Source of the DNA: a virus
Lineage: Duplodnaviria; Caudoviricetes
Reading direction: 5' to 3' (one strand)
DNA: 64,000 nucleotides
Virus record (IMG/VR): IMGVR_UViG_3300009370_001552
Span: 1-64,000 of that record
Under the pieces are notes generated by a model. It made no database searches. It was not told the origin of the DNA and saw only the letters and a list, made by a program, of their open reading frames with translations. This document shows, in pieces, positions 1 through 64,000 of this stretch (positions are counted from its first letter, which is position 1; every line of letters begins with the position of its first letter). The position numbers were made by a program, and so were the translations under genes.

Positions 1-437
1 TGTTCATCAAACTCTTCAGGTTCTATACCGAAATCCATTAATATCTTTTCTGGCCCATCAGGATGTAGTGGTGGTTCAATACGAGTAGCAGATACAACTT
101 TACCTCGTTCTAAATGTTTAAGTATCTCTGTATCTAAGTTCGGACAAGCGTACATATCACTATGCCAAATCATAACAATATCACTTGTCGCCATATCCAC
201 CAAATGATCATATAAAATGGTATGTCCTAAACGAGTAGGACCATCGTTACGATGTATTTTGATATTACCATCTTTCTTAGCAGTTTCTTGCATCCACTCC
301 CAAGTTCCGTCATCAGAGAAATCATCTGCCATACATATCTCGTGTATATACCCCAAATTCTTCCGTATTGATGTGTAGGCCCACTTTAAATATTTTAGGG
401 TGTTACGACTTGGTGTAATTAAACTTATAGGTTTCAT
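1..437 (-). CDS. Family 2 (GT-A) glycosyltransferase, 3' end runs off the window
   Basis: Not in the ORF track. Manual translation from ATG at 437: MKPISLITPSRNTLKYLKWAYTSIRKN...EICMADDFSDDGT...DIVMIWHSDMY. GT2 N-terminal pattern (DDxSxDGT, HSD DxD-like). ATGA overlap with the upstream gene. Confidence 0.85.
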   Translation of the reverse strand, partial: MKPISLITPSRNTLKYLKWAYTSIRKNLGYIHEICMADDFSDDGTWEWMQETAKKDGNIKIHRNDGPTRLGHTILYDHLVDMATSDIVMIWHSDMYACPNLDTEILKHLERGKVVSATRIEPPLHPDGPEKILMDFGIEPEEFDE

Positions 438-1054
438 TTTAAATTCCTTATAACAAAATAAAATCGTTGTCCTTGATAATCATGTCCTTCATCTTTATTG
501 GGTTCATTCTCTAATACTTCAACAAGTTCATATTTTTCTTGAATCAATTCTTTGTATTCATCAAAACTGGCTGCATATGGATCCATAGGTCTTGACTTGC
601 CATCTGAATCTTTATTCCACTCTATAAAACATAAACCTTTATCATTTAAACAACTCATCCAACTATCCAATGCCTTTTCAGGATCATAAGAATGGTCAAA
701 TGAATTACTGAAAATAAAATCAACACTATTTACCCATTCATCTTTAACGTCATGAAAATCCCATTCAATAGTATTTGGAAATCTATCCTGAGCCTCATCT
801 GCAATTTCAGTTCCAATAACCGTAACATTCAATCCTAATCTATCAAAGGTTTTATTAAATTCTTCTTGTTCAACTCCCCTGCGAGTTCCATGACATAAAC
901 CAAATGATACCTCTGGATTACAATCAAAAATATAAGAAACTATCCCCCTAACAGAATATGTATCTACCCAACTATGTGTGTTTACTTTTGCACTGTAACC
1001 TACTAACTGTGCATCCTTATATTCTTCATAATTATTAAACTTCCACAATTTCAT
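434..1054 (-). CDS. Class I SAM-dependent methyltransferase-like protein
   Basis: VDFIFSNSFDHSYDPEKALDSWMSCLNDKGLCFIEW matches the post-motif-II/III pattern of Rossmann-fold small-molecule methyltransferases. Confidence 0.6.
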   Translation of the reverse strand: MKLWKFNNYEEYKDAQLVGYSAKVNTHSWVDTYSVRGIVSYIFDCNPEVSFGLCHGTRRGVEQEEFNKTFDRLGLNVTVIGTEIADEAQDRFPNTIEWDFHDVKDEWVNSVDFIFSNSFDHSYDPEKALDSWMSCLNDKGLCFIEWNKDSDGKSRPMDPYAASFDEYKELIQEKYELVEVLENEPNKDEGHDYQGQRFYFVIRNLK

Positions 1055-2004
1055 TTTAATACATCCTTCATAGTTTTTAAAAATACTGTTTCGTGATAAT
1101 ACACAGTATAGTTTTCTATTGCTTTTCTCGAACAGTCATTATAAAAATCTTTGTCATCTTTTAATTCTTTTGCAAGTGATACGGCCTTCTCTATATCATA
1201 TAACCCAACTGATAAATCAGGTTGACATAACCGTTGTGGATCTGATTCTTCATAACCAATACACGGTATCCCTAAAAATGCTGAATTAAGACAAAATGTT
1301 CCAGCAGTTATGGCCGGCATTAGATGAACTGAATATCTATATTCTGCTAATTTGTAAATCCAATCAATAAATTCTATATGTGGTAAAACTGATAATCTTG
1401 GTAATTGGTCATGAAAATCAGTATTCCTCATCTTCGGCATATCAATGGGATTATCATATGTATCAGCCACTAAATAGGAATCAAATCCACCATACCATTC
1501 CGAACAATTACCACCAATCATTGTCTTATCTTGTTTCTCTACCTTACGAGCATCTAATAAATAATCTTCAATCATCAATGTTGGAATTGTATGAACTGGA
1601 GTATTTGGTGCAACTCCTCTATAATATTTATAGTCTATAACATTCTCACTCAATATACCATCAACACTATTCAGAATATTCACATGGATAACTTGATGTG
1701 GTAATTTCATAGTTTGATGAATCCAAGAAGTTGCCTCTTGCATAAACCAAACCTTCTTACCAAATTGTCTTGACTTCTCTACTATATCAAAGGTCAATAA
1801 AAATTCTCTAAGTTGTGGTGTTTTAGATATTAATAATATCACATGGTCATATCCACTTCCATTAAATTTATCTATATTATAAATTGGAAGATGGTCTGAT
1901 TGTAAAGCACACATCTGAGCAAATTCAGTTCTCATGTGTCTATAATCACGTGGTACTTTATCTGTATGTCCTAACTCACTTAGGAATAGTATTTTATTGT
2001 TCAT
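1051..2004 (-). CDS. Hypothetical protein, possibly GT-B glycosyltransferase-like
   Basis: 317 aa ORF in a glycan cluster. C-terminal AGTFCLNSAFLGIPCIG resembles the GT-B E/A-x7-G-P-x-I donor-binding segment. Confidence 0.45.
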   Translation of the reverse strand: MNNKILFLSELGHTDKVPRDYRHMRTEFAQMCALQSDHLPIYNIDKFNGSGYDHVILLISKTPQLREFLLTFDIVEKSRQFGKKVWFMQEATSWIHQTMKLPHQVIHVNILNSVDGILSENVIDYKYYRGVAPNTPVHTIPTLMIEDYLLDARKVEKQDKTMIGGNCSEWYGGFDSYLVADTYDNPIDMPKMRNTDFHDQLPRLSVLPHIEFIDWIYKLAEYRYSVHLMPAITAGTFCLNSAFLGIPCIGYEESDPQRLCQPDLSVGLYDIEKAVSLAKELKDDKDFYNDCSRKAIENYTVYYHETVFLKTMKDVLK

Positions 2005-2758
2005 ATAATTCTTCGTATACTCGTTTTACAAAATAATCTGAACCCCTGTCCAAGGAATTAGTAGGGATGGCATTAAAATGATAAACCCATGCTTGTTCAT
2101 ATAAATTCTGTAATGAATCTCCCCACCATGATTGTCCAAAGTTCAATAAATTTTTACTTACCATGTGATGAAGATTATATGTAGACGGTAATATCTTTAA
2201 ATCAATTTCTTTAGTTTGAACTAAATAATTTATTGGTGTTTGGTCTGTTCCCAAACCAGTCTTTTGTTTTTCTCTTAGTATATCTTGATTATCAAAATAA
2301 AACTCTAAAACCTCATCAAAAAATTCTCTATGAACTTCATTTACTATTTGAAACCCACCATTAAAATACAATCCCCTATCTACTTTATAATTATCAAACA
2401 AATCCTTGTAAAGTCGTAAACTTCTGCCTGTCCATTCCCAACACCCCAAATCTAAAACTCCCACATATTTTCTCTCTGTCATCTCGAAAAAATTTGGTGT
2501 ATCAGGATGAACTATCGTATCGGAATCTACCATCAATACTTGATCAAAATCAACATTATTATGTTCAAGTATTTTAAATAAGTGATATCGTTGCCAAGGA
2601 ATTGTCATTTCATCCCAATCATATAATGCCTTGTCCCACACTAAAACCTCACAATCATTTTTATCTGCCCAATGTTTCCAAGACTTAGTGGAATACTCAT
2701 ATGAATGATGTCTGCCTCGTCCTGCATCTATGGCAGGAATAAATACTATATTCTTCAT
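1994..2758 (-). CDS. GT-A glycosyltransferase (GT8/nucleotide-diphospho-sugar transferase-like)
   Basis: DQVLMVDSDTIVHPD (DxD), YFNGGF, DQTPINY and VYHFN motifs. Confidence 0.7.
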   Translation of the reverse strand: MKNIVFIPAIDAGRGRHHSYEYSTKSWKHWADKNDCEVLVWDKALYDWDEMTIPWQRYHLFKILEHNNVDFDQVLMVDSDTIVHPDTPNFFEMTERKYVGVLDLGCWEWTGRSLRLYKDLFDNYKVDRGLYFNGGFQIVNEVHREFFDEVLEFYFDNQDILREKQKTGLGTDQTPINYLVQTKEIDLKILPSTYNLHHMVSKNLLNFGQSWWGDSLQNLYEQAWVYHFNAIPTNSLDRGSDYFVKRVYEELYEQ

Positions 2759-3450
2759 TTCTTTTGGTGGTTATGTGATAACAAATAAAAATATTTATTA
2801 TCTCTAATATCTCCACTTATATAATTGAATTTTAAATCTGTTTTCCAGGCTGAATAATCAAAACTTAATTGGTCACGTTTACTACCATATTTTAGTTCTT
2901 CCCACCACTTTTCCATTGTTATCTTTACATCTTCTTCATTATGTTTTCTCAATAATATACCAGAAACTATCAAGCCGTTATTTCTTGGATAATGCATATC
3001 CATGTATCTTCCCATTTGTCTTTGTATTAACTTAGGGTCATCTTTAAATTTTTTATTCGGGTCATTATTACCTAAATGGAATATTGCTTCAGCCTCTTGA
3101 TACACACATCCTCTTGGATCCAATTGACAATTTTTATGGTCATGACAAGCAAAATTTCTATCTGATAAATATTTATCTATCATTTCATTTACATCATTTC
3201 TAATTAAAAAGTTTCCATCCATCCAAATACTAATATCATATTCAGACAAATATCTATGTGGTAATAACTTATATCTTCTAGCGTTTCTTGTAGAATCTTT
3301 ATATAAAGGAATTACTTTTCTAACATCCCAAAAATCAGATTCTAAATTAGTATCCGTAAAACATATGAAATCAAAACCATCAGGTACATACTTTGGTGTT
3401 TCTAAATAATCGTAATCACCAAATATAGCAGTATAAATAACTTTACTCAT
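2755..3450 (-). CDS. DUF616 (TOD1/MUCI70-like) glycosyltransferase
   Basis: VIYTAIFGDYD, FICFTD, ISIWMDGN, RGCVYQEA and SKRDQLSF motifs typical of DUF616. Confidence 0.75.
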   Translation of the reverse strand: MSKVIYTAIFGDYDYLETPKYVPDGFDFICFTDTNLESDFWDVRKVIPLYKDSTRNARRYKLLPHRYLSEYDISIWMDGNFLIRNDVNEMIDKYLSDRNFACHDHKNCQLDPRGCVYQEAEAIFHLGNNDPNKKFKDDPKLIQRQMGRYMDMHYPRNNGLIVSGILLRKHNEEDVKITMEKWWEELKYGSKRDQLSFDYSAWKTDLKFNYISGDIRDNKYFYLLSHNHQKK

Positions 3451-4306
3451 CCACTACTGCTCTACCTTTTAATTGTTCCCAATCTTTTTCAGGTCTTACT
3501 TTCAAATTAGTTTTCCAGGCTGCCTTTAATACTCCCATATCAACTCCAATCTCATCACCATACTTTATTAATGCCTGTATATCCTTGGGGAAACAACTAC
3601 CACCAAAACCAAGTTTACCATCATGACCTGGTACATTTAAATGAGAGTGTCCTACTCTGCCATCACGAATAAACCCCTCTAAAGCATGTTCCCATATTGC
3701 ACCACACTCGTCACTCAATAATTTCATATCATTAAGAAATGATATTTTAGTGGCAAAAAATGTGTTAGTCATATATTTAATAAGTTCTGCTGTTTCATAA
3801 TTAGTCTCTATAATTGAAACTGTATTACCAAATCGCCGTCTAAACAATTCACTAACCTCTTTTATATCATCTAAATTTCCACCAAGTATAAATCTTGTCT
3901 GATTGATGAAATCAAAATTAGCTGACCTTTCAGTTAAAAACTCTGGGTTAAATACTATTCTTAAATTAGAATACTTCTCTTGTAACTTTCTCGTTGTACC
4001 AGGAACAACTGTTGACCTCAAAAGAATTATATTATCAACGGATGCAGCATATACATTCATATCATTTAAAGCCTCATCTACTATATCAACATTAATAGTA
4101 CCATCCCTATTAGACGGTGTTGGAACTGATAAAAATATTATATCGCTTTCGATAACGACTTCTTCAAGTGTATGAAGTGATTTACTGGGATTTTTATCAT
4201 ATACTCTTATTTTAGCATCTACTCCTACATTTGGTGAAAATCCATATCGTACAGCATTTCCCACAAACCCACTACCAATAATTCCTATATGTTTATCTAT
4301 TTTCAT
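3443..4306 (-). CDS. UDP-glucose/GDP-mannose dehydrogenase family (short form lacking the C-terminal domain)
   Basis: IGSGFVG Rossmann motif, SVPTP, RSTVVPG, NPEFL, AELIKY..N and catalytic GGSCFPKD. Confidence 0.9.
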   Translation of the reverse strand: MKIDKHIGIIGSGFVGNAVRYGFSPNVGVDAKIRVYDKNPSKSLHTLEEVVIESDIIFLSVPTPSNRDGTINVDIVDEALNDMNVYAASVDNIILLRSTVVPGTTRKLQEKYSNLRIVFNPEFLTERSANFDFINQTRFILGGNLDDIKEVSELFRRRFGNTVSIIETNYETAELIKYMTNTFFATKISFLNDMKLLSDECGAIWEHALEGFIRDGRVGHSHLNVPGHDGKLGFGGSCFPKDIQALIKYGDEIGVDMGVLKAAWKTNLKVRPEKDWEQLKGRAVVDE

Positions 4307-4431
4307 AATATTCTATGTTCTCCCTGTGAGTTATATTTTAAATAATCTATATCAGAATAATCAAACCCACCGTACTTACTGGAGAAATCTTTATTTTTTA
4401 CTCCTACCCACCATACTATATTTTTATTCAT
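4303..4431 (-). pseudogene. 42-aa chimeric deletion remnant of two glyco-genes
   Basis: Unannotated ORF MNKNIVWWVGVKNKDFSSKYGGFDYSDIDYLKYNSQGEHRIL. Its C-half matches the end of the 8120..8968 protein (FDYSNIDYLKYSGKGKEIVL) at both protein and DNA level. Confidence 0.6.
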
Positions 4432-5409
4432 TTAATTTATCCTACTATAATAATTATCCCAATATTCTATCATCTCGTCTAACATTTCTTCAAAAGAATA
4501 TGAATGTTCCCACTTTAAAATCTTTTTGGCTTTACTAGGATCTCCTTTTAAAATTTCTAATTCCTCATGCCTCATATATTTTTCATCAACTGCAACATAA
4601 TCCTTATAATCCATGCCGAAATTAGAAAAGGTGTAATTACATAAATCCATAACAGTATGTGATACTCCAGTAGCACACACAAAATCATCTGGACTATCAT
4701 GTTGTAACATTAACCACATAGCATGAACATAATCTTTAGCATGCCCCCAATCCCTAGCCGCATTTAAGTTACCTAATTTTAACTCACTCGAAAAACCATG
4801 ATAGATAGACACAGCTTCTTTAACCACTTTATTAGTTACAAAATTAGTTCCTCTTCTAGGTGACTCGTGGTTAAATAATATACCATTACTTAAAAACATG
4901 TTGTATGAATTCCTATAGTTTCTCATAAGATTATAAGCAAATACTTTAGCACATCCGTAAGGTGATACTGGATCCAGTGGGGTAGTCTCTCTTTGAAATC
5001 CATCTTCATCTATATTATTACCAAACATTTCAGATGATGAAGCCTGATATACTTTAGCTTCAGGACAAGATAATCTAACCGATTCTAATAAGTTCATAAC
5101 TCCAATGGCGGCAGTTTGAGCAGTATAAAGTGGTTGATCAAATGATATTCTAACGTGAGATTGAGCAGCTAAATTATATATTTCATCCGGTTTAACTATC
5201 TGAAGAACTCTAATTAATGATGCCATGTCTGTCATATCAGCGTATTCAAGTTTTAATTTTGGGAATATATGATCTAGTCGAGCAGTCTGATTTTCAGCTA
5301 CTGAATTTCTTTTTAATATACCGTGTACTTCATACCCCTTTTCTAATAATAACTCAGCCAAATATGATCCGTCTTGACCATTTATACCTGTTATTAATGC
5401 TTTTTTCAT
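4432..5409 (-). CDS. gmd: GDP-mannose 4,6-dehydratase
   Basis: ALITGINGQDGSYLAE, YNLAAQSHV, QASSSEMFG, SPYGCAK, GILFNHESPRRG and RDWGHAKDY. Confidence 0.97.
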   Translation of the reverse strand: MKKALITGINGQDGSYLAELLLEKGYEVHGILKRNSVAENQTARLDHIFPKLKLEYADMTDMASLIRVLQIVKPDEIYNLAAQSHVRISFDQPLYTAQTAAIGVMNLLESVRLSCPEAKVYQASSSEMFGNNIDEDGFQRETTPLDPVSPYGCAKVFAYNLMRNYRNSYNMFLSNGILFNHESPRRGTNFVTNKVVKEAVSIYHGFSSELKLGNLNAARDWGHAKDYVHAMWLMLQHDSPDDFVCATGVSHTVMDLCNYTFSNFGMDYKDYVAVDEKYMRHEELEILKGDPSKAKKILKWEHSYSFEEMLDEMIEYWDNYYSRIN

Positions 5410-6563
5410 TTAGATATTCCTTTATTTATAATTTCAGATATAGTAATTATTTCATCATCTGTCAATTTTGGATGATTTGGTACATAAAATCCACACAAGT
5501 CAACTATGGTAACGTTGGGTAATTCTTTTTTCCCCCACTCTTTAACATAAAATGGCTGAGTTCCCATAGATCCACATATCATTGGTCTTACTTCAATATT
5601 ATTTTTTTGTAATTCTCTAACAATTTCATCTCTATTGGGATGAATAACTGGATAAGCAAAATTGGATACAAATGAATTAGGTTGTGGTTTTACTTTCCAA
5701 TAATCATTCTTAATTAATTTTTGATATAGATTAAAATTATATTCTCTCTTTTTACCCCAATCATCTAATTTATCAATCTGACCCAATCCTATAAATGCAT
5801 TCAAATCAGTTGACCTCAAATTATAACCAGAGTAATAAAATGTATACATAGCATCAAACTCCGAAACATTCCATTCCTTCTGTAATCCAGTTTGGGTTTC
5901 TTTCTTTAAGTCTCTATCCCACCCATGACTTCTAAGTGACACCATCAATTCATATAATTCTTCATCATCTGTAGATATAAATCCACCTTCTATTGTAGAA
6001 ATATGATGACCAAAAAAGGTAGAAAAAGATGACATTCTACCAAAAGTTCCGAGTTTCTTTCCTTTGTACTCACACCCCATTGATTCACAAGTATCTTCTA
6101 ATAACATTACATTATGTCTCTCACACAATTCAACTATTTTATCCATGTTGGGAACTAATCCCAAAACAGAAACCATCATTAAGGCATCTGGATTTTTTCT
6201 CCAAAAAATTTCTTCCAAATGTTCCAAATCAACTGACAAATCATCCATATTACAATCACATAATAATGGTATCATTCCCAACTGCATTACAGGTGCCAAG
6301 TCAGTAGCCCAAGCTACAGAAGGAACAACTACCTGAACATTATTCTTTCTATGATGATACTCTTTGAATGCACTTAACATCAATAGATTAGCTGATGAAC
6401 CTGAATTACAAAATACTGAATATTTTACTCCTAACCAATCAGACCACTTCTTTTCCAATTCTAAAGTCAATGGACCTTTGGTAAGTCTTGGATAAGTACC
6501 AAGCCATTCTATTAACTTATCTATATCATTATTACTTATTGTATCTTTTACTAAAGTTATCAT
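5406..6563 (-). CDS. colD: PLP-dependent GDP-4-keto-6-deoxymannose 3-dehydratase (ColD/E1-type DegT family)
   Basis: DegT fold (NSGSSANLL, EDTCES). The active-site segment FSTFFGHHISTIEGG has His at the position of the Schiff-base Lys, as in ColD/RfbH. Lies between gmd and fcl. Confidence 0.75.
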   Translation of the reverse strand: MITLVKDTISNNDIDKLIEWLGTYPRLTKGPLTLELEKKWSDWLGVKYSVFCNSGSSANLLMLSAFKEYHHRKNNVQVVVPSVAWATDLAPVMQLGMIPLLCDCNMDDLSVDLEHLEEIFWRKNPDALMMVSVLGLVPNMDKIVELCERHNVMLLEDTCESMGCEYKGKKLGTFGRMSSFSTFFGHHISTIEGGFISTDDEELYELMVSLRSHGWDRDLKKETQTGLQKEWNVSEFDAMYTFYYSGYNLRSTDLNAFIGLGQIDKLDDWGKKREYNFNLYQKLIKNDYWKVKPQPNSFVSNFAYPVIHPNRDEIVRELQKNNIEVRPMICGSMGTQPFYVKEWGKKELPNVTIVDLCGFYVPNHPKLTDDEIITISEIINKGISK

Positions 6564-7431
6564 ATACCTTTGATATTCCTTCTTCTAATGTAGTAAATTT
6601 AAAATCTTTTAAAACTGATAATAATTTAGATGAATCTACATCTTTTCTAAATTGTCCATCTGGTTTAGTGTTATCATAATTTACAACTATTTCATCTTTC
6701 TTACAAGCTTTTTTTCCAATATTTGCTATATCATTTATACTATAAACTTCTTCTGGAGCCACGTTAAAATTATCAACTATATCATTATCTATCATGTACT
6801 TTATAATTCTAGCTAAATCACCACCATACATAAATTGTCTTAATGGTTTTCCGGTACCCCATAATTCTATTTCACCATTAGCTTCATATATCTTTCTAAT
6901 TAGAGCCGATACAAAATGACTATGATGTTCTTCATATTTATCATACTCACCATATAAATTACAAGGTATTAAATAACACCACTTCTTATCATATTGTTTA
7001 ACATAAGAATCTATGTGAGCCGCCATACACCTCTTTGCAAAACCATAAGAAAAATTAGTTGGTGTAGGTGGACCATTGAAAAGGTCTTCCTCCAACATAG
7101 GATATCTATCAACCTTATCTGGATAAATACAAGTACTCAATATAGATATAACTCTCTCAACATTAAAATCATGACACTTTTTTAAAATATTAGTATTCAT
7201 CAATATATTTTCTTCGAGATAATCTACCGGACGGTTTATATTATCAACTATACCACCAACACGAGCAGCTAAATGTATAACTATTTTAGGTCTAAAGAAA
7301 TCTAACATAGAATCAACTCTATTTATATCTGTTAAATCAAAGTCTTTTGAAGATATGTAAACAGCATCTGGTAATATATCCTCTAAATGTTTTCCAACTA
7401 AACCAGATCCACCTGTAACTAATATGTTCAT
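6532..7431 (-). CDS. fcl: GDP-L-fucose synthase / GDP-4-keto-6-deoxy-sugar epimerase-reductase (Fcl/ColC)
   Basis: ILVTGGSGLVG, HLAARVGG, LSTCIYP, YGFAKR, PCNLYG, GTGKPLRQF and KPDGQFRK. ATG at 7431 (the ORF track began at an upstream TTG). Confidence 0.93.
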   Translation of the reverse strand: MNILVTGGSGLVGKHLEDILPDAVYISSKDFDLTDINRVDSMLDFFRPKIVIHLAARVGGIVDNINRPVDYLEENILMNTNILKKCHDFNVERVISILSTCIYPDKVDRYPMLEEDLFNGPPTPTNFSYGFAKRCMAAHIDSYVKQYDKKWCYLIPCNLYGEYDKYEEHHSHFVSALIRKIYEANGEIELWGTGKPLRQFMYGGDLARIIKYMIDNDIVDNFNVAPEEVYSINDIANIGKKACKKDEIVVNYDNTKPDGQFRKDVDSSKLLSVLKDFKFTTLEEGISKVYDNFSKRYNK

Positions 7432-8120
7432 CAATGCACTATATCCGATATAATAGAATGATCTTCAGCTATCATAGTATCAGAACTTTCACTGTCTTTA
7501 TACCAATCACTTTTTAAATTTCCTCTCTTATATAAGTGACAAGATTGTAATACATATTTATTTTCAGTACCCAATATTCTATGTGTATCATTCTTACATT
7601 TTTCATCAAGTTCCCAACTCCATAAACTAGAATCTTCCGTAAAATACTTTAAAAAATAATCTCTATTCCACATTGACCAAACGGCTGATTTTCTATATGG
7701 TGATTTTTGTCCCATTTCTATTATATTATAATTTTCTGTAGTCTTAATGATGGAATGTGGTTTATTACTAACTTGATCCGTTAACGCTACCCTTGATATA
7801 TTTTCATCTGTCATAATATTAATTAGATTATCCAGCATATCTACATTAACCTCTCTTATTGGAAAAAAATCATCAACTGAAAAAATAAAATACTTATCGG
7901 ATATATCAGTAAAATAATTAATTATATCCTCACCAACCTTACCAGCACCTCTATCTTCCCCCAAAGATACAAATGTAAAATTACTATCTAATTCAAATTT
8001 GGGTTCTTTGTATCCAAGTATAATGATATTAGGATTTGGTTTCCAATACTTATTAACACAATATTGTAGTCCTTCAACTATATGTGTATTTTTATCTGAT
8101 GTTAAAATATATATGTTCAT
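7431..8120 (-). CDS. Hypothetical protein, possibly GT-A-like
   Basis: 229 aa, FIFSVDDFF DxD-like motif, glycan-cluster context. Confidence 0.4.
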   Translation of the reverse strand: MNIYILTSDKNTHIVEGLQYCVNKYWKPNPNIIILGYKEPKFELDSNFTFVSLGEDRGAGKVGEDIINYFTDISDKYFIFSVDDFFPIREVNVDMLDNLINIMTDENISRVALTDQVSNKPHSIIKTTENYNIIEMGQKSPYRKSAVWSMWNRDYFLKYFTEDSSLWSWELDEKCKNDTHRILGTENKYVLQSCHLYKRGNLKSDWYKDSESSDTMIAEDHSIISDIVH

Positions 8121-8968
8121 TATAATACTATCTCCTTGCCTTTACCAGAATATTTCAAATAGTCTATATTCGAATAATCAAAATCTTTTAGTCTATAATT
8201 AGTCCAGTCACCCACGAATGGTCTGTTTACATTTATACAGCCTGCTATTGCGTCAATACTAGCTCCGACATCCATATAAACTGCGTTCTTGTACTCTTTA
8301 AATTTATGAAGTATACCCGATTTTGAATGTCCCACACCTAACAAAAATATGTCTGAATCAGATTCTTTTAACTGACTCCCAACAAATTCCTCCACTTTAT
8401 CTATATCATCACATGCGTATTTTTGTGGAAAATGAATATAATCATTGAAATCATCAATACCGAGATAATCTTTATATTCTTGCCTCCTAAGCAATTCTTG
8501 AATTAAATATAGTTTTTCGCTAGCACCTAGTATTCCTATTTTTCCACCAAATTCCTTAAAAAACCATCTGTTAGCAACCAGTCCATACGCATACTCAGCC
8601 GGATAACTTATCTCTTTTTGAATTACTTCGTTGAATTTAGATATATTTTCTGGATAAATTTCACATGTGTAATAATCATTAAGTTGAGCCCCACTAATAA
8701 ATTTATCATGGTTTATTTGATTATATGGTACACTAAGTGCTCTCTTACCCGGCGAAGCACTTCCAACTGATTGACCTTTTAAAAAAAAATAATCACCGTC
8801 TCCAAATTTATAAAAGGTTTTAGATTCATTATCGTTTACTAATTGTTTTACGTGTGATTTGTATATCTCTAATCCTTCTTGAAATTGAGGAAACGTATTC
8901 GGATCACCAAAACAAGGATTCGAATCCAAATTATTAGTACCATCTATTTTATATAAATCTAAGTACAC
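8120..8968 (-). CDS. GT-D fold (DUF1792-like) glycosyltransferase-like protein
   Basis: FYKFGDGDY near the N-terminus, and IFLLGVG...MDVGASID near the C-terminus, resemble GT-D motifs. Confidence 0.5.
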   Translation of the reverse strand: MYLDLYKIDGTNNLDSNPCFGDPNTFPQFQEGLEIYKSHVKQLVNDNESKTFYKFGDGDYFFLKGQSVGSASPGKRALSVPYNQINHDKFISGAQLNDYYTCEIYPENISKFNEVIQKEISYPAEYAYGLVANRWFFKEFGGKIGILGASEKLYLIQELLRRQEYKDYLGIDDFNDYIHFPQKYACDDIDKVEEFVGSQLKESDSDIFLLGVGHSKSGILHKFKEYKNAVYMDVGASIDAIAGCINVNRPFVGDWTNYRLKDFDYSNIDYLKYSGKGKEIVL

Positions 8969-10074
8969 TATACTCTGTCCTCAAAATACTTATTAACCCA
9001 ATAAATTACGTAATCAATATCTTCTTCAACCATCCTATTATGACAAGGTAAAGTAATTAACCTTAACCATTCTGTATCTGCTACTGGATACTCTCTATCT
9101 TGTAATAAAGGTGTATATTTATGAAGTGGTTTGAAATGTACTGATGTGTGTACTTTTTTATCAGCTAAATAATCAATCAATGAATCTCTATGTTCTTCTG
9201 GAACCCTTGCCACATAATATTGAACCGTTTCTGAATGCGGTGGGTTTTCAACTATAGAATTTAATTCATTGTTATATCTCGATTGTATATGTCTTCTAAA
9301 TTCTAAATTTGCAGGTAATTTTTTCATTTGTTCCAATCCAATAGCAGCCATTATGTCAATCATATAGTATTTATACCCAAGTATATCAACTTGGTAATCC
9401 CATGCGTATCCAGGTTTACCACTTTTACCTTGTGTTCTACTCCACGTAGAAGAAACACCAAACCAAGTCATTTCTCTACATTTATCTGATAACTCCTTAT
9501 CATTAGTAGTTATCATTCCACCATCTCCCATTGGCATAGTCTTTACTGCTTGGAATGACCATACTGCACAATCACCACCCAAACCGGCTCCTGGTGTATA
9601 ACAACTATGGGCCGTATCTTGAAGTATAAACCCACCAAAAACTTTTCTCAAACCTTCATAGTCGGCCAGTACACCAGCCTTATCTACCGCTATTAATAAT
9701 TCACTATTTGATTTTTTATACCTATCTACATCATCAGGATCTATACAAAGGGTATCCCGTTTAACATCTACTATATTACTTGTGAAATTATTCCAAAGTG
9801 GTATCATGGCTGTGGCTATAAAAGATATGGTTGGATTAATAACATCTATGTCTTTCCAACCCATAGCTTTCATTATTAAATCTTGTCCATGTGAAGCACT
9901 TGTAACAGCTATAGCGTATTTATGACCAACCATTTCGGCAAACTTCTCTTCAAATTCAGCAACCTTAGGACCTTTTCCCCACCAACCACTCTCAATAACT
10001 TCTTGTAATGCTTGTATTTCTTCTTTACCACCTTTAGGTCCTAAAACTGGTAACATATTTTCTCTTATTTCCAT
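8968..10074 (-). CDS. DegT/DnrJ/EryC1/StrS sugar aminotransferase
   Basis: GPKVAEFEEKFA, AVTSAS, QDTAHS and SFQAVKTMPMGDGGM with the catalytic Lys. Confidence 0.92.
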   Translation of the reverse strand: MEIRENMLPVLGPKGGKEEIQALQEVIESGWWGKGPKVAEFEEKFAEMVGHKYAIAVTSASHGQDLIMKAMGWKDIDVINPTISFIATAMIPLWNNFTSNIVDVKRDTLCIDPDDVDRYKKSNSELLIAVDKAGVLADYEGLRKVFGGFILQDTAHSCYTPGAGLGGDCAVWSFQAVKTMPMGDGGMITTNDKELSDKCREMTWFGVSSTWSRTQGKSGKPGYAWDYQVDILGYKYYMIDIMAAIGLEQMKKLPANLEFRRHIQSRYNNELNSIVENPPHSETVQYYVARVPEEHRDSLIDYLADKKVHTSVHFKPLHKYTPLLQDREYPVADTEWLRLITLPCHNRMVEEDIDYVIYWVNKYFEDRV

Positions 10075-10075
10075 T

Positions 10076-11092
10076 TTATAGCTCCTTATAAAAATTTACA
10101 AACTCATCAAATAACTCTACTGGTGAAGAATCATACAGTTCTCTATTATGATACTTATCAAATATTTTAACATTTTTTAAATTATCAGTTAAATCTCGTT
10201 CCCATTTAAATTTTAATCTCCAACCTTCTTCTACTGTCTGTTGAGTAAAAGTAACTGCACCTTCAATAAAAAATGGAAATACTGCCACGCCAGAAGCTCC
10301 ATATATACTACACTTTGTAGATTGTAATAAAGCTATTTGTTCTTCCACCGAATCTTCACCATTAAATATAATTGATTTAATATATTTCTTATTCTTTTTA
10401 TACATATCAGTATCTTCCATAGATAACGCCCCACCTGCACTGCTACCTTCTTTTCTTGGTATTCCAATCATTACTATGTTAACTTTTAAATTATTTATTA
10501 ACATATCAACAAATGTTTCCCAATGTTTTGGATCCCAATCAAGTTTACATACGTTACCGTTCCTATATCTTATACGAGCCATTACTGCTATAGTATCTCT
10601 TTTGTGAAATCCAATGCCTTGATTTTCAAAAGTAATTTTATTTCTTACAGAATCTAATATTTCTTTTCTAGCCTGATAATGTCTATAATATCCATCTGGA
10701 TTCTGTTCCCATGTTAAATTACTGGTATTAAGAGAAAAATGTTCTGGGACTGGAGATTCTATAACTACCTCATCAAAATCATCCATATACTGTTCTTTTA
10801 TTTGTTTAAGAAAATCAGAAAACTCTAATGGTATAATTTCCATCTTACCACCCCTATACTCACCACCACAGGATGGATAAATACTACAATCTTCTAATTC
10901 CTGTGGATATGGAATATAATCATCCACAAAATCTAAATATAAAATCTTTCTACCATTAAATCCGACCATAACAGAATGCCATCCTTCATATTTTGTTTGT
11001 TTAAGTTTTCTAATCTCTGGTATATACCAACTTAACTCAAAACAAAATTCCCCCAACCAAGGTCCAAATATAACTAACTTGTTCTTTTTCAT
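10076..11092 (-). CDS. Hypothetical protein (possible GT-B/GT9-like)
   Basis: 338 aa ORF with GPWLGEFCFEL and IYGASG. Family inferred from context only. Confidence 0.35.
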   Translation of the reverse strand: MKKNKLVIFGPWLGEFCFELSWYIPEIRKLKQTKYEGWHSVMVGFNGRKILYLDFVDDYIPYPQELEDCSIYPSCGGEYRGGKMEIIPLEFSDFLKQIKEQYMDDFDEVVIESPVPEHFSLNTSNLTWEQNPDGYYRHYQARKEILDSVRNKITFENQGIGFHKRDTIAVMARIRYRNGNVCKLDWDPKHWETFVDMLINNLKVNIVMIGIPRKEGSSAGGALSMEDTDMYKKNKKYIKSIIFNGEDSVEEQIALLQSTKCSIYGASGVAVFPFFIEGAVTFTQQTVEEGWRLKFKWERDLTDNLKNVKIFDKYHNRELYDSSPVELFDEFVNFYKEL

Positions 11093-11955
11093 AAATAAAT
11101 TTCACCCTTAATAATATTACTGCCTATTGGAAATTGTCTTTGTATTGTAATACAATCTGAATATCTAACTATACATTGAGTAGTCCCACATTGTATTCCA
11201 ACATTAACTTTTGCCTTAGATTTAATGTATAATTGAATTCGTAGATCCATATGTCGCATATCTAATCTTTTATCAAATATGAATCCAAGTTCTTCTATTG
11301 GTTTATAACTCCAATAAAAATATGGATAATCATTCTGGTGTAATAATACTGTAAGTTTTTCATGGTGTTTTTGAAAAGTCTTAGAATTAAATGTTTTATC
11401 ATCCTGGCCGAATCTATCAGAGACTAAAAGACAAGCAAAATCACTATCATCGGCGGCCTCGTGGATGATGGTATCTCCTAACTTCTTCTCCTCATCTGAC
11501 CAATACATTTCTGGCTGTGAATCCATCATTTCTTTATCTGTGAACTGCCAGAACTCTAACATCTGTTTAAGAAGTGGTATATCAGTATTATCATTATCGT
11601 ATATTCTATAATGATCATGAAACACTTCGCCATCTAACTCATCAACAAACTCATCTACGTATGGATTATTATCAAATATCACATGAACATTATTGTGGTC
11701 TTGACCATATAACTTTTTTAGAAGTTTTTTAGTTGGAACATACACCTTACAATCAGGATACTTTTCTTTAAGTAGCTGTGGCATTGCAGATATAATTCCC
11801 CAATCACCTATTCCATGACAGGTTCTCATAACCATAAATTCTTGATTATCTAAATATTCATCTGGTATTCGTAATCCTTCTGACTCTTCAAATCCAAGTT
11901 GTTCTACTTCATTTACTGAATATAATTGATCATCTAATATTCTATAAAATATCAT
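11089..11955 (-). CDS. GT9 (heptosyltransferase)-like protein
   Basis: MRTCHGIGDWGIISAMPQLLKEKYPDCKVYV resembles the GT9 N-terminal xxGD..P motif. Also NPYVDE. Confidence 0.55.
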   Translation of the reverse strand: MIFYRILDDQLYSVNEVEQLGFEESEGLRIPDEYLDNQEFMVMRTCHGIGDWGIISAMPQLLKEKYPDCKVYVPTKKLLKKLYGQDHNNVHVIFDNNPYVDEFVDELDGEVFHDHYRIYDNDNTDIPLLKQMLEFWQFTDKEMMDSQPEMYWSDEEKKLGDTIIHEAADDSDFACLLVSDRFGQDDKTFNSKTFQKHHEKLTVLLHQNDYPYFYWSYKPIEELGFIFDKRLDMRHMDLRIQLYIKSKAKVNVGIQCGTTQCIVRYSDCITIQRQFPIGSNIIKGEIYL

Positions 11956-12641
11956 TTAAAAATTTTCTGTTTAGTCAAATCTATACAAGTATTTGAATCA
12001 CCAGTATCCTCATTAACTTTTGGAGTATGACTCATCAATATCAAACCACGAGCAGCATCTTCCGGTGTCATATACATATTATAACCAATTAATCCAAACT
12101 CATCTTTTTCATATTTGATTTCATTGTGTCTGCCTTCATATCTCATCATCTTAAACCATTCTACTGCAGTTTCATCATTAGTCAAAATCATACCACCCTT
12201 ACCTATTGGTATTCTCTTTTTAATTTGAAATGATACTACTTGGAATCCGTCTCCCACAACATACATTCCTTCCGTCCATCTTGTAGCTCCGTCATAAATG
12301 CTTGTAGGTTTTAATTGATATACTCCACTCCATTCTTTATCTTCAAATTTTACTTTACATCCTGCATTAATTATAGTCATTGGAACTGAAACATATGTTC
12401 TGGATGGAATAGTTATTTCACCTTCATAATTCAAATATTTTAGACATAAGAATAATCCATCTGTACAATTATCAACCGAAACTCCATATTTACAACCAGC
12501 AAATTTTGCAACTTCATTTTCAAATATTTCAACCACATCCCAAGGGTCTTTCCAATCATAACCATATTCTCTAATCAGGTCAAGTTCTGGCCGTTGAAAC
12601 TCTTTTGGTATTTTACCTACTGGCCAAATTTTATATCCCAC
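11952..12641 (-). CDS. Minimal DegT-family aminotransferase (229 aa)
   Basis: FENEVAKFAGCKYGVSVDNCT and SFQIKKRIPIGKGGMILT. Lacks the usual C-terminal small domain. GTG start. Confidence 0.75.
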   Translation of the reverse strand: MGYKIWPVGKIPKEFQRPELDLIREYGYDWKDPWDVVEIFENEVAKFAGCKYGVSVDNCTDGLFLCLKYLNYEGEITIPSRTYVSVPMTIINAGCKVKFEDKEWSGVYQLKPTSIYDGATRWTEGMYVVGDGFQVVSFQIKKRIPIGKGGMILTNDETAVEWFKMMRYEGRHNEIKYEKDEFGLIGYNMYMTPEDAARGLILMSHTPKVNEDTGDSNTCIDLTKQKIFK

Positions 12642-12642
12642 C

Positions 12643-13038
12643 TTACCAACTCACTTCCCAATCTTCAAACTCTGCTGCTATACAATCTACTTTATAATCT
12701 TTTCTTCCATCATCATCAAGTTGATCCTGTATAATGTTCTTTGCAGTATTTCTGATTCCATTTAATCCATGGGTAAGTCCAAGATTTCCATCACCCCCAC
12801 CTGCTCTGTATTTAGTTTCATTGTGCCATATATGTAAATTCATTTGAGATAGTACCACAATTGCCCTAACCATTTTTCCGTCTAAACCCAATTCTGTTAA
12901 GTCATGGACTATATCATCAATTTCTTGAGCATATTCCGCTTTATGTTCTGGAATAAACACTTCCTTTAATTGAATAATTGAAAGTCTATCTATTAACTCA
13001 CTAACAGTTGGTAAGTATTTTCTATCTATTGATTTCAT
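12643..13038 (-). CDS. Hypothetical helical protein
   Basis: 131 aa ORF overlapping its neighbours. ELIDRLSI..LK and NLHIWHNE motifs. Confidence 0.6.
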   Translation of the reverse strand: MKSIDRKYLPTVSELIDRLSIIQLKEVFIPEHKAEYAQEIDDIVHDLTELGLDGKMVRAIVVLSQMNLHIWHNETKYRAGGGDGNLGLTHGLNGIRNTAKNIIQDQLDDDGRKDYKVDCIAAEFEDWEVSW

Positions 13039-13252
13039 CGTATAACCTATTTTGAGTTTCTTGTTTATCTATTGTCTTATGGTGGTATAATGATAATTCT
13101 TCATTTGGTGGGAGGTGTGCGTATGTTTTACAACCTGTAATGTGTTCATGAACTGGTTTTACCCATCTTATTTTTTCATCATTACGAAATACTCTCGCTT
13201 GATAGTCGGGTGAGTTAATTATTGGAACTTTATATTTTACTTTGACTTTCAT
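13022..13252 (-). CDS. C-terminal half of a split/frameshifted GT2 glycosyltransferase
   Basis: PDYQARVFRN..IRW..PVHE..LYHHK is the usual C-terminal part of GT2 beta-1,4-glucosyltransferase-like proteins. Starts 2 nt after the stop of the N-half. Confidence 0.75.
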   Translation of the reverse strand: MKVKVKYKVPIINSPDYQARVFRNDEKIRWVKPVHEHITGCKTYAHLPPNEELSLYHHKTIDKQETQNRLYDEINR

Positions 13253-13254
13253 TT

Positions 13255-13779
13255 TTACAATATTTCTTCTTCAACAATTAAGTCCATTTTTTTCAAGAGT
13301 TTATATTCTTCACTTTCAGTATCCATAACCTTTTCATTATAAAGCTCAAATGGTGCAGTTATTTTCCAACCCCATTGTTTTATGTGTTGTTCTGTTATTC
13401 CATCAACTGTATTTACTCTTGGTATCCAAATTAAATCAGCATCATTCATTTCTAATATCGGTTTAAGTTGCTCTAATAATATTTCATTCGGGTACTCATC
13501 GGCATCCAGATGGAAAATATAATCACCGAAGCAATTAGCCTTCCCATAATTCTTTAACTCTGAAAAATCTCCATCAAAATCAAAATTTACTGAGCTGAAA
13601 GCTAATGGATCTTCGTAACTATATAGATAATCCCTGACCTCATCACTACCATTTTTACTATCTCTAACTATAACAATTTCATCTCCATCTCGTTTGTGTT
13701 TTAGTAGAAATGGAAGTAATTTTTGTATTTCTTCAAGTTCAGTGCAAACGGTAATGCAATAACTAATTTTCATTTTCAA
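13255..13779 (-). CDS. N-terminal half of a split/frameshifted GT2 glycosyltransferase
   Basis: KISYCITVC, IFHLDADE (DxD) and WIPRVN. Stops before the YQ-R/HE motifs. Confidence 0.8.
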   Translation of the reverse strand: MKMKISYCITVCTELEEIQKLLPFLLKHKRDGDEIVIVRDSKNGSDEVRDYLYSYEDPLAFSSVNFDFDGDFSELKNYGKANCFGDYIFHLDADEYPNEILLEQLKPILEMNDADLIWIPRVNTVDGITEQHIKQWGWKITAPFELYNEKVMDTESEEYKLLKKMDLIVEEEIL

Positions 13780-14281
13780 ATAACTCTATTTGTTTTTCAT
13801 ACTGTTTAGACTTTTCTTTGCCACTTAATGCTGATTCAAAGTCGTAGTTTAATAATTCTACTAATTTCATTTTATCAAGTTTAAATGTTTTGTATATATT
13901 TGGAAGTGTTTTCTCAAGTTTTTTTATGTTTTTGTTATAGAATACCTTTGGTGCTGAATATCCACTTGGAAACTTTAATGATTGATATTCAAACTTTCCA
14001 TCACTTTCATTCAATATACCTTTACTCTCCTTTATAATTTTCTTTAATTCAACTGGTGGGACTTCTGCTAAATCGAGACAGTGAGCTTTTTGATCCTTCA
14101 TACCACCAGCAACTGGCCATAAGTTTAATATCAAAATTAAATACCGTTCTTTAGATGCAGTTTTACTGTCATATCTGATTTCATAAACTACTCCTTGTTT
14201 TAAATCACGGGGTTTGGATTTTTTACGACCCTTATTCCCACCGATAATTTTACCTCTATGTAATCTGTAGTACTTAGCCAT
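13763..14281 (-). CDS. Hypothetical protein
   Basis: 172 aa ORF overlapping its neighbours; no recognised motif. Confidence 0.6.
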   Translation of the reverse strand: MAKYYRLHRGKIIGGNKGRKKSKPRDLKQGVVYEIRYDSKTASKERYLILILNLWPVAGGMKDQKAHCLDLAEVPPVELKKIIKESKGILNESDGKFEYQSLKFPSGYSAPKVFYNKNIKKLEKTLPNIYKTFKLDKMKLVELLNYDFESALSGKEKSKQYEKQIELFENEN

Positions 14282-14741
14282 TTCCTATATCCTTTGCAAA
14301 TCCCATGTCTTTACATGCTGTTAAAAATTCATATTGTCCATATTCTATTGCACCGTCTACATCAAGTTTTTCTGTGTAAAACTCATCATCTTTTCCTGGA
14401 ATTGGATAGGATTGTTTTTCATTTTCAGTAACCTCTACTACAGTTGCATATTTCCATACCCAATTATCTAATGATCCCTCTGGAAATATCATACCCATTT
14501 TACCCATATTTATAACGGATGGATACCAGTATATTTGTCTTTCTTCATCAAAAAACTCTAAATCTTTAACAAGTTTAGAAGTGGTTTCTAATAGTTTTGC
14601 TCTTTCTGTGTTGTCCTCTGTATAAAAGGTATTACTGGTAAATCCGCAATTAAAACAGATGAAGCTGCTAAATGTTTCCTGTATATCTTCAAAACAAGTA
14701 TCTTTATCATAACATACAGGACAATCTATTACTCTTTCCAT
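14274..14741 (-). CDS. Hypothetical zinc-finger protein
   Basis: CPVC...C...CFNCG cysteine pairs at the N-terminus. Confidence 0.6.
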   Translation of the reverse strand: MERVIDCPVCYDKDTCFEDIQETFSSFICFNCGFTSNTFYTEDNTERAKLLETTSKLVKDLEFFDEERQIYWYPSVINMGKMGMIFPEGSLDNWVWKYATVVEVTENEKQSYPIPGKDDEFYTEKLDVDGAIEYGQYEFLTACKDMGFAKDIGNG

Positions 14742-14742
14742 A

Positions 14743-16086
14743 TTATTTTACTCTCTTTAATTTTGGTAGCTCTATTGAAGGTTTCTCTTTTACTTCACCC
14801 ACTTTTTTTAGTTTAGGTAATTTCAACTCCACAGGTTGTGCTGGTGCCTCAAAATCAGGTAAGTATTTATCAAGTATTTTCTCAAACTTTACAGTCATTG
14901 CATCAAGTGAGAACTTTGTCTTATTCACTATACCCTGTTTCTTTGACTTTACCAAGTATTTATTATAATTATCATGAACATCTTTTAACATTTTAGATGC
15001 GTAATTATAATTTACAGTGAACCACTGCGTTCCTTTAATGTGCATTCCCTTTTGTAGTGACTCCGCCTTAACATCATTCATACTGCCCGGCAATAATACT
15101 GATTTTTCATTATTCAAAAAATCTGTATGTCCACTCCAATTTGGTGCAATTACTGGTTTTTCACTTAAAGATGCTTCAAGTAATGGGCGACCAAATCCTT
15201 CTCCGTGAGTGAATGAAACATGGACCTTTACCTTTGGATGATTGTATAAATCATTCATCTCATCATCTCGTAAATCACCATGAAGAACATAAACATTTGG
15301 TAGATTACCACTTACAGTTTGTTTAATTTGACTTAATTTTTCAAGTATATCTTCTCTATCTAATATACAAGGAGTTGCACCACTTGTTTTTAGAATGAGT
15401 GCTGGTTGTTTCTTCTTATTCTTAAATGTTTCCAAGAATGTTTTAATCAACATACCAAGGTCTTTTCTATCATTTCCCAAACCACCTTGTAACCAATGAC
15501 CTACGAATAAGAAACAAAAATCTTCATCTATTACTGATAGTTCATCTACCAAATCCTTTGAGAACTCATTTGTAGTTTTGTATATGTTTGTATCTGCACC
15601 TTCAAATAAAACCTCTACTGGAGTTTGACATCTAACTTCACCAATTTTTTGTTGTGTCTGTTTATCATGTTTATCAAACACCACCTTCTCTATACTTTCC
15701 TTTACAAAGTTTGCAGGAACTATATTCAAATTCATTCTATTTAGCCCTTCTACCCATTCAGGAGGACATACAGTAGTTTCAAGTCCTGCAGTTATGCCCA
15801 ATGAAAATTTACCAATAGGATTGAATTCATTAGGAACACTCATTTGAATAAGTATATCTGGTTGTCTATCCATATTTGGACCAGATAGTATTCTCTTTAT
15901 AATTGGAGTATCATTTGGATTACTTTCCTCAAGTGCATTCTGGGGAGTGGACCCCCACCTCATAGGCCAAACTTTTACATCAAATTTATCCATCATTACC
16001 AGCGAACGAACTATATCTCTGGCATGACTCCCGTACCCTGATCTTGTTCCAACCGGACCTTGAAATAATAATAAAGGCTTATACAT
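14743..16086 (-). CDS. GT-B (GT4-like) glycosyltransferase
   Basis: TRSGYG, FLFVGHW, HGEGFGRPLLEASLSEKPVIAPNWSGHTDF. Likely start is MYKPLL at 16086. Confidence 0.85.
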   Translation of the reverse strand: MYKPLLLFQGPVGTRSGYGSHARDIVRSLVMMDKFDVKVWPMRWGSTPQNALEESNPNDTPIIKRILSGPNMDRQPDILIQMSVPNEFNPIGKFSLGITAGLETTVCPPEWVEGLNRMNLNIVPANFVKESIEKVVFDKHDKQTQQKIGEVRCQTPVEVLFEGADTNIYKTTNEFSKDLVDELSVIDEDFCFLFVGHWLQGGLGNDRKDLGMLIKTFLETFKNKKKQPALILKTSGATPCILDREDILEKLSQIKQTVSGNLPNVYVLHGDLRDDEMNDLYNHPKVKVHVSFTHGEGFGRPLLEASLSEKPVIAPNWSGHTDFLNNEKSVLLPGSMNDVKAESLQKGMHIKGTQWFTVNYNYASKMLKDVHDNYNKYLVKSKKQGIVNKTKFSLDAMTVKFEKILDKYLPDFEAPAQPVELKLPKLKKVGEVKEKPSIELPKLKRVK

Positions 16087-16774
16087 ATATTTCAACCTCC
16101 CCACTATATTTAATTCTAATAAATTTCGATTTCATTACATTCATAATTTCGTTTTGCCTCTTAATATCTATTTGTTTTAATTTACCATTTTTATTGTAAT
16201 GGTGTGTTTCATCATATTCCACAACCACGCTTTTCTCTTTATCATATCCATCTACGAAATATCTCGTATCTGGTATTTGATATTCTCCACCATTTTCTGC
16301 GTGTTGAAAGTTGTAACCATTTTCTTTTCCGTATTGTTCTATTATTTTACAGGCTTCTGGGTTATACCTATTTTTCTTCCACTTTCTTAATGTATAAATA
16401 GATGCACATTTAATTGAACAATATTTAGCGGTATTCTTTCTATTATTTTGTACATAAAATACCATTTTGCAATTCTTACATTTAATTTCATATTCATCTT
16501 TTCCCAATGAAATTCCTATTTTATTTTCATTTGCACATTTTACAGAACAACATTTATACTTACTTTGATTTTTTTGTACATAAAACTCATTTTCACAATT
16601 TTCACAAATTTTATAAAACCCAGTAAATCTCCCAGTACTGTTTATTTTATTAGAACAACTATGACTACAATAGCGTGGAGTTTTTAATTTTAACATATAT
16701 GGTTTATAATATACATCATTTTCACATTCCGAATTACAACACTTTTTATATTTTCCTGTTTTTTTTCTTCCCAT
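16079..16774 (-). mobile_element. Free-standing putative homing endonuclease: CxxC zinc repeats plus a PD-(D/E)XK-like HAENGGE nuclease domain
   Basis: Likely start MGRKK at 16774. Three Cys-rich repeats (CENC...CCSVKC). C-terminal NPEAC..FQHAENGGEY..VDGYDKEK..VEYDE..H domain nearly identical to that of 50303..51136. Confidence 0.7.
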
Positions 16775-16916
16775 CACCACTCTCCCGTTTATCAATATAT
16801 TCAATAATAATATGAGAAGTCCATTCATTCATTTTCAGGAAATTCTTCTTACAATAATCCTTCAATCTGTCATGAGCTTCTTTTGTTATTTTTAATGTTT
16901 TCATATTATCTTCCAT
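16746..16916 (-). CDS. Ribbon-helix-helix-like DNA-binding micro-protein (56 aa)
   Basis: Unannotated ORF MEDNMKTLKITKEAHDRLKDYCKKNFLKMNEWTSHIIIEYIDKR...; alternating KTLKI strand followed by two helices. Confidence 0.6.
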   Translation of the reverse strand: MEDNMKTLKITKEAHDRLKDYCKKNFLKMNEWTSHIIIEYIDKRESGDGKKKNRKI

Positions 16917-16930
16917 ACTAATAAATATAA
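16917..16930 (-). promoter_or_regulatory. Recurrent TATTTAT promoter-like motif
   Basis: Minus strand TTATATTTATTAGT directly upstream of the RHH+endonuclease cassette. The same core occurs in six other intergenic gaps. Confidence 0.5.
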
Positions 16931-16967
16931 GAAAGTAGAAAAAAGTGTAGTTTTTTCTTCATTTAAT

Positions 16968-18419
16968 TTAAACTTTATATAATGTAAATCGTTTTCTTGG
17001 TGTCCATTTTTCAAATGCTGTATCCATATCATGAACAAATCTGTCACACATTAGTTTTGCTGACATGCCCACTTCTTCTGTTAATAGATATTCTCTACCA
17101 TATCCACCAAATTCTTTTCTCTTTTCAGGTCCTTCATTATACCACTCCATTAGTCTATCTGCCACATCATCAAACCTACATCTATCGTCAAATATATAAG
17201 GCGTTGGAATTGAACCCTGTAAACTTCTATTTGATGGCCATACTGGTTTTACCCAATCTCCCCAAGTTAAATCAGGATTATCTTTCCATTTTCTATCATC
17301 ATGTAATGAATGTACCCAATCATAATCTTTTTCCGTTAATAGTTTGTCCTTATAAATAAATCCACACTGATCTTGTAGTCCACCAGTTACATTTACCGTT
17401 ATTGGTGTTCCTGACATTAGACTTTCTGCCGTACCAAGTCCGTAACCTTCATTACTCGCAATGTTTATAGTTACATCTGCAATATTATAGAGAAAATTGA
17501 GTTGTTCGTCATCTATCTTTTGGTGTGAAAATATAACATCATAATCAGGACAAACAGAATCAACCACTCGTGGTAAATCTGTTCCATTTTGGTCTACTGG
17601 TTGAGTGTGCATAATCAACACACATTTATCTGCATTTTCTTTTGGTAATTGGTCACAGAATGTTTTATATGCCATAATCACATCACTTGGAACTTTTCTT
17701 CTAATGTTTCTATTGTTCCAAAATACTATAAAATCCTTTTCTGTATTATGAAGTACTGATTTTCTATATCCCTGTAGTTTGTTCCAGGCTTCCATATCTA
17801 ATTCATTTATTGGAAAGAACTTATCTTCTGGAATACCATGTGGAACATATGTACAATCCCAATCTGTTCTCGGTTTCTTCACGGCAGCATCTCTAACCAT
17901 TGCAACAGATTGCTTGGATATGCTCATAATCAAATCAGAGCTTTCATAGAAAAACTCGTTGTATCTTGGAGTAGGGCGGTCGTCCCAGATTGAATAGTAA
18001 AAAATTGGAATGTGTTGGCGTAATTCATGTTCCATTTGATATAACCACCCCCAAAAGCGAGGGTCTGTATAATGAAGTATGGCGTCTGGTTTTTCAATGT
18101 TCATCAACTGACGAAGTAATTCCTGATTTCCATAACCACTAATTGGATATATTTTAAGATAGGCATCTTCAATTCCAGTTTCTTCACGGACTGAATCATT
18201 CATATCCACCACTTTACCTTCTTCTGGATGTTTGATTGCTCCACCTGCTTGACAAAATTTATATCTATGTAACATTCCAAGTACAAAGTTTTTGGAGACT
18301 GTACCAACTCCACTACTCATTCTTAAATCATCCGATAATAATAATATAGTTTTTCTATCTTCTATCGGAAGAACTTCAGTTCCGTTTCTTATGTCTCCAA
18401 TCTTATATTTTTTCATCAT
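16968..18419 (-). CDS. GT-B (GT4-like) glycosyltransferase
   Basis: SDDLRMSSGVG, YVPHGI, NRNIRRK and NEGYGLGTAESLMSGTPI. Confidence 0.85.
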   Translation of the reverse strand: MMKKYKIGDIRNGTEVLPIEDRKTILLLSDDLRMSSGVGTVSKNFVLGMLHRYKFCQAGGAIKHPEEGKVVDMNDSVREETGIEDAYLKIYPISGYGNQELLRQLMNIEKPDAILHYTDPRFWGWLYQMEHELRQHIPIFYYSIWDDRPTPRYNEFFYESSDLIMSISKQSVAMVRDAAVKKPRTDWDCTYVPHGIPEDKFFPINELDMEAWNKLQGYRKSVLHNTEKDFIVFWNNRNIRRKVPSDVIMAYKTFCDQLPKENADKCVLIMHTQPVDQNGTDLPRVVDSVCPDYDVIFSHQKIDDEQLNFLYNIADVTINIASNEGYGLGTAESLMSGTPITVNVTGGLQDQCGFIYKDKLLTEKDYDWVHSLHDDRKWKDNPDLTWGDWVKPVWPSNRSLQGSIPTPYIFDDRCRFDDVADRLMEWYNEGPEKRKEFGGYGREYLLTEEVGMSAKLMCDRFVHDMDTAFEKWTPRKRFTLYKV

Positions 18420-18446
18420 TGTTTCATTTATAACCTCATTTTCTAT

Positions 18447-18650
18447 TTAAAAATTACTACCACTTGCTTCAAGTTCAGTATATTCCACTATAGATTTCTT
18501 ATATTCTTCATCATTCAAGTATCTATTCATTGACCTATTTACCAATTTTTGTAGAGTGAATTCTTCTCTTAATGCCACTTCCTTAAATCTCTTATATAAA
18601 TCCGTTATTATTTTAACGGAAGTTAGTTTTGCATCACTTTTCATATTCAT
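18447..18650 (-). CDS. Small RHH-like DNA-binding protein
   Basis: LTSVKIITDLYKRFKEVALREEFTLQKLVNRSMNRYL strand-helix-helix pattern. Confidence 0.5.
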   Translation of the reverse strand: MNMKSDAKLTSVKIITDLYKRFKEVALREEFTLQKLVNRSMNRYLNDEEYKKSIVEYTELEASGSNF

Positions 18651-18715
18651 CCCTTATTCTATTTATATTTTCGTTTACTAACGGATCCGAAAACTCTTTT
18701 ATATTTTTTTTAAAC

Positions 18716-19033
18716 TTATACAGGCCAAAGTGCTTCACTTACCTGTTCTATGTATGTGGTTAAAGCATAAGTCTTAATAAACTCATCGTCAGATGTTAAG
18801 AGTTCTTCCAAAATTACGAGAGATTCACCATAAAAATCTTCTGCCGTATCATCTATAGGGATATCCACCTCATCTGCCTCAATGATTTTTATTAAAGTAT
18901 CATACTCAATACTACTAACTCTATCCTCGTGCACAATCCCATAGTTCCATACTAATTTATATAATATTTCACTTAAATCGCGAAATACTTCTAAAGGTGT
19001 TCCTATAGAGTCGTAACTAAATACTTGTCCCAT
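18716..19033 (-). CDS. Hypothetical acidic protein
   Basis: 105 aa ORF preceded by a GGAGG Shine-Dalgarno. Confidence 0.6.
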   Translation of the reverse strand: MGQVFSYDSIGTPLEVFRDLSEILYKLVWNYGIVHEDRVSSIEYDTLIKIIEADEVDIPIDDTAEDFYGESLVILEELLTSDDEFIKTYALTTYIEQVSEALWPV

Positions 19034-19149
19034 TATTTTCCTCCAATTTCATTTGTCATGAATGGTTTTGCACTAACTCGGCCCAACTTTTCTCTTAAAG
19101 TTTCTAATCCCCAAATTACTACATCAATTGTTTTAATTACATATTTCAT
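19033..19149 (-). CDS. Unannotated 38-aa micro-ORF
   Basis: MKYVIKTIDVVIWGLETLREKLGRVSAKPFMTNEIGGK. GGAGA SD upstream; stop overlaps the next ATG (TAATG). Confidence 0.5.
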   Translation of the reverse strand: MKYVIKTIDVVIWGLETLREKLGRVSAKPFMTNEIGGK

Positions 19150-19161
19150 AAATTGTTCTCC

Positions 19162-19181
19162 GTATATACATATATATATCA
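19162..19181 (-). promoter_or_regulatory. TGATATATAT(AT)GTATATAC promoter-like motif, copy 1
   Basis: Near-identical copy at 49351..49368; both sit in short intergenic gaps just upstream of an SD. Confidence 0.5.
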
Positions 19182-19183
19182 AA

Positions 19184-19588
19184 TTAATCTAAAATTACAA
19201 CTTTTTTTTCTAATTTTGTAGCGTATTCTATTGTGTTATTTGTTCCACTTGATTTATGACCCTTTGGTATGAATGCTACTATATAATCACTATATTCAGC
19301 TATTTGTTTATTTCTATCATGATAATTCCACACAGCGTATTTCTTTCCATATTCACTTCTATCTAATATACAATGCTGATTGTACTGGTAATGTGATGGT
19401 GGAAACTCTACATATTTCATATCAAACTCAATAGCAAATTTCTTCGCATATCCATCGGCTCCATGTTTTTGACCACCACTAACTATTTCTACTTCATCAC
19501 CAAACTTTTCCTTTAACCCAAATACGAACTCTCTAATCTTTCGTTTGTTTGCATATTTGCGAGATCCAACGCAACCAACTTTTACCAT
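19184..19588 (-). CDS. SLOG/DprA-Smf-like (YspA/DUF2493-type) protein
   Basis: VGCVGSR, IVSGG..GAD, RNKQIAEYSD.IVAF and GTNNTI. Confidence 0.75.
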   Translation of the reverse strand: MVKVGCVGSRKYANKRKIREFVFGLKEKFGDEVEIVSGGQKHGADGYAKKFAIEFDMKYVEFPPSHYQYNQHCILDRSEYGKKYAVWNYHDRNKQIAEYSDYIVAFIPKGHKSSGTNNTIEYATKLEKKVVILD

Positions 19589-19591
19589 AAC

Positions 19592-20041
19592 CTAATCCTC
19601 ATAATCATTTCGTTTTTGTTTCCTTTTTACCTGTTGTTGTTTTGATGGTTTTGGATTGGATACAAATTCTATGGTATCTTTAAACTCACTCAATCCATCC
19701 AATATTCCCTCTACTTCTGATGTGCCTGTGAAATAATATTGAAACCTATAATTCAATTCTGGTGTTATATCTTTGACGTGTGTCATATTGAACCACGTAA
19801 AGTCACCCCTTTCTGTATAATTACCAACTTTTATAGTTGTCTTATAATGGAGTATTTTTTCATATCGTTCTAAAAACCCCTTTAAATCTTTGGATGTTAT
19901 ATCACCTTCATCATACCACAGTTGCAATTTAAACGGGTGGATATCATACACTTCATTTATTTTGTCTATAACGGAATGTTCAATGTCCGTGTTTAAAAAA
20001 TACGACAATTTTGTTCGCATACTAAAACTATGAATTATCAC
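19592..20041 (-). CDS. Hypothetical protein
   Basis: 149 aa ORF; no recognised motif. Confidence 0.55.
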   Translation of the reverse strand: MIIHSFSMRTKLSYFLNTDIEHSVIDKINEVYDIHPFKLQLWYDEGDITSKDLKGFLERYEKILHYKTTIKVGNYTERGDFTWFNMTHVKDITPELNYRFQYYFTGTSEVEGILDGLSEFKDTIEFVSNPKPSKQQQVKRKQKRNDYED

Positions 20042-20919
20042 GTTGTTTCTCCAGGTTTCCTATCACACAAATCTGGTTGGTCTGCATACTCACACCATTT
20101 ACAATTCTTTACTGATGGTAGTTTACTATAAATATGGTCTGTCCTATATTCTCCTTCATCTGTAAAACAATCATCTATAAAATCCTTTAATCGTCTATTT
20201 ACTTTGTTTATAGATGGTGTGCCATTTGCAGGAGTAAATATCTGTATTCTCTTTTGTGGAAAATCTGTTCCCTCATATAACTTTCGTTTTACTATAAAAA
20301 ACTCTACATCAATTCTATCTAATGGAATATCAAATTGTTTAGAGAAAAACTGTTTGTATAATAATAACTGGTCTGTCTTGTTTTTATCTTTCTTTTGATA
20401 TTTGTTCCAACCATATGTAGCTGTCTTAATATCAATAATTTTTATTCGTTCCAGTTTAACGTCACGAATTATCAAATCTATAAAACCCTTAAATTTAATA
20501 TTTTTACTCATACCAAAATCAAGAGCGGTTTCTATTCCAAGCAATTCATATCCACGTTTACTAAAATACTGGTCTCGTTTTTTCTTAAAGAAATCTATAA
20601 TTTTTAGTCCATCCTGATAAAACTCGTTCATTTCATCCTTTGTACAAATCTCTACTCCACCATTATTTTGTAAAGTTTCCACAAAATTTTCACGCATTCT
20701 ATCTTCTAACATCTCATCAAGATAGAGTTCGTTTGCCTCTTTTATACTTTGAGTATACATTACTTTTAAATATTCTTGTAATACTTCATGCATACTTGCA
20801 CCAAATAAGGTATGAATATTACCGTCAAATATTGATTTTTTATCTACATATGACAACTTCCACTTCCACGGACACTGCACCCACTGTGAATATTGGCTAT
20901 ACGATATAGTTTTAGACAT
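20038..20919 (-). CDS. PD-(D/E)XK (RecB/Cas4-like) exonuclease
   Basis: ISYSQY..CP.KW, FKGFIDLII, IIDIKT, QLLLY and C-terminal CKWC..C Fe-S/Zn ligands. Confidence 0.85.
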   Translation of the reverse strand: MSKTISYSQYSQWVQCPWKWKLSYVDKKSIFDGNIHTLFGASMHEVLQEYLKVMYTQSIKEANELYLDEMLEDRMRENFVETLQNNGGVEICTKDEMNEFYQDGLKIIDFFKKKRDQYFSKRGYELLGIETALDFGMSKNIKFKGFIDLIIRDVKLERIKIIDIKTATYGWNKYQKKDKNKTDQLLLYKQFFSKQFDIPLDRIDVEFFIVKRKLYEGTDFPQKRIQIFTPANGTPSINKVNRRLKDFIDDCFTDEGEYRTDHIYSKLPSVKNCKWCEYADQPDLCDRKPGETT

Positions 20920-20924
20920 AATTG

Positions 20925-20953
20925 ATCTTACGAATAATTAATGAGAAAGTCAA
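20925..20953 (-). promoter_or_regulatory. Sigma70-type promoter, probably producing a leaderless mRNA
   Basis: TTGACT-17 nt-TAAGAT, followed by only 5 nt (CAATT) before the ATG of the exonuclease; no SD. Confidence 0.6.
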
Positions 20954-21195
20954 GCTAATTTTGACTTGACAGTCTCTTTACTCTGAACACCTACTAATCT
21001 TTCAACTTCCATACCATTTTCTTCTATTATAGTAGTTGGAACTGACTTGACTCCCATTGAAGCTGCCATTGTTTGATTTTCATCTATGTCTATAAACTCT
21101 ATACTATATCCCTCGCTAGACAATTCTTCCATTACTGGTTTGAATGACTTACAGGGCAGACACCAAACAGCCGTGTAGTATTTTGCTGTTTTCAT
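20950..21195 (-). CDS. Thioredoxin
   Basis: WCLPC active site and GVKSVPT cis-Pro motif. Confidence 0.9.
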   Translation of the reverse strand: MKTAKYYTAVWCLPCKSFKPVMEELSSEGYSIEFIDIDENQTMAASMGVKSVPTTIIEENGMEVERLVGVQSKETVKSKLA

Positions 21196-21206
21196 TTTGT
21201 TTTCTC

Positions 21207-21620
21207 CTATTTACCCCATTTACCATTTTTAACTATTTGAGCAATAATACCATATACCGATATATCCTTGAAGGCATCCATTGTGGGTTCTGCCTGTCCT
21301 TCACTATTTCGTTTGATAATGAGATTGACTAATCTGTTTACTTTGTCGTTTACTCTAACTACTAATGCCGTTAGTGATAATTTTACATCTGTTTCAGTTT
21401 TTAAATCTGTTCCCATACTGATATTGCCGGGACCATAATCGTGTTGTTTCAATGCGAATAACTCATATTGTTCTTCTTGTATTTTACGAAACTCACCCAT
21501 CATTTCTGGCCAATCTCTTTCCATCAAATCTACTACACTGTCATTTGATTTAGGTTGAGTTGGTGAACCGTCATTTCCATAAATTACTTTTTTCTTACTA
21601 TCTTTTATAAATTTTGTCAT
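21207..21620 (-). CDS. Nucleotide modification associated domain 1 (DUF1599-like) protein
   Basis: FALKQHDYG, VRVNDKVNRL and DAFKDISVYGII pattern. Confidence 0.65.
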   Translation of the reverse strand: MTKFIKDSKKKVIYGNDGSPTQPKSNDSVVDLMERDWPEMMGEFRKIQEEQYELFALKQHDYGPGNISMGTDLKTETDVKLSLTALVVRVNDKVNRLVNLIIKRNSEGQAEPTMDAFKDISVYGIIAQIVKNGKWGK

Positions 21621-21629
21621 TACCCACTC

Positions 21630-22178
21630 CTATTTAATTTCATCGATAACACCGTATTCCAATGCTTCTTCTGCTGTTAGATATGTATCTTGTTTACTAA
21701 TTCTTTCCCAAAATTCCTGGTCTTTATTTGTGACTTCACCGAGAATACGGTTGATATTACTTTGTAATTTTTTCAAATGATCTGCACCTTTTAAAACATC
21801 TGACGTTTTACCGGCCTCAAATGCTGAACCTTCGTGGACCATCACAGTAGAATTTTTGCTCATAGAACGAACCCCTGTCCCACAGGAAAGAATAACTGCT
21901 GCCGCGGACATTGCTGCTCCAAAGCAATGAGTGTTCACTTTTACTGGTAGTGATTTGAAATAATCAATCGTTCCTAACATTGCATAAACATCACCACCAT
22001 ATGATGAAATAATCAAATTGATATCTTCACCTCTATTGTAATGAATAAGGCTATCCAATCTCGTCATTGTAGAATACAAACTGTCAGTATCTATATCGTA
22101 TGTAAGATACATTGTATTCTTGTTTATATCTATTCCCCATTCAAGTTGTTTGAATAGTGTTTCTTTCGTTTCGTGCAT
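21630..22178 (-). CDS. clpP: ClpP-like serine protease, paralog 1
   Basis: ISSYGG, AAMSAAAVIL (Ser), MVHE (His) and DTYLTAEEALEYGVIDEI (Asp). Confidence 0.85.
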   Translation of the reverse strand: MHETKETLFKQLEWGIDINKNTMYLTYDIDTDSLYSTMTRLDSLIHYNRGEDINLIISSYGGDVYAMLGTIDYFKSLPVKVNTHCFGAAMSAAAVILSCGTGVRSMSKNSTVMVHEGSAFEAGKTSDVLKGADHLKKLQSNINRILGEVTNKDQEFWERISKQDTYLTAEEALEYGVIDEIK

Positions 22179-22180
22179 TT

Positions 22181-22261
22181 TTACTCCTCTATTGTTATAA
22201 ATTCACATCCAAGAAAATCTATTATTTCTTGTTTTCTTCGTTCATCTCGTAGTAAAGTCAT
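22181..22261 (-). pseudogene. C-terminal footprint of a lost HAENGGE-type endonuclease
   Basis: Unannotated 26-aa ORF MTLLRDERRKQEIIDFLGCEFITIEE versus the end of 50303..51136 (RDERRKQEIIDHLGCKFIEIKE); shared DNA ctattatttcttgttttctt. Confidence 0.75.
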
Positions 22262-23337
22262 TTTTTAAAAACAAATATTGGTTCGTACTTATAACCGGCC
22301 CCCATTACTGAAGATAATGTTAGTTCTATCACATCTTCATAAGTAAATCCAACTTCCTTTGCAACTTTAATTGTACCTTCTTCTATAAATTTGTGTTTTG
22401 GTGTGTTCGATATATTAATCAACATATACTTTCCATCTTTTAATCCGTAATAACAATTTTCCATAGTCTGTCTCATAAACTTATTCATCCAAGCTTGTTC
22501 ACTTGGAAACTTTATATAACTTTGAGTTGGTTCATCACTATATTTTTCAGTGTCGAAATATGGTGGACTTGTGAAACATAGGTCAAGTGAATTTTTATCA
22601 GGACGATAAACTTCTGACCCACACTTATATATATCAACTTTTTTCCCTAAATACGAAAAATCTTTTTTCATTTCTAATAGACCTTCGTATGTCCTTGTAG
22701 CTGGTTCAGTTCCAATATAATGTTTAGTATTAGATGCTGCTAAAAATCCTAATAACCTGCCACCCCAACCACTTGACATATCTCTAATCACTGGACCACC
22801 ATATTTTTCATAAATTAGTTTTGCTGCCGTTGGTCTGAAATTAGATACTGATTGTGTTCCTGTATAAATCTTAATTGATTGTCGTAATCTGTTTTCGTGA
22901 AACTTATTATGGGTTCTCTCTCCTTCTCCACTCCAATGTTTAAGTTGCCACTTCCAACATTTCTTTATGGTTGACTTAAACTTATCATCATCTAAAAAAG
23001 TTTCCATTGGTGAGTTCATAGAATTTCCACATTGTATTTCCCAGAAAAACGGGAAGTAGGACCAAGCTAATCGTAAAGCATGCATAGTCTGTATAATTTT
23101 CTTATCCTCAAATATAGTGGATACATCAAATTTACGCAGTTTCCTCATATGAGAATGTTTCTCATCTTCTCGTATTTTGTAGTGAGGGAAACCGTGTCTG
23201 CGGTAATACTTGAATATGACATCTACACCATAATCAATATCTACGGTATCTATATTATTTGTAACTCTCTCAAACTCTAAATCATCGAAATCATAATCAA
23301 AGAAATTACCGAGTGTTGAATAATCCGTTCTACTCAC
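22258..23337 (-). CDS. DNA amino-methyltransferase-like protein (SAM motif before SPPY), paralog A
   Basis: DMSSGWGGRLLGF SAM-binding motif followed by FTSPPYF. Related to 46415..47635. Confidence 0.75.
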   Translation of the reverse strand: MSRTDYSTLGNFFDYDFDDLEFERVTNNIDTVDIDYGVDVIFKYYRRHGFPHYKIREDEKHSHMRKLRKFDVSTIFEDKKIIQTMHALRLAWSYFPFFWEIQCGNSMNSPMETFLDDDKFKSTIKKCWKWQLKHWSGEGERTHNKFHENRLRQSIKIYTGTQSVSNFRPTAAKLIYEKYGGPVIRDMSSGWGGRLLGFLAASNTKHYIGTEPATRTYEGLLEMKKDFSYLGKKVDIYKCGSEVYRPDKNSLDLCFTSPPYFDTEKYSDEPTQSYIKFPSEQAWMNKFMRQTMENCYYGLKDGKYMLINISNTPKHKFIEEGTIKVAKEVGFTYEDVIELTLSSVMGAGYKYEPIFVFKK

Positions 23338-23777
23338 GGTAAATTTAGTTTTTTCAGTTCCTTTGGATCCACTCCATATTTCTGAAGTATCGTTTTTAGA
23401 TTTGCTTTGTTCTGTTCTGTTGAATAAAACACATCTAAATATTCTCTTGCCTCTGATAAACTCACTTCATAATATTTAGAAATTATTTCCAATAACCATT
23501 TTTCATATTTCATTTTAGTTTTCCCCTTAACATACCGCAACCACTGCTTACCCTTTGGTAATATGTTTGTGTATAACTTGTATAACTCTTTTGGTTTCAG
23601 ATTGTATCTCTGAAATTCATTTACTACATCAACATATTCCATCTTCATAGATAGAAACCTATGTATCATATAGTTAGACCACTGCTTCTTCTCTGTTTCG
23701 TTCAGAGAATCCCAATAACCTTTAGTTTGTTTTTGTGTAATATGTGTAACGTGGTCGAATAGACCTTTATTTTTCAT
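23334..23777 (-). CDS. Clamp loader small subunit (T4 gp62-like)
   Basis: LFDH...NYMIHRFLSM...LPKGKQWLRYVK...EISKYYEVS..EAREYL pattern of gp62-like proteins. Confidence 0.7.
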   Translation of the reverse strand: MKNKGLFDHVTHITQKQTKGYWDSLNETEKKQWSNYMIHRFLSMKMEYVDVVNEFQRYNLKPKELYKLYTNILPKGKQWLRYVKGKTKMKYEKWLLEIISKYYEVSLSEAREYLDVFYSTEQNKANLKTILQKYGVDPKELKKLNLP

Positions 23778-23813
23778 AACTATAATTATTAAACTACTTT
23801 CTCAAAATCAGTT

Positions 23814-24215
23814 TTAATAGCTTCCCCAGAACGAACTTCCACTTTCAACCGCGGATGTGTCCAATGTGGTAGAACCCGATTGCCAGGCTAAATTATAACT
23901 TGGATATGATCCAGTCCGTGCATTTAATGCATCTGTAAGTGTAGAAGCTATACTTGAAGTAAATGAACCCCAATTATCCCCATATGAAGTCTTTATCCAA
24001 CTCTCCATAGATGAAGTAGTTACATTATCCCATGCAACAAAACTTTCCGTTACAGCCGCAACAAGTTCAGTAGAATAATCTATTCTCTCATAATTTAATA
24101 TACCAGCTACTGATGATGAACCACTATCCATAAATGAATAGTTAACATTTCTTACAACATCAACAAATGAACTGCTAAAATCGTATCTCCAACAATTTCT
24201 TACTTGAAAATCCAT
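23814..24215 (-). CDS. Hypothetical Ser-rich protein, possibly virion-associated
   Basis: 133 aa, SGS-rich, with its own SD and promoter-like motif. Confidence 0.5.
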   Translation of the reverse strand: MDFQVRNCWRYDFSSSFVDVVRNVNYSFMDSGSSSVAGILNYERIDYSTELVAAVTESFVAWDNVTTSSMESWIKTSYGDNWGSFTSSIASTLTDALNARTGSYPSYNLAWQSGSTTLDTSAVESGSSFWGSY

Positions 24216-24243
24216 TTAAATTCTCCTATACTATAATTTACCA

Positions 24244-24255
24244 TTAATAAATATC
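24244..24255 (-). promoter_or_regulatory. Recurrent TATTTAT promoter-like motif
   Basis: Minus strand GATATTTATTAA in the 24216..24259 gap. Confidence 0.45.
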
Positions 24256-24259
24256 ACAA

Positions 24260-24871
24260 TTAAAAACATTCATTAAATAATAAATGAACTCTATTCTCTT
24301 TTTTATCATAAGTAGACGGGTTTACCGCTGTATGTGAATTACTTGCTTCTATTTCATATACAAACCCATCATCTGGTATATGAAATCCAATACCGTGTGA
24401 AGATTCTAATATATCATCATTATATATATTACTCTCATTAGTTCTAACATAATAAAAACTATCTACTGGGGATATTATTGGAAGATGCCATCTTCGTTCA
24501 AAATCACGATGCATATTATAAACACTCTCTGGTTTCATTATCATGATTCTAATTCTACCTATTGAAAATTGTAATTTCATTTCATTACAAACCTTCCAAA
24601 TATAAGGACACATAGTTTCTAATTTAGGGTTTAATACAGAAAAATCTTTCTCACTATATTTCATACCTGGATTTGTTTTTTCCCAAAATAAACTACCTAC
24701 ATTTTGAACCCACCTTTTATCTTCTTCACAATCTTCAGTATAGGTTAACCCTATCTGATTGAATCCACCCTGATCACTTTCTACTTCAGAATCCAATATC
24801 TTCCAATCTCGTTTTAAAGCATAACTATCAAATCTAATATTTAATCGTTTTATAAAATCACTTGTTTTCAA
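24260..24871 (-). CDS. Aspartyl/asparaginyl beta-hydroxylase-like 2OG-Fe(II) oxygenase
   Basis: RIRIMIMKP...MHRD (HxD), WHLPI, HTAVN and RVHLLF. Confidence 0.75.
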   Translation of the reverse strand: MKTSDFIKRLNIRFDSYALKRDWKILDSEVESDQGGFNQIGLTYTEDCEEDKRWVQNVGSLFWEKTNPGMKYSEKDFSVLNPKLETMCPYIWKVCNEMKLQFSIGRIRIMIMKPESVYNMHRDFERRWHLPIISPVDSFYYVRTNESNIYNDDILESSHGIGFHIPDDGFVYEIEASNSHTAVNPSTYDKKENRVHLLFNECF

Positions 24872-25367
24872 GTGTAATCTCCCTTATTCTACCATCAAAA
24901 TTAATTATAAAATTAACTACTTCGAGTATTCTATCAACTTTTAATTTTTTACCGTCCCACCATTCTGTTATTCTTGGTGTATCTGTCCAGCCAGGTCTAA
25001 TCAAAGAACATTTCACCCCAGTAGATTCCATAAAATATTTAAAATTTGTTTTATCTAAAAGTCTTTTACCTTCACTATAATCATGTCCTTTACCAAAATC
25101 AGGTGCATTTGAACCAATAGAAATTATCATTTTACTTGAGTCGTTTTTCCATTTGGAATAAACATACTTTAATGCATCAGATTGTGCATTAGGATTATCA
25201 TCATCATAGGCGTTGTTAATAAACAAATCACATTTCTCATCAAACCACTCTGATATTTCTGTTATAGGTTTATCATTAGACCTACTCGTACCAATTATCT
25301 TACCTTCAAGGTTTTCATAGAGATGTTTTCCTATACCAGAAGTATGACCTGTAATTATAACATACAC
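24858..25367 (-). CDS. Minimal short-chain dehydrogenase/reductase
   Basis: IITGHTSGIG, FINNA, ISIGS, YSEGK (YxxxK) and IRPGWTDT. Confidence 0.8.
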   Translation of the reverse strand: MYVIITGHTSGIGKHLYENLEGKIIGTSRSNDKPITEISEWFDEKCDLFINNAYDDDNPNAQSDALKYVYSKWKNDSSKMIISIGSNAPDFGKGHDYSEGKRLLDKTNFKYFMESTGVKCSLIRPGWTDTPRITEWWDGKKLKVDRILEVVNFIINFDGRIREITLENK

Positions 25368-25368
25368 T

Positions 25369-25707
25369 TTATAGTTGAATCAATACGGCTATAAAACATA
25401 AAAGTATTGATAGTCCAATCTTCCAAGTAATTGCCTCACCAATAAACATCCAAGTAAATAATGCAAATATTAATGTTCCCATAAAATGTGACATAATCTT
25501 GAAGAACCAAGCTTGATTTGAAAATGCAAAACTATATTTTACAGCGTATGCAAATAATAATCCAGTAGGAATTGCTGCTAACAATGCGGGTATAGGTGGT
25601 TTTGCCCATTTCCATGCTAATTGACCAGTTTGTGTAACCCACGCCAAACTATATGCCGTTGCCATTAAAATAACTGTTAATACAAAATCATTATTCCAAA
25701 ATTTCAT
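25369..25707 (-). CDS. Small 4-TM membrane protein (DMT/SMR-like)
   Basis: Four hydrophobic segments and GE.ITWKIGL.ILL C-terminus; no TM1 Glu. Confidence 0.5.
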   Translation of the reverse strand: MKFWNNDFVLTVILMATAYSLAWVTQTGQLAWKWAKPPIPALLAAIPTGLLFAYAVKYSFAFSNQAWFFKIMSHFMGTLIFALFTWMFIGEAITWKIGLSILLCFIAVLIQL

Positions 25708-25709
25708 AA

Positions 25710-28037
25710 TTAAAACCTATAAAATAATGAAAATGTAGAACTTCTGGGAATACCAGTCTGAAATCCCCAACTACTCGCACTTGACCAATATTCTGTATTC
25801 AATAAATTATGAACTTGTAACTGTACATCGAGATTTTTAGATACACCATATTTAATTGATAAATCAGTAAGGAAACTTGATGGTAATGTTGCAGAATCTT
25901 CTGTAGATACCCACTCACCATTCTCATCATTGTGTCCATCAACCGAAACTTCAGAATTATTTTCCATAATATAAATGTCATCATAATATCTCGAAGAAAC
26001 TACTGCAGTTAAATCTTTCCATTTATATGAAAGATTACCACTCAATATAGTTTGTGGAAATCCAGTTTCATACCTTGTATCACCAATGGTTGAATCTACA
26101 TCAAAACCATATAGTATACTTCTACCTTCTTCTCCAAATGGTGTCCCCCAAACATTCTCAGACTTTGAATAATTTAAGTTCAATACTAATCCATATGGAA
26201 GTTCTAATGTGGTATATAACTCTATTCCACTATAATTGGCATCACCTATTGGAATATATTTTCTTCCCTGATAATCATAATCATCAGTATTAGCCATCTC
26301 TGGATTTACAACCAACATATTTTTACCTCTAAAATCTATATTATATATATTCAATCCACTATTCTTATATTTAACTCCAAATTCAGTATCAATTGCTTCT
26401 TCTAAGGTTATATCTTCCTTTGGTTTACCATAATTAAACATTGCCCGTATTCGTGGTTCATTTTCTGTTTTCGATACGCTCAACCTTGTTGATAAATCGT
26501 TATTATGTGTATAGACTACTCCAAGTTTAGGTGACCAACTTGTAAATTTCTTATCCCAAGTAATAAGTTTACCAGTAGTATTATTAGTACTAATCATATT
26601 TTCTTCTACTTCATAAGTAATACTGGAACGTTGTAAATCAGCCAATACAGAAAATTTACCAATATTTTGTAAATACCTAACAAAAAAACTTGATTGTGGT
26701 TTGTATGTAGTAAAATCCCAAATCTTCCCACCTTCAGGAAATCCAGTTGGAACTCCACCAATATTATAATAATATTCATCTCCACCAAAACCATTATTAA
26801 TATATGCCTTATGGTCTGATATCCAAACTCTATTATCAAATCCAGCATATATTTTACTATCCTTATTGAGTGTCTTTGATAAAGTAAGTACTTGACCAAA
26901 TTGTTTATGGTCAACCCAACTTGTATATTGATGTAAATTAGGATACCACGGGGCACCTGCATTTACTGATTCATAACTCATTAACCCATTTTCATCTTTA
27001 CTAACAAAATAAAACTTATCCAATAGTGCTAAAAATCCATTACCCCAAGAATAATGTAAATCATTATTTAACTCAACACCATTATCAAAAGTATAACTAT
27101 GGTGTAATTCTAACATTGGTTTATGATAAGCATTATTATCTAAACTTGACCTTCCACCTGCATTAATAAAACTACCAACACTATTTGATGTTCCACCTTT
27201 TGCAAACCCAACAACATCACTTAAAGTCAAATAGGATTCTGAATCTGGTACATCTAATGTGCTAACTTGAACGTTTCCACTATAATTTCTACCATACTTA
27301 GCAAAAGTAGATGGTGATTGACCATAAAATCCAAGCGTATTAAGTGCAGGTGAACCATGAAATACCAATCTCAAATTGTGTCCTTTGTAATTAGTTCTGG
27401 CTGAAAGATAATATGCTAAAGACTCAAAATAAGAACCTACTTTATACCCATAATCACGAAGATATGTAAATCTTGTAGTATAATTCTCAGCTGTCTTATT
27501 AACACTAAACTTTAAATTACGAGAATCTCCATTCCAAGTAGAATAACCAAAATTAGTTTCTGGTTTATCAGAATCATCAGTAATTATATGAACACTACCA
27601 CCAAGATTACCAAGTCCATATAAAGATGAACTAACTCCTCGTTGAACTTGAATTTTATTTGTTGATTGAGATGTTGATCCCCAATTTGACCACCAAACCT
27701 TTTTAGAAGTTGGATCATTTATAGGAATATTGTTTATAGATACAGAAAGTCTTTGTTCGTCAAAACCTCTTACCCATAAATTAGTTTGAGATTTAACTCC
27801 CAAATCATTTCTAATATAAACACCTGGAACATTTGACAAATGATATGCTAAGTCTTGTCCCTCAAAAGTTTCAATCTGTTCTTTATTAATATCTGTATAT
27901 GATACTGGTGTATTTGATTTTGCAATATTATAATCACCAACTACAACAATCGTATCACCAACGAAATCACTATCCCACACTATTACTGTCTGTGAATATC
28001 CCACACTCATTAATATCGCAATCAATAACTTCTTCAT
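25710..28037 (-). CDS. TonB-dependent outer-membrane receptor
   Basis: Signal peptide, TonB box DTIVVVG, plug motifs (VPGVY, VRGF, IQVQRG, GGSVHI), NLLNTEY and C-terminal YRF. Confidence 0.9.
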   Translation of the reverse strand: MKKLLIAILMSVGYSQTVIVWDSDFVGDTIVVVGDYNIAKSNTPVSYTDINKEQIETFEGQDLAYHLSNVPGVYIRNDLGVKSQTNLWVRGFDEQRLSVSINNIPINDPTSKKVWWSNWGSTSQSTNKIQVQRGVSSSLYGLGNLGGSVHIITDDSDKPETNFGYSTWNGDSRNLKFSVNKTAENYTTRFTYLRDYGYKVGSYFESLAYYLSARTNYKGHNLRLVFHGSPALNTLGFYGQSPSTFAKYGRNYSGNVQVSTLDVPDSESYLTLSDVVGFAKGGTSNSVGSFINAGGRSSLDNNAYHKPMLELHHSYTFDNGVELNNDLHYSWGNGFLALLDKFYFVSKDENGLMSYESVNAGAPWYPNLHQYTSWVDHKQFGQVLTLSKTLNKDSKIYAGFDNRVWISDHKAYINNGFGGDEYYYNIGGVPTGFPEGGKIWDFTTYKPQSSFFVRYLQNIGKFSVLADLQRSSITYEVEENMISTNNTTGKLITWDKKFTSWSPKLGVVYTHNNDLSTRLSVSKTENEPRIRAMFNYGKPKEDITLEEAIDTEFGVKYKNSGLNIYNIDFRGKNMLVVNPEMANTDDYDYQGRKYIPIGDANYSGIELYTTLELPYGLVLNLNYSKSENVWGTPFGEEGRSILYGFDVDSTIGDTRYETGFPQTILSGNLSYKWKDLTAVVSSRYYDDIYIMENNSEVSVDGHNDENGEWVSTEDSATLPSSFLTDLSIKYGVSKNLDVQLQVHNLLNTEYWSSASSWGFQTGIPRSSTFSLFYRF

Positions 28038-28657
28038 TATTTCTCCTTATTTATTTTCAATAATTTTGTTGTACAACTTATACCTTCTGTTTTATGTAAC
28101 ATACTTAATGCTGAATGATTCCATTTTTCTGTATGCCATAATAATTTTTTATAACCCATTTGTCCTAATAATTCTGGATGATAAGATTTTAAAAAACGAG
28201 AAAATGAATTTCCTCTATATCTCCTATCAATATAAAAATTTATACCAAAAACTTCATTATCTTCTATAAATATATCCTTAATAAATATAAATTCATTTTT
28301 TTTCCTGGGACTATAAACCAACCCATTACTTCTATTAAGATAAACAGAAATTTTTCCTAAAACATCCCACTGCCATCCAACTATCTCATCTTGGTATTCT
28401 AAAATCCAAAATAAAAAATTACCACTCCTTAATCTCCACTTGGCTTCTTCCATATCCCACATTCCATGATATGGATATTTATCACCCTTCTCGGTTGAAA
28501 ATTCTTCCAAAAAGTTATCTAATCCCTTTTGTAATTTAATCTCAAGTTTATCATTTATTTTCTTAACTCTGTTTAACTCTAATCCATCAAAGTATTCCAT
28601 ATCAAGACATTTATAATTTTCTATATCTAAAATACAACTTAAAACTTTAATTTTCAT
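28037..28657 (-). CDS. GNAT-like acetyltransferase
   Basis: FYIDRRYRGNSFS motif A and WNHSALSML motif B. Confidence 0.6.
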   Translation of the reverse strand: MKIKVLSCILDIENYKCLDMEYFDGLELNRVKKINDKLEIKLQKGLDNFLEEFSTEKGDKYPYHGMWDMEEAKWRLRSGNFLFWILEYQDEIVGWQWDVLGKISVYLNRSNGLVYSPRKKNEFIFIKDIFIEDNEVFGINFYIDRRYRGNSFSRFLKSYHPELLGQMGYKKLLWHTEKWNHSALSMLHKTEGISCTTKLLKINKEK

Positions 28658-29538
28658 AAATGATTCACCACTTTGGGAACACGAGATATAAATTTATATC
28701 CCCCATCTACTCTTTCCCAAATATCTTTAGTATTGAACCATCCACTCGTCCTCTCCTCACCTAAATATCCCAACATAAGACCTGGTCCTTTTACTAATAA
28801 TTCACTTTTATAGTTCAACTTAACATCATAATCTTTATGTGGATTCATAATCAATGTATTTTTACCTGTCATTCCTGGCATTAAAACTTCCGTCATAGAC
28901 CAACTACACCACCAATCACTACCACATTGTTCTTTAAACTTATCAACTTGATATTGTTCAACAAAATCCGAACCCATAGTTGTTCTTGCACCATCAAAAT
29001 CTTCAGTACCATTTAACATATCATTCATCTTTGGTGTCATTGGAATCATAGTAAATGCATGTTTGTTAATTGTAGATGGATTCCATTTCTCTATTATAAA
29101 TTTTGCTCCAGATAAAAAAGATGGAATTGTTATCATTAATAATGCTGTCGTATTAGATAACTCTGGACAATAAACAAAATCATCTTCTGTATATTCCCAC
29201 TCTTTAATAGATTCTAAAACGCACCATTCAATACTACTCCATGAATGAGTAACAAATTTACTTTTACCTGTTGTTCCAGATGTAGAATAAACTGCTGCAA
29301 TGTCGTCTGTTAAATATTTAGACTTAGACTCTATCTCATCAAGATGGTGTTGTTCTATATTAGATGATACAGGAATATATGTTGTGTTAGTTTTATAACA
29401 CGCAAAGAAATCAATCACATAATCCATTCTCTCTTCAGATTTAGATATAAGGTATGTTCCATCTAACTGTTCTGCACGTTTATCTATATGATTGACTATT
29501 TCAGGATTAACATTCTGTAACATCTCATATAATATCAT
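28654..29538 (-). CDS. Minimal AMP-binding (adenylate-forming, acyl-CoA ligase-like) enzyme
   Basis: YSTSGTTGKSK P-loop, WSMTE, LLVKGPGLMLGY and WFNTKDI; lacks the C-terminal subdomain. Confidence 0.8.
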   Translation of the reverse strand: MILYEMLQNVNPEIVNHIDKRAEQLDGTYLISKSEERMDYVIDFFACYKTNTTYIPVSSNIEQHHLDEIESKSKYLTDDIAAVYSTSGTTGKSKFVTHSWSSIEWCVLESIKEWEYTEDDFVYCPELSNTTALLMITIPSFLSGAKFIIEKWNPSTINKHAFTMIPMTPKMNDMLNGTEDFDGARTTMGSDFVEQYQVDKFKEQCGSDWWCSWSMTEVLMPGMTGKNTLIMNPHKDYDVKLNYKSELLVKGPGLMLGYLGEERTSGWFNTKDIWERVDGGYKFISRVPKVVNHL

Positions 29539-30133
29539 AATTTCTCTATTTTATTTTTGTTTTCATGTGGAAATTCCATATCGGGTATAGGTTTATTTAA
29601 AAATTTACATAATTTTTCCCAACCATCTCCCTCATCACAAATATTCATATCTAAATAATCTATATTTTTCTTATTTAAAAATCTTATATTACTATCATGT
29701 TTAAATTTAGTCCTACCTTTCACCCACTCCTTCTGATGTTCTGGATAATTTCTAAACACTTCTTCATCACCGACACCTAACCAATTCCAATTATTAAACT
29801 TTCCTTGTTGTATTCTTATAATTTTACTCGTAAAACAGAATCCACGTAGTCATCTAAATTTTTTGTTAAACTAATATACTTGGCATCTGGATATTCATCT
29901 ACAATATGACTAAAGACTGTAGGTTCGTAGATAGGATAATCCAAATAACAATCATATTTATCAATTCCATCTAATATTCCCACACCAAGTTCTAAGTTAT
30001 TAGAAAATTTCATTAAGATTTCCATAAAATTATTACTTCCAGTATGTAACACACTATACCCTAAAATTTGTAATGATTGAGATAAACTTATAGTTCCAGT
30101 TTTATTATATCCCAATACAAATATTTTACTCAT
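29535..30133 (-). pseudogene. Sulfotransferase (Sulfotransfer_4-like) interrupted by a 1-nt frameshift
   Basis: N part KIFVLGYNKTGT...PDAKYI and C part DGWEKLCKFL..PIP..FPHEN. Adding one A in GTAAAATT (29822..29825) gives a continuous 199-aa protein colinear with the N-domain of 45129..46436. Confidence 0.75.
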
Positions 30134-30735
30134 CTAACAAAACTCTCATGTAATATTAAATTTTCTATATCACTACAAAAAACTATAACTCTCATTCTAT
30201 CTCCATCTTCAATTTTCTTATAATATTCTTCCCAATCACTATTCTTCATAAAATCTTCAAAAACATAATTTCTTGCTGACATTTGATCTATCTTACTATA
30301 CTCATCATAAGAATACCTTAACATAAAAATATTATCAGGAACATCAAATTCTGGAATTGGTGATGGCCAAGCATCTATAATAAACTCATCGTACTCCACT
30401 CCATTAGATTTTAATGATTCCTTTAATTCATCTGTCCATTCCTCTGATGGATTCACTTCAGAATAAGAAATATTTCTTAATCCTAATACAAAAGTAAAAT
30501 TATTTCTTTTTAAGAAATCTATAAAATCATCATATTTAAAATTTCTACTCTCCAATTCTCCCAAATCAATATTAGTATTTATTTCAGTTATATTATCCTC
30601 GACCACATCAAATGCAACAAGAGTTCCACAATTTTTATTGGTCTCTGTTAAATAATTATTTGTAGTCCAATGGTTGGCTATTTCTAACGATATACCTTCT
30701 ATTTTTTTATCGTGTCCCACTCTACCTTTTCCCAT
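30130..30735 (-). CDS. Hypothetical protein (weak ATP-grasp-like N-terminal fragment)
   Basis: TLVAFDVVEDNITEINTN resembles the D..E-x-N metal-binding strand pair of ATP-grasp ligases; weak. Confidence 0.35.
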   Translation of the reverse strand: MGKGRVGHDKKIEGISLEIANHWTTNNYLTETNKNCGTLVAFDVVEDNITEINTNIDLGELESRNFKYDDFIDFLKRNNFTFVLGLRNISYSEVNPSEEWTDELKESLKSNGVEYDEFIIDAWPSPIPEFDVPDNIFMLRYSYDEYSKIDQMSARNYVFEDFMKNSDWEEYYKKIEDGDRMRVIVFCSDIENLILHESFVR

Positions 30736-31094
30736 TTATCATTTGATGTTAATTTGAATGCTCCTATGAATATTTGATCCCATTGTTCAGGTTCTATTAA
30801 ACTCAACCACAAATGACCTTCTTCATGTTGATATAAATAATAAGTATGTCCTACAACAGGCTGAAAACTATACTTGGCATCATAGACAAGTTTATTCCAC
30901 TCATACTCTTTCATCAATTTGATGTATTCTTCTTTTATCTCATTATATCGTGTTTCAAAATAATGATTTGTAGATACTATCCGTTCTTGTTTCCAAGAAC
31001 TAATATTAGTTGGTTTTATTGCTGGAGCACCAACATTACTTCCATAAGGTAATATTGCTGGGTTATCTGCAACATTATCTGGTTTTTTACCCAC
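30699..31094 (-). CDS. DUF2452-like protein
   Basis: LPYGSNVGAPAI, YDAKYSFQPVVGHTYYLY and LSLIEP.QW. Confidence 0.7.
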   Translation of the reverse strand: MGKKPDNVADNPAILPYGSNVGAPAIKPTNISSWKQERIVSTNHYFETRYNEIKEEYIKLMKEYEWNKLVYDAKYSFQPVVGHTYYLYQHEEGHLWLSLIEPEQWDQIFIGAFKLTSNDKWEKVEWDTIKK

Positions 31095-31414
31095 TAAATA
31101 CCTTTACTATCAGCCCATTCCAAATCTGGTCGAGAAAGTGCATCTTTTTTTGGTTTATTGATTTCTTCATCCAAACCAAGTCCACTACCTTCTAAAAACA
31201 TCTTTGGAACTTTACCACAATCACCACAACTATAAACCTGAACTGGTACAAGTGCTTCTTGTCCTGTTGGTGACATAATTGGTGAAATTCTTTTAATTAC
31301 ACTTGCTGTAATAAAAAGGTAATTCCCACAATCATCACATTTTATAGTATCTGCTTTTTTCAAATCCACTTGAACTTCTTGTTGTGGTTGTCGAGGTGCT
31401 TTTCTTTTAGCCAT
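31094..31414 (-). CDS. Zinc-ribbon hypothetical protein
   Basis: CDDCG and CGDCG pairs. Confidence 0.6.
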   Translation of the reverse strand: MAKRKAPRQPQQEVQVDLKKADTIKCDDCGNYLFITASVIKRISPIMSPTGQEALVPVQVYSCGDCGKVPKMFLEGSGLGLDEEINKPKKDALSRPDLEWADSKGI

Positions 31415-31438
31415 TTTATAACTCCTTTAATATAACTG

Positions 31439-32452
31439 TTATTCTCTCCAAATATCTAATGTTGTACAATGAAAACTACCACCAAGTGTCCTTGAATGTC
31501 TAAGTTTCATTGGAATAACTTCTATGTTATGTTTGTATAATTCTTTATGTAACTCCGTCTGATTTTCATCGCATAGAACCAAGTTTGAATTTAAAGATAA
31601 TAAATTTATCCCAATCCAAACTGATGCATGATTAAAATCTCCATAGTATCCAATGTCTACCATCTCTGGACACCAAATCTTATCCCAAGATTTTAATAAC
31701 TCTGGCATATTATCTTCATTAACTCTATCGGGATTTAATAAACACAATCCCTCTCTTAACAATGCTATAGTAGAATCTAAATGAACATAACTATACAAAT
31801 TTTCTAATATATGAACTCTATATTCACTTCCAAGAAAATTCTGTAACCATTGGGCTCCTAATTTATTACCCGTATTTGATAATAAATATAAGATATCATT
31901 ATTACATCGTAAAATATTTGCCGCATCAAACACAGGTTCTACCTCTGTTAATGTTAATTCATCTAAATTTTCTCTCTGATAACTATCGTTTGTTAATCTT
32001 GGTTTTGGTGCTGATACCCACCTTGCACCCTTCTTCATATAATCAATAAACTCATTTCTAAACGAAAATGTTTCAAAGTACCTTGACCTCAATGCCATAG
32101 GTGATTCAATTATAGTATCACCAATAACAACTACACTATCTCGTGGACAATAATTGTAATATCCATCTGAAATCCACTCTCCATTTGATAATGTCTTAAA
32201 ATTATCTTGTGTTTCTGGTCTCTTAACTGTTACTCTAAATGATTTAAGAGTAGATACTAATTCTTCTAAATCTTCTTTAGTTTCTTCTATAACTTGTTCT
32301 GGATAATAACCTTCTGTAACATCATCAATATTGTCTTTATTGGCATAGTTAATACAATGAAGGTCTTTACCCTTTATTGGATTATTTGGATTTTCTATAT
32401 TACCTACGAATACCTCTTTCAAAGTATCCCATTCATTACAACTCTTTACCAT
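31439..32452 (-). CDS. Amidinotransferase (glycine/inosamine-phosphate amidinotransferase family)
   Basis: NEWDTLKEV, CPRD, and an intact Asp-His-Cys triad (FDAAN, HLDST, GGSFHCTT). Confidence 0.9.
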   Translation of the reverse strand: MVKSCNEWDTLKEVFVGNIENPNNPIKGKDLHCINYANKDNIDDVTEGYYPEQVIEETKEDLEELVSTLKSFRVTVKRPETQDNFKTLSNGEWISDGYYNYCPRDSVVVIGDTIIESPMALRSRYFETFSFRNEFIDYMKKGARWVSAPKPRLTNDSYQRENLDELTLTEVEPVFDAANILRCNNDILYLLSNTGNKLGAQWLQNFLGSEYRVHILENLYSYVHLDSTIALLREGLCLLNPDRVNEDNMPELLKSWDKIWCPEMVDIGYYGDFNHASVWIGINLLSLNSNLVLCDENQTELHKELYKHNIEVIPMKLRHSRTLGGSFHCTTLDIWRE

Positions 32453-32906
32453 TTTGATACTTTCTTATTTTTTCATTAATTAACCAAACACCATCTCTGT
32501 TATCTTTCTTATAATTTCCTTGTACTTTAATATTTCCATTTTTATAATACAATTTAAATAGACCTTCTTTAAAACCACCTACATAATTTATTTCACTTTG
32601 TATATTACCGTTTTCATAATACCATTTCCATTGACCACTAATCCTTAAATTTCCTACAAAACCACCCTTTACCATTACATTGCCATTTTTCCAATAAAAT
32701 ACAAACCGTGACCTTTTTATCTTTAACCGATGATTCAAAAGATTATCGAACACGTCCACTGTATTATCTACTAATTTTTTTTCTAAATCAGGATTTTCAT
32801 CTCTCCATTTCAGATATTCTTTATATCGTGGATCAAATGATAACACAACTTTTCCATCAATCTCTATGGCGTTTTCATTATTTGATATTTTCTTATATTT
32901 GGGCAT
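32436..32906 (-). CDS. MORN-variant repeat (YwqK-like) protein, short paralog
   Basis: WKWYYENG, YYKNG and G.W repeats; N-terminus shared with 39671..40735. Confidence 0.75.
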   Translation of the reverse strand: MPKYKKISNNENAIEIDGKVVLSFDPRYKEYLKWRDENPDLEKKLVDNTVDVFDNLLNHRLKIKRSRFVFYWKNGNVMVKGGFVGNLRISGQWKWYYENGNIQSEINYVGGFKEGLFKLYYKNGNIKVQGNYKKDNRDGVWLINEKIRKYQNGKEL

Positions 32907-33711
32907 CTAATTTTATAGGTAAGTTAGGTTCAACATATTTTTCAAAAAACATCTTATGTCCTTTAACATTAAAATGGCATCCATCAGGACCAAAGTATTG
33001 TTCTACTCCATCAACTTTCAATACATCCCAATTTTTATCATAATCAAATTCTACAAATTTATTCCTATCCAACTTATTATAATAAAATTTTACAGCATCT
33101 ACATCCATTTTTAATAATGGTTTCCACCATTCAATAAAAAGTATAGGAATATTTTTCATTTTACATTCATTTTGAAGTAAATACAACTCTCTTAAATATC
33201 TAACTTGTGTTTCATATACTGATGGTAAAATCTGTTCTAAATAAAAAATATCAAACATCTCATAATACTCAGGATCATATATCAAATCATGTTCTTTGTA
33301 CGGAAAATTTTCTGATAAAATATGTTTTCTATCATCAAAATCACGTCTGTCTGGACTAAATCTATAATCTACTGAACTGTATTTTTCCCAAAAATCTGCG
33401 TTAAAAAATATATTCGTTGATTTACAACTAGCACCTTTAAAGTCTTTTCTATGTAATACTAATGATTGATGATTTATACCAAGAACTGTTCTAAACTGCT
33501 CTGTTATCTGAAATATAACTAAATCAACTTCAGTCTTATTCAACTCCCACATTAAATGATCAATAATAAAAAGATTACCTGCACCAGAAATAGTATGAGA
33601 ACTTATATTACAATCATATTTCTCCTTCAACAATGAATGCCAAGTTTTTTGCTTTGTAACATAATATGGTGCTGAATGTGAACATCCACCTACTAATACT
33701 GTTTTTTTCAT
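32893..33711 (-). CDS. SGNH/GDSL-like protein
   Basis: VGGCSHS block I, GAGN, and DGCHFNVKGH block V. Confidence 0.55.
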   Translation of the reverse strand: MKKTVLVGGCSHSAPYYVTKQKTWHSLLKEKYDCNISSHTISGAGNLFIIDHLMWELNKTEVDLVIFQITEQFRTVLGINHQSLVLHRKDFKGASCKSTNIFFNADFWEKYSSVDYRFSPDRRDFDDRKHILSENFPYKEHDLIYDPEYYEMFDIFYLEQILPSVYETQVRYLRELYLLQNECKMKNIPILFIEWWKPLLKMDVDAVKFYYNKLDRNKFVEFDYDKNWDVLKVDGVEQYFGPDGCHFNVKGHKMFFEKYVEPNLPIKLDAQI

Positions 33712-34448
33712 AGTAACTCTTTATTATCTATAACCGAACTCACAACTTCAAACCATTTTTGATGACCTAATTTATTAGGGTGGTCATCATTTGGTGACAG
33801 TCTCACTTCATCTTTTGGAAACTGGTTTAAATATCCATCAAATGAATTATCAGGTAATATCCAATTCTCCCAATCAAAAATTTCTACTGCCGTATTCCAA
33901 AGTTGCATAGGATCAGGAAGGGCGGAGTGTAAAATACAAGTATCATGGAATACATTCCAAAATAAATATTTACAATTATTTGCTTTCAAAATACATTCTA
34001 AAGAATAAACTCGTCTAATGCTATCTTTGCACATAATATCAATATCAATAAACTTTTCAACATATTCCTTTTTAAATTCAGTAGATACATCGTATCCGTC
34101 TACCGATATCTGCGTCAAACCCATTGGATTTCCACGAATAGGTTTATTATTTAACCTTAAATAAAAATTGTGATGCCCCATCTGGATATATTCTTCTCTA
34201 AGAGTATGATATAATTCAAACCGAGTAGGTTTAGACCACCCAATTAAAAATAGTGTATCTTGTAATTCAGATTGATTATTCATAATATGATTTATACTTG
34301 TTCTATAGATTCTATAACTGCTTGCACCACCTTGCCATGCATGATTAACTTCTAAATTATATTTATCACCCAATAATTGACCAAATGATTCACTTTTCTC
34401 TAACCCATCCCCACAAAAACTATCTCCATTATAATACAAATATTTCAT
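33708..34448 (-). CDS. SGNH/GDSL-like protein, paralog of 41285..42067
   Basis: NGDSF, GGASS, IGWS and DDHPNKLGH. Confidence 0.65.
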   Translation of the reverse strand: MKYLYYNGDSFCGDGLEKSESFGQLLGDKYNLEVNHAWQGGASSYRIYRTSINHIMNNQSELQDTLFLIGWSKPTRFELYHTLREEYIQMGHHNFYLRLNNKPIRGNPMGLTQISVDGYDVSTEFKKEYVEKFIDIDIMCKDSIRRVYSLECILKANNCKYLFWNVFHDTCILHSALPDPMQLWNTAVEIFDWENWILPDNSFDGYLNQFPKDEVRLSPNDDHPNKLGHQKWFEVVSSVIDNKELL

Positions 34449-35356
34449 TTAGAATCTCCTAACATTTTTATAAACATATCTATCTTACCAATATCTGAAG
34501 TTACATTTGGTTTATTCATATATTGTCTTGCAAAAGCACTCCATGATGACACAGTGTGTGTTATTAAATAACTACAAAATGCAAGTCCAAATAAATCTAC
34601 AATATCCTTTAAAGTATTTTGTTTTATAACATTATCTCTATAATTCACAATTTTATCCCTGATACTACTATCTTTTATTTTAAATTTATATTCTTTTAAA
34701 ACATCTTTATAAGTAATTATATCATAATTGTCCGATAAAAACTTAATACTATCCAAGGGTAAATCACTACTTACATAAAATTTTTGTTTTGGATTAAATT
34801 TTAATATTTTTTCAATAAATCTAATATAAACATTATTATCAATGTTCTCATATTTACCTTCTTCACCATTAGATGCGAACGTTCCCCGTACACCGTGCGA
34901 CTTTCTTATATGAATACCAACCATACCTCTAGCGGTACTTTCAATCAAATAGTTTAATTTTGCATCTTTAATTTTTATTAATTGTAACGGCCGCTTTAAA
35001 TGGTATTTATCATCAAAATAATCAAGATGAAACCTATTAAACGCCCACCCGTCAACTGGAAACCAATTTTCTGTACTATCTAACTTAAATCCACAATGTC
35101 TTATAACATTAGAATCAAAAGGATATGAATCTTTAATAAATTCAGAATCACTTTGGTCTACACGTGAAGTTAAAGGTAAATTTAAAAATTCTAATTCTGG
35201 CCACCACATTTTTTGAACTTCAATTTTCATATTATTAATTTTAGCAATTTGATATCCAAGTTCCCAATGATAAATTCTATTACATAATCCAGTATCTTCA
35301 TTCGTAATGTATCCACTACCTCGGTGTGGTTCTACCCATTTTAAAATACCATTCAT
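34445..35356 (-). CDS. Fucosyltransferase-like (GT11/NodZ/O-FucT) GT-B protein
   Basis: GLCNRI, VGIHIR, FYVSSD, DLFGLAFC and SSWS motifs. Confidence 0.65.
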   Translation of the reverse strand: MNGILKWVEPHRGSGYITNEDTGLCNRIYHWELGYQIAKINNMKIEVQKMWWPELEFLNLPLTSRVDQSDSEFIKDSYPFDSNVIRHCGFKLDSTENWFPVDGWAFNRFHLDYFDDKYHLKRPLQLIKIKDAKLNYLIESTARGMVGIHIRKSHGVRGTFASNGEEGKYENIDNNVYIRFIEKILKFNPKQKFYVSSDLPLDSIKFLSDNYDIITYKDVLKEYKFKIKDSSIRDKIVNYRDNVIKQNTLKDIVDLFGLAFCSYLITHTVSSWSAFARQYMNKPNVTSDIGKIDMFIKMLGDSK

Positions 35357-35994
35357 AACTTCTCTTTAATTAATTCTACAATTCTCTTATGTCCTAATTC
35401 ATTTGGATGAGTATGATGTTCTTCAAAATATATACTTTTTTTCATTTGCATGTCTGGACCATTATTCTCTAAATCCCAAGATTCATATTCATCTTTTCCA
35501 CCCAATAGTGTAGTCAAAGACTTTTTAATATTTAAAAAATTATCAACATTAATTAAAGATTTAAATCTACTGTCTATAATAAATTCACCACCATAATTAT
35601 GCATAAATAAATACTTACAACCAATACCATCTAATGCTGATTGAATAGAATAAGTAAATAAACTTGCATGATATCTAAACCAAACTTCTGTTTTATCCCC
35701 TAACCAAGACATATATCTTTCTTTATCTGCTTCATAATACCAACTTATGAAACTTCCCTGTTGTTGATCCATCCATCTTATATCAGGCGGAATAACTATT
35801 AATATAGTATCATCACTATTAATATCACGAACATTACCAAATATCCGAGTTACTATTACTGAATATGAATTACCTTGAGATGAAAAATTTATAAATTTTT
35901 CTCCTAAATCCTTTGCTAAATGATAAACGAAAGGATTTTCATTTTCATTTAATTCAGAACCATAACTCCAACTATCTCCGAAACAGTAAATCAT
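35353..35994 (-). CDS. SGNH/GDSL-like protein
   Basis: FGDSWSYG, QGNS and THPNELGH. Confidence 0.65.
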   Translation of the reverse strand: MIYCFGDSWSYGSELNENENPFVYHLAKDLGEKFINFSSQGNSYSVIVTRIFGNVRDINSDDTILIVIPPDIRWMDQQQGSFISWYYEADKERYMSWLGDKTEVWFRYHASLFTYSIQSALDGIGCKYLFMHNYGGEFIIDSRFKSLINVDNFLNIKKSLTTLLGGKDEYESWDLENNGPDMQMKKSIYFEEHHTHPNELGHKRIVELIKEKL

Positions 35995-37025
35995 GTGATA
36001 ATCCTTCCTAATTTATAATATAAATCTGGTAATACTGGATTATGATATATTACCCAATTCTGATTATGTTTCCTTTTCTCTAAAATATTCTCTTGTGTAA
36101 ATATTTGATTAACTTTACTCTTATTCTTATTCCACATATCAATATATCGTTTTATTTCTTTAACTACCATATTAAATCTATTATCAATATTAACTTCATC
36201 ATCATAACTTTCATCAAATAATTCTGGATAAGTTTCAAATCCCATACCTCTAAGTACTTCTAATGTTCCCGAATTTGACAAACTAATAAATGGTTGTCCG
36301 TGAAGTAATGGTTTTACATTCTTTTCACATAAAAATATTCTACCATCTATCTCATCTATATCACAATTACAAAATGTTTCAAAATATGTATTTTCATAAT
36401 ATTTACTTAATTCATATTTTTTTTGTTCATTCCAACCTCCACCTGATTTAAAGTGTTCCTCATCATCTAAATATATTCCATAATCAATAGCCGAATAAAT
36501 AGAAACATCTAATCCCCCAATACTTTTAATCTTGTTAAAAAACTTCTCTTTATATGGCCACATTTTTCTGGTAAGAAAAAGGAATAACTTATCTCTTTCA
36601 TTAGTTACCAAAATATTTTTTAATAAAATTTCTCTATGATTTTTCTCCCTCTTAACCAAATGCATAACATCAGGAAAAAATCCCGCAATTCCAATTACAT
36701 TAATAGGAACATCATCCTTAAATTTACTCTTTAATTTCCAATTATTATAATTTTTTTCTATCTTTAAATCACTGGTTAAAAATATTATTTTATTTGCAGG
36801 ATATTTATGTTTTCTTATTTCTTCATGTAATAATTTCATAGAAAGTTCTGGAAAATAACCTTCAACCGTTCTCTCCAATACAACATAATTGTTATTCCAA
36901 TCTACACTTTCCAAAAAATCTATCCATTCTAAATTAAACTTATCTGGTTCTTCAAACCCAAAATCTAAAGAATAAACTATATTATCAAACTGTTCAATAA
37001 TATATTCTTGAACTATATCTATCAT
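35991..37025 (-). CDS. Hypothetical protein (glycosyltransferase-like)
   Basis: EKNVKPLLHGQPFI...LRGMGFETY..FDESYD segment; family inferred. Confidence 0.4.
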   Translation of the reverse strand: MIDIVQEYIIEQFDNIVYSLDFGFEEPDKFNLEWIDFLESVDWNNNYVVLERTVEGYFPELSMKLLHEEIRKHKYPANKIIFLTSDLKIEKNYNNWKLKSKFKDDVPINVIGIAGFFPDVMHLVKREKNHREILLKNILVTNERDKLFLFLTRKMWPYKEKFFNKIKSIGGLDVSIYSAIDYGIYLDDEEHFKSGGGWNEQKKYELSKYYENTYFETFCNCDIDEIDGRIFLCEKNVKPLLHGQPFISLSNSGTLEVLRGMGFETYPELFDESYDDEVNIDNRFNMVVKEIKRYIDMWNKNKSKVNQIFTQENILEKRKHNQNWVIYHNPVLPDLYYKLGRIIT

Positions 37026-37026
37026 T

Positions 37027-37638
37027 TTAAACTATCTCATCTATTAATCCTAAAGATTTACACGTTTCTGCATCCCACATCAAGTCATGTTTTAATATTT
37101 CATCAAGTGTATCTTCAGGAACTTTTGTATATTCCTTATACACCCTTTTAATCGTTTCCATCATCAAATCAAGATTCTGTTTCTCATCTTCAAACTCAGA
37201 ATACTTTCCCCAAAAATTTGTAGATAATTGATGTATCAACATATAAGAATTTCTACTCATAAATCTTTTCTCACCTACTACTGATAAAAATGTGGCTGCA
37301 CTTGCACAGAACCCATCTACATAAGTATGTACTGGAACTTTTGTTCTCAATATTGTATCCATAGACGAAATACCAGCAGTGATTGAACCACCACCTGAAT
37401 TTATCAATACTTTAAGTGTAGGTGGGTCTATATCTAAAGTATTTGCCAATGTCAAACTCTTAGATTCTATCTCACCTATCTTTTTATTTAATTCTACTGC
37501 ACTTTCTCTGTTTACATTAGAATAATAATAAATCTTATTCTCGTGAACCGATATATGTTTTTCTGGTTTAACACCATTAGGTTGTGCGCCTTTTTTAACA
37601 GGTGGTTTCTTTTCACCCCAATATTTTTCTACCATCAT
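37027..37638 (-). CDS. clpP: ClpP-like serine protease, paralog 2
   Basis: INSGGGS, CASAATFL (Ser), LIHQ (His) and HDLMWDAETC..GLIDEI (Asp). Confidence 0.85.
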   Translation of the reverse strand: MMVEKYWGEKKPPVKKGAQPNGVKPEKHISVHENKIYYYSNVNRESAVELNKKIGEIESKSLTLANTLDIDPPTLKVLINSGGGSITAGISSMDTILRTKVPVHTYVDGFCASAATFLSVVGEKRFMSRNSYMLIHQLSTNFWGKYSEFEDEKQNLDLMMETIKRVYKEYTKVPEDTLDEILKHDLMWDAETCKSLGLIDEIV

Positions 37639-37841
37639 TCTACCACATCTACTATTTTTGATTGCTTTGCAATTATGGTTTCAAAAACAAAAGGTGAATC
37701 TTTTAACCATTCATTTACTTTTGCTTCTGCAACACTTACTGAATCACATTCCACCAAGTAAGTCTTACGAACTTTCTTTTCTTTTACTCCGTTTTTTGTC
37801 TGTATTTCCTCTATGAAAATAACCGTCGCCTCATAATACAT
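37635..37841 (-). CDS. DUF4494-like small protein
   Basis: KKVRKTYLVECDSVSVAEAKV resembles the DUF4494 YLV.A.S..EAE motif. Confidence 0.5.
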   Translation of the reverse strand: MYYEATVIFIEEIQTKNGVKEKKVRKTYLVECDSVSVAEAKVNEWLKDSPFVFETIIAKQSKIVDVVE

Positions 37842-37850
37842 TCTAACTCC

Positions 37851-38771
37851 TTATTTTATAACTTGTAGTATTTCTATTATCATTGCCATCGCGTTGATTT
37901 CTTTATCAACCACTTGGGCATCACTTAATTCATATTTTGCTATTATCAAGATACATTCTGCAATATGTCCTTTACCATAACTATCAACTTCATCATATAG
38001 AAGTCTAAACAAATCTGCAAAATCTGTAACCTTTGCGTCTGCCATCAACTGACGAACATTATTGAATGCACTCTTTTTATCTTGTTTCTCTAATATCTCC
38101 AACAACTTTAACTTATAATCGTTCTCTACAATACTCTGTTTATCAATAACCAACTTACCATCTACTGATTGTCTTTGTGCACCATTGATAACTCGTCTTA
38201 TATCGGGATAACCACTATTGACTAATATTGCCAAATCTTCTCTATCATAATCCACACTCTCTTGACTTAAAATGTTATGTAGATGTTTTGCTACATCATT
38301 TTTATTTGGTGGTATGACCTGAAATGTTTGACACCGAGATTGTATCGGGTCAATAATTCTCTCAACAAAATTACAAGTCAAGATGAACCTACAATGTTTA
38401 CTAAATGTTTCCATTAGATTACGAAGTGCGGCTTGGGCGTTTGGTGTGATGTAATCACACTCGTCCAAGATTATAATCTTGTAATCCTTGAAGCCCATAG
38501 TGGATGCAAAGTTCTTAACCTTACTCCTTACGGTTTCTACATTGTTCTCGTCTGACGCGTTAATGTATAGATAATCACATTCTATATTATTAACAAGTAG
38601 TTTTGCGAGAGTGGTCTTACCTGTACCAGCCTTTCCGAACAGTAAAAGATGTGGTAAGTCGCCACTCTCCAAATAAACCTTGACTTTACCTTTTAATTGG
38701 TCATTACCAATGTAAGTGTCAAGATTAGAGGGCCGATATTTTTCTACCCAAAGGGTATGTTCATTTTGCAT
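37851..38771 (-). CDS. Clamp loader AAA+ subunit (T4 gp44 / RFC-small-like)
   Basis: LWVEKYRP, GKAGTGKTT Walker A, INASDE, ILDECD Walker B and IQSRC. Confidence 0.95.
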   Translation of the reverse strand: MQNEHTLWVEKYRPSNLDTYIGNDQLKGKVKVYLESGDLPHLLLFGKAGTGKTTLAKLLVNNIECDYLYINASDENNVETVRSKVKNFASTMGFKDYKIIILDECDYITPNAQAALRNLMETFSKHCRFILTCNFVERIIDPIQSRCQTFQVIPPNKNDVAKHLHNILSQESVDYDREDLAILVNSGYPDIRRVINGAQRQSVDGKLVIDKQSIVENDYKLKLLEILEKQDKKSAFNNVRQLMADAKVTDFADLFRLLYDEVDSYGKGHIAECILIIAKYELSDAQVVDKEINAMAMIIEILQVIK

Positions 38772-39678
38772 TTTTTAATTCCTGTAAATATTTATTAAAT
38801 TCTTCTTCAAAATCTTCTGATGACATTTTATTTTCAGAAAACCCACCTTTAAGATGAGTAAGAAATGGTTTATCCTTATAGTAATATGTATGTAATGTAT
38901 CGTTTGTTTCCCAATTTGGATTATCATAATAAGGACCTAAATGAAGATACTTTAAATCATTCTCAAGACAATATATGGTTGCACCATGATTGGTATCACC
39001 GTAATACCAGTCTATATTATAATTATCAAAGAACTTTCTCTTACACATAAAAAAATACGCATCTGCAAATCCAAGTTTTTGAGTTTTTACATATCCACCA
39101 AAGTTGGGTGACATTGTAATTGGTTCAAATGAATATTCTCTAAGATACTTATCTAATATCTCTTTATGTAAAATATAAGTAGAAATCCATATTTTTTTAT
39201 TATCAACTGAAATATATTCAAGTTCTTCTTCTTCCATTTGTTGTATCATTTCATCAATACAATCTTGAAGATAAAGAGTATCATTGTGTTGTAATACAAT
39301 ATAATCACCTTTTGCTTCTTGTATCCCACAATGAAAAGCCATAGATACCCACATAGTTAAATTACCTATATTTTCTAAGGACAAATCTATATCATTATGA
39401 TTCATAAATTCAGGAATCTTTTTGAGCTCTTCAAGTGGTAATGCTTGCCAACCCTTAATTGCCCTAAGATTTGGTAAATTTACATCTGGCCAAGTATGAC
39501 TATTATCAACTAAAATAATTTCCTTTTCACATTCAAGTGAATTTATCTTCTTAATTGTTTTTATGGTAGAATACATTATATTTGAAAAATTATTTTCTTC
39601 CCACAAATCTTCTTTTTCATTTAAGTTTAAAAATTTATCCTTTTCTATTGTAGAAAAAGGTACTATAAAACTAATCAC
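38761..39678 (-). CDS. GT2-like glycosyltransferase
   Basis: ISFIVP, IILVDN and GIQEAKGDYIVLQHND. Confidence 0.65.
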   Translation of the reverse strand: MISFIVPFSTIEKDKFLNLNEKEDLWEENNFSNIMYSTIKTIKKINSLECEKEIILVDNSHTWPDVNLPNLRAIKGWQALPLEELKKIPEFMNHNDIDLSLENIGNLTMWVSMAFHCGIQEAKGDYIVLQHNDTLYLQDCIDEMIQQMEEEELEYISVDNKKIWISTYILHKEILDKYLREYSFEPITMSPNFGGYVKTQKLGFADAYFFMCKRKFFDNYNIDWYYGDTNHGATIYCLENDLKYLHLGPYYDNPNWETNDTLHTYYYKDKPFLTHLKGGFSENKMSSEDFEEEFNKYLQELKNAK

Positions 39679-40735
39679 AATCTATCTCCCGAACTAATTC
39701 TCCACTATCGTGATATATTTTGGCTATATCTATTGGCATTCCAAAATCAAAATTACATTCCATTTCCTTTTTCCCGTTATGAAAATAAAATAACCATTTA
39801 CCATCCATTTCACCACCTAATATCTGACCTTCTGATCTCATTTTACCATTTCTATAATAATTAACATATTTTCCTTTAAGATTTCCTTCCACATAAGTTT
39901 CTTCTTTTTCTTTTTGTCCATTATTATACCACCATCTCCATGTTCCATCGGCCTCTCCTTCTTCATAAATTCCTTCTGAAAATTTATTTCCGTTTTTATG
40001 CCAATAAGTCCATTTACCAATTTTTACTTCTATTCTTCTTTGCTGGATCTCACCGCCAACAGAAGCTTCTGCTATCATTTCGTCCTCAAATTGTCCTTCT
40101 CCCCATTTTTCTCCACTTTCATGCCACCAAATCCATTTACCGAACTTAACTCCATTTTTATATTTCCCTGTTGAACCCTGTTGTCCATTTTCATACCACC
40201 AAACCTGTTCCGTTACTAACCCACTTTCATCAAATATTATTTCTCTTTCTTTTACTCCACTTGGGTGCCATCTATCTAATTTTCCAACTGGCTTTCCATT
40301 CTTATAAGTTGCATATTCTGTTACCTCTCCATTTTCATACCATTCAGTCCATTTACCATCTTTTTTACCATTCAGAACGTTTCCTTCAGATTCCTTCTGT
40401 CCATTATCATACCAAGAAATATATTCACCGTCCACTTTCCATTCAGAATCTTCTGGGTTCTCTTTATTTGTAGATATCTTAGACTCTAATACTAACTGAC
40501 CACTTTCATTATACCATTTCCATTTATCAGAACTCTTGTGTGGTGCACCGAGCTTATACAATCTTTTATTTTCTATTTCTTGTCCTATCTCATTTAACAG
40601 CTCCTGTTCCAACCCTGGATTCTCATCTTTCCATTTTAGATATTCTTTATACTTTGGATCAAATGATAGCACTACTTTTCCATCAACCTCTATTGCATTT
40701 TCATTATTTGGAACTTTTTTATACCTAATCTTCAT
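39671..40735 (-). CDS. MORN-variant repeat (YwqK-like) protein, long paralog
   Basis: About ten W(Y/H)xNG-x-K/E repeats with G.K.GKW. Confidence 0.85.
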   Translation of the reverse strand: MKIRYKKVPNNENAIEVDGKVVLSFDPKYKEYLKWKDENPGLEQELLNEIGQEIENKRLYKLGAPHKSSDKWKWYNESGQLVLESKISTNKENPEDSEWKVDGEYISWYDNGQKESEGNVLNGKKDGKWTEWYENGEVTEYATYKNGKPVGKLDRWHPSGVKEREIIFDESGLVTEQVWWYENGQQGSTGKYKNGVKFGKWIWWHESGEKWGEGQFEDEMIAEASVGGEIQQRRIEVKIGKWTYWHKNGNKFSEGIYEEGEADGTWRWWYNNGQKEKEETYVEGNLKGKYVNYYRNGKMRSEGQILGGEMDGKWLFYFHNGKKEMECNFDFGMPIDIAKIYHDSGELVREIDCD

Positions 40736-41288
40736 ACATCTCTCTGTAAATAAAACTTACCATTACATCTTCTATTGACAGTCTTTTTGTGAATATTTTT
40801 GATATTCCTCTTTGTTGTCCTATAAAATAACTAAAATCTTTTGATACAGTATAACATTTTCCATCATAAAAATAACCATTAGCAATATCACTTAAACTCT
40901 TATCAAGTTCTCCCAATCCTTTATTTTTATACCACTCAATATAAAAATCATCATAATTAAATACTCGTTTTTTAATACCACAATAATCCCCATGATGTAT
41001 AAAAATATTCACATTATCATATACAAAATCAACCTTTAAATCTTCTCTCATAAATGTAGTATCATCACACTTAACTAAATAATCATATTCTTTATTTTCA
41101 CTACACCACTTCATCATCTCTTGAGTTTTAACAGGTAAATCTCTGTAATCTGTATGAAAATCTGTACCCCATTCTATAACCTCGATGGTCGGGTCATCAC
41201 AAATCTGTTTATAAAACTTTTCCTTCTTAAACTGTTCTAAATATTTTTGGTATTCAGAATCAGTATAAATTACAAATAGATATTTCAT
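40725..41288 (-). CDS. GT31/Fringe-like galactosyltransferase-like protein
   Basis: LPVKTQEMMKWC, YDYLVKCDDTTF, G.CY.VS and IEDVMV. Confidence 0.6.
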   Translation of the reverse strand: MKYLFVIYTDSEYQKYLEQFKKEKFYKQICDDPTIEVIEWGTDFHTDYRDLPVKTQEMMKWCSENKEYDYLVKCDDTTFMREDLKVDFVYDNVNIFIHHGDYCGIKKRVFNYDDFYIEWYKNKGLGELDKSLSDIANGYFYDGKCYTVSKDFSYFIGQQRGISKIFTKRLSIEDVMVSFIYREMYED

Positions 41289-42067
41289 AATATATTTATA
41301 CTATCTATTTTTTCTCTGACCACTTGATACCAAATCCTATGACCTAATTCATTTGGATGATCATCACCCTTACTTCTTCTAACTGAATGATCTGAATATT
41401 TCGTTAAATGGTCATCGAATGAACTACGAGGTAATATCCAATTATCCCAATCAAAAAGTACATTAGCATTATTCCAAATATAATTATCACTCTTTTTTGG
41501 TATTACCAATTTATTATTAATACCCATAACGACCTTACGAATCACCCCTCTGCGGTAAGTATCATTAAAAATATTATAAAATAAATATTTGCAATTATTT
41601 GCCTTCAAAACACATTCTAAATAATAAACTCTTCTTATATGTTCTTCTAACATATTATCAAAATCAACAAATTTTGTGATATATTCCTTTTTAAATTCAT
41701 CAGATAGTTTTAAATCTTTTTCCCACGATGGTGGATTAGTTCCAGGTGGAAATTGTATATCCTCACCTCTCATCATTCTATAAAAATTAGTATGCCCCAT
41801 TGGAATATATCTCTGATGTATAGTATCATACATTTCAAACCGAGTAGGTTTAGTCCAACCTATTAAAAATAATGTATCTTGTAACTTAGACTGATTATTC
41901 ATAATATGATTTACAGTAGTTCTATGTATTCTATGGTTACTTGCACCACCTTGCCATGCATGATTAACTTTCAAATTATACTTTTGCCCTAATAAATCTC
42001 CAAATCTTCTACCTTCCTTTATTTGGTCACCACAAAAACTATCTCCATTATAATACAGATACTTCAT
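41285..42067 (-). CDS. SGNH/GDSL-like protein, paralog of 33708..34448
   Basis: Identical start MKYLYYNGDSFCGD and DDHPNELGH. Confidence 0.65.
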   Translation of the reverse strand: MKYLYYNGDSFCGDQIKEGRRFGDLLGQKYNLKVNHAWQGGASNHRIHRTTVNHIMNNQSKLQDTLFLIGWTKPTRFEMYDTIHQRYIPMGHTNFYRMMRGEDIQFPPGTNPPSWEKDLKLSDEFKKEYITKFVDFDNMLEEHIRRVYYLECVLKANNCKYLFYNIFNDTYRRGVIRKVVMGINNKLVIPKKSDNYIWNNANVLFDWDNWILPRSSFDDHLTKYSDHSVRRSKGDDHPNELGHRIWYQVVREKIDSINIL

Positions 42068-43053
42068 TATATAATACCTAAATGTTTTAATACTGAATTT
42101 GGTTGTTTATATGCAAAATCATTAACAGACACCACTTTTTCTTCAAAGGATTTGGTATTCATGTCAAAATACATATATTTATAAGTTTCTGGTAATAACT
42201 CGCCATACATATAAGTAAATTCAATAACTTTTTTATCTATAATATCAAATTTTAGATTTGGTGAATTAAGTTCAGTTTTAATATCCATAATGGTGTCTAA
42301 TAACTCAAACTCACTCTCATTTAAAGATTCAACCATATTCCCTTTACGATTTCCCCAATGCTCATCACCATAATTAAACGGAAAATGATTTGGATACTCC
42401 CAACCAACATCCAATTTCTGTTTAATTCCATAAATTTCATCATTAGTTATCACTATCTTTTTTTCATACTCAGTACTGATATACTCTTGGACTTGACAAG
42501 GAAAGAAATTTTCACTATTATAACAATGTGAAATGTATTCTTCAATATTATCTAAATGTTCTTTTTCCCATACATAAAAAGTACTCTCTGAGCCAGCACC
42601 ATAAGTAGACTTAATAACCGTTCCAACAGTAACATTTTTTAATAATTCATCTAAATCATTACAAGTAACACTTGAAACATGAATACCATACTTCTTTAAA
42701 AGTTCATATTGTCTAACTTTATCATCATAGTAATAATATGACTTTTTATTAGGCCACATTTTTTCACCATAATGATTAAATAATTTATCAAAATATTTAG
42801 AATGTAATTCTTTATCGGGGAGTGCATGTGCAAAACGACCTACAAAATAGTCACTATTTGTATAATTATAATATACTCTGTAATCATCTATTCTATCGTC
42901 ATAATCTCCATAATCCGTTATAATATATGATATATCATTAGACTTTAATAATTTTTCGAATTTAGAATGATAAAATTCACTTAATATTTTTTTATGAAAT
43001 GGAACACTCTCGTCAAAACTATAAACTCCGTGATCCTTATGAACTGTAACCAT
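42067..43053 (-). CDS. ATP-grasp (RimK-like) ligase
   Basis: DDKVRQYELL, VIKSTYGAGS, QEYI and KFD..VIEF. Confidence 0.65.
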   Translation of the reverse strand: MVTVHKDHGVYSFDESVPFHKKILSEFYHSKFEKLLKSNDISYIITDYGDYDDRIDDYRVYYNYTNSDYFVGRFAHALPDKELHSKYFDKLFNHYGEKMWPNKKSYYYYDDKVRQYELLKKYGIHVSSVTCNDLDELLKNVTVGTVIKSTYGAGSESTFYVWEKEHLDNIEEYISHCYNSENFFPCQVQEYISTEYEKKIVITNDEIYGIKQKLDVGWEYPNHFPFNYGDEHWGNRKGNMVESLNESEFELLDTIMDIKTELNSPNLKFDIIDKKVIEFTYMYGELLPETYKYMYFDMNTKSFEEKVVSVNDFAYKQPNSVLKHLGII

Positions 43054-43458
43054 TTAATCGTGTAATAAAATTCTATTTACAAAATAATATCCATTAGATG
43101 ATAATGGATGATAAACAACCTGTTTATCAGTCATACCTTCCTCAATGGAAATAACTTTCTGTAATATTATTGATAATTCATCTTCATTTATTACAATGAG
43201 CTCGTCACCAACCTCAACTGTACCAGAATTATCTATAATCAATTCTCCATCACGGTAATAAGGTAAAATATGAAAAATAGTTAAGTTTATACTAAAATCA
43301 TCAGTAAATATGGCAAACGTTTCTTTACCATCTGAATAAAATTCTTCAACTCTATCAATAATTTCTGCCTCTACTATTTTTTCTTCATTAATATCATAGG
43401 ATAAGATTACATCCCCGATTGTTAAATCTGTAACCGATGTCCTTTCGTGCCAAGACAT
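43054..43458 (-). CDS. Stand-alone Hint-domain protein with atypical termini
   Basis: DLTIGDVILSYD, LTIFH (TxxH), VEVGDEL, VISIE, VYHPL and YFVNRILLHD-stop; own GAGGT SD. Confidence 0.75.
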   Translation of the reverse strand: MSWHERTSVTDLTIGDVILSYDINEEKIVEAEIIDRVEEFYSDGKETFAIFTDDFSINLTIFHILPYYRDGELIIDNSGTVEVGDELIVINEDELSIILQKVISIEEGMTDKQVVYHPLSSNGYYFVNRILLHD

Positions 43459-43473
43459 TATAACCTCACTTTT

Positions 43474-43659
43474 TTATTTTTTCTTTTTACTTTTACTACC
43501 CGTTTTTTTCAATTGAACAATATTTTTAGCTTTCATTGTAGGAATTTCAGTTCCCTTTTTTCGTCTAAGTAAATAAGTAGAATCTTCTACTGCCACAACT
43601 ATCGATGAATGCAGTTCTGCTTTAATACGAATGTTAGATTTCCAAATTACTTTTTTCAT
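43474..43659 (-). CDS. Small basic hypothetical protein
   Basis: 61 aa, Lys-rich, preceded by a GGAGA SD. Confidence 0.45.
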   Translation of the reverse strand: MKKVIWKSNIRIKAELHSSIVVAVEDSTYLLRRKKGTEIPTMKAKNIVQLKKTGSKSKKKK

Positions 43660-43669
43660 AATTAATCTC

Positions 43670-44296
43670 CTATCTACTTATAAATATCCCATTATTAAAT
43701 ATATTGTCTAATACTGTGAATCTGTTTTTCGTCTTATATTCAATATACTCTAACTTAATCTCTGCAAATAAACTTTCTTCAATATAATTTCTAGCGGTCG
43801 GACCTGAAACATAAGTATCTCCACCAAGTTGATTAACAACTTGTATAATTTTTTCAGTTGGATTACCACTTAATTTAAAATTTTCTGAATAATAAAATTC
43901 TGTATCTATGCCTAATGTTCTTGATATTTTTTCAATAGTATATCTATTCAATTTATAAAGGTATTCCCAATCTAATAAATAAAAATCTAACAAATGTTTA
44001 TACTGACTAAAATATTTAGATTTAGAGTAATATTGATAAAAACTTTTATAGTGTTTCCTCTTCCAATTTATTTCATTACAAATTTTTATATCAATAATAT
44101 TTGTTTTAAGTTTTTGTCTTTGTATTGGAACAGACAACCATAGATTATCATTATCAGTTTTAATTTTATTTCTTGTTCTCCAATCCTGTTTTGTAAACTG
44201 TACATTATCATAAAACACAAACTTATCAACCGAATCGATTAATTCAAATACCCCCGTCCAAGGTAAATAATTACTCTGTAATATTGCTATTTTCAT
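43670..44296 (-). CDS. WbqC-like protein
   Basis: IAILQSNYLPW, FVFYDNVQF, WRTRNKI, LSVPI and YVSGP; start at 44296 by ATGA overlap. Confidence 0.9.
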   Translation of the reverse strand: MKIAILQSNYLPWTGVFELIDSVDKFVFYDNVQFTKQDWRTRNKIKTDNDNLWLSVPIQRQKLKTNIIDIKICNEINWKRKHYKSFYQYYSKSKYFSQYKHLLDFYLLDWEYLYKLNRYTIEKISRTLGIDTEFYYSENFKLSGNPTEKIIQVVNQLGGDTYVSGPTARNYIEESLFAEIKLEYIEYKTKNRFTVLDNIFNNGIFISR

Positions 44297-45132
44297 CTCC
44301 AATACTCTTCGTGTAACCAATCATCAGACTGATGAAAATAATCCTTTACTTTTTCTGATACCCCATTTTGTATAGTTCCAATTTTTTTAGATTCCTCATC
44401 TACCAATCTTAACAAATCATCATCAGACTTATAATGTAAGAAGTTTGGTGCACCTTCAGTATTAATAGTAATTGTATTTCTACCCATCACTCCCAATTTC
44501 CAAGAAGTTACTGTTCCTCTTATTTTATGTTGTTTGATATTAACAAAACTTTGATTAAAATATGGTAATATATGATATGTCGGTATCCATTGAAAACGTT
44601 GAAGTTGTAGATCCAACTTCTTTGGAAAACAAAACATATCTTCACCAAATAATTTCATTAATTTTTCATACTGAAACATATTCTCGAAATTTTTACCCCA
44701 TTCACCATCTTTTTCTCTCAATGGTATATGAGAATAAATCTTATCACCAAGTTTTGTCGGTAAATATCTATCAAAATCAAAATATGGTACTTTTAAATGT
44801 TTATAAGGTAATTTTAATGCCTTACATGCATCAACTTCCCAATCATCTACTGCTACCAAATTTAAACTTTCTTTATCTATTCTATTAAACTGACCACCAC
44901 TATATTCTGCTGCCCCACACAATAAAACTTTAAATCCTTTATGATTATTATAAGTTTCTGTATCAACAGAACTCTTTTTAGGCCGTTTTTTATTACCGTC
45001 CCAATCAAAATATAAACCATAAAAAACTGCAGGTTCTTCTGGATTATCATATTTTCTCAAATTCCAACAGTCTAAAAATTCATGTCTGAATTGTGATAAT
45101 GATGGTGAAACATATGCCTGTTCTATTCTCAT
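44293..45132 (-). CDS. Hypothetical protein (glycosyltransferase-like)
   Basis: 279 aa ORF in the glycan island; family not recognised. Confidence 0.4.
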   Translation of the reverse strand: MRIEQAYVSPSLSQFRHEFLDCWNLRKYDNPEEPAVFYGLYFDWDGNKKRPKKSSVDTETYNNHKGFKVLLCGAAEYSGGQFNRIDKESLNLVAVDDWEVDACKALKLPYKHLKVPYFDFDRYLPTKLGDKIYSHIPLREKDGEWGKNFENMFQYEKLMKLFGEDMFCFPKKLDLQLQRFQWIPTYHILPYFNQSFVNIKQHKIRGTVTSWKLGVMGRNTITINTEGAPNFLHYKSDDDLLRLVDEESKKIGTIQNGVSEKVKDYFHQSDDWLHEEYWR

Positions 45133-46436
45133 TTTAATTTGTCTATATTTTTATAATCCTCATCATCCCATATACTACTATACAAATGAATTCCATAAGA
45201 ATCTAATTTATATTCAAATATATCTTTATATAACTCCCAATCAACTGGACAATAACATTTCTTTGGTAAAACATACTCTTTTAATTCATATTCTATAACT
45301 AACTTAGTAAACAAATCTGGTCCCAATCCACCATGTGAAACAGAAGTTGACTTTAAAGAATCTATCCAATCAATCCAATCCTCAAATATTTGTTCTTCTT
45401 TATCCTGAACATATATTAAACAAGTACCAACATGATAATCAGATAATTTATGACCCTGTTCTGTAAATACAAATCTCTCAGTAAAATTTTGTGGTTGTAT
45501 ACATAAAACATCTAAATCAACATACAATCCACTCAACTTATAAAGTAAGTGTGCTCTAAATAAATTTGAAAAAGCTACAGGAGTATTTTTTGTATGTCCT
45601 TTTGTATAAGTAAAATATTGGTCAAGTGAAACTATATCATTTGCATTCTTTACAACTACACCGTTGGGAACTTCTATATCATCATATAACCAAAGATGAA
45701 ATTCATATCCATTCTTTATCCACGAATTAATACATAACTTTTCAAGATCACCTAACTCTGAACCATACCAAAATCCGTTAGCTTTTGGTCGTCTAAAGTG
45801 TGCAAAATAAGGACGACTTCTTTTGTGTCTATATGGCAAAGGTTCATCAGGTATATCTATCCCTAAAAATGGACACAATTTATCATATCCATCTCCACCA
45901 CAAATATCTAAAACTAAAAGTTCATCTGGTTTATCCTTGAAAAAATCTAATACTCTTTTTGTATGTTTCCGATGATAATCTCTCTCTGACTTTTCATCAA
46001 AATCTTCCCAATTACCCTCTTTTCTCGTTTCTTCAGATAATTGAGATCTATGTCGTTTATTACTTTCTACCCAATCATCTTCATTTCTTGTATTAAATAT
46101 AAACTTTGCATTTGGATAATTTTTATAAAGTGTTTCAAAATTATCAGATATCCAATTAGTGTCTAAATACACAACCCACTGGTTTAATAACTTATCACCA
46201 AGTCTGTCAAATTCTTCTGATAAATCCTTTGTTTGGTCTGTTATTCCCATTAAATCATAATTTTGTCTTTCTCTGGTTGCACCGCCACCGTGAATAACTT
46301 TGCCTTCATATCCTAAGATATCCCAAAATAGATGTAATAAAGAAACTGTTCCAGTTTTGTTAAATCCTATGAAAAATATCTTAAAAGATTTTCTTCTTGC
46401 AAGAGTAATTTTATCTAAAGTTTCTTCCATATCCAA
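45129..46436 (-). CDS. Sulfotransferase fused to a GT32 (DxD sugar-binding) glycosyltransferase
   Basis: N-domain IGFNKTGT...PNAKFI..R...DGYDKLCPFL. C-domain FWYG...CINSW...SNLFRAHLLYKLSGLYVDLD. Confidence 0.8.
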   Translation of the reverse strand: MDMEETLDKITLARRKSFKIFFIGFNKTGTVSLLHLFWDILGYEGKVIHGGGATRERQNYDLMGITDQTKDLSEEFDRLGDKLLNQWVVYLDTNWISDNFETLYKNYPNAKFIFNTRNEDDWVESNKRHRSQLSEETRKEGNWEDFDEKSERDYHRKHTKRVLDFFKDKPDELLVLDICGGDGYDKLCPFLGIDIPDEPLPYRHKRSRPYFAHFRRPKANGFWYGSELGDLEKLCINSWIKNGYEFHLWLYDDIEVPNGVVVKNANDIVSLDQYFTYTKGHTKNTPVAFSNLFRAHLLYKLSGLYVDLDVLCIQPQNFTERFVFTEQGHKLSDYHVGTCLIYVQDKEEQIFEDWIDWIDSLKSTSVSHGGLGPDLFTKLVIEYELKEYVLPKKCYCPVDWELYKDIFEYKLDSYGIHLYSSIWDDEDYKNIDKLK

Positions 46437-47635
46437 ATCGGTTCTCCAAATTTTTTATCATCTTTATTTTCAAGAGATTTTTCTGTCCATACAGAACCTT
46501 CATAAGTTTTTGCCGTTCCTGCCCCACCACTATTTGGTCGTTTAGCCATTTCCATTCCAATACAACCTTGATACTCTCCTAACTTAGATAGATAGTCATT
46601 CATTGGATTACAAATCTCTAACCAACCCCTATCGGTTGACCATTTAGAATTTGTATAAACATCACTAATATTTACCAATAAATATCCACCACTCTTAATA
46701 CTGCCCCATAAGTTACCCAAGGTCGTCTGTAAGAAATCTTTGTTCCAATCGTTTATATCTTTGTATCTAACCCAACTCTGTGTGTCGTCATAACTATAAC
46801 GCTCTACGCTAAAGTATGGTGGACTTGTAAATACTACATCAAAGTAATTTTCATAGTTAGAATAATCAAAATCTTCTGCTGGCTCACAATAAAAATCACA
46901 CTTTCTTTCATGTTCAAAAAATCCCAAGTGTTTCTCGTAAAACTCTGATTGTTCTTTGTATATTGGATGATTTTCTTTTCTTGGGTCTAAACCTACATAA
47001 TGTTTTCCATATTCACTTGCATAAAATCCTGCTAATCTATCTCCCCAACCAGCACTAAAATCAAGTATGGTTTCTGCCTTTAACATATCATAAATTGCCT
47101 TTGCAACATTTGGTTTGAACTGGGAACAGATATATTTTCGTAATGCCAACATCACCCGTAAAGTTGATTTATCTATCTTTGGAACTTTGAGTGAATATGC
47201 ACTTCCCATTAGTGAAGTCATGAACTTTAAACTTCCCCAAGTTCGTTTTGGACCAGGTGATACTGAACCATCTACCGACCATCTGTTTTCTATTTGAAAA
47301 TAATTACTACAAGTGTTTCCTACATTTAATCGTTTAAACATTAACTGTTTTCCATCATAATTCAAATTATAACTATACTTTGTGCCTTCTCTTGCATACC
47401 ACTCATCTTCTACAAGTATTTCATTCCATTTAGTTGCTTTTAATTTTTGAAAGTCTCTCCAAGCACCCTTTTCTGTTAAGTCTGGGTATGGTAGTTCATA
47501 GGTCATTGCGACGGTTGCAAGACTTTCCTTTACATCATCTTTTTCAAACGTTTCCTTTATGTAAGTCCAATCCTTTTCTTCTATGAATAGGTATGGATCC
47601 ATATTGTAAAACTTATCAAAATAATCTAAATACAT
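46415..47635 (-). CDS. DNA amino-methyltransferase-like protein (SAM motif before SPPY), paralog B
   Basis: QFKPNVAK, ILDFSAGWGDRLAGF and FTSPPYF. Confidence 0.75.
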   Translation of the reverse strand: MYLDYFDKFYNMDPYLFIEEKDWTYIKETFEKDDVKESLATVAMTYELPYPDLTEKGAWRDFQKLKATKWNEILVEDEWYAREGTKYSYNLNYDGKQLMFKRLNVGNTCSNYFQIENRWSVDGSVSPGPKRTWGSLKFMTSLMGSAYSLKVPKIDKSTLRVMLALRKYICSQFKPNVAKAIYDMLKAETILDFSAGWGDRLAGFYASEYGKHYVGLDPRKENHPIYKEQSEFYEKHLGFFEHERKCDFYCEPAEDFDYSNYENYFDVVFTSPPYFSVERYSYDDTQSWVRYKDINDWNKDFLQTTLGNLWGSIKSGGYLLVNISDVYTNSKWSTDRGWLEICNPMNDYLSKLGEYQGCIGMEMAKRPNSGGAGTAKTYEGSVWTEKSLENKDDKKFGEPIWIWKKL

Positions 47636-47638
47636 AAT

Positions 47639-48616
47639 CTAAAAAAATCCATGTTTAACTGTTTCTGTTTTTCTTCTCATTTCCCTATCAAGTATTTTTT
47701 CATATTCACTTTTATGCCATTTGATTGGTTCTATATAACTTAAATCATATTCTTTTATACCAACGTCCCAAAATAAAACCTTTTCGGATGGTTCTATATT
47801 CTTTATCATCCAATCCCATGCCTTTGCTTCATAAGTTTGGTCAAGTGGTAATGTGTAATCAAGTTTAAGTTTATGTTGGTATGGATATTCACTTGGAACT
47901 ATATTTAATTTTCCATCAAACTGTTCTTCTGGTAAAAACTTATCATACCACATCTTTTTATTCTTATTTATATAATCACTTAATGCTACAGCGTAAATAT
48001 TCTTTACGTTATTATTAAATAATTTACACCCTACCGCCACTCCAAGTGCAGATAATCCACTTCCGGCAATAACCACAATCGTTTCTACATTATCTGGTAC
48101 ATTGTTAACTTGATTTGAAACTGTCCGTATAACATTACGACCATTCATTCCAAACTTTATTTGAAAATATCCAGTCTCTTCTACAAGTCGTTTAGCATCC
48201 ATTTCTGGTCCAGATATGTTAGGGTTTCCTACACCATATACTTTAGCTCCAAATTTTTGAGCTAACGATACATTTACTCTATAACTATCTTTAATATGGC
48301 CTGGATAATATGGTACTGTCACCAAACATTTTAATCCAAAATACTTAGCAACGGCAGATGTAATAGCACTTTGAGGTGACGGAATACCAGCTGCCGTAAG
48401 TATTCCGCCATTGCAATTCTCTCTTATATGATCTAAATTATCATAGACAAGTTTAGAACATTGGCGAACTTTTCCACCTGAAACTTCTCCAAGATTGAAA
48501 TAATCATCCCGTTTAACTTTGTATCCGTGGTGATATTCAATCGGCGTTAAATCAGATTGCCAAGTCCTAAAATGGTTTTCTGTAAAAGTTGGGAAATTGT
48601 CAAGTCTAATTGACAT
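47639..48616 (-). CDS. PLP-dependent fold-type II enzyme (ACC deaminase / D-cysteine desulfhydrase-like)
   Basis: LTPIE, VKRDD..GGKVRQ (PLP Lys), SPQ, AGSGLS, LDQTYEAKAW and FWDVG; likely start MSIRL at 48616. Confidence 0.8.
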   Translation of the reverse strand: MSIRLDNFPTFTENHFRTWQSDLTPIEYHHGYKVKRDDYFNLGEVSGGKVRQCSKLVYDNLDHIRENCNGGILTAAGIPSPQSAITSAVAKYFGLKCLVTVPYYPGHIKDSYRVNVSLAQKFGAKVYGVGNPNISGPEMDAKRLVEETGYFQIKFGMNGRNVIRTVSNQVNNVPDNVETIVVIAGSGLSALGVAVGCKLFNNNVKNIYAVALSDYINKNKKMWYDKFLPEEQFDGKLNIVPSEYPYQHKLKLDYTLPLDQTYEAKAWDWMIKNIEPSEKVLFWDVGIKEYDLSYIEPIKWHKSEYEKILDREMRRKTETVKHGFF

Positions 48617-49325
48617 CCTGAACTGCCACGAGGTAATACGTAGCATCGTATTCGTCTACTTTAAAATTGATCCGTGATAATCCTTGTTCACTTACTTCAA
48701 GCGTAGCACTTTCACATTCCTTATTTGCAGTCAATACATCCTTAAACAGAGTAGCATTAAATGAAACTTTATCAATATCTTCATATTCTTCAGTTTCTAC
48801 TGGAATTGTAACTCTGTTTGTATTAATTGACGAATAACCTATAACCAATTTTGTATCACCATTATCAGTAATTACAGTAAAAGTATCCGTATCTGGTAAT
48901 GCTGATTTACCATTGATAAACCTAACAATAAAGTTAGTATCCACTTTAATCTTCAACTGAAACTCTGGAAGTTTTTTCAATGCTGGTGGTTGGTTAATTA
49001 CTGATTTATCCGACAACATAAAATTGACTTTAGAATGTTTATCCGACACTTCTAATGCAATTGCTTTATCACCGGCTTGAGTTAAATTAAGTGTTACATC
49101 ATCATCTAAAACTCCCAATAATCTACTAAATTGTTCTGTATCATATACTCCCAACTCTGCATCTTGAAAAGTCCAACTATTCATTGATAATTCACCAAGC
49201 ATTGCTTTATCTCCAGTAATAAAACGGGTACTTAATGTATCATCGTTACTGTTTATAACTACCGCATTTACATTACCACCCAAATGGTATTTGTCTATAA
49301 AACGGGTTAATTTGTGTTTATTCAT
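48606..49325 (-). CDS. DNA polymerase sliding clamp (gp45/PCNA-like)
   Basis: 239 aa, immediately downstream of the polymerase. ELGVYDTEQFSRLL and the C-terminal ATYYLVA pattern of phage clamps. Confidence 0.75.
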   Translation of the reverse strand: MNKHKLTRFIDKYHLGGNVNAVVINSNDDTLSTRFITGDKAMLGELSMNSWTFQDAELGVYDTEQFSRLLGVLDDDVTLNLTQAGDKAIALEVSDKHSKVNFMLSDKSVINQPPALKKLPEFQLKIKVDTNFIVRFINGKSALPDTDTFTVITDNGDTKLVIGYSSINTNRVTIPVETEEYEDIDKVSFNATLFKDVLTANKECESATLEVSEQGLSRINFKVDEYDATYYLVAVQDVN

Positions 49326-49350
49326 TTACTATTCTCCTATTGTTTAATCT

Positions 49351-49368
49351 GTATATACATATATATCA
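49351..49368 (-). promoter_or_regulatory. TGATATATATGTATATAC promoter-like motif, copy 2
   Basis: Near-identical to 19162..19181; upstream of the clamp SD (AGGAGA). Confidence 0.5.
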
Positions 49369-49384
49369 GTTTTATTATTCAAAA

Positions 49385-50301
49385 TTAAAAAAATCTTTCC
49401 AGACTTTGCTCTTCATCTACCGGTGATCCCCAGTCTAAACACTCATAAAATAAATTGAGTTTTTTAGTGAGTGCCCTATCATATATCTTGTCGTAATCCA
49501 TATTTTCCTTAATAAACTGCATAATTTCTGGTGGATCTTCATAACCTTTATATGCCACTACTGTTAATCCAAGTGGATTATTCTTTAGATACACCCATCG
49601 TATTTTATCTCCATTACTAATAAACCCATATTTTTTATCTCGTTTATAGTATCGTAGTAAATCATTATAACTTACTGATGCTCTTACATGAACTGGAATA
49701 CCTTTCTTTAATACTGTAAATACTGATGAGTTTTTATTGTCCTTTTTAATATATTTCCACATTCCCTTTACACCAGTTGGAGACGATATTTCATCCAAAT
49801 CTTTTAATCTCATATTTTTCTTAAATCTGGTTATTCTATGGTCTATTTTATCTCGTGGAACACTTGCCAAAATATCTTCCAATACATCACTTAATAACTG
49901 TCTAAATGCTGGTGCGAAATTACTACGCACCGTATCCAATCCCTTTACCATAGTCTTGTTTACCTGAACTCCATTATCACTAATGATTTTCATACCATAT
50001 CGTTTCTTGGTAATAAATAAACCGGACTTTGCTATAATTTCCTGTTTAATCTCAAATCTGTGTTTATCTAAATTACAAAACTTCTTTGCAAAATAATCAT
50101 ATGAATTATTTAAATATTCTTGAACTTCGGTTGCTATTTCATTTATTCGTTGTGCCATCATTACATCACTCATTTCCTTACCCTTAAATCTATGGTTAAT
50201 GAGTTTTAGTGCTGATACGAAAATGGAGTCAGTCAGGTGTCAATATAGATCACATGATCCATATTGACATTAGGCAGCCTCCTTATTTTTTTTATTTTCA
50301 T
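49385..50301 (-). CDS. polB: Family B DNA polymerase, C-terminal subunit (palm motif C + thumb), interrupted by a 5-nt frameshift in DTDS
   Basis: True start is ATG 50301: MKIKKIRRLPNVNMDHVIYIDT-stop. Resumes 5 nt later as DSIFVS...MSDVMM, then KKRYG, KGLDTVRS and YKGYED. Removing 5 nt gives 303 aa with YIDTDS. Confidence 0.85.
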
Positions 50302-50302
50302 T

Positions 50303-51136
50303 CTATTCCTTAATTTCTATAAATTTACAACCAAGATGGTCTATTATTTCTTGTTTTCTTCTTTCATCTCGTTCTACTTGTTTTTTATGGAATGGTTCAT
50401 AATACTCTATAACCACGTTTTTTTCTTTATCATAACCATCTACAAAATATCCCAATTCTTTAATGTGATATTCACCACCGTTTTCAGCGTGTTGGAAATT
50501 GTATCCGTTTTCTTTTCCGTATTGTTCTATTAGTTTACAGGCTTCTGGGTTATATCCAGGCATCATTTGTCCACCATTAAAAACATTTCTCTCAATTCTC
50601 TTAATTGCAGATTTTCTCATTCTCCGCAATTCCTCCGTTCTCTTCGGGCGTTTATAGTTTCCACTATCTTCACCAGTCCGGATTTTTAATTTACTTACCT
50701 CTTTATTCATTTCATCTGCAATTTCAACACCAAACTTATCTACCCATACCTGGTAATAACTGCTACCATAATTTCCATTCCGTTCTCCACTCGCACCACG
50801 AGATTTGTTAAACTCATCAAATTGTTCTTTAGTCCAACCATACTTCTTTTTCTTATATTCAAATGAGTTGGAATGTGCTTGTTTTTCTCTATATTCATCC
50901 CATTTGATTTTTCCATCTATTTCACCGTGTTTTTTAATCATATTCTCTAAAGTATTAACTCGTTTACTTTGATATTTAATTTTAGCAACTTTAGCTTCAT
51001 CTAAATCCATTCCCTTAAATATAGTAAAGTATTCTATTGTTCCAGGTACTCTACTCAATCTCATTTTTTCAGCTTCTTCTTTTTCATAACCTTTGCCTAA
51101 CCAATGTTGTAGTGTTCTAGCACTTCCTCTACTCAT
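50303..51136 (-). mobile_element. Free-standing putative homing endonuclease (helical W/Y-x3-G repeats + HAENGGE nuclease) splitting polB
   Basis: C-terminal YNPEAC..FQHAENGGEY..VDGYDKEKNVVIEYYE..H domain shared with 16079..16774; sits between the two polymerase halves. Confidence 0.8.
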
Positions 51137-51178
51137 AATTTTTCTCCGTTAAGTTTTATATAGACACATCTGTATCTA

Positions 51179-51190
51179 TATATAAATATC
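51179..51190 (-). promoter_or_regulatory. Recurrent TATTTAT promoter-like motif
   Basis: GATATTTATATA in the 57-nt gap before the polB-splitting endonuclease. Confidence 0.5.
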
Positions 51191-51192
51191 AC

Positions 51193-52950
51193 TTAACCCA
51201 AAAAATCATCTGTTTCCAGTAAATCTTTTACTTTTATTTCCATTTTTCTACCGTTTCGTATTACATCAATTCTATTATTTTCGTGTAATTTTCTAACTTC
51301 ACCATTTTCCAATTCAACTTCAACGGGAGGTCCCAATTCACTATTATACTTATGATTTGCTATTTTTGCAGTGAACTTAATTAAATCCTGTCCTACTGTC
51401 GTCACAGAAGCCGCATTATCCAAATCATAAAATCTCCATCCCTGAAGTCCAAGTACGCCGTAAAGTGAATTAAGTAAAACCTTCTGGATATATTGCCGTC
51501 TATTAAAATACTCGTATCGTTCATCATTTCCTTCATCTGCAAATTTCCTTGCTAATTTTCTAAATTCCTTTCGTGTATCAAACCACTTGGATAGAATAGT
51601 TGAAATTAAACCTGCCTTATCCGTTTTATATAATATACCTTCACTTGAAATTGATACTTCATTATCATTAAAAAATGTCTCTAATTCTGTATTAGTTAAT
51701 TGTCCTTTCCTTTTCCCATTTAATATAATAGAATGTGTCTTTTTCTTCTTTCCTATAAAATCTTGAGCGTTCCACCCAACTACTTTTCCAAATTTTGTTT
51801 CTGGACTTATATTTAAGCTCATAATTATAGAAGGATACATACTTGTAATATCCAAATCATATACCCAGTCATGTTTACCCCGTTGTGGGCGTTTTACATA
51901 TGCACCTACAAACTTGTTATCTGTAAACTCACCCTTTTCTGGTTTATTAGGGGCAACGATATTCAATTTCTTCAAGTGAGTTAAAATTGCTCCTTCTAAA
52001 TATCTACTACTGAAATATATATCTTCATATGGAACATGACCAATATGACAAATACCTCGTGCAATGTCAATAAAATCTAATTTATCATCCAATTGTTTTA
52101 CTATTCTAACATCATGAATATTATATTCCACAAACTTTCTCAAATCATTTTCATATAAATCATTCAATGTTCCATCATAACTTATTTTAGTTGAACCAAC
52201 CTCTGTTTGACCTATATCATCCAATCTATATGATGGTCTTGATCCAAATGTAAAATCTTTATAGAGTAATAGATAATCTAATACACTTACCCCTGCTATT
52301 TTATATCGTTTAGTGTATTTACTATACATCACTTTTGATATCGGTGATAAATTGTCTGCAACACTTTGACCGAGAACTCTAATTGTTCTATTATATAAAT
52401 ATGGAATATCGAAACCATCTACATTCCAACCAGTAATTATAGTAGGTCGTAATTCTAAATATTTTTGGTAAAACCTCTGTAACAATTCATATTCCGTCTG
52501 ACAACTTTCTACTACACTCTTGCCAAATCCTGTTGTATCTAATGTCTTACGTTCATCTAATACTAAACAAGTGTAAACATTTCTGATATTATCCCACATA
52601 GCAATTGAAGTTATTTTATTCGGTGCCTTCATTGGGTCTGGAAATCCCTCTGTAACTTCACACTCAATATCAAATATGAATATCTTATGTCCAGTGGACG
52701 GTTCTTCACTTTTCCCATACATATCAATCAAAGTTCTCATTTCAGGATTTACATCACTTTCCCACAATCCCTGTGCAGTCTTATCCCATCTATATACTTT
52801 CTTTAATTTATCACCATATAAAGATGCAAACGTTCCATAATTATCTTTAATATAAGCATACTTTTTATATTGCGTTGTTATATGTCCGTTACGATCATCC
52901 CAAATGTGGACAACCCCCTTGAATGGTTCTACATAGATATTTTGATAAAT
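51193..52950 (-). CDS. polB: Family B DNA polymerase, N-terminal subunit (exonuclease, motifs A and B) with a Hint-like C-terminal tail; probable AUU start
   Basis: Exo motifs FDIEC, GWNVDGFD and YNIHD; DLDITSMYPS; QKVLLNSLYG. The frame extends 61 codons upstream of the annotated TTG start to (I)YQNIYVE, with no ATG/GTG after the stop at 52972..52974. Confidence 0.9.
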   Translation of the reverse strand: MYQNIYVEPFKGVVHIWDDRNGHITTQYKKYAYIKDNYGTFASLYGDKLKKVYRWDKTAQGLWESDVNPEMRTLIDMYGKSEEPSTGHKIFIFDIECEVTEGFPDPMKAPNKITSIAMWDNIRNVYTCLVLDERKTLDTTGFGKSVVESCQTEYELLQRFYQKYLELRPTIITGWNVDGFDIPYLYNRTIRVLGQSVADNLSPISKVMYSKYTKRYKIAGVSVLDYLLLYKDFTFGSRPSYRLDDIGQTEVGSTKISYDGTLNDLYENDLRKFVEYNIHDVRIVKQLDDKLDFIDIARGICHIGHVPYEDIYFSSRYLEGAILTHLKKLNIVAPNKPEKGEFTDNKFVGAYVKRPQRGKHDWVYDLDITSMYPSIIMSLNISPETKFGKVVGWNAQDFIGKKKKTHSIILNGKRKGQLTNTELETFFNDNEVSISSEGILYKTDKAGLISTILSKWFDTRKEFRKLARKFADEGNDERYEYFNRRQYIQKVLLNSLYGVLGLQGWRFYDLDNAASVTTVGQDLIKFTAKIANHKYNSELGPPVEVELENGEVRKLHENNRIDVIRNGRKMEIKVKDLLETDDFLG

Positions 52951-53014
52951 AATATAACCTCTTTTGTTTATTTATGAGTATTCTTAGTCGTCATTATCAT
53001 CAATTGTGTATTAT

Positions 53015-54649
53015 TTATGTGACGCATGTATCAGAATTACAGAATTTTTCTACAATCGCTTCATTGCCTTTGACTTGTCTAAATGATAAATGTTTTAATT
53101 TCTTCAATAATTTATTATATGTCTTTTCATCAATTTCTTCATATGGCATTTGTTTGTATGCTCCGAGTTCGTGTCGTGGTAAGAAAGAAACTGACTTTAA
53201 TTTATATTGGTAAAAATCTAATGCTGACTTAATTTGATCACCTTCTGTTTCTGGGTCAAATGTAATGGTAACTGAAACAGCATTGTCTGCCCAATGTTCG
53301 GCCATAAATGCTGCCAACTCTAATTGTTCCCATATTGAAACTGACTTTAATGTTTTTATTCCGTCACCCACATCAACTGGAACTTCAACTACTACCGTTG
53401 AATCTTCTTGACCTACTGCTGGTTCTATATGATACCCAGCACTCTTTAACGCTTTTATCAATGGACTATCGTTACCTAATCTAATTCGTCGTATGTAAAA
53501 ACGAGATTCTGGATAATGTATTCCAGGAGTTGCTCCAGCTAAAAGGCTGATTGAACCTGATGGTTTATTTGTAGAAAGTCTAATACTCCTTGGGATAGCA
53601 AACCAATCCGAATATATTTTATCATATTCTTTTAATGAATTGTATCCAGACCTTAACCAATCTTTCAATATAGATAATGAATTATTAGTTAAAAACTGTG
53701 TAACTCCACTTACAGAAGTTCCCACTCGTCTGTTTCGTAACATTACTCTGTTAGTTTCTGGCCAATGGGTGTCTAATAAAGTTACTGTCTTTGAATAAAG
53801 GTATGCATATTTTAATGACTTAATGAAATCTTCTTTACTTTCGTGTCTATCTGGAAATACTTCTACAAGATTGCATTTCTCGCCAGATTCTAACACGATT
53901 TCGCCACAGGGATTGGTCCCCATCGTTCTATTATCACTTACACCATTAGTCCCATCTCCCATTCTTTTATTATTATGAGCATTTTCTAACCAAATTAGTC
54001 CAGGTTCACCATTATTTTTAATTCGTTCTGCTATATCAGTATAATCCATACCAAGTTCTGCTAATACTGAATTGTTTGAAGCCCAACCGAAGTCAGCTCT
54101 TTCTGGATTCTTTTTATAATCTTTTAAGTCCAAAAATTGTTCAGTATTGTCTCCTGCTGCTAGCAATGCGCTGCGTCGCACATTTCCAGCCACGACAGCC
54201 TTTCCAATTAAATTAAATATATCAACTATATTTCGTTCACTAATTGGACTACCAATACTTTCTGTTAAAATCTCTGTTACTTTATCGTGTAATGCCTTTA
54301 ACGGCTTATACCCAGATGAAGTTCCACCAAATGTTTTTATAATGGCACCTTCCGGTCTGATTTTAGAATAATCAAATACTGGTCGTTGAGAGTTACCAAA
54401 GAAAGAATCTATAACATATCCTAAACTTTCTACCCATCCCTCTCTACTGTCTGGAACAGTAAAATTAAATTCGTTATGAGATGGTGATTTAATTGTTATT
54501 TGGTCTGCACCTTTTGTATCAAATCCCACACCAACTCCACAATTATGAACAACATTACCATTTCCCAAAACATATGTGTTATTTCCTGGTATGGTTAAAT
54601 CATAAAATAGTTCATCGTTTGGTATATAGTTTTTATTAATAATTTTCAC
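53015..54649 (-). CDS. nrdJ: Class II (adenosylcobalamin) monomeric ribonucleotide reductase, C-terminal precursor with IntC
   Basis: IntC then CGVGVGFD, GNVRRSA, GTNPCGEI (N-C-E), CNLVE, KPSGSIS and terminal FCNSDTC; GTG start overlapping the endonuclease TGA. Confidence 0.93.
   Translation of the reverse strand: MKIINKNYIPNDELFYDLTIPGNNTYVLGNGNVVHNCGVGVGFDTKGADQITIKSPSHNEFNFTVPDSREGWVESLGYVIDSFFGNSQRPVFDYSKIRPEGAIIKTFGGTSSGYKPLKALHDKVTEILTESIGSPISERNIVDIFNLIGKAVVAGNVRRSALLAAGDNTEQFLDLKDYKKNPERADFGWASNNSVLAELGMDYTDIAERIKNNGEPGLIWLENAHNNKRMGDGTNGVSDNRTMGTNPCGEIVLESGEKCNLVEVFPDRHESKEDFIKSLKYAYLYSKTVTLLDTHWPETNRVMLRNRRVGTSVSGVTQFLTNNSLSILKDWLRSGYNSLKEYDKIYSDWFAIPRSIRLSTNKPSGSISLLAGATPGIHYPESRFYIRRIRLGNDSPLIKALKSAGYHIEPAVGQEDSTVVVEVPVDVGDGIKTLKSVSIWEQLELAAFMAEHWADNAVSVTITFDPETEGDQIKSALDFYQYKLKSVSFLPRHELGAYKQMPYEEIDEKTYNKLLKKLKHLSFRQVKGNEAIVEKFCNSDTCVT
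54542..54649 (-). other. Split intein C-fragment (36 aa)
   Basis: MKIINK...FYDLTIPGNNTYVLGNGNVVHN followed by +1 Cys. Confidence 0.93.
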
Positions 54650-56115
54650 AATATTTTCCTCTCGTCTATCAATTTCAAAACTTTATTAAAATCTTGTTTT
54701 ACATCATTTTCCCAAATAACTAAAACATTATATCCCATATTTTCTAATTCATTTATTCTATTTCTATCAGTTAAATGAACAGATGAAAATGAAATATTAT
54801 CAGCAATGCTATCTGATTCGGTATATATTTCTGGATTCATATGCCAATAATCACCGAAAAACTCAACAATTAAATTTAACTCTGGTATATAAAAATCACA
54901 ACAATATGTACAATCTTTACCATGTACAAAATATTGATGAATTGTTTTTAGATATTCATTTGATATTACAGAATACACCTTATATTCCATTTTTGAAACT
55001 TTATTCATATTTTTCAAATTAATAAGTGATGCTCGTCTGCTATTATCACTTATTATTTTTTTAGCATCATTTATATTATATCCACGGTTTATCCAAAATT
55101 CCTTACTAAATGAACTTGTTTTAATCGCAAATTCATATGCTAACTTTTTAGATTCACTCATCGAATATCCAATATTTAGCCAATAATATATGCATTTACG
55201 TTGTTTACGTGCTCGTTTAGATTGGTTTTTATGAATTATATAAATACTTTCTTCGTCAGAAAATCCTAATCTGTTCCAATATTTTATATTGTTATAACTA
55301 CTATCAGATAATTTTTTTGACTTTTCTTCATATAATTCACTCCCACGTTTATTACCATATTTATTTACATAGTATTTTTTAGATGAAAAATCTTGATTTC
55401 CACTTATTATTTTTTTAGCCACACTTTCATCATATCCAAGTTTTATCCAATATTCTACACATCGAACATTATTACTTCGTTTAATATAATCGGCTTCATT
55501 ATTAGTGATGCCCCTTGCTTTAAAATACTGTGTAGTTGGATATCTATTAGCTTTAGATACCCTATCTACTGATTTATATTTTTTATATTCTTCAACGGAC
55601 CCCAACCTGGTAATTAAATTTTCTCGTGTTAATGAACACCTCGATTTTGCTTTAGTTGCCAATTTCTTCGCACTCAATATTGATTCACCGCGAATCTCCC
55701 AATATTCAGGATATTTATTACTGGTTGTGCGTTTTATATAACTAGAATACGTTATAGCGTCATCGTTTGAAAATCCATTTTCTATCCAAAATTTTGTAGT
55801 TTTAACAAGCGTATTAGTAATAGCTTTATGTTTAATTTTATTAAAAACATCACTTAAATTTCTAATTTTCCAAAATATAGGATTTTTACTATCAGATAGA
55901 ATCCTATCCTTTCGTAATCGAAGTTTATTGTTAATTTCATCTTCCGAATGTCCTTTTATTTTCCACTGGTTTATCCAATACCCCTCACTACCTCTACTAT
56001 CTGATGTAGCACATTTTTTACATACCGTCTCGTTAAAAATTGAATTCTCCAACTGATATTTAGTAGAATATATTTGAGTTGCCCCACAATTATTACAGTT
56101 TTTTTTATGTTTCAT
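54646..56115 (-). mobile_element. Free-standing Vsr/DUF559-like homing endonuclease with tandem W-x3-G helical repeats, splitting nrdJ
   Basis: SKME...CDFYIPELNLIVEFFGDYWH...D..R...GYNVLVIWE; about 9 repeats; N-terminal CNNC/CKKC. Confidence 0.85.
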
Positions 56116-56148
56116 TTTATTTTCCTAATTTATATACTTATGTCGTTA

Positions 56149-56160
56149 TTAATAAATATA
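56149..56160 (-). promoter_or_regulatory. Recurrent TATTTAT promoter-like motif
   Basis: TATATTTATTAA upstream of the nrdJ-splitting endonuclease. Confidence 0.5.
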
Positions 56161-56167
56161 CGAAATT

Positions 56168-56908
56168 TTAATTTTCATTAGAAATATAAAAATTCTCTAT
56201 GTTATCATTACCATTAATATCTTTAGCTTCTACCCACCCCCTGTTTATAGTTAAAAATAAATGGTCTTCTGTACATCTAACAGTACTACCATCTTCAAAT
56301 TCCAACTCAATTATTTTCTTATCCGACACCTCATTTTTTAATACTTTGTCTGGATATATAAAAGAATATCTTTTAGTTTCTTCATTAAACGATAGTACTT
56401 TGTCATCAACTGTTATATCTTTAATTTTTTTATTTCCACCATCAGTTAAAATTAAAGTGTCTGGATGAAAACACATCAACATATCCATAGCAAATACAAA
56501 TGGAAATGATAGACTATCTTTTATATTTTCTGTACTAATAAAATTACAATTGAATAGTGCGGGAGTGAGTTTCTTCTTTGTAATAATATCTGTACCCATT
56601 GCCCACAAACCACGTCCGGGAGGAAGTAATTTCATATTAAACATTCTATCATACATTTCTTGTGCACTTCGTTGAGCTTGCCATGGATTCCAACCCAATC
56701 TATGTTTTTCAATCCACTCTTTCTGAATTGTATATGTGCCCTCTACAACTCTACGAACTGTTTCCCACCATTGTTCATTTTTTCCATCTTCCTTTATACG
56801 AGAATAGGTTCTCATATATACTAAATGTCCCAAACCATTAAATCCAAATGGTTCTTTTTTTCTTTTATAATTTTCTATAAAATTTTTACTTAAAACGAAT
56901 TTTTCCAT
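56168..56908 (-). CDS. nrdJ: Class II ribonucleotide reductase, N-terminal precursor with IntN
   Basis: YMRTYSR, E.W.ET.RRV, LPPGRGLWAMG and ALFNC, then the intein from Cys146. Confidence 0.93.
   Translation of the reverse strand: MEKFVLSKNFIENYKRKKEPFGFNGLGHLVYMRTYSRIKEDGKNEQWWETVRRVVEGTYTIQKEWIEKHRLGWNPWQAQRSAQEMYDRMFNMKLLPPGRGLWAMGTDIITKKKLTPALFNCNFISTENIKDSLSFPFVFAMDMLMCFHPDTLILTDGGNKKIKDITVDDKVLSFNEETKRYSFIYPDKVLKNEVSDKKIIELEFEDGSTVRCTEDHLFLTINRGWVEAKDINGNDNIENFYISNEN
56171..56473 (-). other. Split intein N-fragment (101 aa)
   Basis: CFHPDT block A, CTEDHLFLT block B (TxxH), RGWVEAKDI, then stop. Confidence 0.93.
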
Positions 56909-56955
56909 ATAAACTTTTACTCCTTATATCCATTTTCTATAACTTCCGCATCTCA

Positions 56956-56970
56956 CTAATATAAATATAA
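56956..56970 (-). promoter_or_regulatory. Recurrent TATTTAT promoter-like motif
   Basis: TTATATTTATATTAG upstream of nrdJ. Confidence 0.5.
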
Positions 56971-56973
56971 CAC

Positions 56974-58338
56974 TTATTCAAATCCACCCATATCTTTATC
57001 ATTATTATACTTATTTGATAACTGTTTTCTTAAATATTCTTCACTATTATCCATTTTCTTTTGAGTAACCTGACCGTCTTGTGTATTTGCTTCGTAAATC
57101 TGAATACTACCGTTGTTTGTGTTTATACTCGCTGGAAATGTAATACCATCAACTCCAAATCTATTTTTAATCACATGGAAACGACCAGTATTTGCTATTT
57201 TATCTTCTACTTTTCTACTCATAGATACAACAAAATCTGCAATCATTACCTTTGCATATGATTCTGCTACTTTACTGGCATCAATTACATCTTCCTCTAA
57301 TGATGACCGGTTGGCCTGACTGGCAGTCCATATTGGCATTTCATATTCACCTGCAAGTCCTCTTAAATCTTCATAAATACTTTCTAATACGTGTCGTTTT
57401 TCACTACCAACTCCACGGAGAATATCTGCATAATCTACCAAAATTAAATCTATATTTGTTCCCTGTAATTCTATCTGTTTTAGATGTGATGATAGAGTTT
57501 GAACTGTTGCACCTTTAGTTGGAAAATATTTGATCAACAGAGTCCCCTTTAATTCTGCAATTTTCTTCTTTACATCATCTTTATAGTATTTTATATTTGC
57601 TGTAGTCACTCCACTAAATACAGTATCAAATCGTAATCCTACATAATTTTGGTTTAACTCTAATGTATAATACACTACATTTAATCCATTTTTTACTGCA
57701 TTTGCACCCAGTATTTGCAAAAACCATGATTTTCCAATTCCAGCTGGGGCGACTACCACTCCCAATTCACCTGCTCCTAACCCACCATCCATTATTTCAT
57801 CTATTGGATCCCAACCAGTTTTTACGGTGTCTCTGGCCGAGTTTGCAAGTCGTTCTTCTATTCCACTAATATACTCATGTCCTAATTCTCTATCACCACC
57901 AGCTTTCATTGCTTCGTCTATTAGATTTTTAATCTCATCATATTTACCAATTTCTAATAAATCAACACTATCCATGATTGCAGCTTTAATGACTTGATTT
58001 TTACAGAACTCTAATATCTGTTCTTGTATAAATGGTAAATCAGTAGACTCTATGTATCTCCAACTTTCTTTTAGATTTTCTACTACTGCCATCTTTAGAA
58101 TATCATTATCTAAATCATCTATTTTTACTTTTAATACTTCTAATGTCGGGGCTGTTTTATACTCAAAGAAATAATCTCGTATGGTTCTGGATAGAAATCG
58201 GTTTGCGTCACTCTCAAAATATGATGGTTCTAATATATCACTTATAGTTTGTAGGAACTTTTTATCACCGAGTAATGATGATATAATTTTACATTGGAAT
58301 GTTTTTCCAAAAATTTGTAAAGTAGATTTATCATTCAT
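56974..58338 (-). CDS. Replicative helicase (DnaB / T4 gp41-like)
   Basis: GELGVVVAPAGIGKS Walker A, YYTLEL, ILVDYAD, WTASQANR and VIKNRFG. Confidence 0.92.
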   Translation of the reverse strand: MNDKSTLQIFGKTFQCKIISSLLGDKKFLQTISDILEPSYFESDANRFLSRTIRDYFFEYKTAPTLEVLKVKIDDLDNDILKMAVVENLKESWRYIESTDLPFIQEQILEFCKNQVIKAAIMDSVDLLEIGKYDEIKNLIDEAMKAGGDRELGHEYISGIEERLANSARDTVKTGWDPIDEIMDGGLGAGELGVVVAPAGIGKSWFLQILGANAVKNGLNVVYYTLELNQNYVGLRFDTVFSGVTTANIKYYKDDVKKKIAELKGTLLIKYFPTKGATVQTLSSHLKQIELQGTNIDLILVDYADILRGVGSEKRHVLESIYEDLRGLAGEYEMPIWTASQANRSSLEEDVIDASKVAESYAKVMIADFVVSMSRKVEDKIANTGRFHVIKNRFGVDGITFPASINTNNGSIQIYEANTQDGQVTQKKMDNSEEYLRKQLSNKYNNDKDMGGFE

Positions 58339-58436
58339 TTATTTTTTTCTCTATAATTGCTATGGTGCAATGTTGTGCTCCTCCGTGACTGGAATGTATA
58401 TCTCCTTAAATTAGTGGAAATGTAAGTTTGTTTCAT
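58335..58436 (-). CDS. Unannotated 33-aa leader-like micro-ORF coupled to the helicase
   Basis: MKQTYISTNLRRYTFQSRRSTTLHHSNYREKNK; GAAAGG SD, ATGA overlap with the helicase start, TATTTAT motif at 58447..58456. Confidence 0.45.
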   Translation of the reverse strand: MKQTYISTNLRRYTFQSRRSTTLHHSNYREKNK

Positions 58437-58483
58437 AACAACCTTTCTATAAATAGTAATCACAATTCCTAAAACCAATTATT

Positions 58484-59440
58484 TTATTGCCAGAAATCGT
58501 GTTCCACCAGTCCTGCTGGGTTCTTTGCCTTCTCTATTCTTGCTTCCATTATTTCAAAATACTCTTTTTCTCGTTCTATCATAATGTAATTTCGTTCACC
58601 CATTACTGCTGCAATTCCTGTTGTTCCGCTTCCTGCGAATGGGTCTAATACTATATCACCTTTTCTACTCCCCAAAACCAATAAATATGAGAATAAGGTT
58701 AGTGGTTTGCAAGTTGGATGTATATTTTTTCCATCTTTAATACCATCACTCTTTTCTCGTTTTGAAGCTTTCGGCACAATTAAAAACGGAAATGTCTTTT
58801 GGACTTCTTCTGGTAATTCATTAAAATATCGTTTCCACCATTCGTCTAAACTGAAGTATCTACTGAAGTCTCCTTCATCTCCGTATCCTGGATCCTCTGC
58901 AAATCCTTCGTCTTTATGTGCCCAACCACCACTATACATATCGTTTGTATTCTGGTATGAACGACCACCACTTGATTTTGTGGTTTTACCTTGATCAAGT
59001 ATTCTATCACTCACTAATAAGTTTGCTGCAAACCTACCCATCGGTGATGCATCTGCAGTGTCGTTTTCTTCACTCTTAAATCCACTTGTCTTGAATACAT
59101 TATCTTCTGAACGTGGTTGTCTTTTAGTGGTTTTTCTCATAGGTGGTTCATCCACTTCAACTATTTTAGTTGCCTTCTTTCCCCATAGATTTCTACCATC
59201 ACTCATTGGTTGGGTTTCACCTGGTTTACCATATCGAATATCCATTCTGCCATAACCACCTTGTGGAGTATCATTCATTCCTGTGAATGGAATACGGCAG
59301 TCGTCGAGCCACGTACAAGAACGTCCCTGTGTTGTAAATTGTGCTAAATTAGGTTTCTTAAATTTACCACTCGGTAATCTTTCTATTTTTAGTTCTATAC
59401 CTTTATAGTTTATTTTATATGTTCGGTCTTTTTCCCGCAT
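58484..59440 (-). CDS. C-terminal (SAM-binding) half of a split N4/N6 DNA methyltransferase
   Basis: WLDDCRIP, GRFAANL, HPTCKP and VLDPFAGSGTTG; no DPPY motif. Confidence 0.85.
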   Translation of the reverse strand: MREKDRTYKINYKGIELKIERLPSGKFKKPNLAQFTTQGRSCTWLDDCRIPFTGMNDTPQGGYGRMDIRYGKPGETQPMSDGRNLWGKKATKIVEVDEPPMRKTTKRQPRSEDNVFKTSGFKSEENDTADASPMGRFAANLLVSDRILDQGKTTKSSGGRSYQNTNDMYSGGWAHKDEGFAEDPGYGDEGDFSRYFSLDEWWKRYFNELPEEVQKTFPFLIVPKASKREKSDGIKDGKNIHPTCKPLTLFSYLLVLGSRKGDIVLDPFAGSGTTGIAAVMGERNYIMIEREKEYFEIMEARIEKAKNPAGLVEHDFWQ

Positions 59441-59541
59441 GTATTTCGTGCTCCCATAATCTTATTATTTCATAACCGTTATTCGGGGAAATAAAAATTT
59501 GTATTGCAATTCTTACACTTCACTTTTATTTTTTTCTTCAT
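59415..59541 (-). pseudogene. Internally deleted Vsr-like endonuclease remnant
   Basis: MKKKIKVKCKNCNTNFY (CxxC head) abutting, in another frame, NNGYEIIRLWEHEIH (Vsr/DUF559 terminal motif; compare GYNVLVIWENDV in 54646..56115). Confidence 0.7.
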
Positions 59542-59662
59542 AGTATTTCTCCATACGCTTTTTCCTTATCTTTTCTGCGTTTTTGAGATAATATTTACGA
59601 GACTTTATTCTATTGGCCTCTTTTCGTTCTTCTTCTGTTTTATATTTTAACTTTCTTCCCAT
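59513..59662 (-). CDS. Unannotated 49-aa basic micro-protein (MGRK family)
   Basis: MGRKLKYKTEEERKEANRIKSRKYYLKNAEKIRKKRMEKY; paralog of 61402..61584. Confidence 0.7.
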   Translation of the reverse strand: MGRKLKYKTEEERKEANRIKSRKYYLKNAEKIRKKRMEKYYEEKNKSEV

Positions 59663-59671
59663 ATTATCTCT

Positions 59672-59686
59672 CTACTATAAATATAA
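59672..59686 (-). promoter_or_regulatory. Recurrent TATTTAT promoter-like motif with upstream inverted repeat
   Basis: TTATATTTATAGTAG, preceded by TTAC-TTTTTT-GTAA. Confidence 0.5.
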
Positions 59687-59712
59687 GTAATTACAAAAAA
59701 GTAATAACATTT

Positions 59713-60699
59713 TTACTCATTTTCCCAAATAATTTCATCTAAATCATATTGAGATTTTAACTCATCTGTTATTTCAAATAATGCTGTATCTTCTTCCACA
59801 AATCGGGATCTTATTTGTTCTACATAACCACCCTTTTCTAATGGTTTCATAGCAACTATGACGCTCTCCCAGGCTGGCTTTACCTGGTAACCAGCATACG
59901 CACCTTCCGCTCTTCGTGCCATTTCTGTTGCTGGTAATGTAATATCCACTTCACCACTTGCTTGATTATTTGTTGGTGAAAATGCAAAGTCTTTACCTGT
60001 TCCTAATCCAGATGACCTTTTACCGATTACTTCACGTTCTGCTCCCATAAATAATTTCTCAAGATTTTTAGCAATATGTTTCTTTTCTAAATCATCTTTT
60101 ATATCATCTTCGTCATAACCAATAACTTTCTTTATCACTTCCCACTTTTCTAATGTGGGTATTGCAATTCCCCAACTATCATCTGTTCTAATTTCTTTTC
60201 GTAAATAACCACAAGCATTAAACCCACATTCTTTATTTATCTGTGCTTTAGTTTTACCACTTTCTTTATATAGTTCTGCAAGTTTATCTTTAATCTCTAT
60301 AAGTGAAGTTCTTTGACGACCTGCATGTTTGTCGAAATGTTTGCCCACGTTCATTGCTTTCGGGAAACCAGTGGCATAACTCCAGGCAATAGGAGTAAAA
60401 CTTATATTAAATCCAGCATCTTCTAATAATATACACATTCTACTGTGAACATCAGAACGAGGTGCCGACATTACAAATGCTAATCCACCTGGTTTTAGAA
60501 CACGTACACATTCCTTAAATATCTCTATATCTGGGAGGGCTTTATCCCAATCTTTGCCCATGAAGGAAATCGAATACGGGGGATCACACGCCATAAGATC
60601 GACACTATTATCTGAAAGTTCTTTTAATTTCTCTTTACTATCCCCAAGTATCAACTGACTTTTAACTAATCCACCAATTTCTCCTTGTGTTTTTTTCAT
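59713..60699 (-). CDS. N-terminal (catalytic DPPY) half of a split N4/N6 DNA methyltransferase with an internal HTH-like insert
   Basis: LILGDS, ACDPPY, RVLKPGG, YATGFPK and KPAWES.IVAMKP; no FxGxG motif. Confidence 0.85.
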   Translation of the reverse strand: MKKTQGEIGGLVKSQLILGDSKEKLKELSDNSVDLMACDPPYSISFMGKDWDKALPDIEIFKECVRVLKPGGLAFVMSAPRSDVHSRMCILLEDAGFNISFTPIAWSYATGFPKAMNVGKHFDKHAGRQRTSLIEIKDKLAELYKESGKTKAQINKECGFNACGYLRKEIRTDDSWGIAIPTLEKWEVIKKVIGYDEDDIKDDLEKKHIAKNLEKLFMGAEREVIGKRSSGLGTGKDFAFSPTNNQASGEVDITLPATEMARRAEGAYAGYQVKPAWESVIVAMKPLEKGGYVEQIRSRFVEEDTALFEITDELKSQYDLDEIIWENE

Positions 60700-61415
60700 A
60701 CAAATTTCCTTATTGAACTTGTTTTATTTATTCTATTCTGTGCAGTCTCAAAATGTTTCGGGTTTATTTCCATACCAATAAAATCTAACCCTTCTTTTTT
60801 ACAAACTACTCCAGTTGTTCCACTGCCCATAAAATTATCTAATACTATATCACCTTCTTTTGATGCTACTGCTAATATTCTCTCCACCAACCCTTCTGTC
60901 ATTTGTGTTGGATGTACTCTTTCTTTTTTTGGAATAGCGTGTGGAATATGCCATACTGAACTTAACGGATCGTGTATTCCACAATCTTCATTTAAATATA
61001 TATCTGGTCCTTTTGACAAATGATAAACTATTTCGTAATCTAAATGAAATCGTTTTTTGGTAGAATCGAAAGAACCTGAATACTTCCAAATAATAAATGA
61101 CTTAAAATCTAATAACTGAAATCCACTTGTAAACTCTAACCAATGTGCAGTTTTTAATAATTTATTATGTGTCTTACTTTTAACATTAAAGAATAGTTGT
61201 CCCCCATCTTTTAATACTCTTGCATATTCCTTAAATACTCCATCCATAAAGTCTGAATATAACTTTAAAAATAATACATCTTTAGTTTGTGCTGCATACC
61301 CCGCTCCACTTACATCTTCATATGGAGGTGAAGTAATAATTAAATCAATACTATTATTATCCAATTTTTTTAATTCTTCTAAACAATCACCGAGTATAAG
61401 TTTACTGGTCTCCAT
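60696..61415 (-). CDS. Beta-class N4/N6 DNA methyltransferase
   Basis: LILGDCL, ITSPPY, RVLKDGG, HPTQM and VLDNFMGSGTTG. Confidence 0.9.
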   Translation of the reverse strand: METSKLILGDCLEELKKLDNNSIDLIITSPPYEDVSGAGYAAQTKDVLFLKLYSDFMDGVFKEYARVLKDGGQLFFNVKSKTHNKLLKTAHWLEFTSGFQLLDFKSFIIWKYSGSFDSTKKRFHLDYEIVYHLSKGPDIYLNEDCGIHDPLSSVWHIPHAIPKKERVHPTQMTEGLVERILAVASKEGDIVLDNFMGSGTTGVVCKKEGLDFIGMEINPKHFETAQNRINKTSSIRKFV

Positions 61416-61584
61416 ATAACCGTCTCCGTTTATTTTCTCTTTGTTTTTGTCGTTTTTTCTTTAAGTAGCGTTCTTTTGCCTGTCGCAATATCTTCTCTTT
61501 ATTGCGTTGGTAGTGTTCCATCTGCCACTTCTTTTGAGCATCTTTCAACTCATCTTTTGTTTTATATATTTTTTTTCTGCCCAT
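61402..61584 (-). CDS. Small basic helical protein (MGRK family)
   Basis: MGRKKIYKTKDELKDAQKKWQMEHYQRNKEKILRQAKERY; paralog of 59513..59662. Confidence 0.65.
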   Translation of the reverse strand: MGRKKIYKTKDELKDAQKKWQMEHYQRNKEKILRQAKERYLKKKRQKQRENKRRRLYGDQ

Positions 61585-62632
61585 TATTCAATTTTGCAAA
61601 TCTGTTTAATTTAGACCAAGTTTGCATTAACCAACTTTCAAGGTTCGGAAGTGCACCAAACATTCTATCAGAAATAAACATACTCTGAAACTTTGGTCGT
61701 ATCATTTCTGGCATTTTACCATTCACTATTTTGTTTATTTTTAGTTTTGCCTGTCCACTAATATCCACTTCATCTAACTGCATCAATTTATAATTTAATC
61801 TTAATTTAGCTTCACTATCTGAAACATTATCGTATATCTTTAATCCTTTATTTTCACTTGCAGTTTTCAGTAAATCATCAATACTTACATCTACATTTTC
61901 ATCTAATAATTGTGGAAATCTCTTTATTGCTGTTTTTAACCCAACTCCCATTACTCCTGGTATATTATCCGATTTATCCCCTTCTAATAATCTGTAAGTG
62001 AGGAAGTTATTTGCACTAATCTCATATTCTTCTTTTAGATTATCAGGTTTATAGAGTTTCTTTTTAGTTGGACTCCACACCGATATTTTATCATTCACAA
62101 GTTGCAAGAAATCTTTGTCTGTGCTCATAATGATAGAATTACTTTCAGGAAGGAGTTGTTTTATGGTATAAGCAATAACATCATCTGCCTCCACATTATC
62201 TATAGATAAAATAGAAACTGGAAGTGTTTCTAAATACTCTACACAACGGGATAATTGCATGAGCATAGAATGTCGTTCATCGTCTATATTCTCAAAATCA
62301 TTTACCCGGTTGAGCCTGATTTTAGTTGTTCGTTTTGCCTTATATTCTGGATAAAGTTTACGGCGACGATTTGAACCACCTTTTCCATCAAATACTATAA
62401 TGGTTCTGGTAGGTCCTAACATTTTAACAGCATAACCAAGTGATTTTAAGAATCCAGAAATTCCTCCGATATGGATACCATCGTCATTTGTAGTCGGGAT
62501 AACTGAAAAAACCCTAATAAATAAATTAAGTCCGTCAACTACCAGCACCTTTTCATTTGGATCACTACTTTCTACTTCACCACCATGCTTCTTTATCTCA
62601 TCTAATATAGATAAATATCTACCATTACTCAT
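61562..62632 (-). CDS. 5'-3' exonuclease / flap endonuclease (T4 RNase H, PolA N-domain-like)
   Basis: VVDGLN, VFDGKGG, RR..YPEYKAKR, EADDVI, STDKDFLQL and GDKSDNIPGV.GVG.KTA. Confidence 0.93.
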   Translation of the reverse strand: MSNGRYLSILDEIKKHGGEVESSDPNEKVLVVDGLNLFIRVFSVIPTTNDDGIHIGGISGFLKSLGYAVKMLGPTRTIIVFDGKGGSNRRRKLYPEYKAKRTTKIRLNRVNDFENIDDERHSMLMQLSRCVEYLETLPVSILSIDNVEADDVIAYTIKQLLPESNSIIMSTDKDFLQLVNDKISVWSPTKKKLYKPDNLKEEYEISANNFLTYRLLEGDKSDNIPGVMGVGLKTAIKRFPQLLDENVDVSIDDLLKTASENKGLKIYDNVSDSEAKLRLNYKLMQLDEVDISGQAKLKINKIVNGKMPEMIRPKFQSMFISDRMFGALPNLESWLMQTWSKLNRFAKLNNGQKKNI

Positions 62633-62745
62633 TTATTTTCTCATCTATAGTTAAAACAGGAAAGTGGGTATATATCTATTTATATTTTGAACTCGTCGTA
62701 TAATTCATCATCACATAACCAAAATAGTCATACACCCATTTTTCT

Positions 62746-62795
62746 CCTGCTACCCCAAGTAGATTTTATGACTTAATAGTCTCTACTTGAACAGG
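62746..62795 (-). other. Predicted nested RNA hairpin downstream of recA
   Basis: CCTG/CAGG outer pair, CAAGTAG/CTACTTG 7-bp stem, GACT/AGTC inner stem with a 4-nt loop. Confidence 0.4.
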
Positions 62796-62799
62796 TAAA

Positions 62800-63909
62800 T
62801 TATTCTACACCATCCAATTCTTCAGTATATTCCACATCATCTATACCAAGTTCTGTAGTTTGGTATTTTAATATAGATACATCACATATTTGATTGTATA
62901 AATACTTTTCGAGTCCATCAATTTCATCTAATTTTGTTTCAAAATCCTTAGATTGAAATTTAATTTTTTCACCATTATATTCTATTGTATACCAAGCACC
63001 ACCCTGTTTAACAAGTTTGTGATCCTTGAGAACTTGAAGCCAACTACCTTTATCATCTATTCCAGAATCAAAATATAAGTTAAAGTCAGCGTGACGAAGT
63101 GGAGGTCCTAAACGATTTTTTATTATCTGTGCCCTACATTTCATGCCTATTACATCATTCTTTGTTCCAACTTTAATTTGTCCCATATTCTTTAACCGAA
63201 TACGAGTTGAAGAATGAAACGGAAGCGCTTTGCCACCTGAAGTGGTCCACGGATCACCAAACATCACACCAAGTTTTTGTCTCAGCTGATTTGTGAATAC
63301 GAGAGCAATTCGTTCTCGTCCTATCATTTGAGTAATCTTTCTCATTGCCTTTGAAACAATGATTGCCTTACTTGTTGCCCAGCCGTCTTTTTCAAAATCA
63401 GCTTCCATTTCTACTTTTGTGGATGCTCCCGCTAAACTATCTACGAGAATAGTAACCAACCTATCTCTATCTGATTCCCGTATTTTAGCTATAATATTAT
63501 CAATACACTCAAATATATCTTCTACCGTTTCTACATGAAGATATAATAAGTCCTGAACATTTACACCAATAGTTTCTAACCATTCTCTACTAACTGAAGT
63601 TTCTGTATCTATGTAAACTGCAATTCCACCCTTTTTCTGGGTTTCTGAAAGAATGTGAGTTCCTATAAGTGATTTACCACTACTTTCTAATCCGTTAATT
63701 TCTGTAATTCTACCTACAGCAATTCCGCCGTTTGGACGGTTTGAGATTGCTAAATCCAAGATAGAGGATCCAGTAGAAACGAACTCTTTAATATCCGTTG
63801 GAGTTGCGTTTGATCCATCGAGAAAATACGCAACTTTTGTATCTTTGAACTGTTTGTTTAGACTATCAGCAAGAACTTGTGCTAATTCGTCTTTAACTGC
63901 TACAGACAT
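62800..63909 (-). CDS. recA: RecA/UvsX recombinase
   Basis: STGS..LD.A, GRITEINGLESSGKS, YIDTE, VDSLA, FTNQLR and TSGGKALPFHSS. Confidence 0.96.
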   Translation of the reverse strand: MSVAVKDELAQVLADSLNKQFKDTKVAYFLDGSNATPTDIKEFVSTGSSILDLAISNRPNGGIAVGRITEINGLESSGKSLIGTHILSETQKKGGIAVYIDTETSVSREWLETIGVNVQDLLYLHVETVEDIFECIDNIIAKIRESDRDRLVTILVDSLAGASTKVEMEADFEKDGWATSKAIIVSKAMRKITQMIGRERIALVFTNQLRQKLGVMFGDPWTTSGGKALPFHSSTRIRLKNMGQIKVGTKNDVIGMKCRAQIIKNRLGPPLRHADFNLYFDSGIDDKGSWLQVLKDHKLVKQGGAWYTIEYNGEKIKFQSKDFETKLDEIDGLEKYLYNQICDVSILKYQTTELGIDDVEYTEELDGVE

Positions 63910-64000
63910 ATAATTCTCCTAAAATTATATGGTGGTTGTATCCGGCTTTATAAACGTTACGTCGCACACAATCGGTTTTATTAGTTGTTGGCTTCAACAA

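Follow-up and report, generated by a model that had tools for sequence, protein, structure and literature searches.

In Aeromonas phage Aeh1, insertion of mobE split one gene into NrdA-a plus NrdA-b, and in doing so made oppositely charged tails on the two halves that are essential for RNR activity, an outcome predicted to be general (PMC3045599). These tails are not required for association of the halves but for a later assembly step, and the authors proposed such tails as a general antidote to gene fragmentation (PMC3045599). For the MobA element of T4, CTE and NTE tails, loss of the homing endonuclease gene (HEG) and secondary fusion have been described, and its bypass cassette has been called unique (bioRxiv 10.1101/2022.08.31.505936). 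The fractured genes of Dassa et al. are split inteins with Vsr-like HEGs in which the N-intein is negatively and the C-intein positively charged, and the same work describes an SbcD-like gene that has no intein but is likewise split by a Vsr-like HEG and carries 25 and 9 additional residues where it is broken (PMC2677866). In Aeromonas phages 25 and 44RR, gp43 is divided into 43A and 43B, which are reported in a review to co-purify and to be active (PMC2988022).

The window, by which we mean the whole stretch of 64,000 nucleotides analysed (positions 1 to 64,000 of IMG/VR record IMGVR_UViG_3300009370_001552), is from a marine T4-like phage and contains four genuine splits, in nrdJ, polB, a DNA MTase gene and a GT2 gene, with all of the genes concerned on the minus strand. 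We hypothesize, with a probability of about 0.6, that four HEG insertions into coding sequence, now at various stages of decay, were followed by three different repairs. nrdJ would be mended by a split intein, polB by charged end-pieces that include a dead half-intein, and GT2 and the MTase by charged end-pieces with no intein ancestry that can be detected; polB would need a recoding step besides.

Anatomy of the four splits

Each break has the form of an insertion made up of a C-terminal tail and stop, an HEG that is intact, reduced to a wreck or lost, and a new start that adds an N-terminal head. A survey of relatives recovered intact alleles of polB, the MTase and GT2 in related phages, and these uninterrupted sites bear out the proposal of the initial annotation that the breaks are endonuclease insertions. 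Its statement that three of the four breaks contain an endonuclease gene or remnant, with the C-half start abutting or overlapping the element, agrees with the coordinates; its description of the invaded genes as essential fits polB and perhaps nrdJ, but not GT2 or the MTase, which is one of three in the window. The nrdJ break comprises the following features.

56168..56908, minus strand: nrdJ N-extein and IntN (Pfam RNR_Alpha, Intein_splicing)
56171-56473, minus strand: IntN, 101 aa (Cys1 and TxxH present, read from sequence)
54646..56115, minus strand: Vsr/DUF559-like homing endonuclease of 489 aa between the nrdJ halves (Pfam DUF559, E 4.9e-6; phrog_22677)
53015..54649, minus strand: IntC and nrdJ C-extein (Pfam Intein_splicing profile positions 122-155)
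54542-54649, minus strand: IntC, 36 aa (ends in HN, with Cys at +1)

Pfam Intein_splicing is matched on both fragments, and all three features of a fractured gene are present, namely an IntN with Cys1 and TxxH (Intein_splicing E 1.9e-10), an IntC with HN followed by Cys, and a free-standing HEG between them. The earlier identification of a true split intein is upheld, and nrdJ is a fractured gene of the classical kind, in which the parts of a split intein flank a Vsr-like HEG and trans-splicing is expected to ligate the halves. The polB break is organized differently.

51193..52950, minus strand: polB N-half with the exonuclease and motifs A and B (alignment with intact Mel-JY01 PolB; N terminus given by P0001)
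52948-52950, minus strand: probable ATT start of the N-half
51196-51330, minus strand: polB tail, 45 aa, homologous in sequence to the distal half of IntN
50303..51136, minus strand: free-standing endonuclease of 277 aa in the polB gap (phrog_22677; weak DUF559; homologue at the same place in locus L231, 53% identical)
50236-50301 (entry 50231..50301), minus strand: polB head ORF, 22 codons, with its TGA stop at 50233-50235
50256-50269 and 50238-50251, minus strand: hairpin arms
50236-50238, minus strand: candidate take-off codon ACC
50231-50235, minus strand: 5-nt coding gap TGACT
50231-50233, minus strand: candidate landing codon ACT
49385..50230, minus strand: polB C body, spanning the latter half of motif C through the thumb (Mel-JY01 alignment; Pfam DNA_pol_B profile positions 259-444)

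The N-half matches intact Mel-JY01 PolB as far as residue 479 and is followed by the tail, the HEG and the head. This endonuclease has a Vsr-like C end and shares its PHROG with the HEG in the nrdJ gap. Intact polB lacking both tail and head occurs at ~70 IMG/VR loci (49 distinct at the site) as well as in Mel-JY01, and the HEG at split sites varies in type, with one type in the window and L231, others in L008 and in L002, and only a 27-nt stump in L235. The tail and head sequences given for polB in the initial annotation stand as regards the split and the contrast between the ends, but the head is not contiguous with the C-half: its ORF ends in TGA inside motif C, and the remainder resumes 5 nt later in another frame that is open from the landing site and has its first ATG 19 codons in.

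60699 to 59713 (59713..60699), minus strand: DNA MTase N-half, 328 aa, catalytic DPPY part (Pfam PF01555 profile positions 1-89; alignment with intact DrDrey and Quico MTases)
59716-59814, minus strand: MTase acidic tail, 33 aa (native sequence ends near residue 295)
59418..59712, minus strand: MTase gap, holding in a three-frame reading a 49-aa basic ORF and the wreck of a Vsr-like HEG
59513-59662, minus strand: the 49-aa basic ORF (its homologue precedes an HNH_3 endonuclease in L088)
59482-59520, minus strand: Zn-finger-like N end of the HEG wreck
59418-59480, minus strand: C-terminal nuclease motif of the HEG wreck
58484..59440, minus strand: DNA MTase C-half, 318 aa, SAM-binding part (Pfam PF01555 profile positions 134-220)
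59360-59440, minus strand: MTase head, ~27 aa

The MTase break falls between the catalytic and SAM-binding parts, and the HEG wreck overlaps the start of the C-half by 23 nt. Residues 28-36 of the C-half duplicate a short stretch of native sequence that the N-half carries at its own end, and the matches of the two halves to intact relatives overlap by 2-20 nt. The intact allele, with neither tail nor head, was found in L088 and ~40 IMG/VR loci. Direct reading of the translation reproduces the residue counts first reported, 11 D/E and 3 K/R in the 33-aa tail and 10 K/R and 4 D/E in a head counted over 38 residues.

13255..13779, minus strand: GT2 N piece, 174 aa (Pfam Glycos_transf_2; alignment with intact immuto and Mel-JY01 GT2)
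13258-13359, minus strand: GT2 tail, 34 aa
13220-13252, minus strand: GT2 head, 11 aa
13022..13252, minus strand: GT2 C piece, 76 aa (its tblastn hits and those of the N piece fall in the same intact GT2 genes)

The GT2 tail and head are parted by a stop and 2 nt and lie in different frames, and intact GT2 without either occurs at ~50 loci and in the immuto and Mel-JY01 phages. The window's GT2 break is empty of any HEG; the same site is occupied in L096-98 by an HNH-like HEG that overlaps the same head and in L094/95 by a tRNA-Tyr, while in L093 the gene is re-fused or unbroken. Nucleotide identity to the window is ~0.5-0.65, rises to 0.8-1.0 around the tail and head, and then falls again.

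One hypothesis is that the MTase, and perhaps GT2, are recent pseudogenes killed by insertion, with halves that are open by chance and nothing to clasp. The MTase split is unique to the window among 80 related loci, the window holds two other MTase-like genes, a complete N6_N4 MTase directly upstream and another at 46415-47635, and neither the MTase nor GT2 is essential for replication, as this hypothesis would predict. However, the MTase halves are open over 328 and 318 codons in DNA of 31% G+C when the HEG between them is already a wreck, and at least three split lineages retain open, conserved GT2 halves, the window's C piece being 74-95% identical to theirs. For polB only, an RNA-library contig that spans the tail of the N-half to the start of its HEG argues likewise, and we consider gene death a decidedly improbable account.

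Charge contrast at the breaks

How, then, could enzymes cut in this way remain whole? The polB, N6/N4 MTase and GT2 genes each appear to have been cut by a cassette that brings an acidic-ended C-terminal extension, a stop, an HEG and a basic N-terminal start. The terminal extensions are not present in intact homologues, and tail and head are opposite in net charge: -3 and +5 in polB (45 and 14 aa), -8 and +4 in the MTase (33 and 27 aa) and -6 and +4 in GT2 (34 and 11 aa), although over its whole 45 aa the polB tail reaches only -3 and its acidity is confined to the last 10 residues. The three heads have no HN plus nucleophile and run directly into native sequence. That the breaks lie at appended or inserted mini-domains is correct insofar as the end-pieces belong to inserted DNA; for GT2 the mini-domain comes from a low-confidence predicted structure (pLDDT 57-67) that would place the break within its hairpin region and make the tail mostly helical, and one relative has this mini-domain without interruption.

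The initial annotation described an acidic N-half end and a basic C-half start at all four breaks. With the 74 other adjacent gene pairs of the window as background, head charge minus tail charge at k=10 residues is 7 for the MTase, 9 for polB and 8 for GT2, each above all 74 pairs, and the permutation p for these three non-intein pairs stays <1e-5 for k=8-12 and is 0.0015 at k=15. The pattern in these three is stronger than that of random adjacent gene ends, whereas nrdJ does not share it: its contrast, between the 13th and 31st percentile, is ordinary, and the net charge of its IntC is -1.

We suggest that the cassette ends are element-borne CTE/NTE tails like those of Aeh1 NrdA-a/b and T4 gp39/gp60, which would let two polypeptides act as one enzyme with no covalent repair, and that charge complementarity would help the halves to meet. 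Even if the tails are needed, the picture of a clasp may be wrong, because the Aeh1 tails are dispensable for association of the halves and needed at a later assembly step.

Intein ancestry of the polB tail and a coding gap in motif C

When a profile built from four polB tails was run against 1.84 billion proteins, 37 were matched at E<=1e-3, nearly all of them at the extreme C-terminus. The matches include bona fide IntN fragments, at Pfam Intein_splicing positions ~36-93, and many PolB N-halves, as well as a few PolA and DnaE N-parts, end in this type of tail. When the enlarged profile was compared with the proteins of the window, the distal half of the window's own nrdJ IntN scored 19.7 bits and the next best protein 1.8. 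Of the four top PDB matches to the polB tail, two are colinear with it across this same stretch: the Pab polC intein (E 0.15), and a chain of 173 residues whose title reads only 'DNA-directed DNA polymerase' (E 0.44). By sequence, the tail is homologous to the distal half of the N fragment of a split intein and retains ~45 of ~100 IntN residues; it has no Cys1 (the first residue is variously Pro, Thr, Arg or Lys), and the block-B His is replaced. It would have arisen from IntN through loss of block A with Cys1 and of the block-B His, and the head looks like the first IntC strand. With a partial IntN on one side and an IntC-like head on the other, polB is therefore most likely to be held together by a dead half-intein, through the two charged strands that also guide genuine split inteins.

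Purifying selection acts on the polB tail. Its dN/dS is 0.13-0.25, compared with 0.06 for the polymerase body and 0.38 for the head; tail dN equals body dN, and identity is 41% in L231 and 33% in L002, against ~50% and ~37% for the body. Since dS is lower in the tail (0.3-0.4) than in the body (0.9-1.7), part of this conservation could reflect more recent exchange or constraint at the DNA or RNA level.

These values bear on an alternative hypothesis in which tails and heads are neutral by-products, that is, read-through to the first stop and the first usable ATG, with the halves rejoining by native interfaces and the charge reflecting the composition of element ends and Lys-rich starts. Such starts are common in this AT-rich genome, where the first 10 residues of proteins have a mean charge of +0.8, and Aeh1 halves heterodimerise without tails; the GT2 insertion is poorly modelled, and the MTase tail, which has no homologue in 5.8 billion proteins or 80 related loci, may indeed be recent, unselected read-through. 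Neutrality is nevertheless difficult to reconcile with a polB tail that is under selection and recognisable down to lineages of 37-47% identity, with the same tail type ending many independent PolB N-halves, with a GT2 tail and head that outlast HEG replacement, HEG loss and fusion, with three pairs lying beyond all 74 background pairs, and with the abolition of Aeh1 RNR activity by tail deletion. We regard it as unlikely.

A further hypothesis extends the intein ancestry of polB to all three non-splicing pairs as degenerate split inteins that keep the last IntN and first IntC strands, which would explain their common polarity and the similarity of their last 12 tail residues and of their heads. 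The polarity fits the rule for split inteins, negative N strand and positive C strand (PMC2677866), and is reversed in Aeh1 NrdA and in gp43A/B of Aeromonas phage 25, whose tails are of non-intein type; by eye, the polB, GT2 and MTase heads also resemble the IntC start in P0016 and nrdJ. Against this, the enlarged tail profile is silent on the GT2 and MTase N pieces, Pfam at E<=10 gives no match in their tails or heads, shuffle tests find their tails not similar to IntN, and the GT2 tail is predicted to be mostly helical. At the level of sequence no intein ancestry is detectable in the tails of GT2 and the MTase, and a shared intein origin seems very unlikely. The single mechanism first envisaged for the four cases accordingly gives way to a true split intein in nrdJ, a dead intein fragment in polB, and tails without detectable intein ancestry in GT2 and the MTase.

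The C-half of polB would in addition need recoding, since motif C is interrupted by a 5-nt gap that contains an in-frame UGA and has matched Thr codons at its flanks. TGACT and the UGA are kept in four lineages of 45-91% amino-acid identity with synonymous changes on both sides, and in each lineage ACC or ACU at take-off is followed by UGA and by ACU for landing 5 nt downstream. The same 5 nt are present in a DNA contig from an independent study and in an RNA-library contig, and removal at the RNA level is disfavoured because the latter keeps them. On the 5' side of the take-off codon, and ending at it, lies a hairpin with a 5' arm that the head encodes. Two lineages have an MFE of -20.0 and -25.4 kcal/mol for it; the other two, at -11.6 and -12.0, are only marginally more stable than the 49 intact alleles, which lack the hairpin and have a mean MFE of -9.2 (sd 3.0). 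Compensatory double changes affect three pairs by formal count and four by per-lineage folds, and 87.5% of cells are paired over the four sequences, compared with 12-45% when partners are slid. The gap and its covarying hairpin probably mark a +5 ribosomal hop, in which movement of peptidyl-tRNA(Thr) would restore motif C. Termination-reinitiation at CUG/UUG overlapping the UGA could substitute for the hop, and the basic head may be a recoding aid, as nascent-peptide signal and hairpin arm, rather than a binder.

Comparison with described systems

Rescue of an HEG-split gene by element-derived charged tails is an idea already known from Aeh1 NrdA and T4 MobA/gp39-gp60, and the splicing-independent route put forward as new in the initial annotation had been demonstrated earlier for Aeh1 NrdA and proposed there to be general (PMC3045599). 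As there, genes that relatives have uninterrupted are broken by a free-standing HEG, and neither RNA nor protein splicing would be involved (PMC3045599). The Aeh1 N-half tail is basic and its C-half tail acidic, however, the reverse of the window pairs; the Aeh1 tails have no database matches, whereas the polB tail is an intein fragment common to many genes; and the function of the Aeh1 tails, which serve dimerisation of heterodimers rather than joining of halves, is proven, whereas the window pairs are known from sequence.

Among fractured genes, nrdJ fits fully and its HEG is of the same Vsr-like family. By contrast, polB, the MTase and GT2 cannot splice by known chemistry because Cys1/Ser1, the TxxH His and the terminal HN are missing. 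Aeromonas 43A/43B resembles the window in having a T4-type PolB as two polypeptides with an HEG between them, but it is split before motif B, whereas the window polB is split between motifs B and C, and its ends are of opposite charge polarity and not intein-like.

With T4 MobA (gp39/gp60, HomR, 50-nt bypass) the window shares an HEG cassette that splits an essential replication gene (bioRxiv 10.1101/2022.08.31.505936), an NTE start overlapping the HEG 3' end, a short homologous repeat at the junction (as in the MTase), replacement of the HEG by other nuclease types, its loss or re-fusion of the gene, and a coding gap with a stop right after the take-off codon, early in the downstream half. 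The target is motif C of polB here and a topoisomerase in T4, and the gap is 5 nt rather than 20-50 nt and thus has no room for an in-gap take-off stem-loop; unlike in T4 gene 60, the conserved structure of polB sits 5' of the take-off codon and not in the gap. Relative to these systems, what is new is a polB tail, intein-derived by homology, that is under purifying selection and common to many PolB and a few PolA/DnaE N-parts; a GT2 cassette that occurs empty, re-fused, or occupied by an HEG or a tRNA, together with a co-conversion gradient; and a polB head in a 22-codon ORF with a conserved 5-nt gap in motif C and a covarying hairpin alongside. If the hop takes place, polB would be an independent second case of bypass.

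The nrdJ split intein and its setting

Between 12 and 62 kb, every gene of the window lies on the minus strand of what is a T4-like phage genome of 31% G+C, encoding a gp41-type helicase, a clamp loader, a sliding clamp and PolB. A megablast search with 12.5 kb of the window returned no close DNA relative among phage records, and the nearest named PolB relative is that of Microcystis phage Mel-JY01, at 47–48% identity. The window sequence is present in marine and seawater metagenome runs from two studies. The ribonucleotide reductase gene nrdJ is encoded in two parts:

nrdJ N part, 56168-56908, minus strand: RNR alpha domain, then a Pfam Intein_splicing/Hint match
nrdJ C part, 53015-54649, minus strand: begins with the last 34 Intein_splicing profile positions, then RNR

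The N fragment of the intein (IntN) has 101 residues with Cys1 and TxxH present, the C fragment (IntC) has 36 residues with a terminal HN and Cys at +1, and a 489-aa DUF559/Vsr-like endonuclease lies between the two halves, so that nrdJ is a textbook fractured gene of the kind described by Dassa et al. (PMC2677866). The gp41-type helicase gene (56974-58338) is whole in the window; its counterpart in a lineage of 91% identity (L088:1987-4563) carries one contiguous intein as well as a split intein, in which the remnant of a Vsr-like endonuclease separates IntN from IntC. The nrdJ gene of that lineage is also interrupted, at a different site from that of the window.

Charged extensions at the MTase and GT2 breaks

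The initial annotation proposed that nrdJ, polB, a DNA MTase gene and a GT2 gene are all broken into an N-half with an acidic C-terminal tail and a C-half with a basic N-terminal head. How unusual is such a charge contrast in this genome? The last and first k residues of 83 non-overlapping minus-strand ORFs were compared and each adjacent pair was scored as head charge minus tail charge. With k set to 10, the scores of the three non-intein pairs are 7, 9 and 8 against a background mean of 0.47 (sd 2.7), and all 74 background adjacent pairs stay below 7. When triples were drawn at random, their sum equalled the observed one in fewer than 1 in 100,000 cases at k = 8–12 and in 0.15% of cases at k = 15; k was chosen post hoc, and the result holds across the range tested. 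The proposed pattern is therefore borne out for MTase, polB and GT2, which exceed 74/74 background pairs, but not for nrdJ, where the contrast is ordinary (IntC net −1; 13th to 31st percentile of adjacent pairs).

The two MTase ORFs match opposite ends of one Pfam N6_N4 MTase domain and likewise opposite ends of single mycobacteriophage MTases. A survey for intact and split alleles found the MTase running straight through the break site in the close relative L088 and in ~40 other IMG/VR loci. Compared with these intact alleles, the N-half in the window is extended by a tail of 33 aa (net −8) and the C-half by a head of 27 aa (net +4), with a 272-nt gap between them, and the nine residues after the head duplicate a short native segment that is also found at the N-half end, a repeat resembling the ‘HomR’ of the MobA element (bioRxiv 10.1101/2022.08.31.505936). 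The gap holds an internally deleted endonuclease with a Zn-finger-like N end and a Vsr-like C end, the latter overlapping the MTase C-half start by 23 nt, together with a 49-aa basic ORF (59513-59662). Both MTase halves have stayed open while the endonuclease decayed, which is mild evidence against a dead gene, but the phage has other MTases. The MTase tail was found in no other protein or locus searched, including by a word-based search, and a complex prediction run without alignments on the tail (284-328) and head (1-48) gave an ipSAE of 0.01 (mark 0.34) with partner pLDDT below 50, values that speak neither for nor against binding. The 49-aa ORF belongs to a family of very basic small ORFs of 49–60 aa, with members at 59513-59662 and 61402-61584 in the window and at L088:12163-12318. 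In L088, at another locus, an HNH_3 endonuclease has inserted between the sliding-clamp gene and the gene that follows it, and the small ORF lies just ahead of this endonuclease and overlaps its start; both window copies are without an intact adjoining nuclease, one of them being that of the MTase gap, next to the Vsr-like wreck.

In each of Flavobacterium phage immuto and Mel-JY01, one single GT2 gene is matched by both the N and the C piece of the window's GT2, and a short loop in those phages corresponds to ~40 extra residues in the window. At the break, a tail of 34 aa (net −6) ends in a stop, and after two further bases a head of 11 aa (net +4) begins. Intact, unbroken-insertion and split forms are all present in IMG/VR:

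Forms of the GT2 site
Form 1: no insertion; ~50 IMG/VR loci
Form 2: insertion unbroken in one ORF; L093
Form 3: split around an HNH-like endonuclease that overlaps the same head with its 3' end; L096-98
Form 4: split, with tRNA-Tyr (GTA) exactly between tail stop and head start; L094:3036-3116 and L095:3036-3116
Form 5: split, with nothing between; the window

Nucleotide identity to the window is 0.45–0.70 over the first 300 nt of GT2, rises to 0.8–1.0 around the tail and head and then drops, which is the co-conversion pattern expected from homing. In the AF2 model of the unbroken L093 protein the core has a pLDDT of 90 and the insertion 57–67; the insertion is modeled as a helix and a short hairpin, and the break would fall, at low confidence, at the hairpin turn.

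A half-intein tail on split polymerases

The polB N-half aligns to the intact 848-aa Mel-JY01 PolB as far as residue 479 and is followed by 45 residues without a Mel-JY01 counterpart. Its true start is probably an ATT at 52948-52950 (minus strand), with a good Shine-Dalgarno sequence, AAGAGG, 8 nt ahead of it; in P0001, the protein of a relative, Met occupies this position and nearly identical residues follow. If so, ORF finders call the gene 62 codons short. After the tail comes a 277-aa ORF with a Vsr-like C end, assigned to phrog_22677 like the endonuclease in the nrdJ gap. Parts of this gene (50318-50372 and 50466-50554) recur with a few differences and at similar depth in other contigs of the same metagenomes, so the family is multi-copy or common to co-occurring phages. 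An 11-bp palindromic hairpin lies directly 3' of the polB-N stop (51150-51190, minus strand), and part of it reads like out-of-frame motif-C codons; a target-site relic was considered, but the palindrome is absent at the same place in L008.

In ~70 IMG/VR loci of 60–78% identity, polB is uninterrupted and has neither tail nor head, and in five lineages it is split with homologous tail and head, so that intact and split alleles were recovered for this gene as well.

Split polB lineages (identity to the window) and the DNA between their halves
1: the window; the endonuclease described here
2: L008-L012, five contigs, 91%; in L008, another Vsr-like ORF
3: L235, ~85%; a 27-nt stump
4: L231/L234, only 47%; in L231, the window's endonuclease type with added NUMOD3 motifs
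5: LR756508, a 484-kb uncultured phage, 37%; 4 kb of other genes

The Vsr-like ORF of the second lineage (L008:7560-8036) has no ATG, GTG or TTG start and begins within the T run at the polB tail end; it may be a decaying gene or may be reached by frameshift from the tail. The split polB of LR756508 (L002:4770-7823 and L002:10829-12694) has a full intein in motif B and a second full intein inside motif C, ~5 nt or less from the gap position of the window.

Conservation of the polB tail comes close to that of the polymerase body, with identities of 41% versus 50% to L231 and 33% versus 37% to LR756508, and between close lineages its dN/dS is 0.13–0.25 versus 0.06 for the body. These values indicate purifying selection on the tail, although tail dS is lower than body dS and the conservation could therefore partly reflect recent exchange or nucleic-acid-level constraint.

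Where does this tail come from? Pfam searches at E ≤ 10 gave no intein match for the polB, MTase and GT2 tails or the MTase head, and a tblastn search of phage records with the 50-aa polB tail gave no match. Smith-Waterman shuffle tests against single IntN sequences were weakly positive for the polB tail (z ~2.2–2.7, p 0.02–0.035) and negative for the GT2 and MTase tails. A profile of four polB tails, searched against 1.84 billion representative proteins, retrieved 37 proteins at E ≤ 1e-3, nearly always with the match at the very C-terminus (C-termini read for 37/37; 20 scanned against Pfam). The first group comprises genuine split-intein N fragments with Cys1 and TxxH, in which the match covers Intein_splicing positions ~36–93. 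The second comprises about ten PolB N-half clusters at 50% identity, in which the tail is joined to the native sequence at the residues where it also starts in the window, is without Cys or Ser and has the block-B His replaced. The third comprises two DnaE N-parts (P0023, P0037) and one PolA N-part (P0024) with the same type of tail and no Pfam intein match. When the profile was enlarged with these matches and scored on the 83 window proteins, the polB tail reached 68.5 bits and the distal half of the nrdJ IntN in the window 19.7 bits; all others were at or below 1.8 bits, with no signal on the GT2 or MTase tail. In a profile search of the PDB, the entry ranked second is the Pab polC intein and the one ranked fourth a short chain derived from a polymerase, both colinear over the same region. 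Taken together, the profile and PDB matches identify the polB tail as the distal lobe of an IntN that is missing the first ~55 residues and the catalytic His. By eye, the polB head resembles the first IntC strand of nrdJ and of library protein P0016. Judged by sequence, the same intein-derived device may be used in other polymerase families.

We hypothesize that a portable, non-splicing ‘half-intein’ module supplanted splicing in fractured polymerase genes and that, in polB, it is combined with interchangeable homing endonuclease genes (HEGs) and a 5-nt programmed hop, a reading to which we assign a probability of about 0.4. Such a module would combine the first IntC strand with a distal IntN lobe that has neither Cys1 nor the block-B His. 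It would close at least ten PolB N-half clusters at 50% identity as well as the DnaE and PolA N-parts. In polB it would travel with interchangeable HEGs and a 5-nt hop in motif C, the take-off hairpin being coded by the head.

The 5-nt gap in motif C and known systems

A 22-codon ORF begins 2 bases past the stop of the 277-aa ORF and ends in TGA, its last residues forming the first half of catalytic motif C; the second half and the remaining polymerase resume 5 nt on in a different frame. The polB head of the initial annotation thus exists but is not contiguous with the C-half. How, then, is the catalytic motif made? Four lineages preserve TGACT with its in-frame UGA, a Thr codon for take-off (ACC or ACT) and, 5 nt further, the Thr codon ACT for landing, with codons on both sides of the gap varying synonymously. 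A 3.9-kb DNA contig from the second study is identical across the gap site, and a 153-nt RNA-library contig retains the 5 nt; the RNA-library contigs cover parts of polB only. The take-off codon marks the end of a hairpin in which the head encodes the 5' arm and the coding sequence of motif C provides the 3' arm. Folding gives this hairpin an MFE of −20.0 kcal/mol for the window, −25.4 for L231, −11.6 for L008 and −12.0 for L235, compared with a mean of −9.2 (sd 3.0) for the same 78 nt in 49 intact alleles. Folds made per lineage include four base pairs changed on both sides between lineages, and in the alignment of the four lineages 87.5% of cells pair versus 12–45% with partners slid, with three pairs double-changed. 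A landing-site hairpin of 4–5 bp, seen by eye, was too weak to claim. A +5 hop would restore motif C exactly, and we somewhat favor a ribosomal hop across the gap. Termination followed by reinitiation at the CUG/UUG overlapping the UGA is considerably less probable; it would leave a 22–30-aa peptide carrying half of motif C. Other explanations together take up what likelihood is left. The gap also bears on the putative tail-head clasp, since the polB head is in part under constraint as RNA and could, with its basic start, provide a nascent-peptide signal.

If the hop is true, it would be a second, independent natural HEG-linked translational bypass, and the 5-nt gap would be a short and tractable bypassing model. 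To our knowledge, translational bypassing has for decades been represented by essentially one gene. It was already established in principle that a HEG comes with oppositely charged tails of its own, which keep the split gene working; breadth was missing. Here, one genome holds three such cases beside a true split intein, and the natural allele series (intact, HEG-bearing, HEG-lost and re-fused) make the cassette life cycle readable. In polB both known repairs are linked, in that a split intein can lose its chemistry and persist as a putative docking device. If confirmed, such a device would offer small natural heterodimerising tags and would also explain the split-intein polarity seen here.

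The splicing-independent route proposed in the initial annotation was already published: Crona et al. showed that the split Aeh1 RNR cannot do without the tails created by insertion of mobE, noted the opposite charges of these tails and the parallel to split inteins, and predicted more cases (PMC3045599). Dassa et al. had described an SbcD-like gene that lacks an intein, is split by a Vsr-like endonuclease and carries 25 and 9 extra residues at the break (PMC2677866). MTase and GT2 add cases to this concept, and what is new is the dead half-intein tail of polB, its spread over polymerase genes and the linked 5-nt gap; a literature search for non-splicing intein remnants acting as docking tails found nothing relevant in the papers it covered, which does not prove absence. 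The polarity of the three pairs is that reported for split inteins (PMC2677866), whereas it is opposite in Aeh1 NrdA (PMC3045599) and in gp43A/B of Aeromonas phage 25, whose split site also differs. For the MobA element, C- and N-terminal extensions (CTE/NTE tails), HEG swapping and loss, and secondary fusion have been described, and the T4 MobA/gene 60 cassette, to which the polB gap shows close parallels, protects the invaded genome from its own nuclease (bioRxiv 10.1101/2022.08.31.505936).

Follow-up and report, generated by a model that had tools for sequence, protein, structure and literature searches.

Organization of the interrupted polymerase gene

The window analysed here is a 64-kb stretch of marine phage DNA (positions 1 to 64,000 of the Caudoviricetes record IMGVR_UViG_3300009370_001552) in which the gene for a family-B DNA polymerase (polB) is interrupted by an endonuclease gene. 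The locus comprises the following parts.

51331..52950, minus strand: polymerase core of the polB N-part, with exonuclease, motif A and motif B, as far as ..SELG; Pfam DNA_pol_B 6e-27, exo1 2e-22
51196..51330, minus strand: 45-aa C-terminal tail of the N-subunit, absent from intact relatives; stop TAA at 51193-51195
51137..51192, minus strand: spacer with a hairpin, holding the sole intact YIDTD-coding 15-mer of the window
50303..51136, minus strand: putative homing endonuclease encoded by a free-standing gene (277 aa, closed by TAG); phrog_22677 5.7e-10 over the N-terminal repeats
50266..50301, minus strand: head of the C-subunit, MKIKKIRRLPNV, extra compared with intact polB
49385..50230, minus strand: polB C-part, beginning at the second motif-C Asp and running through the remaining palm, KKRY and the thumb to the stop; Pfam DNA_pol_B 7e-08

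Read along the minus strand, the N-part (52950..51196) is followed by the 56-nt spacer, the endonuclease-like ORF (51136..50306) and an ATG at 50301. polB is uninterrupted in about 74 relatives, and in an alignment to them the polymerase sequence halts at ..SELG and restarts 12 residues before DTDS, so that both the tail and the head are extra and the split point lies about 12 codons (12-13 residues) upstream of motif C. Gene order and intact relatives thus agree with two claims of the initial annotation, namely that polB is cut between motifs B and C by a free-standing endonuclease and that both appendages are foreign to the polymerase.

The N-part core shares 60-91% identity with 80 viral loci. 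Its start is probably the ATT at 52950, which is preceded by AAGAGG and has GTG in its place in the relative L091; no stop interrupts the frame 5' of TTG 52767, and its translation matches the protein P0005 at the N-terminus. The ATG at 50173 used by ORF finders is not the start of the C-part, since the relative L001 has CTG there. Between lineages the C-part shows a dN/dS of 0.04-0.07; the reading frame beyond the break is clearly coding, and decay of the gene is thereby excluded. The phage isolate collection contained neither a close relative nor a match to the tail, a scan of genome contigs gave only intact or distant polB, and no tRNA genes were found in the 64-kb window.

The endonuclease ORF is of the Vsr/DUF559-like type, with a weak DUF559 match (0.086) on its C-terminal domain and no match among PDB sequences. 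phrog_22677 is also matched by the endonuclease of the window's ribonucleotide reductase (RNR) gene and by a short ORF of L001. At the position of the polB endonuclease, L001 carries a short Vsr-like ORF and L092 a GIY-YIG gene, and in L091 the endonuclease is deleted. The 15-mer in the spacer (51168-51182) is out of frame and identical to the motif-C DNA of the intact relative L058; both strands of the 64 kb hold no second copy of TAY ATH GAY ACN GAY.

C-terminal tail of the N-subunit

The tail had been derived in the initial annotation from the distal half of a split-intein IntN that had lost its splicing residues, and profile and fold searches for Hint similarity support this origin. The tail family is present solely at protein C-termini. 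Its profile aligns with the true IntN P0011 at an hhalign probability of 95-97% (P 7e-12) and reaches true IntN fragments in a library-wide HMM search (E 2e-4). The AF2 model of the tail (pLDDT 85.7) has a Hint-type fold according to the structure search, with fold matches almost exclusively to inteins, for example NpuDnaE residues 50-96. The alignment covers only IntN residues ~50-100, so the N1 half of the intein is absent, and the end of the tail corresponds to the canonical split or endonuclease-insertion site of the Hint fold.

Among searches with the tail sequences, Pfam gave no Hint or intein match for the window's tail alone, and a three-sequence tail profile retrieved no intein from PDB sequences at E 10. 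A ten-sequence tail alignment found polymerases only, because polB columns had entered the profile. The alignment by eye of the tail with the IntN of the window's own RNR lacks significance when taken alone: its Smith-Waterman score of 36 (shuffle p 0.036) was exceeded by other segments of the window. hhalign recovered this register at P 0.016 to 0.001.

The tail begins directly after ..SELG with Pro, Thr or Asn and has no block A Cys or Ser. When block B is placed in register with P0011 (TPNH) and with the IntNs of the RNR and the clamp loader (TEDH), its T-x-x-H is missing: the tails carry HENN, NGND, NEND, TENR or YPNK, and the His is gone in 10/10. By profile alignment and predicted fold, the tail descends from the N2 half of a split-intein IntN, the stretch between block B and the canonical split site, and is catalytically dead.

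N-terminal head of the C-subunit

The head, MKIKKIRRLPN(V), is 11-12 residues long and passes directly into polymerase sequence. Its MKIKKI is kept in L001, L091 and the distant L092, with one synonymous change (ATA/ATT). It has neither His-Asn nor blocks F/G, and Val or Leu replaces the Thr that follows ELG in intact relatives, so there is no Cys, Ser or Thr at +1. The replaced TxxH, the missing block-A nucleophile and the missing His-Asn had all been read correctly in the initial annotation. Taken together, the absence of block A, of the T..H of block B, of blocks F/G and of a +1 nucleophile excludes protein splicing.

The proposed likeness of the head to the first strand of an IntC was recovered with one intein and not with another. 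The head resembles residues 4-12 of the IntC of L082, the partner of a tail-like IntN (shuffle p 0.004-0.09, about 0.02), whereas the Smith-Waterman comparison with the window's RNR IntC was not significant. Derivation from an IntC first strand is plausible from this comparison, which covers 9-12 residues.

Possible role of the tail and head

The tail and head would be the remnant of a split intein, or intein flanks brought in by a mobile endonuclease cassette, and may have been kept for non-covalent docking of the polymerase halves, like the tails of the MobE-split NrdA and the MobA-split topoisomerase. This heterodimerization role is suggested by analogy. A complex prediction for tail and head with the L092 sequences gave 0.30 against a mark of 0.32, which speaks neither for nor against binding.

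The appendages could instead be passive scars, that is split-intein flanks that hitch-hiked with the cassette and are tolerated but unneeded, the halves being held together by their own palm/thumb interface. Only the endonuclease-proximal parts of the intein (IntN end, IntC start) are present, as would be expected of co-converted flanks, and the dN/dS of the tail (0.13-0.30) exceeds that of the core (0.04-0.07). Work on the split NrdA (PMC3045599) points both ways: the heterodimer reportedly forms without the tails, and the tails are essential for activity. We regard the scar explanation as rather doubtful, because the tail is retained gap-free across lineages as far as 39-50% identity, has survived the loss of the endonuclease in L091 and has a dN/dS still far below 1.

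A five-base coding gap in motif C

The initial annotation had assumed a C-subunit open from ATG 50301 and, with it, a simple two-subunit enzyme. The first assumption does not stand, for the ORF from ATG 50301 closes at TGA 50235-50233 after 22 codons and the remainder lies in another frame; the second overlooks a conserved 5-nt gap in motif C that requires recoding. As the polymerase continues from ACT 50233-50231 onward in another frame, motif C reads YIDT-stop / TDS. Two features mark the site.

50231..50238, minus strand: take-off Thr codon ACC (50238-50236) and 5-nt coding gap TGACT (50235-50231), with stop TGA at 50235-50233 and landing Thr codon ACT at 50233-50231
50238..50269, minus strand: RNA hairpin of 14 bp whose last base is also the first of the take-off codon, from folding and compensatory pairs

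The arrangement ACY-TGACT-GAY is common to L001-L005, L088-L090 and L091, and the surrounding changes are synonymous. In three lineages the take-off codon ACC or ACT is followed by UGA and then ACU, and a hop would restore Y(I/V)DTDS. The hairpin contains three compensatory pairs, and its 78-nt fold has -24.6 kcal/mol (z -5.0), with z -3.7 in L001 and -5.0 in L091 against -0.1 in the gap-less L092. The 48 nt located 5' of the Thr codon gave folding values of -17.8, -11.6 and -12.0 in the gap lineages; 75 relatives without the gap averaged -3.9, the lowest value being -8.0.

From these features we infer that the second polymerase half would be made only by a +5 hop of tRNA-Thr over TGACT, restoring YIDTDS. 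A ribosome with peptidyl-tRNA(Thr) on ACC and UGA in the A site would re-pair on ACU 5 nt downstream, and the stable hairpin directly 5' of the hop site, perhaps also the basic nascent peptide, may assist. The insert probably makes the gene copy that carries it resistant to the cassette's endonuclease, a part played in T4 gene 60 by the 50-nt insert. Other forms of recoding were rejected: neither a -1 shift (IDTLTDS) nor a +2 shift (IDTTDS) has a slippery site at motif C, and reading TGA 50235-50233 as a sense codon leads to TAA nine codons later.

Translation might also stop at this UGA and restart at an overlapping (C/U)UG, giving three pieces: the N-subunit, a peptide of 22 aa that ends in ..YIDT, and a C-subunit whose first residues are Met-Thr-Asp-Ser. 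In L001 and L091 a TTG overlaps the TGA (UUGA), so reinitiation would be possible there, and it too would agree with the clearly coding frame past the break. We nevertheless consider it unlikely. The codon at this place in the window is CUG, which makes a very poor start, and the catalytic aspartates would fall on two chains; reinitiation also leaves unexplained both the duplicated Thr codon (a random 5-mer with a stop and a matching codon is estimated at ~1 in 500) and the restriction of the hairpin to gap-bearing lineages.

It is highly improbable that the interruption is removed from RNA, as a group I intron or by other processing, or that it stems from faulty assembly or from a pseudogene in decay. 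Group I introns often house endonuclease genes, and RNA-library contigs span the endonuclease gene and the tail, leaving the gap outside their coverage. However, Rfam at E up to 10 over 49300-52900 detected neither an intron (group I core) nor another family, five bases are too few for an intron, and it is as protein sequence that the tail and head are conserved. An assembly error is contradicted by the TGACT insert, which is unchanged in more than eight independent assemblies and in DNA contigs of two studies.

We favour, with a probability of roughly 0.6, a reading in which a homing-endonuclease cassette has fractured polB 12 codons before motif C, the tail and head of a dead split intein dock the two halves, and the +5 hop makes the C-subunit.

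Comparison with known split genes

In fractured genes, a split intein and a free-standing, often Vsr-like endonuclease lie between the gene halves (Dassa et al. 2009, PMC2677866); one case is the class II RNR of the window itself (53015-56908). polB shares their order of an N-half with intein-N sequence, an endonuclease gene and a C-half, and its endonuclease belongs to a related family (phrog_22677). It differs in retaining only the N2 half of IntN and ~12 possible IntC residues, with no splicing residues and no ligation.

In the Aeromonas phage Aeh1, NrdA-a / mobE / NrdA-b form a split enzyme assembled by insertion-derived tails, which are essential for activity and reportedly dispensable for heterodimer formation (Crona et al. 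2011, PMC3045599). Both systems involve a replication-related essential enzyme with non-covalent assembly proposed; polB, too, is contiguous in relatives, has a free-standing endonuclease between its halves and carries tails missing from contiguous homologues. The Aeh1 system differs in its host gene and its HNH endonuclease, and no intein origin was reported for its tails; their function was shown there at the bench, whereas for polB it is inferred.

The layout also parallels that of the T4 gene 39 / mobA / gene 60 cassette with its 50-nt translational bypass (Bonocora 2011; Manning and Atkins 2022, bioRxiv 10.1101/2022.08.31.505936). Both elements include an endonuclease, extend one protein at its C-terminus and another at its N-terminus, and break a catalytic acidic motif by a coding gap with matching take-off and landing codons and a stop after take-off; in both the tails and gap outlast loss or replacement of the endonuclease. 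The T4-type gp39 tail family aligned with the polB tails at an hhalign P of 2e-5, above 200/200 column shuffles. Direct hhalign comparison of T4-type tails with three IntNs was weak (P 0.003-0.09) with inconsistent registers, and Pfam gave no match for the T4 gp39 tail. The elements differ in gap length (5 versus 50 nt), host gene (polB versus topoisomerase) and the much shorter polB head, as well as in the position of the hairpin relative to the take-off codon (5' of it in polB, around it in T4). Bypass in polB is predicted from sequence, and the 5-nt gap offers nothing to align with the 50-nt element. When the T4 topoisomerase was fused, the insertion changed activity little (PMC11461880); this mild effect and the NrdA heterodimer reportedly formed without tails imply that such tails might matter less for docking than supposed.

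Split PolB has been described as gp43A/gp43B in the T4-like Aeromonas phages 25 and 44RR (Petrov 2010, as cited in PMC2988022). There, too, two cistrons encode a T4-type PolB, whether or not an endonuclease separates them, and the motif-C region is targeted. Aes123 PolB1 is a functional, cysteine-less split intein (PMC11923092, PDB 9HTH) whose native exteins Thr-2, Asp-1 and Val+2 suggest insertion between DTD and S (PMC13014065). It splices, whereas the polB of the window is cut 12-13 residues upstream of this site and is non-splicing.

Implications

The initial annotation was not aware of any description of such a polymerase, a suggestion of novelty that goes too far. Assembly tails made by endonuclease insertion are already published (PMC3045599; bioRxiv 10.1101/2022.08.31.505936), but we found no paper proposing an intein origin for the tails of endonuclease-split genes. 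The polB locus joins two phenomena that have been discussed apart from one another, the repair of fractured genes by split inteins and the unexplained tails that hold endonuclease-split genes together, and suggests that tail-assembled split genes arise from split-intein fractured genes through loss of catalysis.

The tail and head make a small natural candidate docking module (~45 + 12 residues) and a potential non-covalent protein clasp. The gap is a candidate short natural ribosomal bypass in an essential polymerase, where it falls within the catalytic DTD motif. Its link to an endonuclease is shared with T4 gene 60, the cassette of which was still termed unique in a 2022 preprint (Manning and Atkins 2022, bioRxiv 10.1101/2022.08.31.505936). 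The proposed bypass signals are few and easily mutated: matched Thr codons, UGA, a 5' hairpin and a basic nascent peptide.

As a tentative generalization, the assembly tails left by homing-endonuclease cassettes, including the C-terminal extension of gp39 and the N-terminal extension of gp60, may be split-intein relics (N2 half and first IntC strand), and the polB element may be an evolutionary cousin of the T4 gene 60 cassette with a minimal 5-nt programmed bypass. If so, protein splicing would have degenerated time and again into plain docking, and endonuclease self-immunity would recurrently be accompanied by ribosomal bypass.

Organization of the split polB locus

All parts of the polB locus of the window lie on the minus strand. 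Among solved structures, T4 gp43 and RB69 gp43 are the nearest polymerases, and the cut maps to about residue 608 of T4 gp43.

Features of the polB locus
~52950 to 51196, minus: polB N-part; frame open upstream of TTG 52767, matching the N-terminus of the relative P0005
51330-51196, minus: tail, the last 45 codons of the N-part
51137-51192, minus: spacer, 56 nt between the tail stop and the 277-aa ORF
51136-50306, minus: 277-aa ORF, putative endonuclease, stop TAG
50301, minus: ATG starting the head (the short N-terminal addition of the C-part), one base past the 277-aa ORF

The first canonical polB start, and the one chosen by ORF finders, is TTG 52767, use of which would remove 61 conserved residues. 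The N-part likely begins at ATT 52950 (52948-52950, minus), 7 nt behind AAGAGG; this codon is GTG in the split relative L091 and ATG in the more distant L092. The 277-aa ORF is predicted to be an endonuclease by family membership via its N-terminal repeats and a weak DUF559 match. Within a hairpin of the spacer, and out of frame, lies a 15-mer that encodes an intact YIDTD (51168-51182, minus), the only one to do so in the 64 kb of the window. Its sequence exactly matches the motif-C DNA of the intact relative L058, and it might be left over from the homing site or serve the endonuclease as an operator. In the adjoining class II RNR gene (53015-56908, minus), the two halves carry a complete split intein (Cys1, TEDH, and His-Asn followed by Cys) and are separated by a Vsr-like endonuclease gene of 489 aa, which makes it a textbook "fractured gene" beside the degenerate polB case. 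The literature already describes such genes, in which split inteins occur together with Vsr-like endonucleases (PMC2677866).

Tail and head are insertions that outlast the endonuclease

Among 80 related loci from viral contigs, L006-L080 (60-71% identity) carry an uninterrupted polB, in which the match to the N-part stops at residue 479 (..ELG) and that to the C-part resumes 36 nt on, after the twelve residues T-E-K-D-Y-C-I-Y-I-D-T-D. Therefore, both the tail of 45 aa and the head's first 11-12 residues have been inserted, as the initial annotation had proposed, and do not correspond to a normal loop of intact homologues.

Other phages are split in the same way. The loci L001-L005 and L088-L090 (91% identity, at least 8 assemblies) have the tail, head and frame break of the window with a different, much shorter, Vsr-like middle ORF. 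A third lineage, L091, has no endonuclease and only ~36 nt between the tail stop and head ATG; the gene was deleted there, since the last 30 nt of the window's endonuclease ORF remain. In L092 (a 285-kb contig), the tail is followed by a GIY-YIG endonuclease gene and a C-part starting MKIKKIEKGKQ, which reads through YIDTDS without interruption. A search of 1.84 billion representatives with the tail profile revealed further split N-parts with the same kind of tail, always as the C-terminus (P0007, P0010/P0014, P0012, P0013 and P0015); L092 is the contig that encodes one of these. Tail and head are retained in all four lineages despite endonuclease turnover at one site, and this recurrence with differing or absent endonucleases indicates that they are old and constant and the endonuclease variable.

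Endonuclease site in four lineages
Window, 50303-51136: 277-aa ORF
L001, 6575-7036: short Vsr-like ORF without clear start
L091, 5151-5182: 30-nt remnant
L092, 5980-6693: GIY-YIG gene

The tail is a non-splicing intein relic

The original alignment of the tail with the window's own RNR IntN did not hold up on its own (score 36, p 0.036, no better than chance, with other window segments scoring higher). A Pfam search of the window's tail matched nothing, and PDB sequences searched with a three-sequence tail profile yielded no intein. Library-wide, this profile matched P0011 (E 2.3e-4), a true IntN fragment with a Cys-led block A and TPNH block B, which itself matches Pfam Intein_splicing (4e-6), Hint (1.7e-4) and the Pab PolC intein (2.8e-4). 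The ten-member tail family aligned with P0011 over 43-48 columns at 40% identity (hhalign probability 95-97%, E 1.8e-8, P 7e-12). A second true IntN, from a clamp-loader gene (L082 8453-9085), matched the tail HMM at 2.6e-7 among 12,244 ORFs. Tails of three relatives gave weak Intein_splicing matches on the same profile region (6.8e-4, 0.016 and 0.024, all below the curated cut-off). AlphaFold2 gave a confident four-stranded model of the tail region (50 residues, pLDDT 85.7), and the best Foldseek matches were nearly all inteins (probabilities 0.95-0.99), with E-values non-significant because the domain is small. Both profile and structure searches support the suggested Hint relationship on the tail side. 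The matching block is the N2 half of IntN, ending at the canonical split or endonuclease-insertion site, and the window's endonuclease gene sits where this half ends.

Protein splicing is excluded, in agreement with the initial annotation, because the tail lacks the N1 half, which carries block A, all ten tails have lost the His of the block-B TxxH, and the split polB has no block F/G, His-Asn or +1 nucleophile. Intact relatives have Thr at the +1-equivalent position, directly after ELG. A working split intein in PolB is known from Aes123 PolB1, where native exteins suggest insertion between DTD and S (PMC11923092, PMC13014065), and split gp43 in Aeromonas phages is described in PMC2988022.

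The head had been likened to an IntC first strand. MKIKKI is common to the window, L001, L091 and L092, with one ATA/ATT change that is synonymous in the head's frame, and the ATG has a TAAGGA 6-11 nt ahead of it in both the window and L001. The L082 clamp-loader IntC, partner of the tail-like IntN, starts with a similar K/I-alternating strand (5 identical and 2 conservative of 9; shuffle p = 0.004-0.09, varying with lineage). With so few residues, this likeness can be no more than suggestive. In this L082 gene (8453-10752), of an L001-type phage, a complete split intein breaks the coding sequence past the Walker B motif, and a 297-aa endonuclease gene separates the two parts. Of the true inteins, the IntN and IntC of this gene come closest to the tail and head of polB.

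A frame break in motif C

The C-subunit had been placed from ATG 50301. The head does start there, but this frame encodes MKIKKIRRLPNV and ten polymerase residues ending YIDT, then stops at TGA 50235-50233, and the remaining polymerase (TDS.. to 49388) lies in a different frame. The DNA at the break reads ATT GAC ACC TGA CTG ACT CC in the window, GTC GAC ACT TGA CTG ATT CT in L001 and ATC GAC ACT TGA CTG ATT CA in L091; without TGACT, the sequence encodes precisely Y(I/V)DTDS, the motif found in all intact relatives. On either side, codons vary synonymously, each side in its own frame, and third-position changes dominate after the break. The insert is unchanged in DNA contigs from two studies; RNA-library contigs span the endonuclease gene and tail, not the gap. 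A C-part start at ATG 50173 is ruled out, since L001 has CTG there.

In the proposed mechanism, peptidyl-tRNA(Thr) would depart from ACC/ACU with UGA in the A site and re-pair on ACU 5 nt downstream. The main rival is that translation restarts at the overlapping UUG, which is CUG in the window; a +5 hop would account for both the second Thr codon and the stop, a pair that we estimate only ~1 in 500 random 5-mers would supply. A 14-bp hairpin (50269-50238) reaches just into the take-off codon, taking in its first base. For the hairpin region, the fold z-scores of the three lineages with the gap are -5.0, -3.7 and -5.0, versus -0.1 in gap-less L092, and three stem pairs are changed on both sides. 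Folding energies for the 48 nt upstream are -17.8, -11.6 and -12.0 kcal/mol, compared with a mean of -3.9 (sd 2.0, minimum -8.0) in 75 gap-less relatives; the three lineages differ in DNA by only ~10-15%. An IRR motif in the head is confined to them. The head also contains a strong Shine-Dalgarno-like AAGGAGG (50278-50284, minus), which encodes two Arg as tandem rare AGG codons, is shared by all three lineages with the gap and not present in L092, and in the window fold pairs with CUCC just past the landing site.

Likeness to the T4 gene 39/mobA/gene 60 cassette and possible role of the tail

The MobA cassette, including its extensions and its bypass, is already in the literature, and the gene 60 bypass cassette was described as unique and confined to topoisomerase genes (Manning and Atkins, bioRxiv 10.1101/2022.08.31.505936). 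The last 40 residues of T4 gp39 share the polB-tail pattern, with N-E-N-D at the block-B place. A six-member T4-type tail family (T4, Proteus PM2, Acinetobacter fHyAci03, Salmonella SEA1, Campylobacter IBB35 and Aeromonas 60AhydR15PP) aligned over its full length with the polB tails (hhalign probability 77%, P 2e-5, score 25.0; 200 column-shuffled controls, mean 8.8, maximum 18.8). An intein origin of the T4-type tails rests on transitivity, because their direct comparison with IntNs was not significant. T4 gp60 and its SEA1 counterpart also start MKF.K. and have VRR ahead of the take-off site.

Endonuclease-split genes with functional tails are on record in PMC3045599, according to which the insertion-derived tails of split Aeh1 NrdA are essential, and the pendant extensions of T4 gp39/gp60 are thought to help assembly (PMC11461880). 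A full-text literature search found no paper on intein remnants acting as tails.

The polB tail is under purifying selection (dN/dS 0.13-0.30; C-part 0.04-0.07) and persists after endonuclease loss in L091. In "capture and collapse" work on Npu DnaE, the first contact between split-intein fragments is reportedly made through the N2 half and IntC. We infer that the tail may likewise dock the two polymerase halves.

Follow-up and report, generated by a model that had tools for sequence, protein, structure and literature searches.

On the minus strand of the window (the whole stretch of 64,000 nucleotides analysed here), a T4 gp43-like family B DNA polymerase is encoded in two parts with a further gene between them (Table 1). 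The family assignment is based on Pfam matches on both halves, which cover the exonuclease and polymerase domains. The closest named relative is Microcystis phage Mel-JY01, where the polymerase is one uninterrupted gene. In tblastn, the Mel-JY01 polymerase aligns to 52950-51331 (its residues 1-553) and to 50233-49382 with 45% and 42% identity respectively, and it gave no other polB match within the 64-kb window. No tRNA genes were found in the window, and megablast of the locus against 50,697 phage records returned no match. The locus is best read as a T4-like family-B polymerase gene that has been cut into two cistrons by a mobile homing-endonuclease cassette, i.e. a 'fractured' polB.

The N-terminus of part A offers no ATG, GTG or TTG. 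The ATT at 52950 aligns with Met1 of the Mel-JY01 polymerase (52948-52965) and is preceded at a distance of 7 nt by the Shine-Dalgarno sequence AAGAGG, and the same ATT arrangement is seen in the relative L003 (1700-1716). Judged from these sequences, part A probably uses a weak AUU start at 52950.

Part B is itself interrupted. Letter for letter as in the original prediction, the minus strand from 50241 to 50225 reads GAC (50241-50239) ACC (50238-50236) TGA (50235-50233) CT (50232-50231) GAC (50230-50228) TCC (50227-50225), so that the five bases TGACT separate the DT from the DS codons of polymerase motif C. The frame opened by the ATG at 50301-50299 ends after 22 codons with Y-I-D-T at the TGA, and the remaining subunit (DSIFVS..., 281 aa, stop at 49387-49385) lies in a frame two bases further on; the stop after Y-I-D-T and the change of frame are as had been predicted. 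Upstream of the Asp codon at which it resumes, this downstream frame has three open codons only (CAC CTG ACT). Thus motif C, YxDTDS, is complete only when five bases are skipped. The insert had been described as something other than a single clean tandem duplication, which is right: it reads as GACT doubled plus one T.

Table 1. Features of the split polymerase locus and of its coding gap, with positions in the window
Feature	Position	Strand	Basis or remark
polB part A	51193-52950	-	N-terminal two thirds of the polymerase; exonuclease domain plus palm motifs A and B; Pfam DNA_pol_B_exo1 and DNA_pol_B
Non-polymerase tail of part A, last 45 codons	51330-51196	-	Same tail in all split relatives
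Inverted repeat (hairpin) TATATAGA...TCTATATA just upstream of the endonuclease gene	51157-51182	-	Direct sequence reading
Free-standing homing-endonuclease-like gene, 277 aa, between the polymerase halves	50303-51136	-	Position and fold match
Start of part B: ATG, head MKIKKIRR, linker, strand VIYIDT (22 codons)	50236-50301	-	
RNA hairpin	50238-50269	-	5' arm 50269-50256 (linker codons), loop 50255-50252, 3' arm 50251-50238
Take-off codon ACC (Thr)	50236-50238	-	
Five-base coding gap TGACT	50231-50235	-	Stop TGA 50235-50233 plus CT
Proposed landing codon ACT	50233-50231	-	Last three gap bases
Remainder of part B: resume codon GAC, the second Asp of DTDS, through to the stop codon	49385-50230	-	Pfam DNA_pol_B

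Conservation of the gap and its sequence rule

A short indel inside a conserved motif, in a window where other broken frames are present, could point to a sequencing or assembly error in this record, an alternative that the original prediction had taken seriously. The closest relatives argue against it: they keep TGACT while the codons around it differ synonymously. In the two nearest lineages, L202 (87.7% nucleotide identity) and L003-L007 (85%; five IMG/VR contigs from five metagenomes), the same five bases stand in at least eight independently assembled contigs, and they recur in many more distant ones; the TGACT gap is also found in L191, L193, L195 and L198. L202 reads ACT TGACT GAT, and L003-L007 read TAC GTC GAC ACT TGA CT GAT TCT, where the flanking differences are synonymous or conservative. 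Moreover, a search with part B retrieved clusters of 90% identical proteins that begin at the gap with MTDS or LTDS, on 85 and 11 contigs. Comparison with relatives, which had been proposed as the way to expose an artifact, therefore shows the five extra bases kept rather than missing. The part B DNA of the window is 87.7% identical to that of L202 (dS 0.65, dN/dS 0.07) and 85.3% identical to that of L003 (dS 0.89, dN/dS 0.06). Because dN/dS is 0.06-0.07 at a dS of 0.65-0.9, the downstream frame is a functional gene, and the gap has persisted despite extensive divergence. We give an error in this record a negligible probability; by these comparisons it is excluded, and the gap is real and old.

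Two other frameshifts had been claimed in the window. Near 29822, the Sulfotransfer_4 gene (29535-30133, minus strand) is indeed broken into two ORFs, which match profile positions 1-108 and 166-213 with about 55 bases of unassigned sequence between them. A pseudogene, a frameshifted gene and a further recoding site are all conceivable readings of this split. At 13257 the sequence simply shows two ORFs within 13022-13779 (minus strand), separated by a stop and then an ATG: a glycosyltransferase-2 ORF of 174 aa has its stop at 13255, and a second ORF of 76 aa, for which Pfam gave no match, begins at 13252. The pair may be one broken gene, as had been claimed.

Gapped lineages were collected by scanning the pattern Y-[IV]-D-T + TGA + NN + D-S-x-F against the JGI metagenomes (TGA+NN form only) and the pattern Y-[IV]-D-T + TAR + NN + D-S-x-F against IMG/VR. 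The TGA pattern was found at 20 places, 13 of which are polB part-B genes; the other seven were rejected as chance matches. A pattern match in L166 was also rejected, being a chance occurrence in an unrelated gene. The TAR pattern was found at 10 places, all of them polB part B, all with TAA and none with TAG, so the break does not arise by chance matching. Together with L169 (reached via P0094) and L272, the pattern finds make up 18 distinct, diverged metagenomic lineages from IMG/VR and JGI that carry a five- or six-base gap between the T and D codons of the same motif; these lineages are related by descent, so counts among them are not counts of independent events. In the comparison set, 293 other polB loci read YxDTDS uninterrupted, three of them split but ungapped, and 287 polB loci were classed as intact and unsplit. 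P0037, P0060 and P0081, used as IMG/VR queries, returned ungapped relatives only.

The gap follows a simple rule. Its first base is T and its third is A in 18 of 18 lineages, and its second is G or A; a TGA or TAA stop directly follows the Thr codon in every short-gap lineage (18/18). TAG is absent although the pattern allowed it, and TAG could not supply the A of an ACN codon. The fourth base is C in 14 lineages and T in four, while the fifth (T, G or C) looks like a wobble position. The last three gap bases form a Thr codon (ACT, ACG or ACC) in 14 of the 18; the other four have non-Thr triplets, ATG (L169, L347 and L272) or ATT (L200). In eight lineages the same codon stands at the take-off and landing positions, namely ACT/ACT in seven and ACG/ACG in L205, whose relatives have ACT. 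The pair in the window is ACC/ACT. Such variation is what 'a stop plus a Thr codon' predicts.

Other gap-like arrangements were noticed during these searches. The N-termini of P0060 and P0123 (MLSTLTRSSDS... and MLSTSTRSADS...) back-translate to VIY(I/V)DT shifted by one base, which implies 7-nt gaps at the same site, as far as back-translated N-termini can indicate. L315 (about 3960-4000) has an unsplit polymerase with a one-base frame break, ...GGT AAT TCC TGA T..., 30 nt before YIDT. The break is shaped like a shifty stop, and in this single contig an error is possible.

Proposed translation across the gap

A hairpin directly precedes the take-off codon. By RNAfold, a stem of 12-20 bp is present in 18 of 18 gapped lineages and reaches as far as the Asp codon that precedes the take-off codon. 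The 3' arm of this stem consists of the codons (I)-Y-(I/V)-D and the 5' arm is the linker of the head. In the window the stem has 13-14 bp and a predicted energy of -20 kcal/mol, and its 3' arm covers the codons I-Y-I-D and the first base of the take-off codon. When seven lineages were aligned without gaps, 94% of the cells were paired, compared with 14-44% when the partner was slid. Three pairs in this seven-lineage alignment changed on both sides, and its covariation score was 0.286 versus 0.152 in shuffles, none of 500 shuffles reaching 0.286. Across all 18 lineages, both-sided changes occur at five stem positions, e.g. AUU:AAU versus AUC:GAU and UAU:AUA versus UAC:GUA. The same 63-nt stretch folds at a mean of -20.2 kcal/mol in gapped genes, against -6.6 +/- 2.6 kcal/mol in 184 distinct ungapped polymerases. 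The stem was absent from these 184 polymerases and also from the split but ungapped L304 and L328. Hence the hairpin goes with the gap and not with the split. The opposite holds for the conserved head MKIKKIRR, the candidate for a nascent-peptide signal of the gene 60 type, which in P0081, L304 and L328 is joined to an uninterrupted DTDS; as it is present in ungapped split genes, the head tracks the split and not the gap. The sequence AAGGAGG inside the head was considered as a hop stimulator and rejected, since its position is 44 nt upstream and several gapped lineages have a weaker version of it or none.

In lineages with a Thr landing triplet, the window among them, these features are best read as a hop. 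We consider it fairly probable that a programmed +5 stop-hop by peptidyl-tRNA-Thr, aided by the hairpin, gives YIDTDS in the window. The second cistron would start at ATG 50301 and yield the short head and VIYIDT before meeting UGA in the weak context UGA-C. Release at UGA would be slow, peptidyl-tRNA-Thr would detach from ACC, the mRNA would move forward by five bases, and the same tRNA would re-pair with ACU. Decoding would then resume at GAC and give one polypeptide with an intact YIDTDS; this +5 hop product would span the junction peptide VIYIDTDSIFVS. With ACC in the P site, the 3' arm of the hairpin would lie in the exit path of the ribosome and the 5' arm and loop outside it. The hairpin could then re-zip as the 3' arm leaves the ribosome, pulling the mRNA forward. 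Zippering of a 5' stem-loop as the forward driver has been proposed for T4 gene 60 (PMC5009743; 10.1101/2024.12.09.627546), and it is by analogy that we infer a role of the hairpin in the hop. The Thr-to-Thr stop-hop of the original prediction fits the stop with a Thr landing triplet, the covarying 5' hairpin, and seven lineages in which no restart codon is available. Neither the hairpin nor the homing-endonuclease cassette had figured in that prediction.

Those seven (7/18) are the window, L200 and the five lineages with a TAA stop, where the open downstream stretch contains no ATG, GTG or TTG. Because no such codon is present, a restart could not make the catalytic half in these lineages. 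Some points weigh against the hop. Synthetic stop-hops of this size are low-level in E. coli while an essential polymerase needs a good yield, and four of 18 lineages have a non-Thr landing triplet. In the latter case a near-cognate landing is an option, because with T in place of C the middle base of the anticodon can still form a G-U pair.

The main competitor of the hop is termination at UGA followed by restart on the overlapping NUG, which is CUG in the window. This would result in a three-piece polymerase, in which a small peptide ending in YIDT and a catalytic piece starting with (M)TDS are held together as strands of one beta-hairpin. For the window we regard this as rather unlikely. 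An NTG arises automatically in the downstream frame whenever TGA follows a Thr codon: it is TTG or GTG in eight lineages and CTG in the window and L200, while the five TAA lineages have NTA. The TTG or GTG in those eight lineages is the reason why gene callers begin proteins at the gap, and the called proteins of P0005 and P0037 do begin with MTDS. An ATG stands directly before the Asp codon in L169, L347 and L272, with the stop-start overlaps TGATG, TAATG and TAAATG, respectively; L337 has no matched landing codon but GGGGA and an AUG two codons before TDS; and a weak ATT start seems to be used for part A in these phages. All of these favor a restart. In the window, however, the sole candidate start is CUG, a very poor initiator, with no Shine-Dalgarno sequence before it. 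The five TAA lineages have NUA and thus no start codon, yet they keep the Thr triplet and an intact frame of 281-285 aa. ACA-UGA, which would provide the best overlap (AUGA), occurs in none of the lineages. A restart also leaves unexplained why a hairpin should accompany the gap, and a break between the two catalytic aspartates would be structurally unfavourable, as judged from family-B polymerase structures.

ATG-ending gaps with a stop-start look were observed in L272 (about 3985-4006), L169 (3987-4012), L347 and L350. They may mark lineages in which the polymerase is physically split between DT and DS, and a polymerase split at motif C may be viable. In the three ATG lineages L169, L347 and L272, restart fits their sequences better than near-cognate landing. 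If split enzymes are viable, as the ATG lineages and L337 suggest, the argument that a hop is needed becomes weaker. Neither reading covers every lineage, since seven have no start codon whereas the ATG lineages and L337 look restart-like. In some derived lineages, a change to a physically split enzyme or a near-cognate landing is conceivable.

It is quite improbable that this gene copy is dead or dispensable and that replication is carried out by another phage or host polymerase. Such a view could draw on the fact that only 64 kb of the genome are in view and that at least the sulfotransferase gene is broken as well. T4-like phages, however, rely on a gp43 of their own, and this gene is the sole polB match in the 64-kb window. 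Moreover, the strong purifying selection on the downstream frame described above is not that of a dead gene, and conservation across the 18 lineages extends to the gap, its stop, the Thr triplet and the hairpin.

A +2 shift with the stop in the A site, after which a fresh Thr-tRNA decodes ACU and gives YIDTTDS with one extra Thr, is a shade more improbable still. It would impose the same constraint of a stop followed by a Thr codon. But the P-site tRNA-Thr would sit on NUG or NUA, where no pairing is possible, the product would have an insertion between the catalytic aspartates, and the 6-nt (L272) and 39-nt (L243) gaps are unreadable by +2.

Three further explanations were rejected. A group I intron or an intein would need more than five bases, and the codons on both sides encode polymerase in their respective frames. 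Reading UGA as sense would only carry the upstream frame to a TAA nine codons on. A -1 shift lacks a slippery site and would put two extra residues into the motif.

The putative endonuclease cassette and the long-gap relatives

The cassette is arranged in the order of tail, endonuclease, head, short host-like stretch and gap. All split relatives, an uncultured phage of 484 kb among them, conserve the 45-residue non-polymerase tail of part A. Homologues of the 277-aa ORF (37-60% identity) lie between the halves in L191, L198, L205, L209, L304 and L328. L003 has a shorter related ORF in its place, and in L202, L169, L193, L195 and L200 the endonuclease ORF is missing while the split is kept. No Pfam match, HNH included, was obtained for the 277-aa ORF, PHROGs gave an unnamed family only, and its sequence profile had no match in the PDB. 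The structure model has a mean pLDDT of 64, rising to about 75-85 in the C-terminal domain. Among other restriction-endonuclease-like folds, this domain matches I-Bth0305I (3r3p; Z 6.3, 19% identity) and Vsr (1cw0; Z 6.2, 22% identity). On the modelled fold, the ORF looks like a putative Vsr-like homing endonuclease, in agreement with the gene-fracturing nucleases of Dassa 2009.

With 45 aa in the tail and about 12 aa in the head, the extra pieces are too short for an intein; there is no junction Cys/Ser and no terminal HN, and functional intein blocks are not evident. In a FastTree phylogeny of 208 distinct part-B proteins, cassette-bearing genes fell into 12 separate clades, and parsimony required 11 changes versus 17.6 for shuffled labels. 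This sequence tree is at most suggestive of a cassette that was repeatedly gained or lost.

Two related arrangements were observed elsewhere. Upstream of the polymerase in the window (53015-56115, minus strand), a 489-aa ORF ends in an endonuclease-like motif and a 544-aa ORF has a start resembling an intein C-fragment; the two may represent a second fractured gene. In the 484-kb uncultured phage (L002, LR756508.1; 3770-6823), part A has an intein-like insert in motif B and a C-terminal tail of the same type, and no part B was found within the 4 kb examined after it.

Longer gaps at the same polymerase site were found in two relatives. L243 (3899-4018; L261 is one and the same contig) shares the head and the 5' hairpin and has a 39-nt gap after YID, with GAT as take-off codon and GAT as landing codon, followed by ACA GAT TCA. 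The gap holds a 9-bp stem-loop with TAA in the loop, and GGAG lies 7 nt before the landing GAT. L243 thus has the full layout of gene 60 and, by analogy, supports bypassing as the way in which this family would read its gaps. A weak ATT start after GGAG is a conceivable alternative in L243. L337 (3878-4012) has a 42-nt gap in which the landing codon has been lost, with GGGGA and AUG present instead.

We see an even chance that marine T4-like phage replicative polymerases carry a family of endonuclease-borne micro-bypass elements, with gaps from 5-6 to 39 nt at one site, in the smallest of which a stop, a repeated Thr codon and one exit-side hairpin would suffice for an efficient hop. If so, no earlier natural stop-hop would be known, and the mRNA-zippering idea could be examined in a minimal system. 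To our knowledge, efficient programmed bypassing in bacterial viruses is essentially one system, T4 gene 60 and its homologues, and the many bypass signals of gene 60 are hard to separate. A true hop would mean that bypassing has evolved in a second essential gene or was carried into it by endonuclease cassettes. It would also mean that a stop, a matched codon at a distance of five bases and a 5' hairpin can be all that is required, putting the model of the exiting mRNA as driver directly to the test. Gene callers would then systematically truncate these polymerases, starting them at MTDS or at a later Met, with consequences for metagenomic viral polB phylogenies and annotations. Should restart be true instead, it would be remarkable in its own right that a replicative polymerase can function although its catalytic hairpin is severed between the two aspartates.

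Comparison with known systems

In the literature searched, coding gaps are not reported for any phage DNA polymerase. Breaks in the gene as such have precedents. Dassa et al. 2009 described genes fractured by free-standing Vsr-like (EDxHD) homing endonucleases, with hairpins upstream of the endonucleases (PMC2677866). The polB locus resembles these cases in the endonuclease ORF between adjacent half-genes, in the hairpin upstream of that ORF and in the loss of the ORF from some relatives. The extra terminal residues at the break are also similar to those of the intein-less SbcD case. Most of the Dassa cases rely on split inteins, whereas functional intein blocks are not evident in the polB halves. 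For gp43 itself, a split by an endonuclease is already known from Aeromonas T4-like phages (Petrov and Karam, as cited in PMC2677866). Unlike the present locus, the fractured genes of Dassa 2009 and, in that citation, split gp43 are not described as having a coding gap or a broken frame in their downstream halves.

Short inserts that ribosomes skip between matched codons occur as 'byps' in Magnusiomyces mitochondria (Lang 2014, as cited in 10.1101/2022.08.31.505936). According to that citation, the byps are mobile, GC-rich inserts of 27-55 nt in a mitochondrial setting and with no endonuclease cassette, unlike the gap in polB.

The closest likeness in distance is found in synthetic stop-hops in E. 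coli, i.e. those of Weiss et al. 1987 (+5, +6) and O'Connor 1989, as these are summarised in later papers (10.1101/2022.08.31.505936, 10.1101/2024.12.09.627546 and PMC5009743). There as here, a peptidyl-tRNA crosses, or would cross, a stop between matched codons over +5 or +6. The synthetic hops are low-level reporter events with no stimulators, whereas polB has a conserved site in an essential gene and a dedicated hairpin. No natural stop hopping was known as of the 2016 review (PMC5009743).

In overall design the locus comes closest to T4 gene 60. The MobA/gene 60 element, as outlined in 10.1101/2022.08.31.505936 (with Bonocora 2011 cited there), consists of a C-terminal extension, an endonuclease, an N-terminal extension, a short host-homologous stretch and a gap, and the gap protects the DNA from the endonuclease (10.1101/2022.08.31.505936). 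By analogy with gene 60, the polB gap might also protect its DNA from the endonuclease; L304 and L328, however, have the same endonuclease family and no gap. In both systems an endonuclease gene splits an essential replication gene, leaving an extended upstream half and a new head on the downstream half, and a gap that is, or in polB would be, untranslated lies inside a catalytic motif after a short host-like stretch. Both also have a stop right after the take-off codon, matched codons and a stem-loop 5' of the take-off site; of the polB relatives, only L243 also shares a stem-loop within the gap and, ahead of the landing codon, an SD-like GGAG. On the other hand, the target is a topoisomerase there and polB here, and the HNH endonuclease MobA there corresponds to an endonuclease that is Vsr/EDxHD-like by its fold here. 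The gap of 50 nt (20 in one Aeromonas clade) compares with 5 nt, too short to hold an A-site stem-loop or a landing SD. In polB, the 5' hairpin abuts the take-off codon. No homology between the polB cassette and the gene 60 element was seen. Taken together, the polB element is best read from its sequence features as endonuclease-linked translational bypassing, in a variant form.
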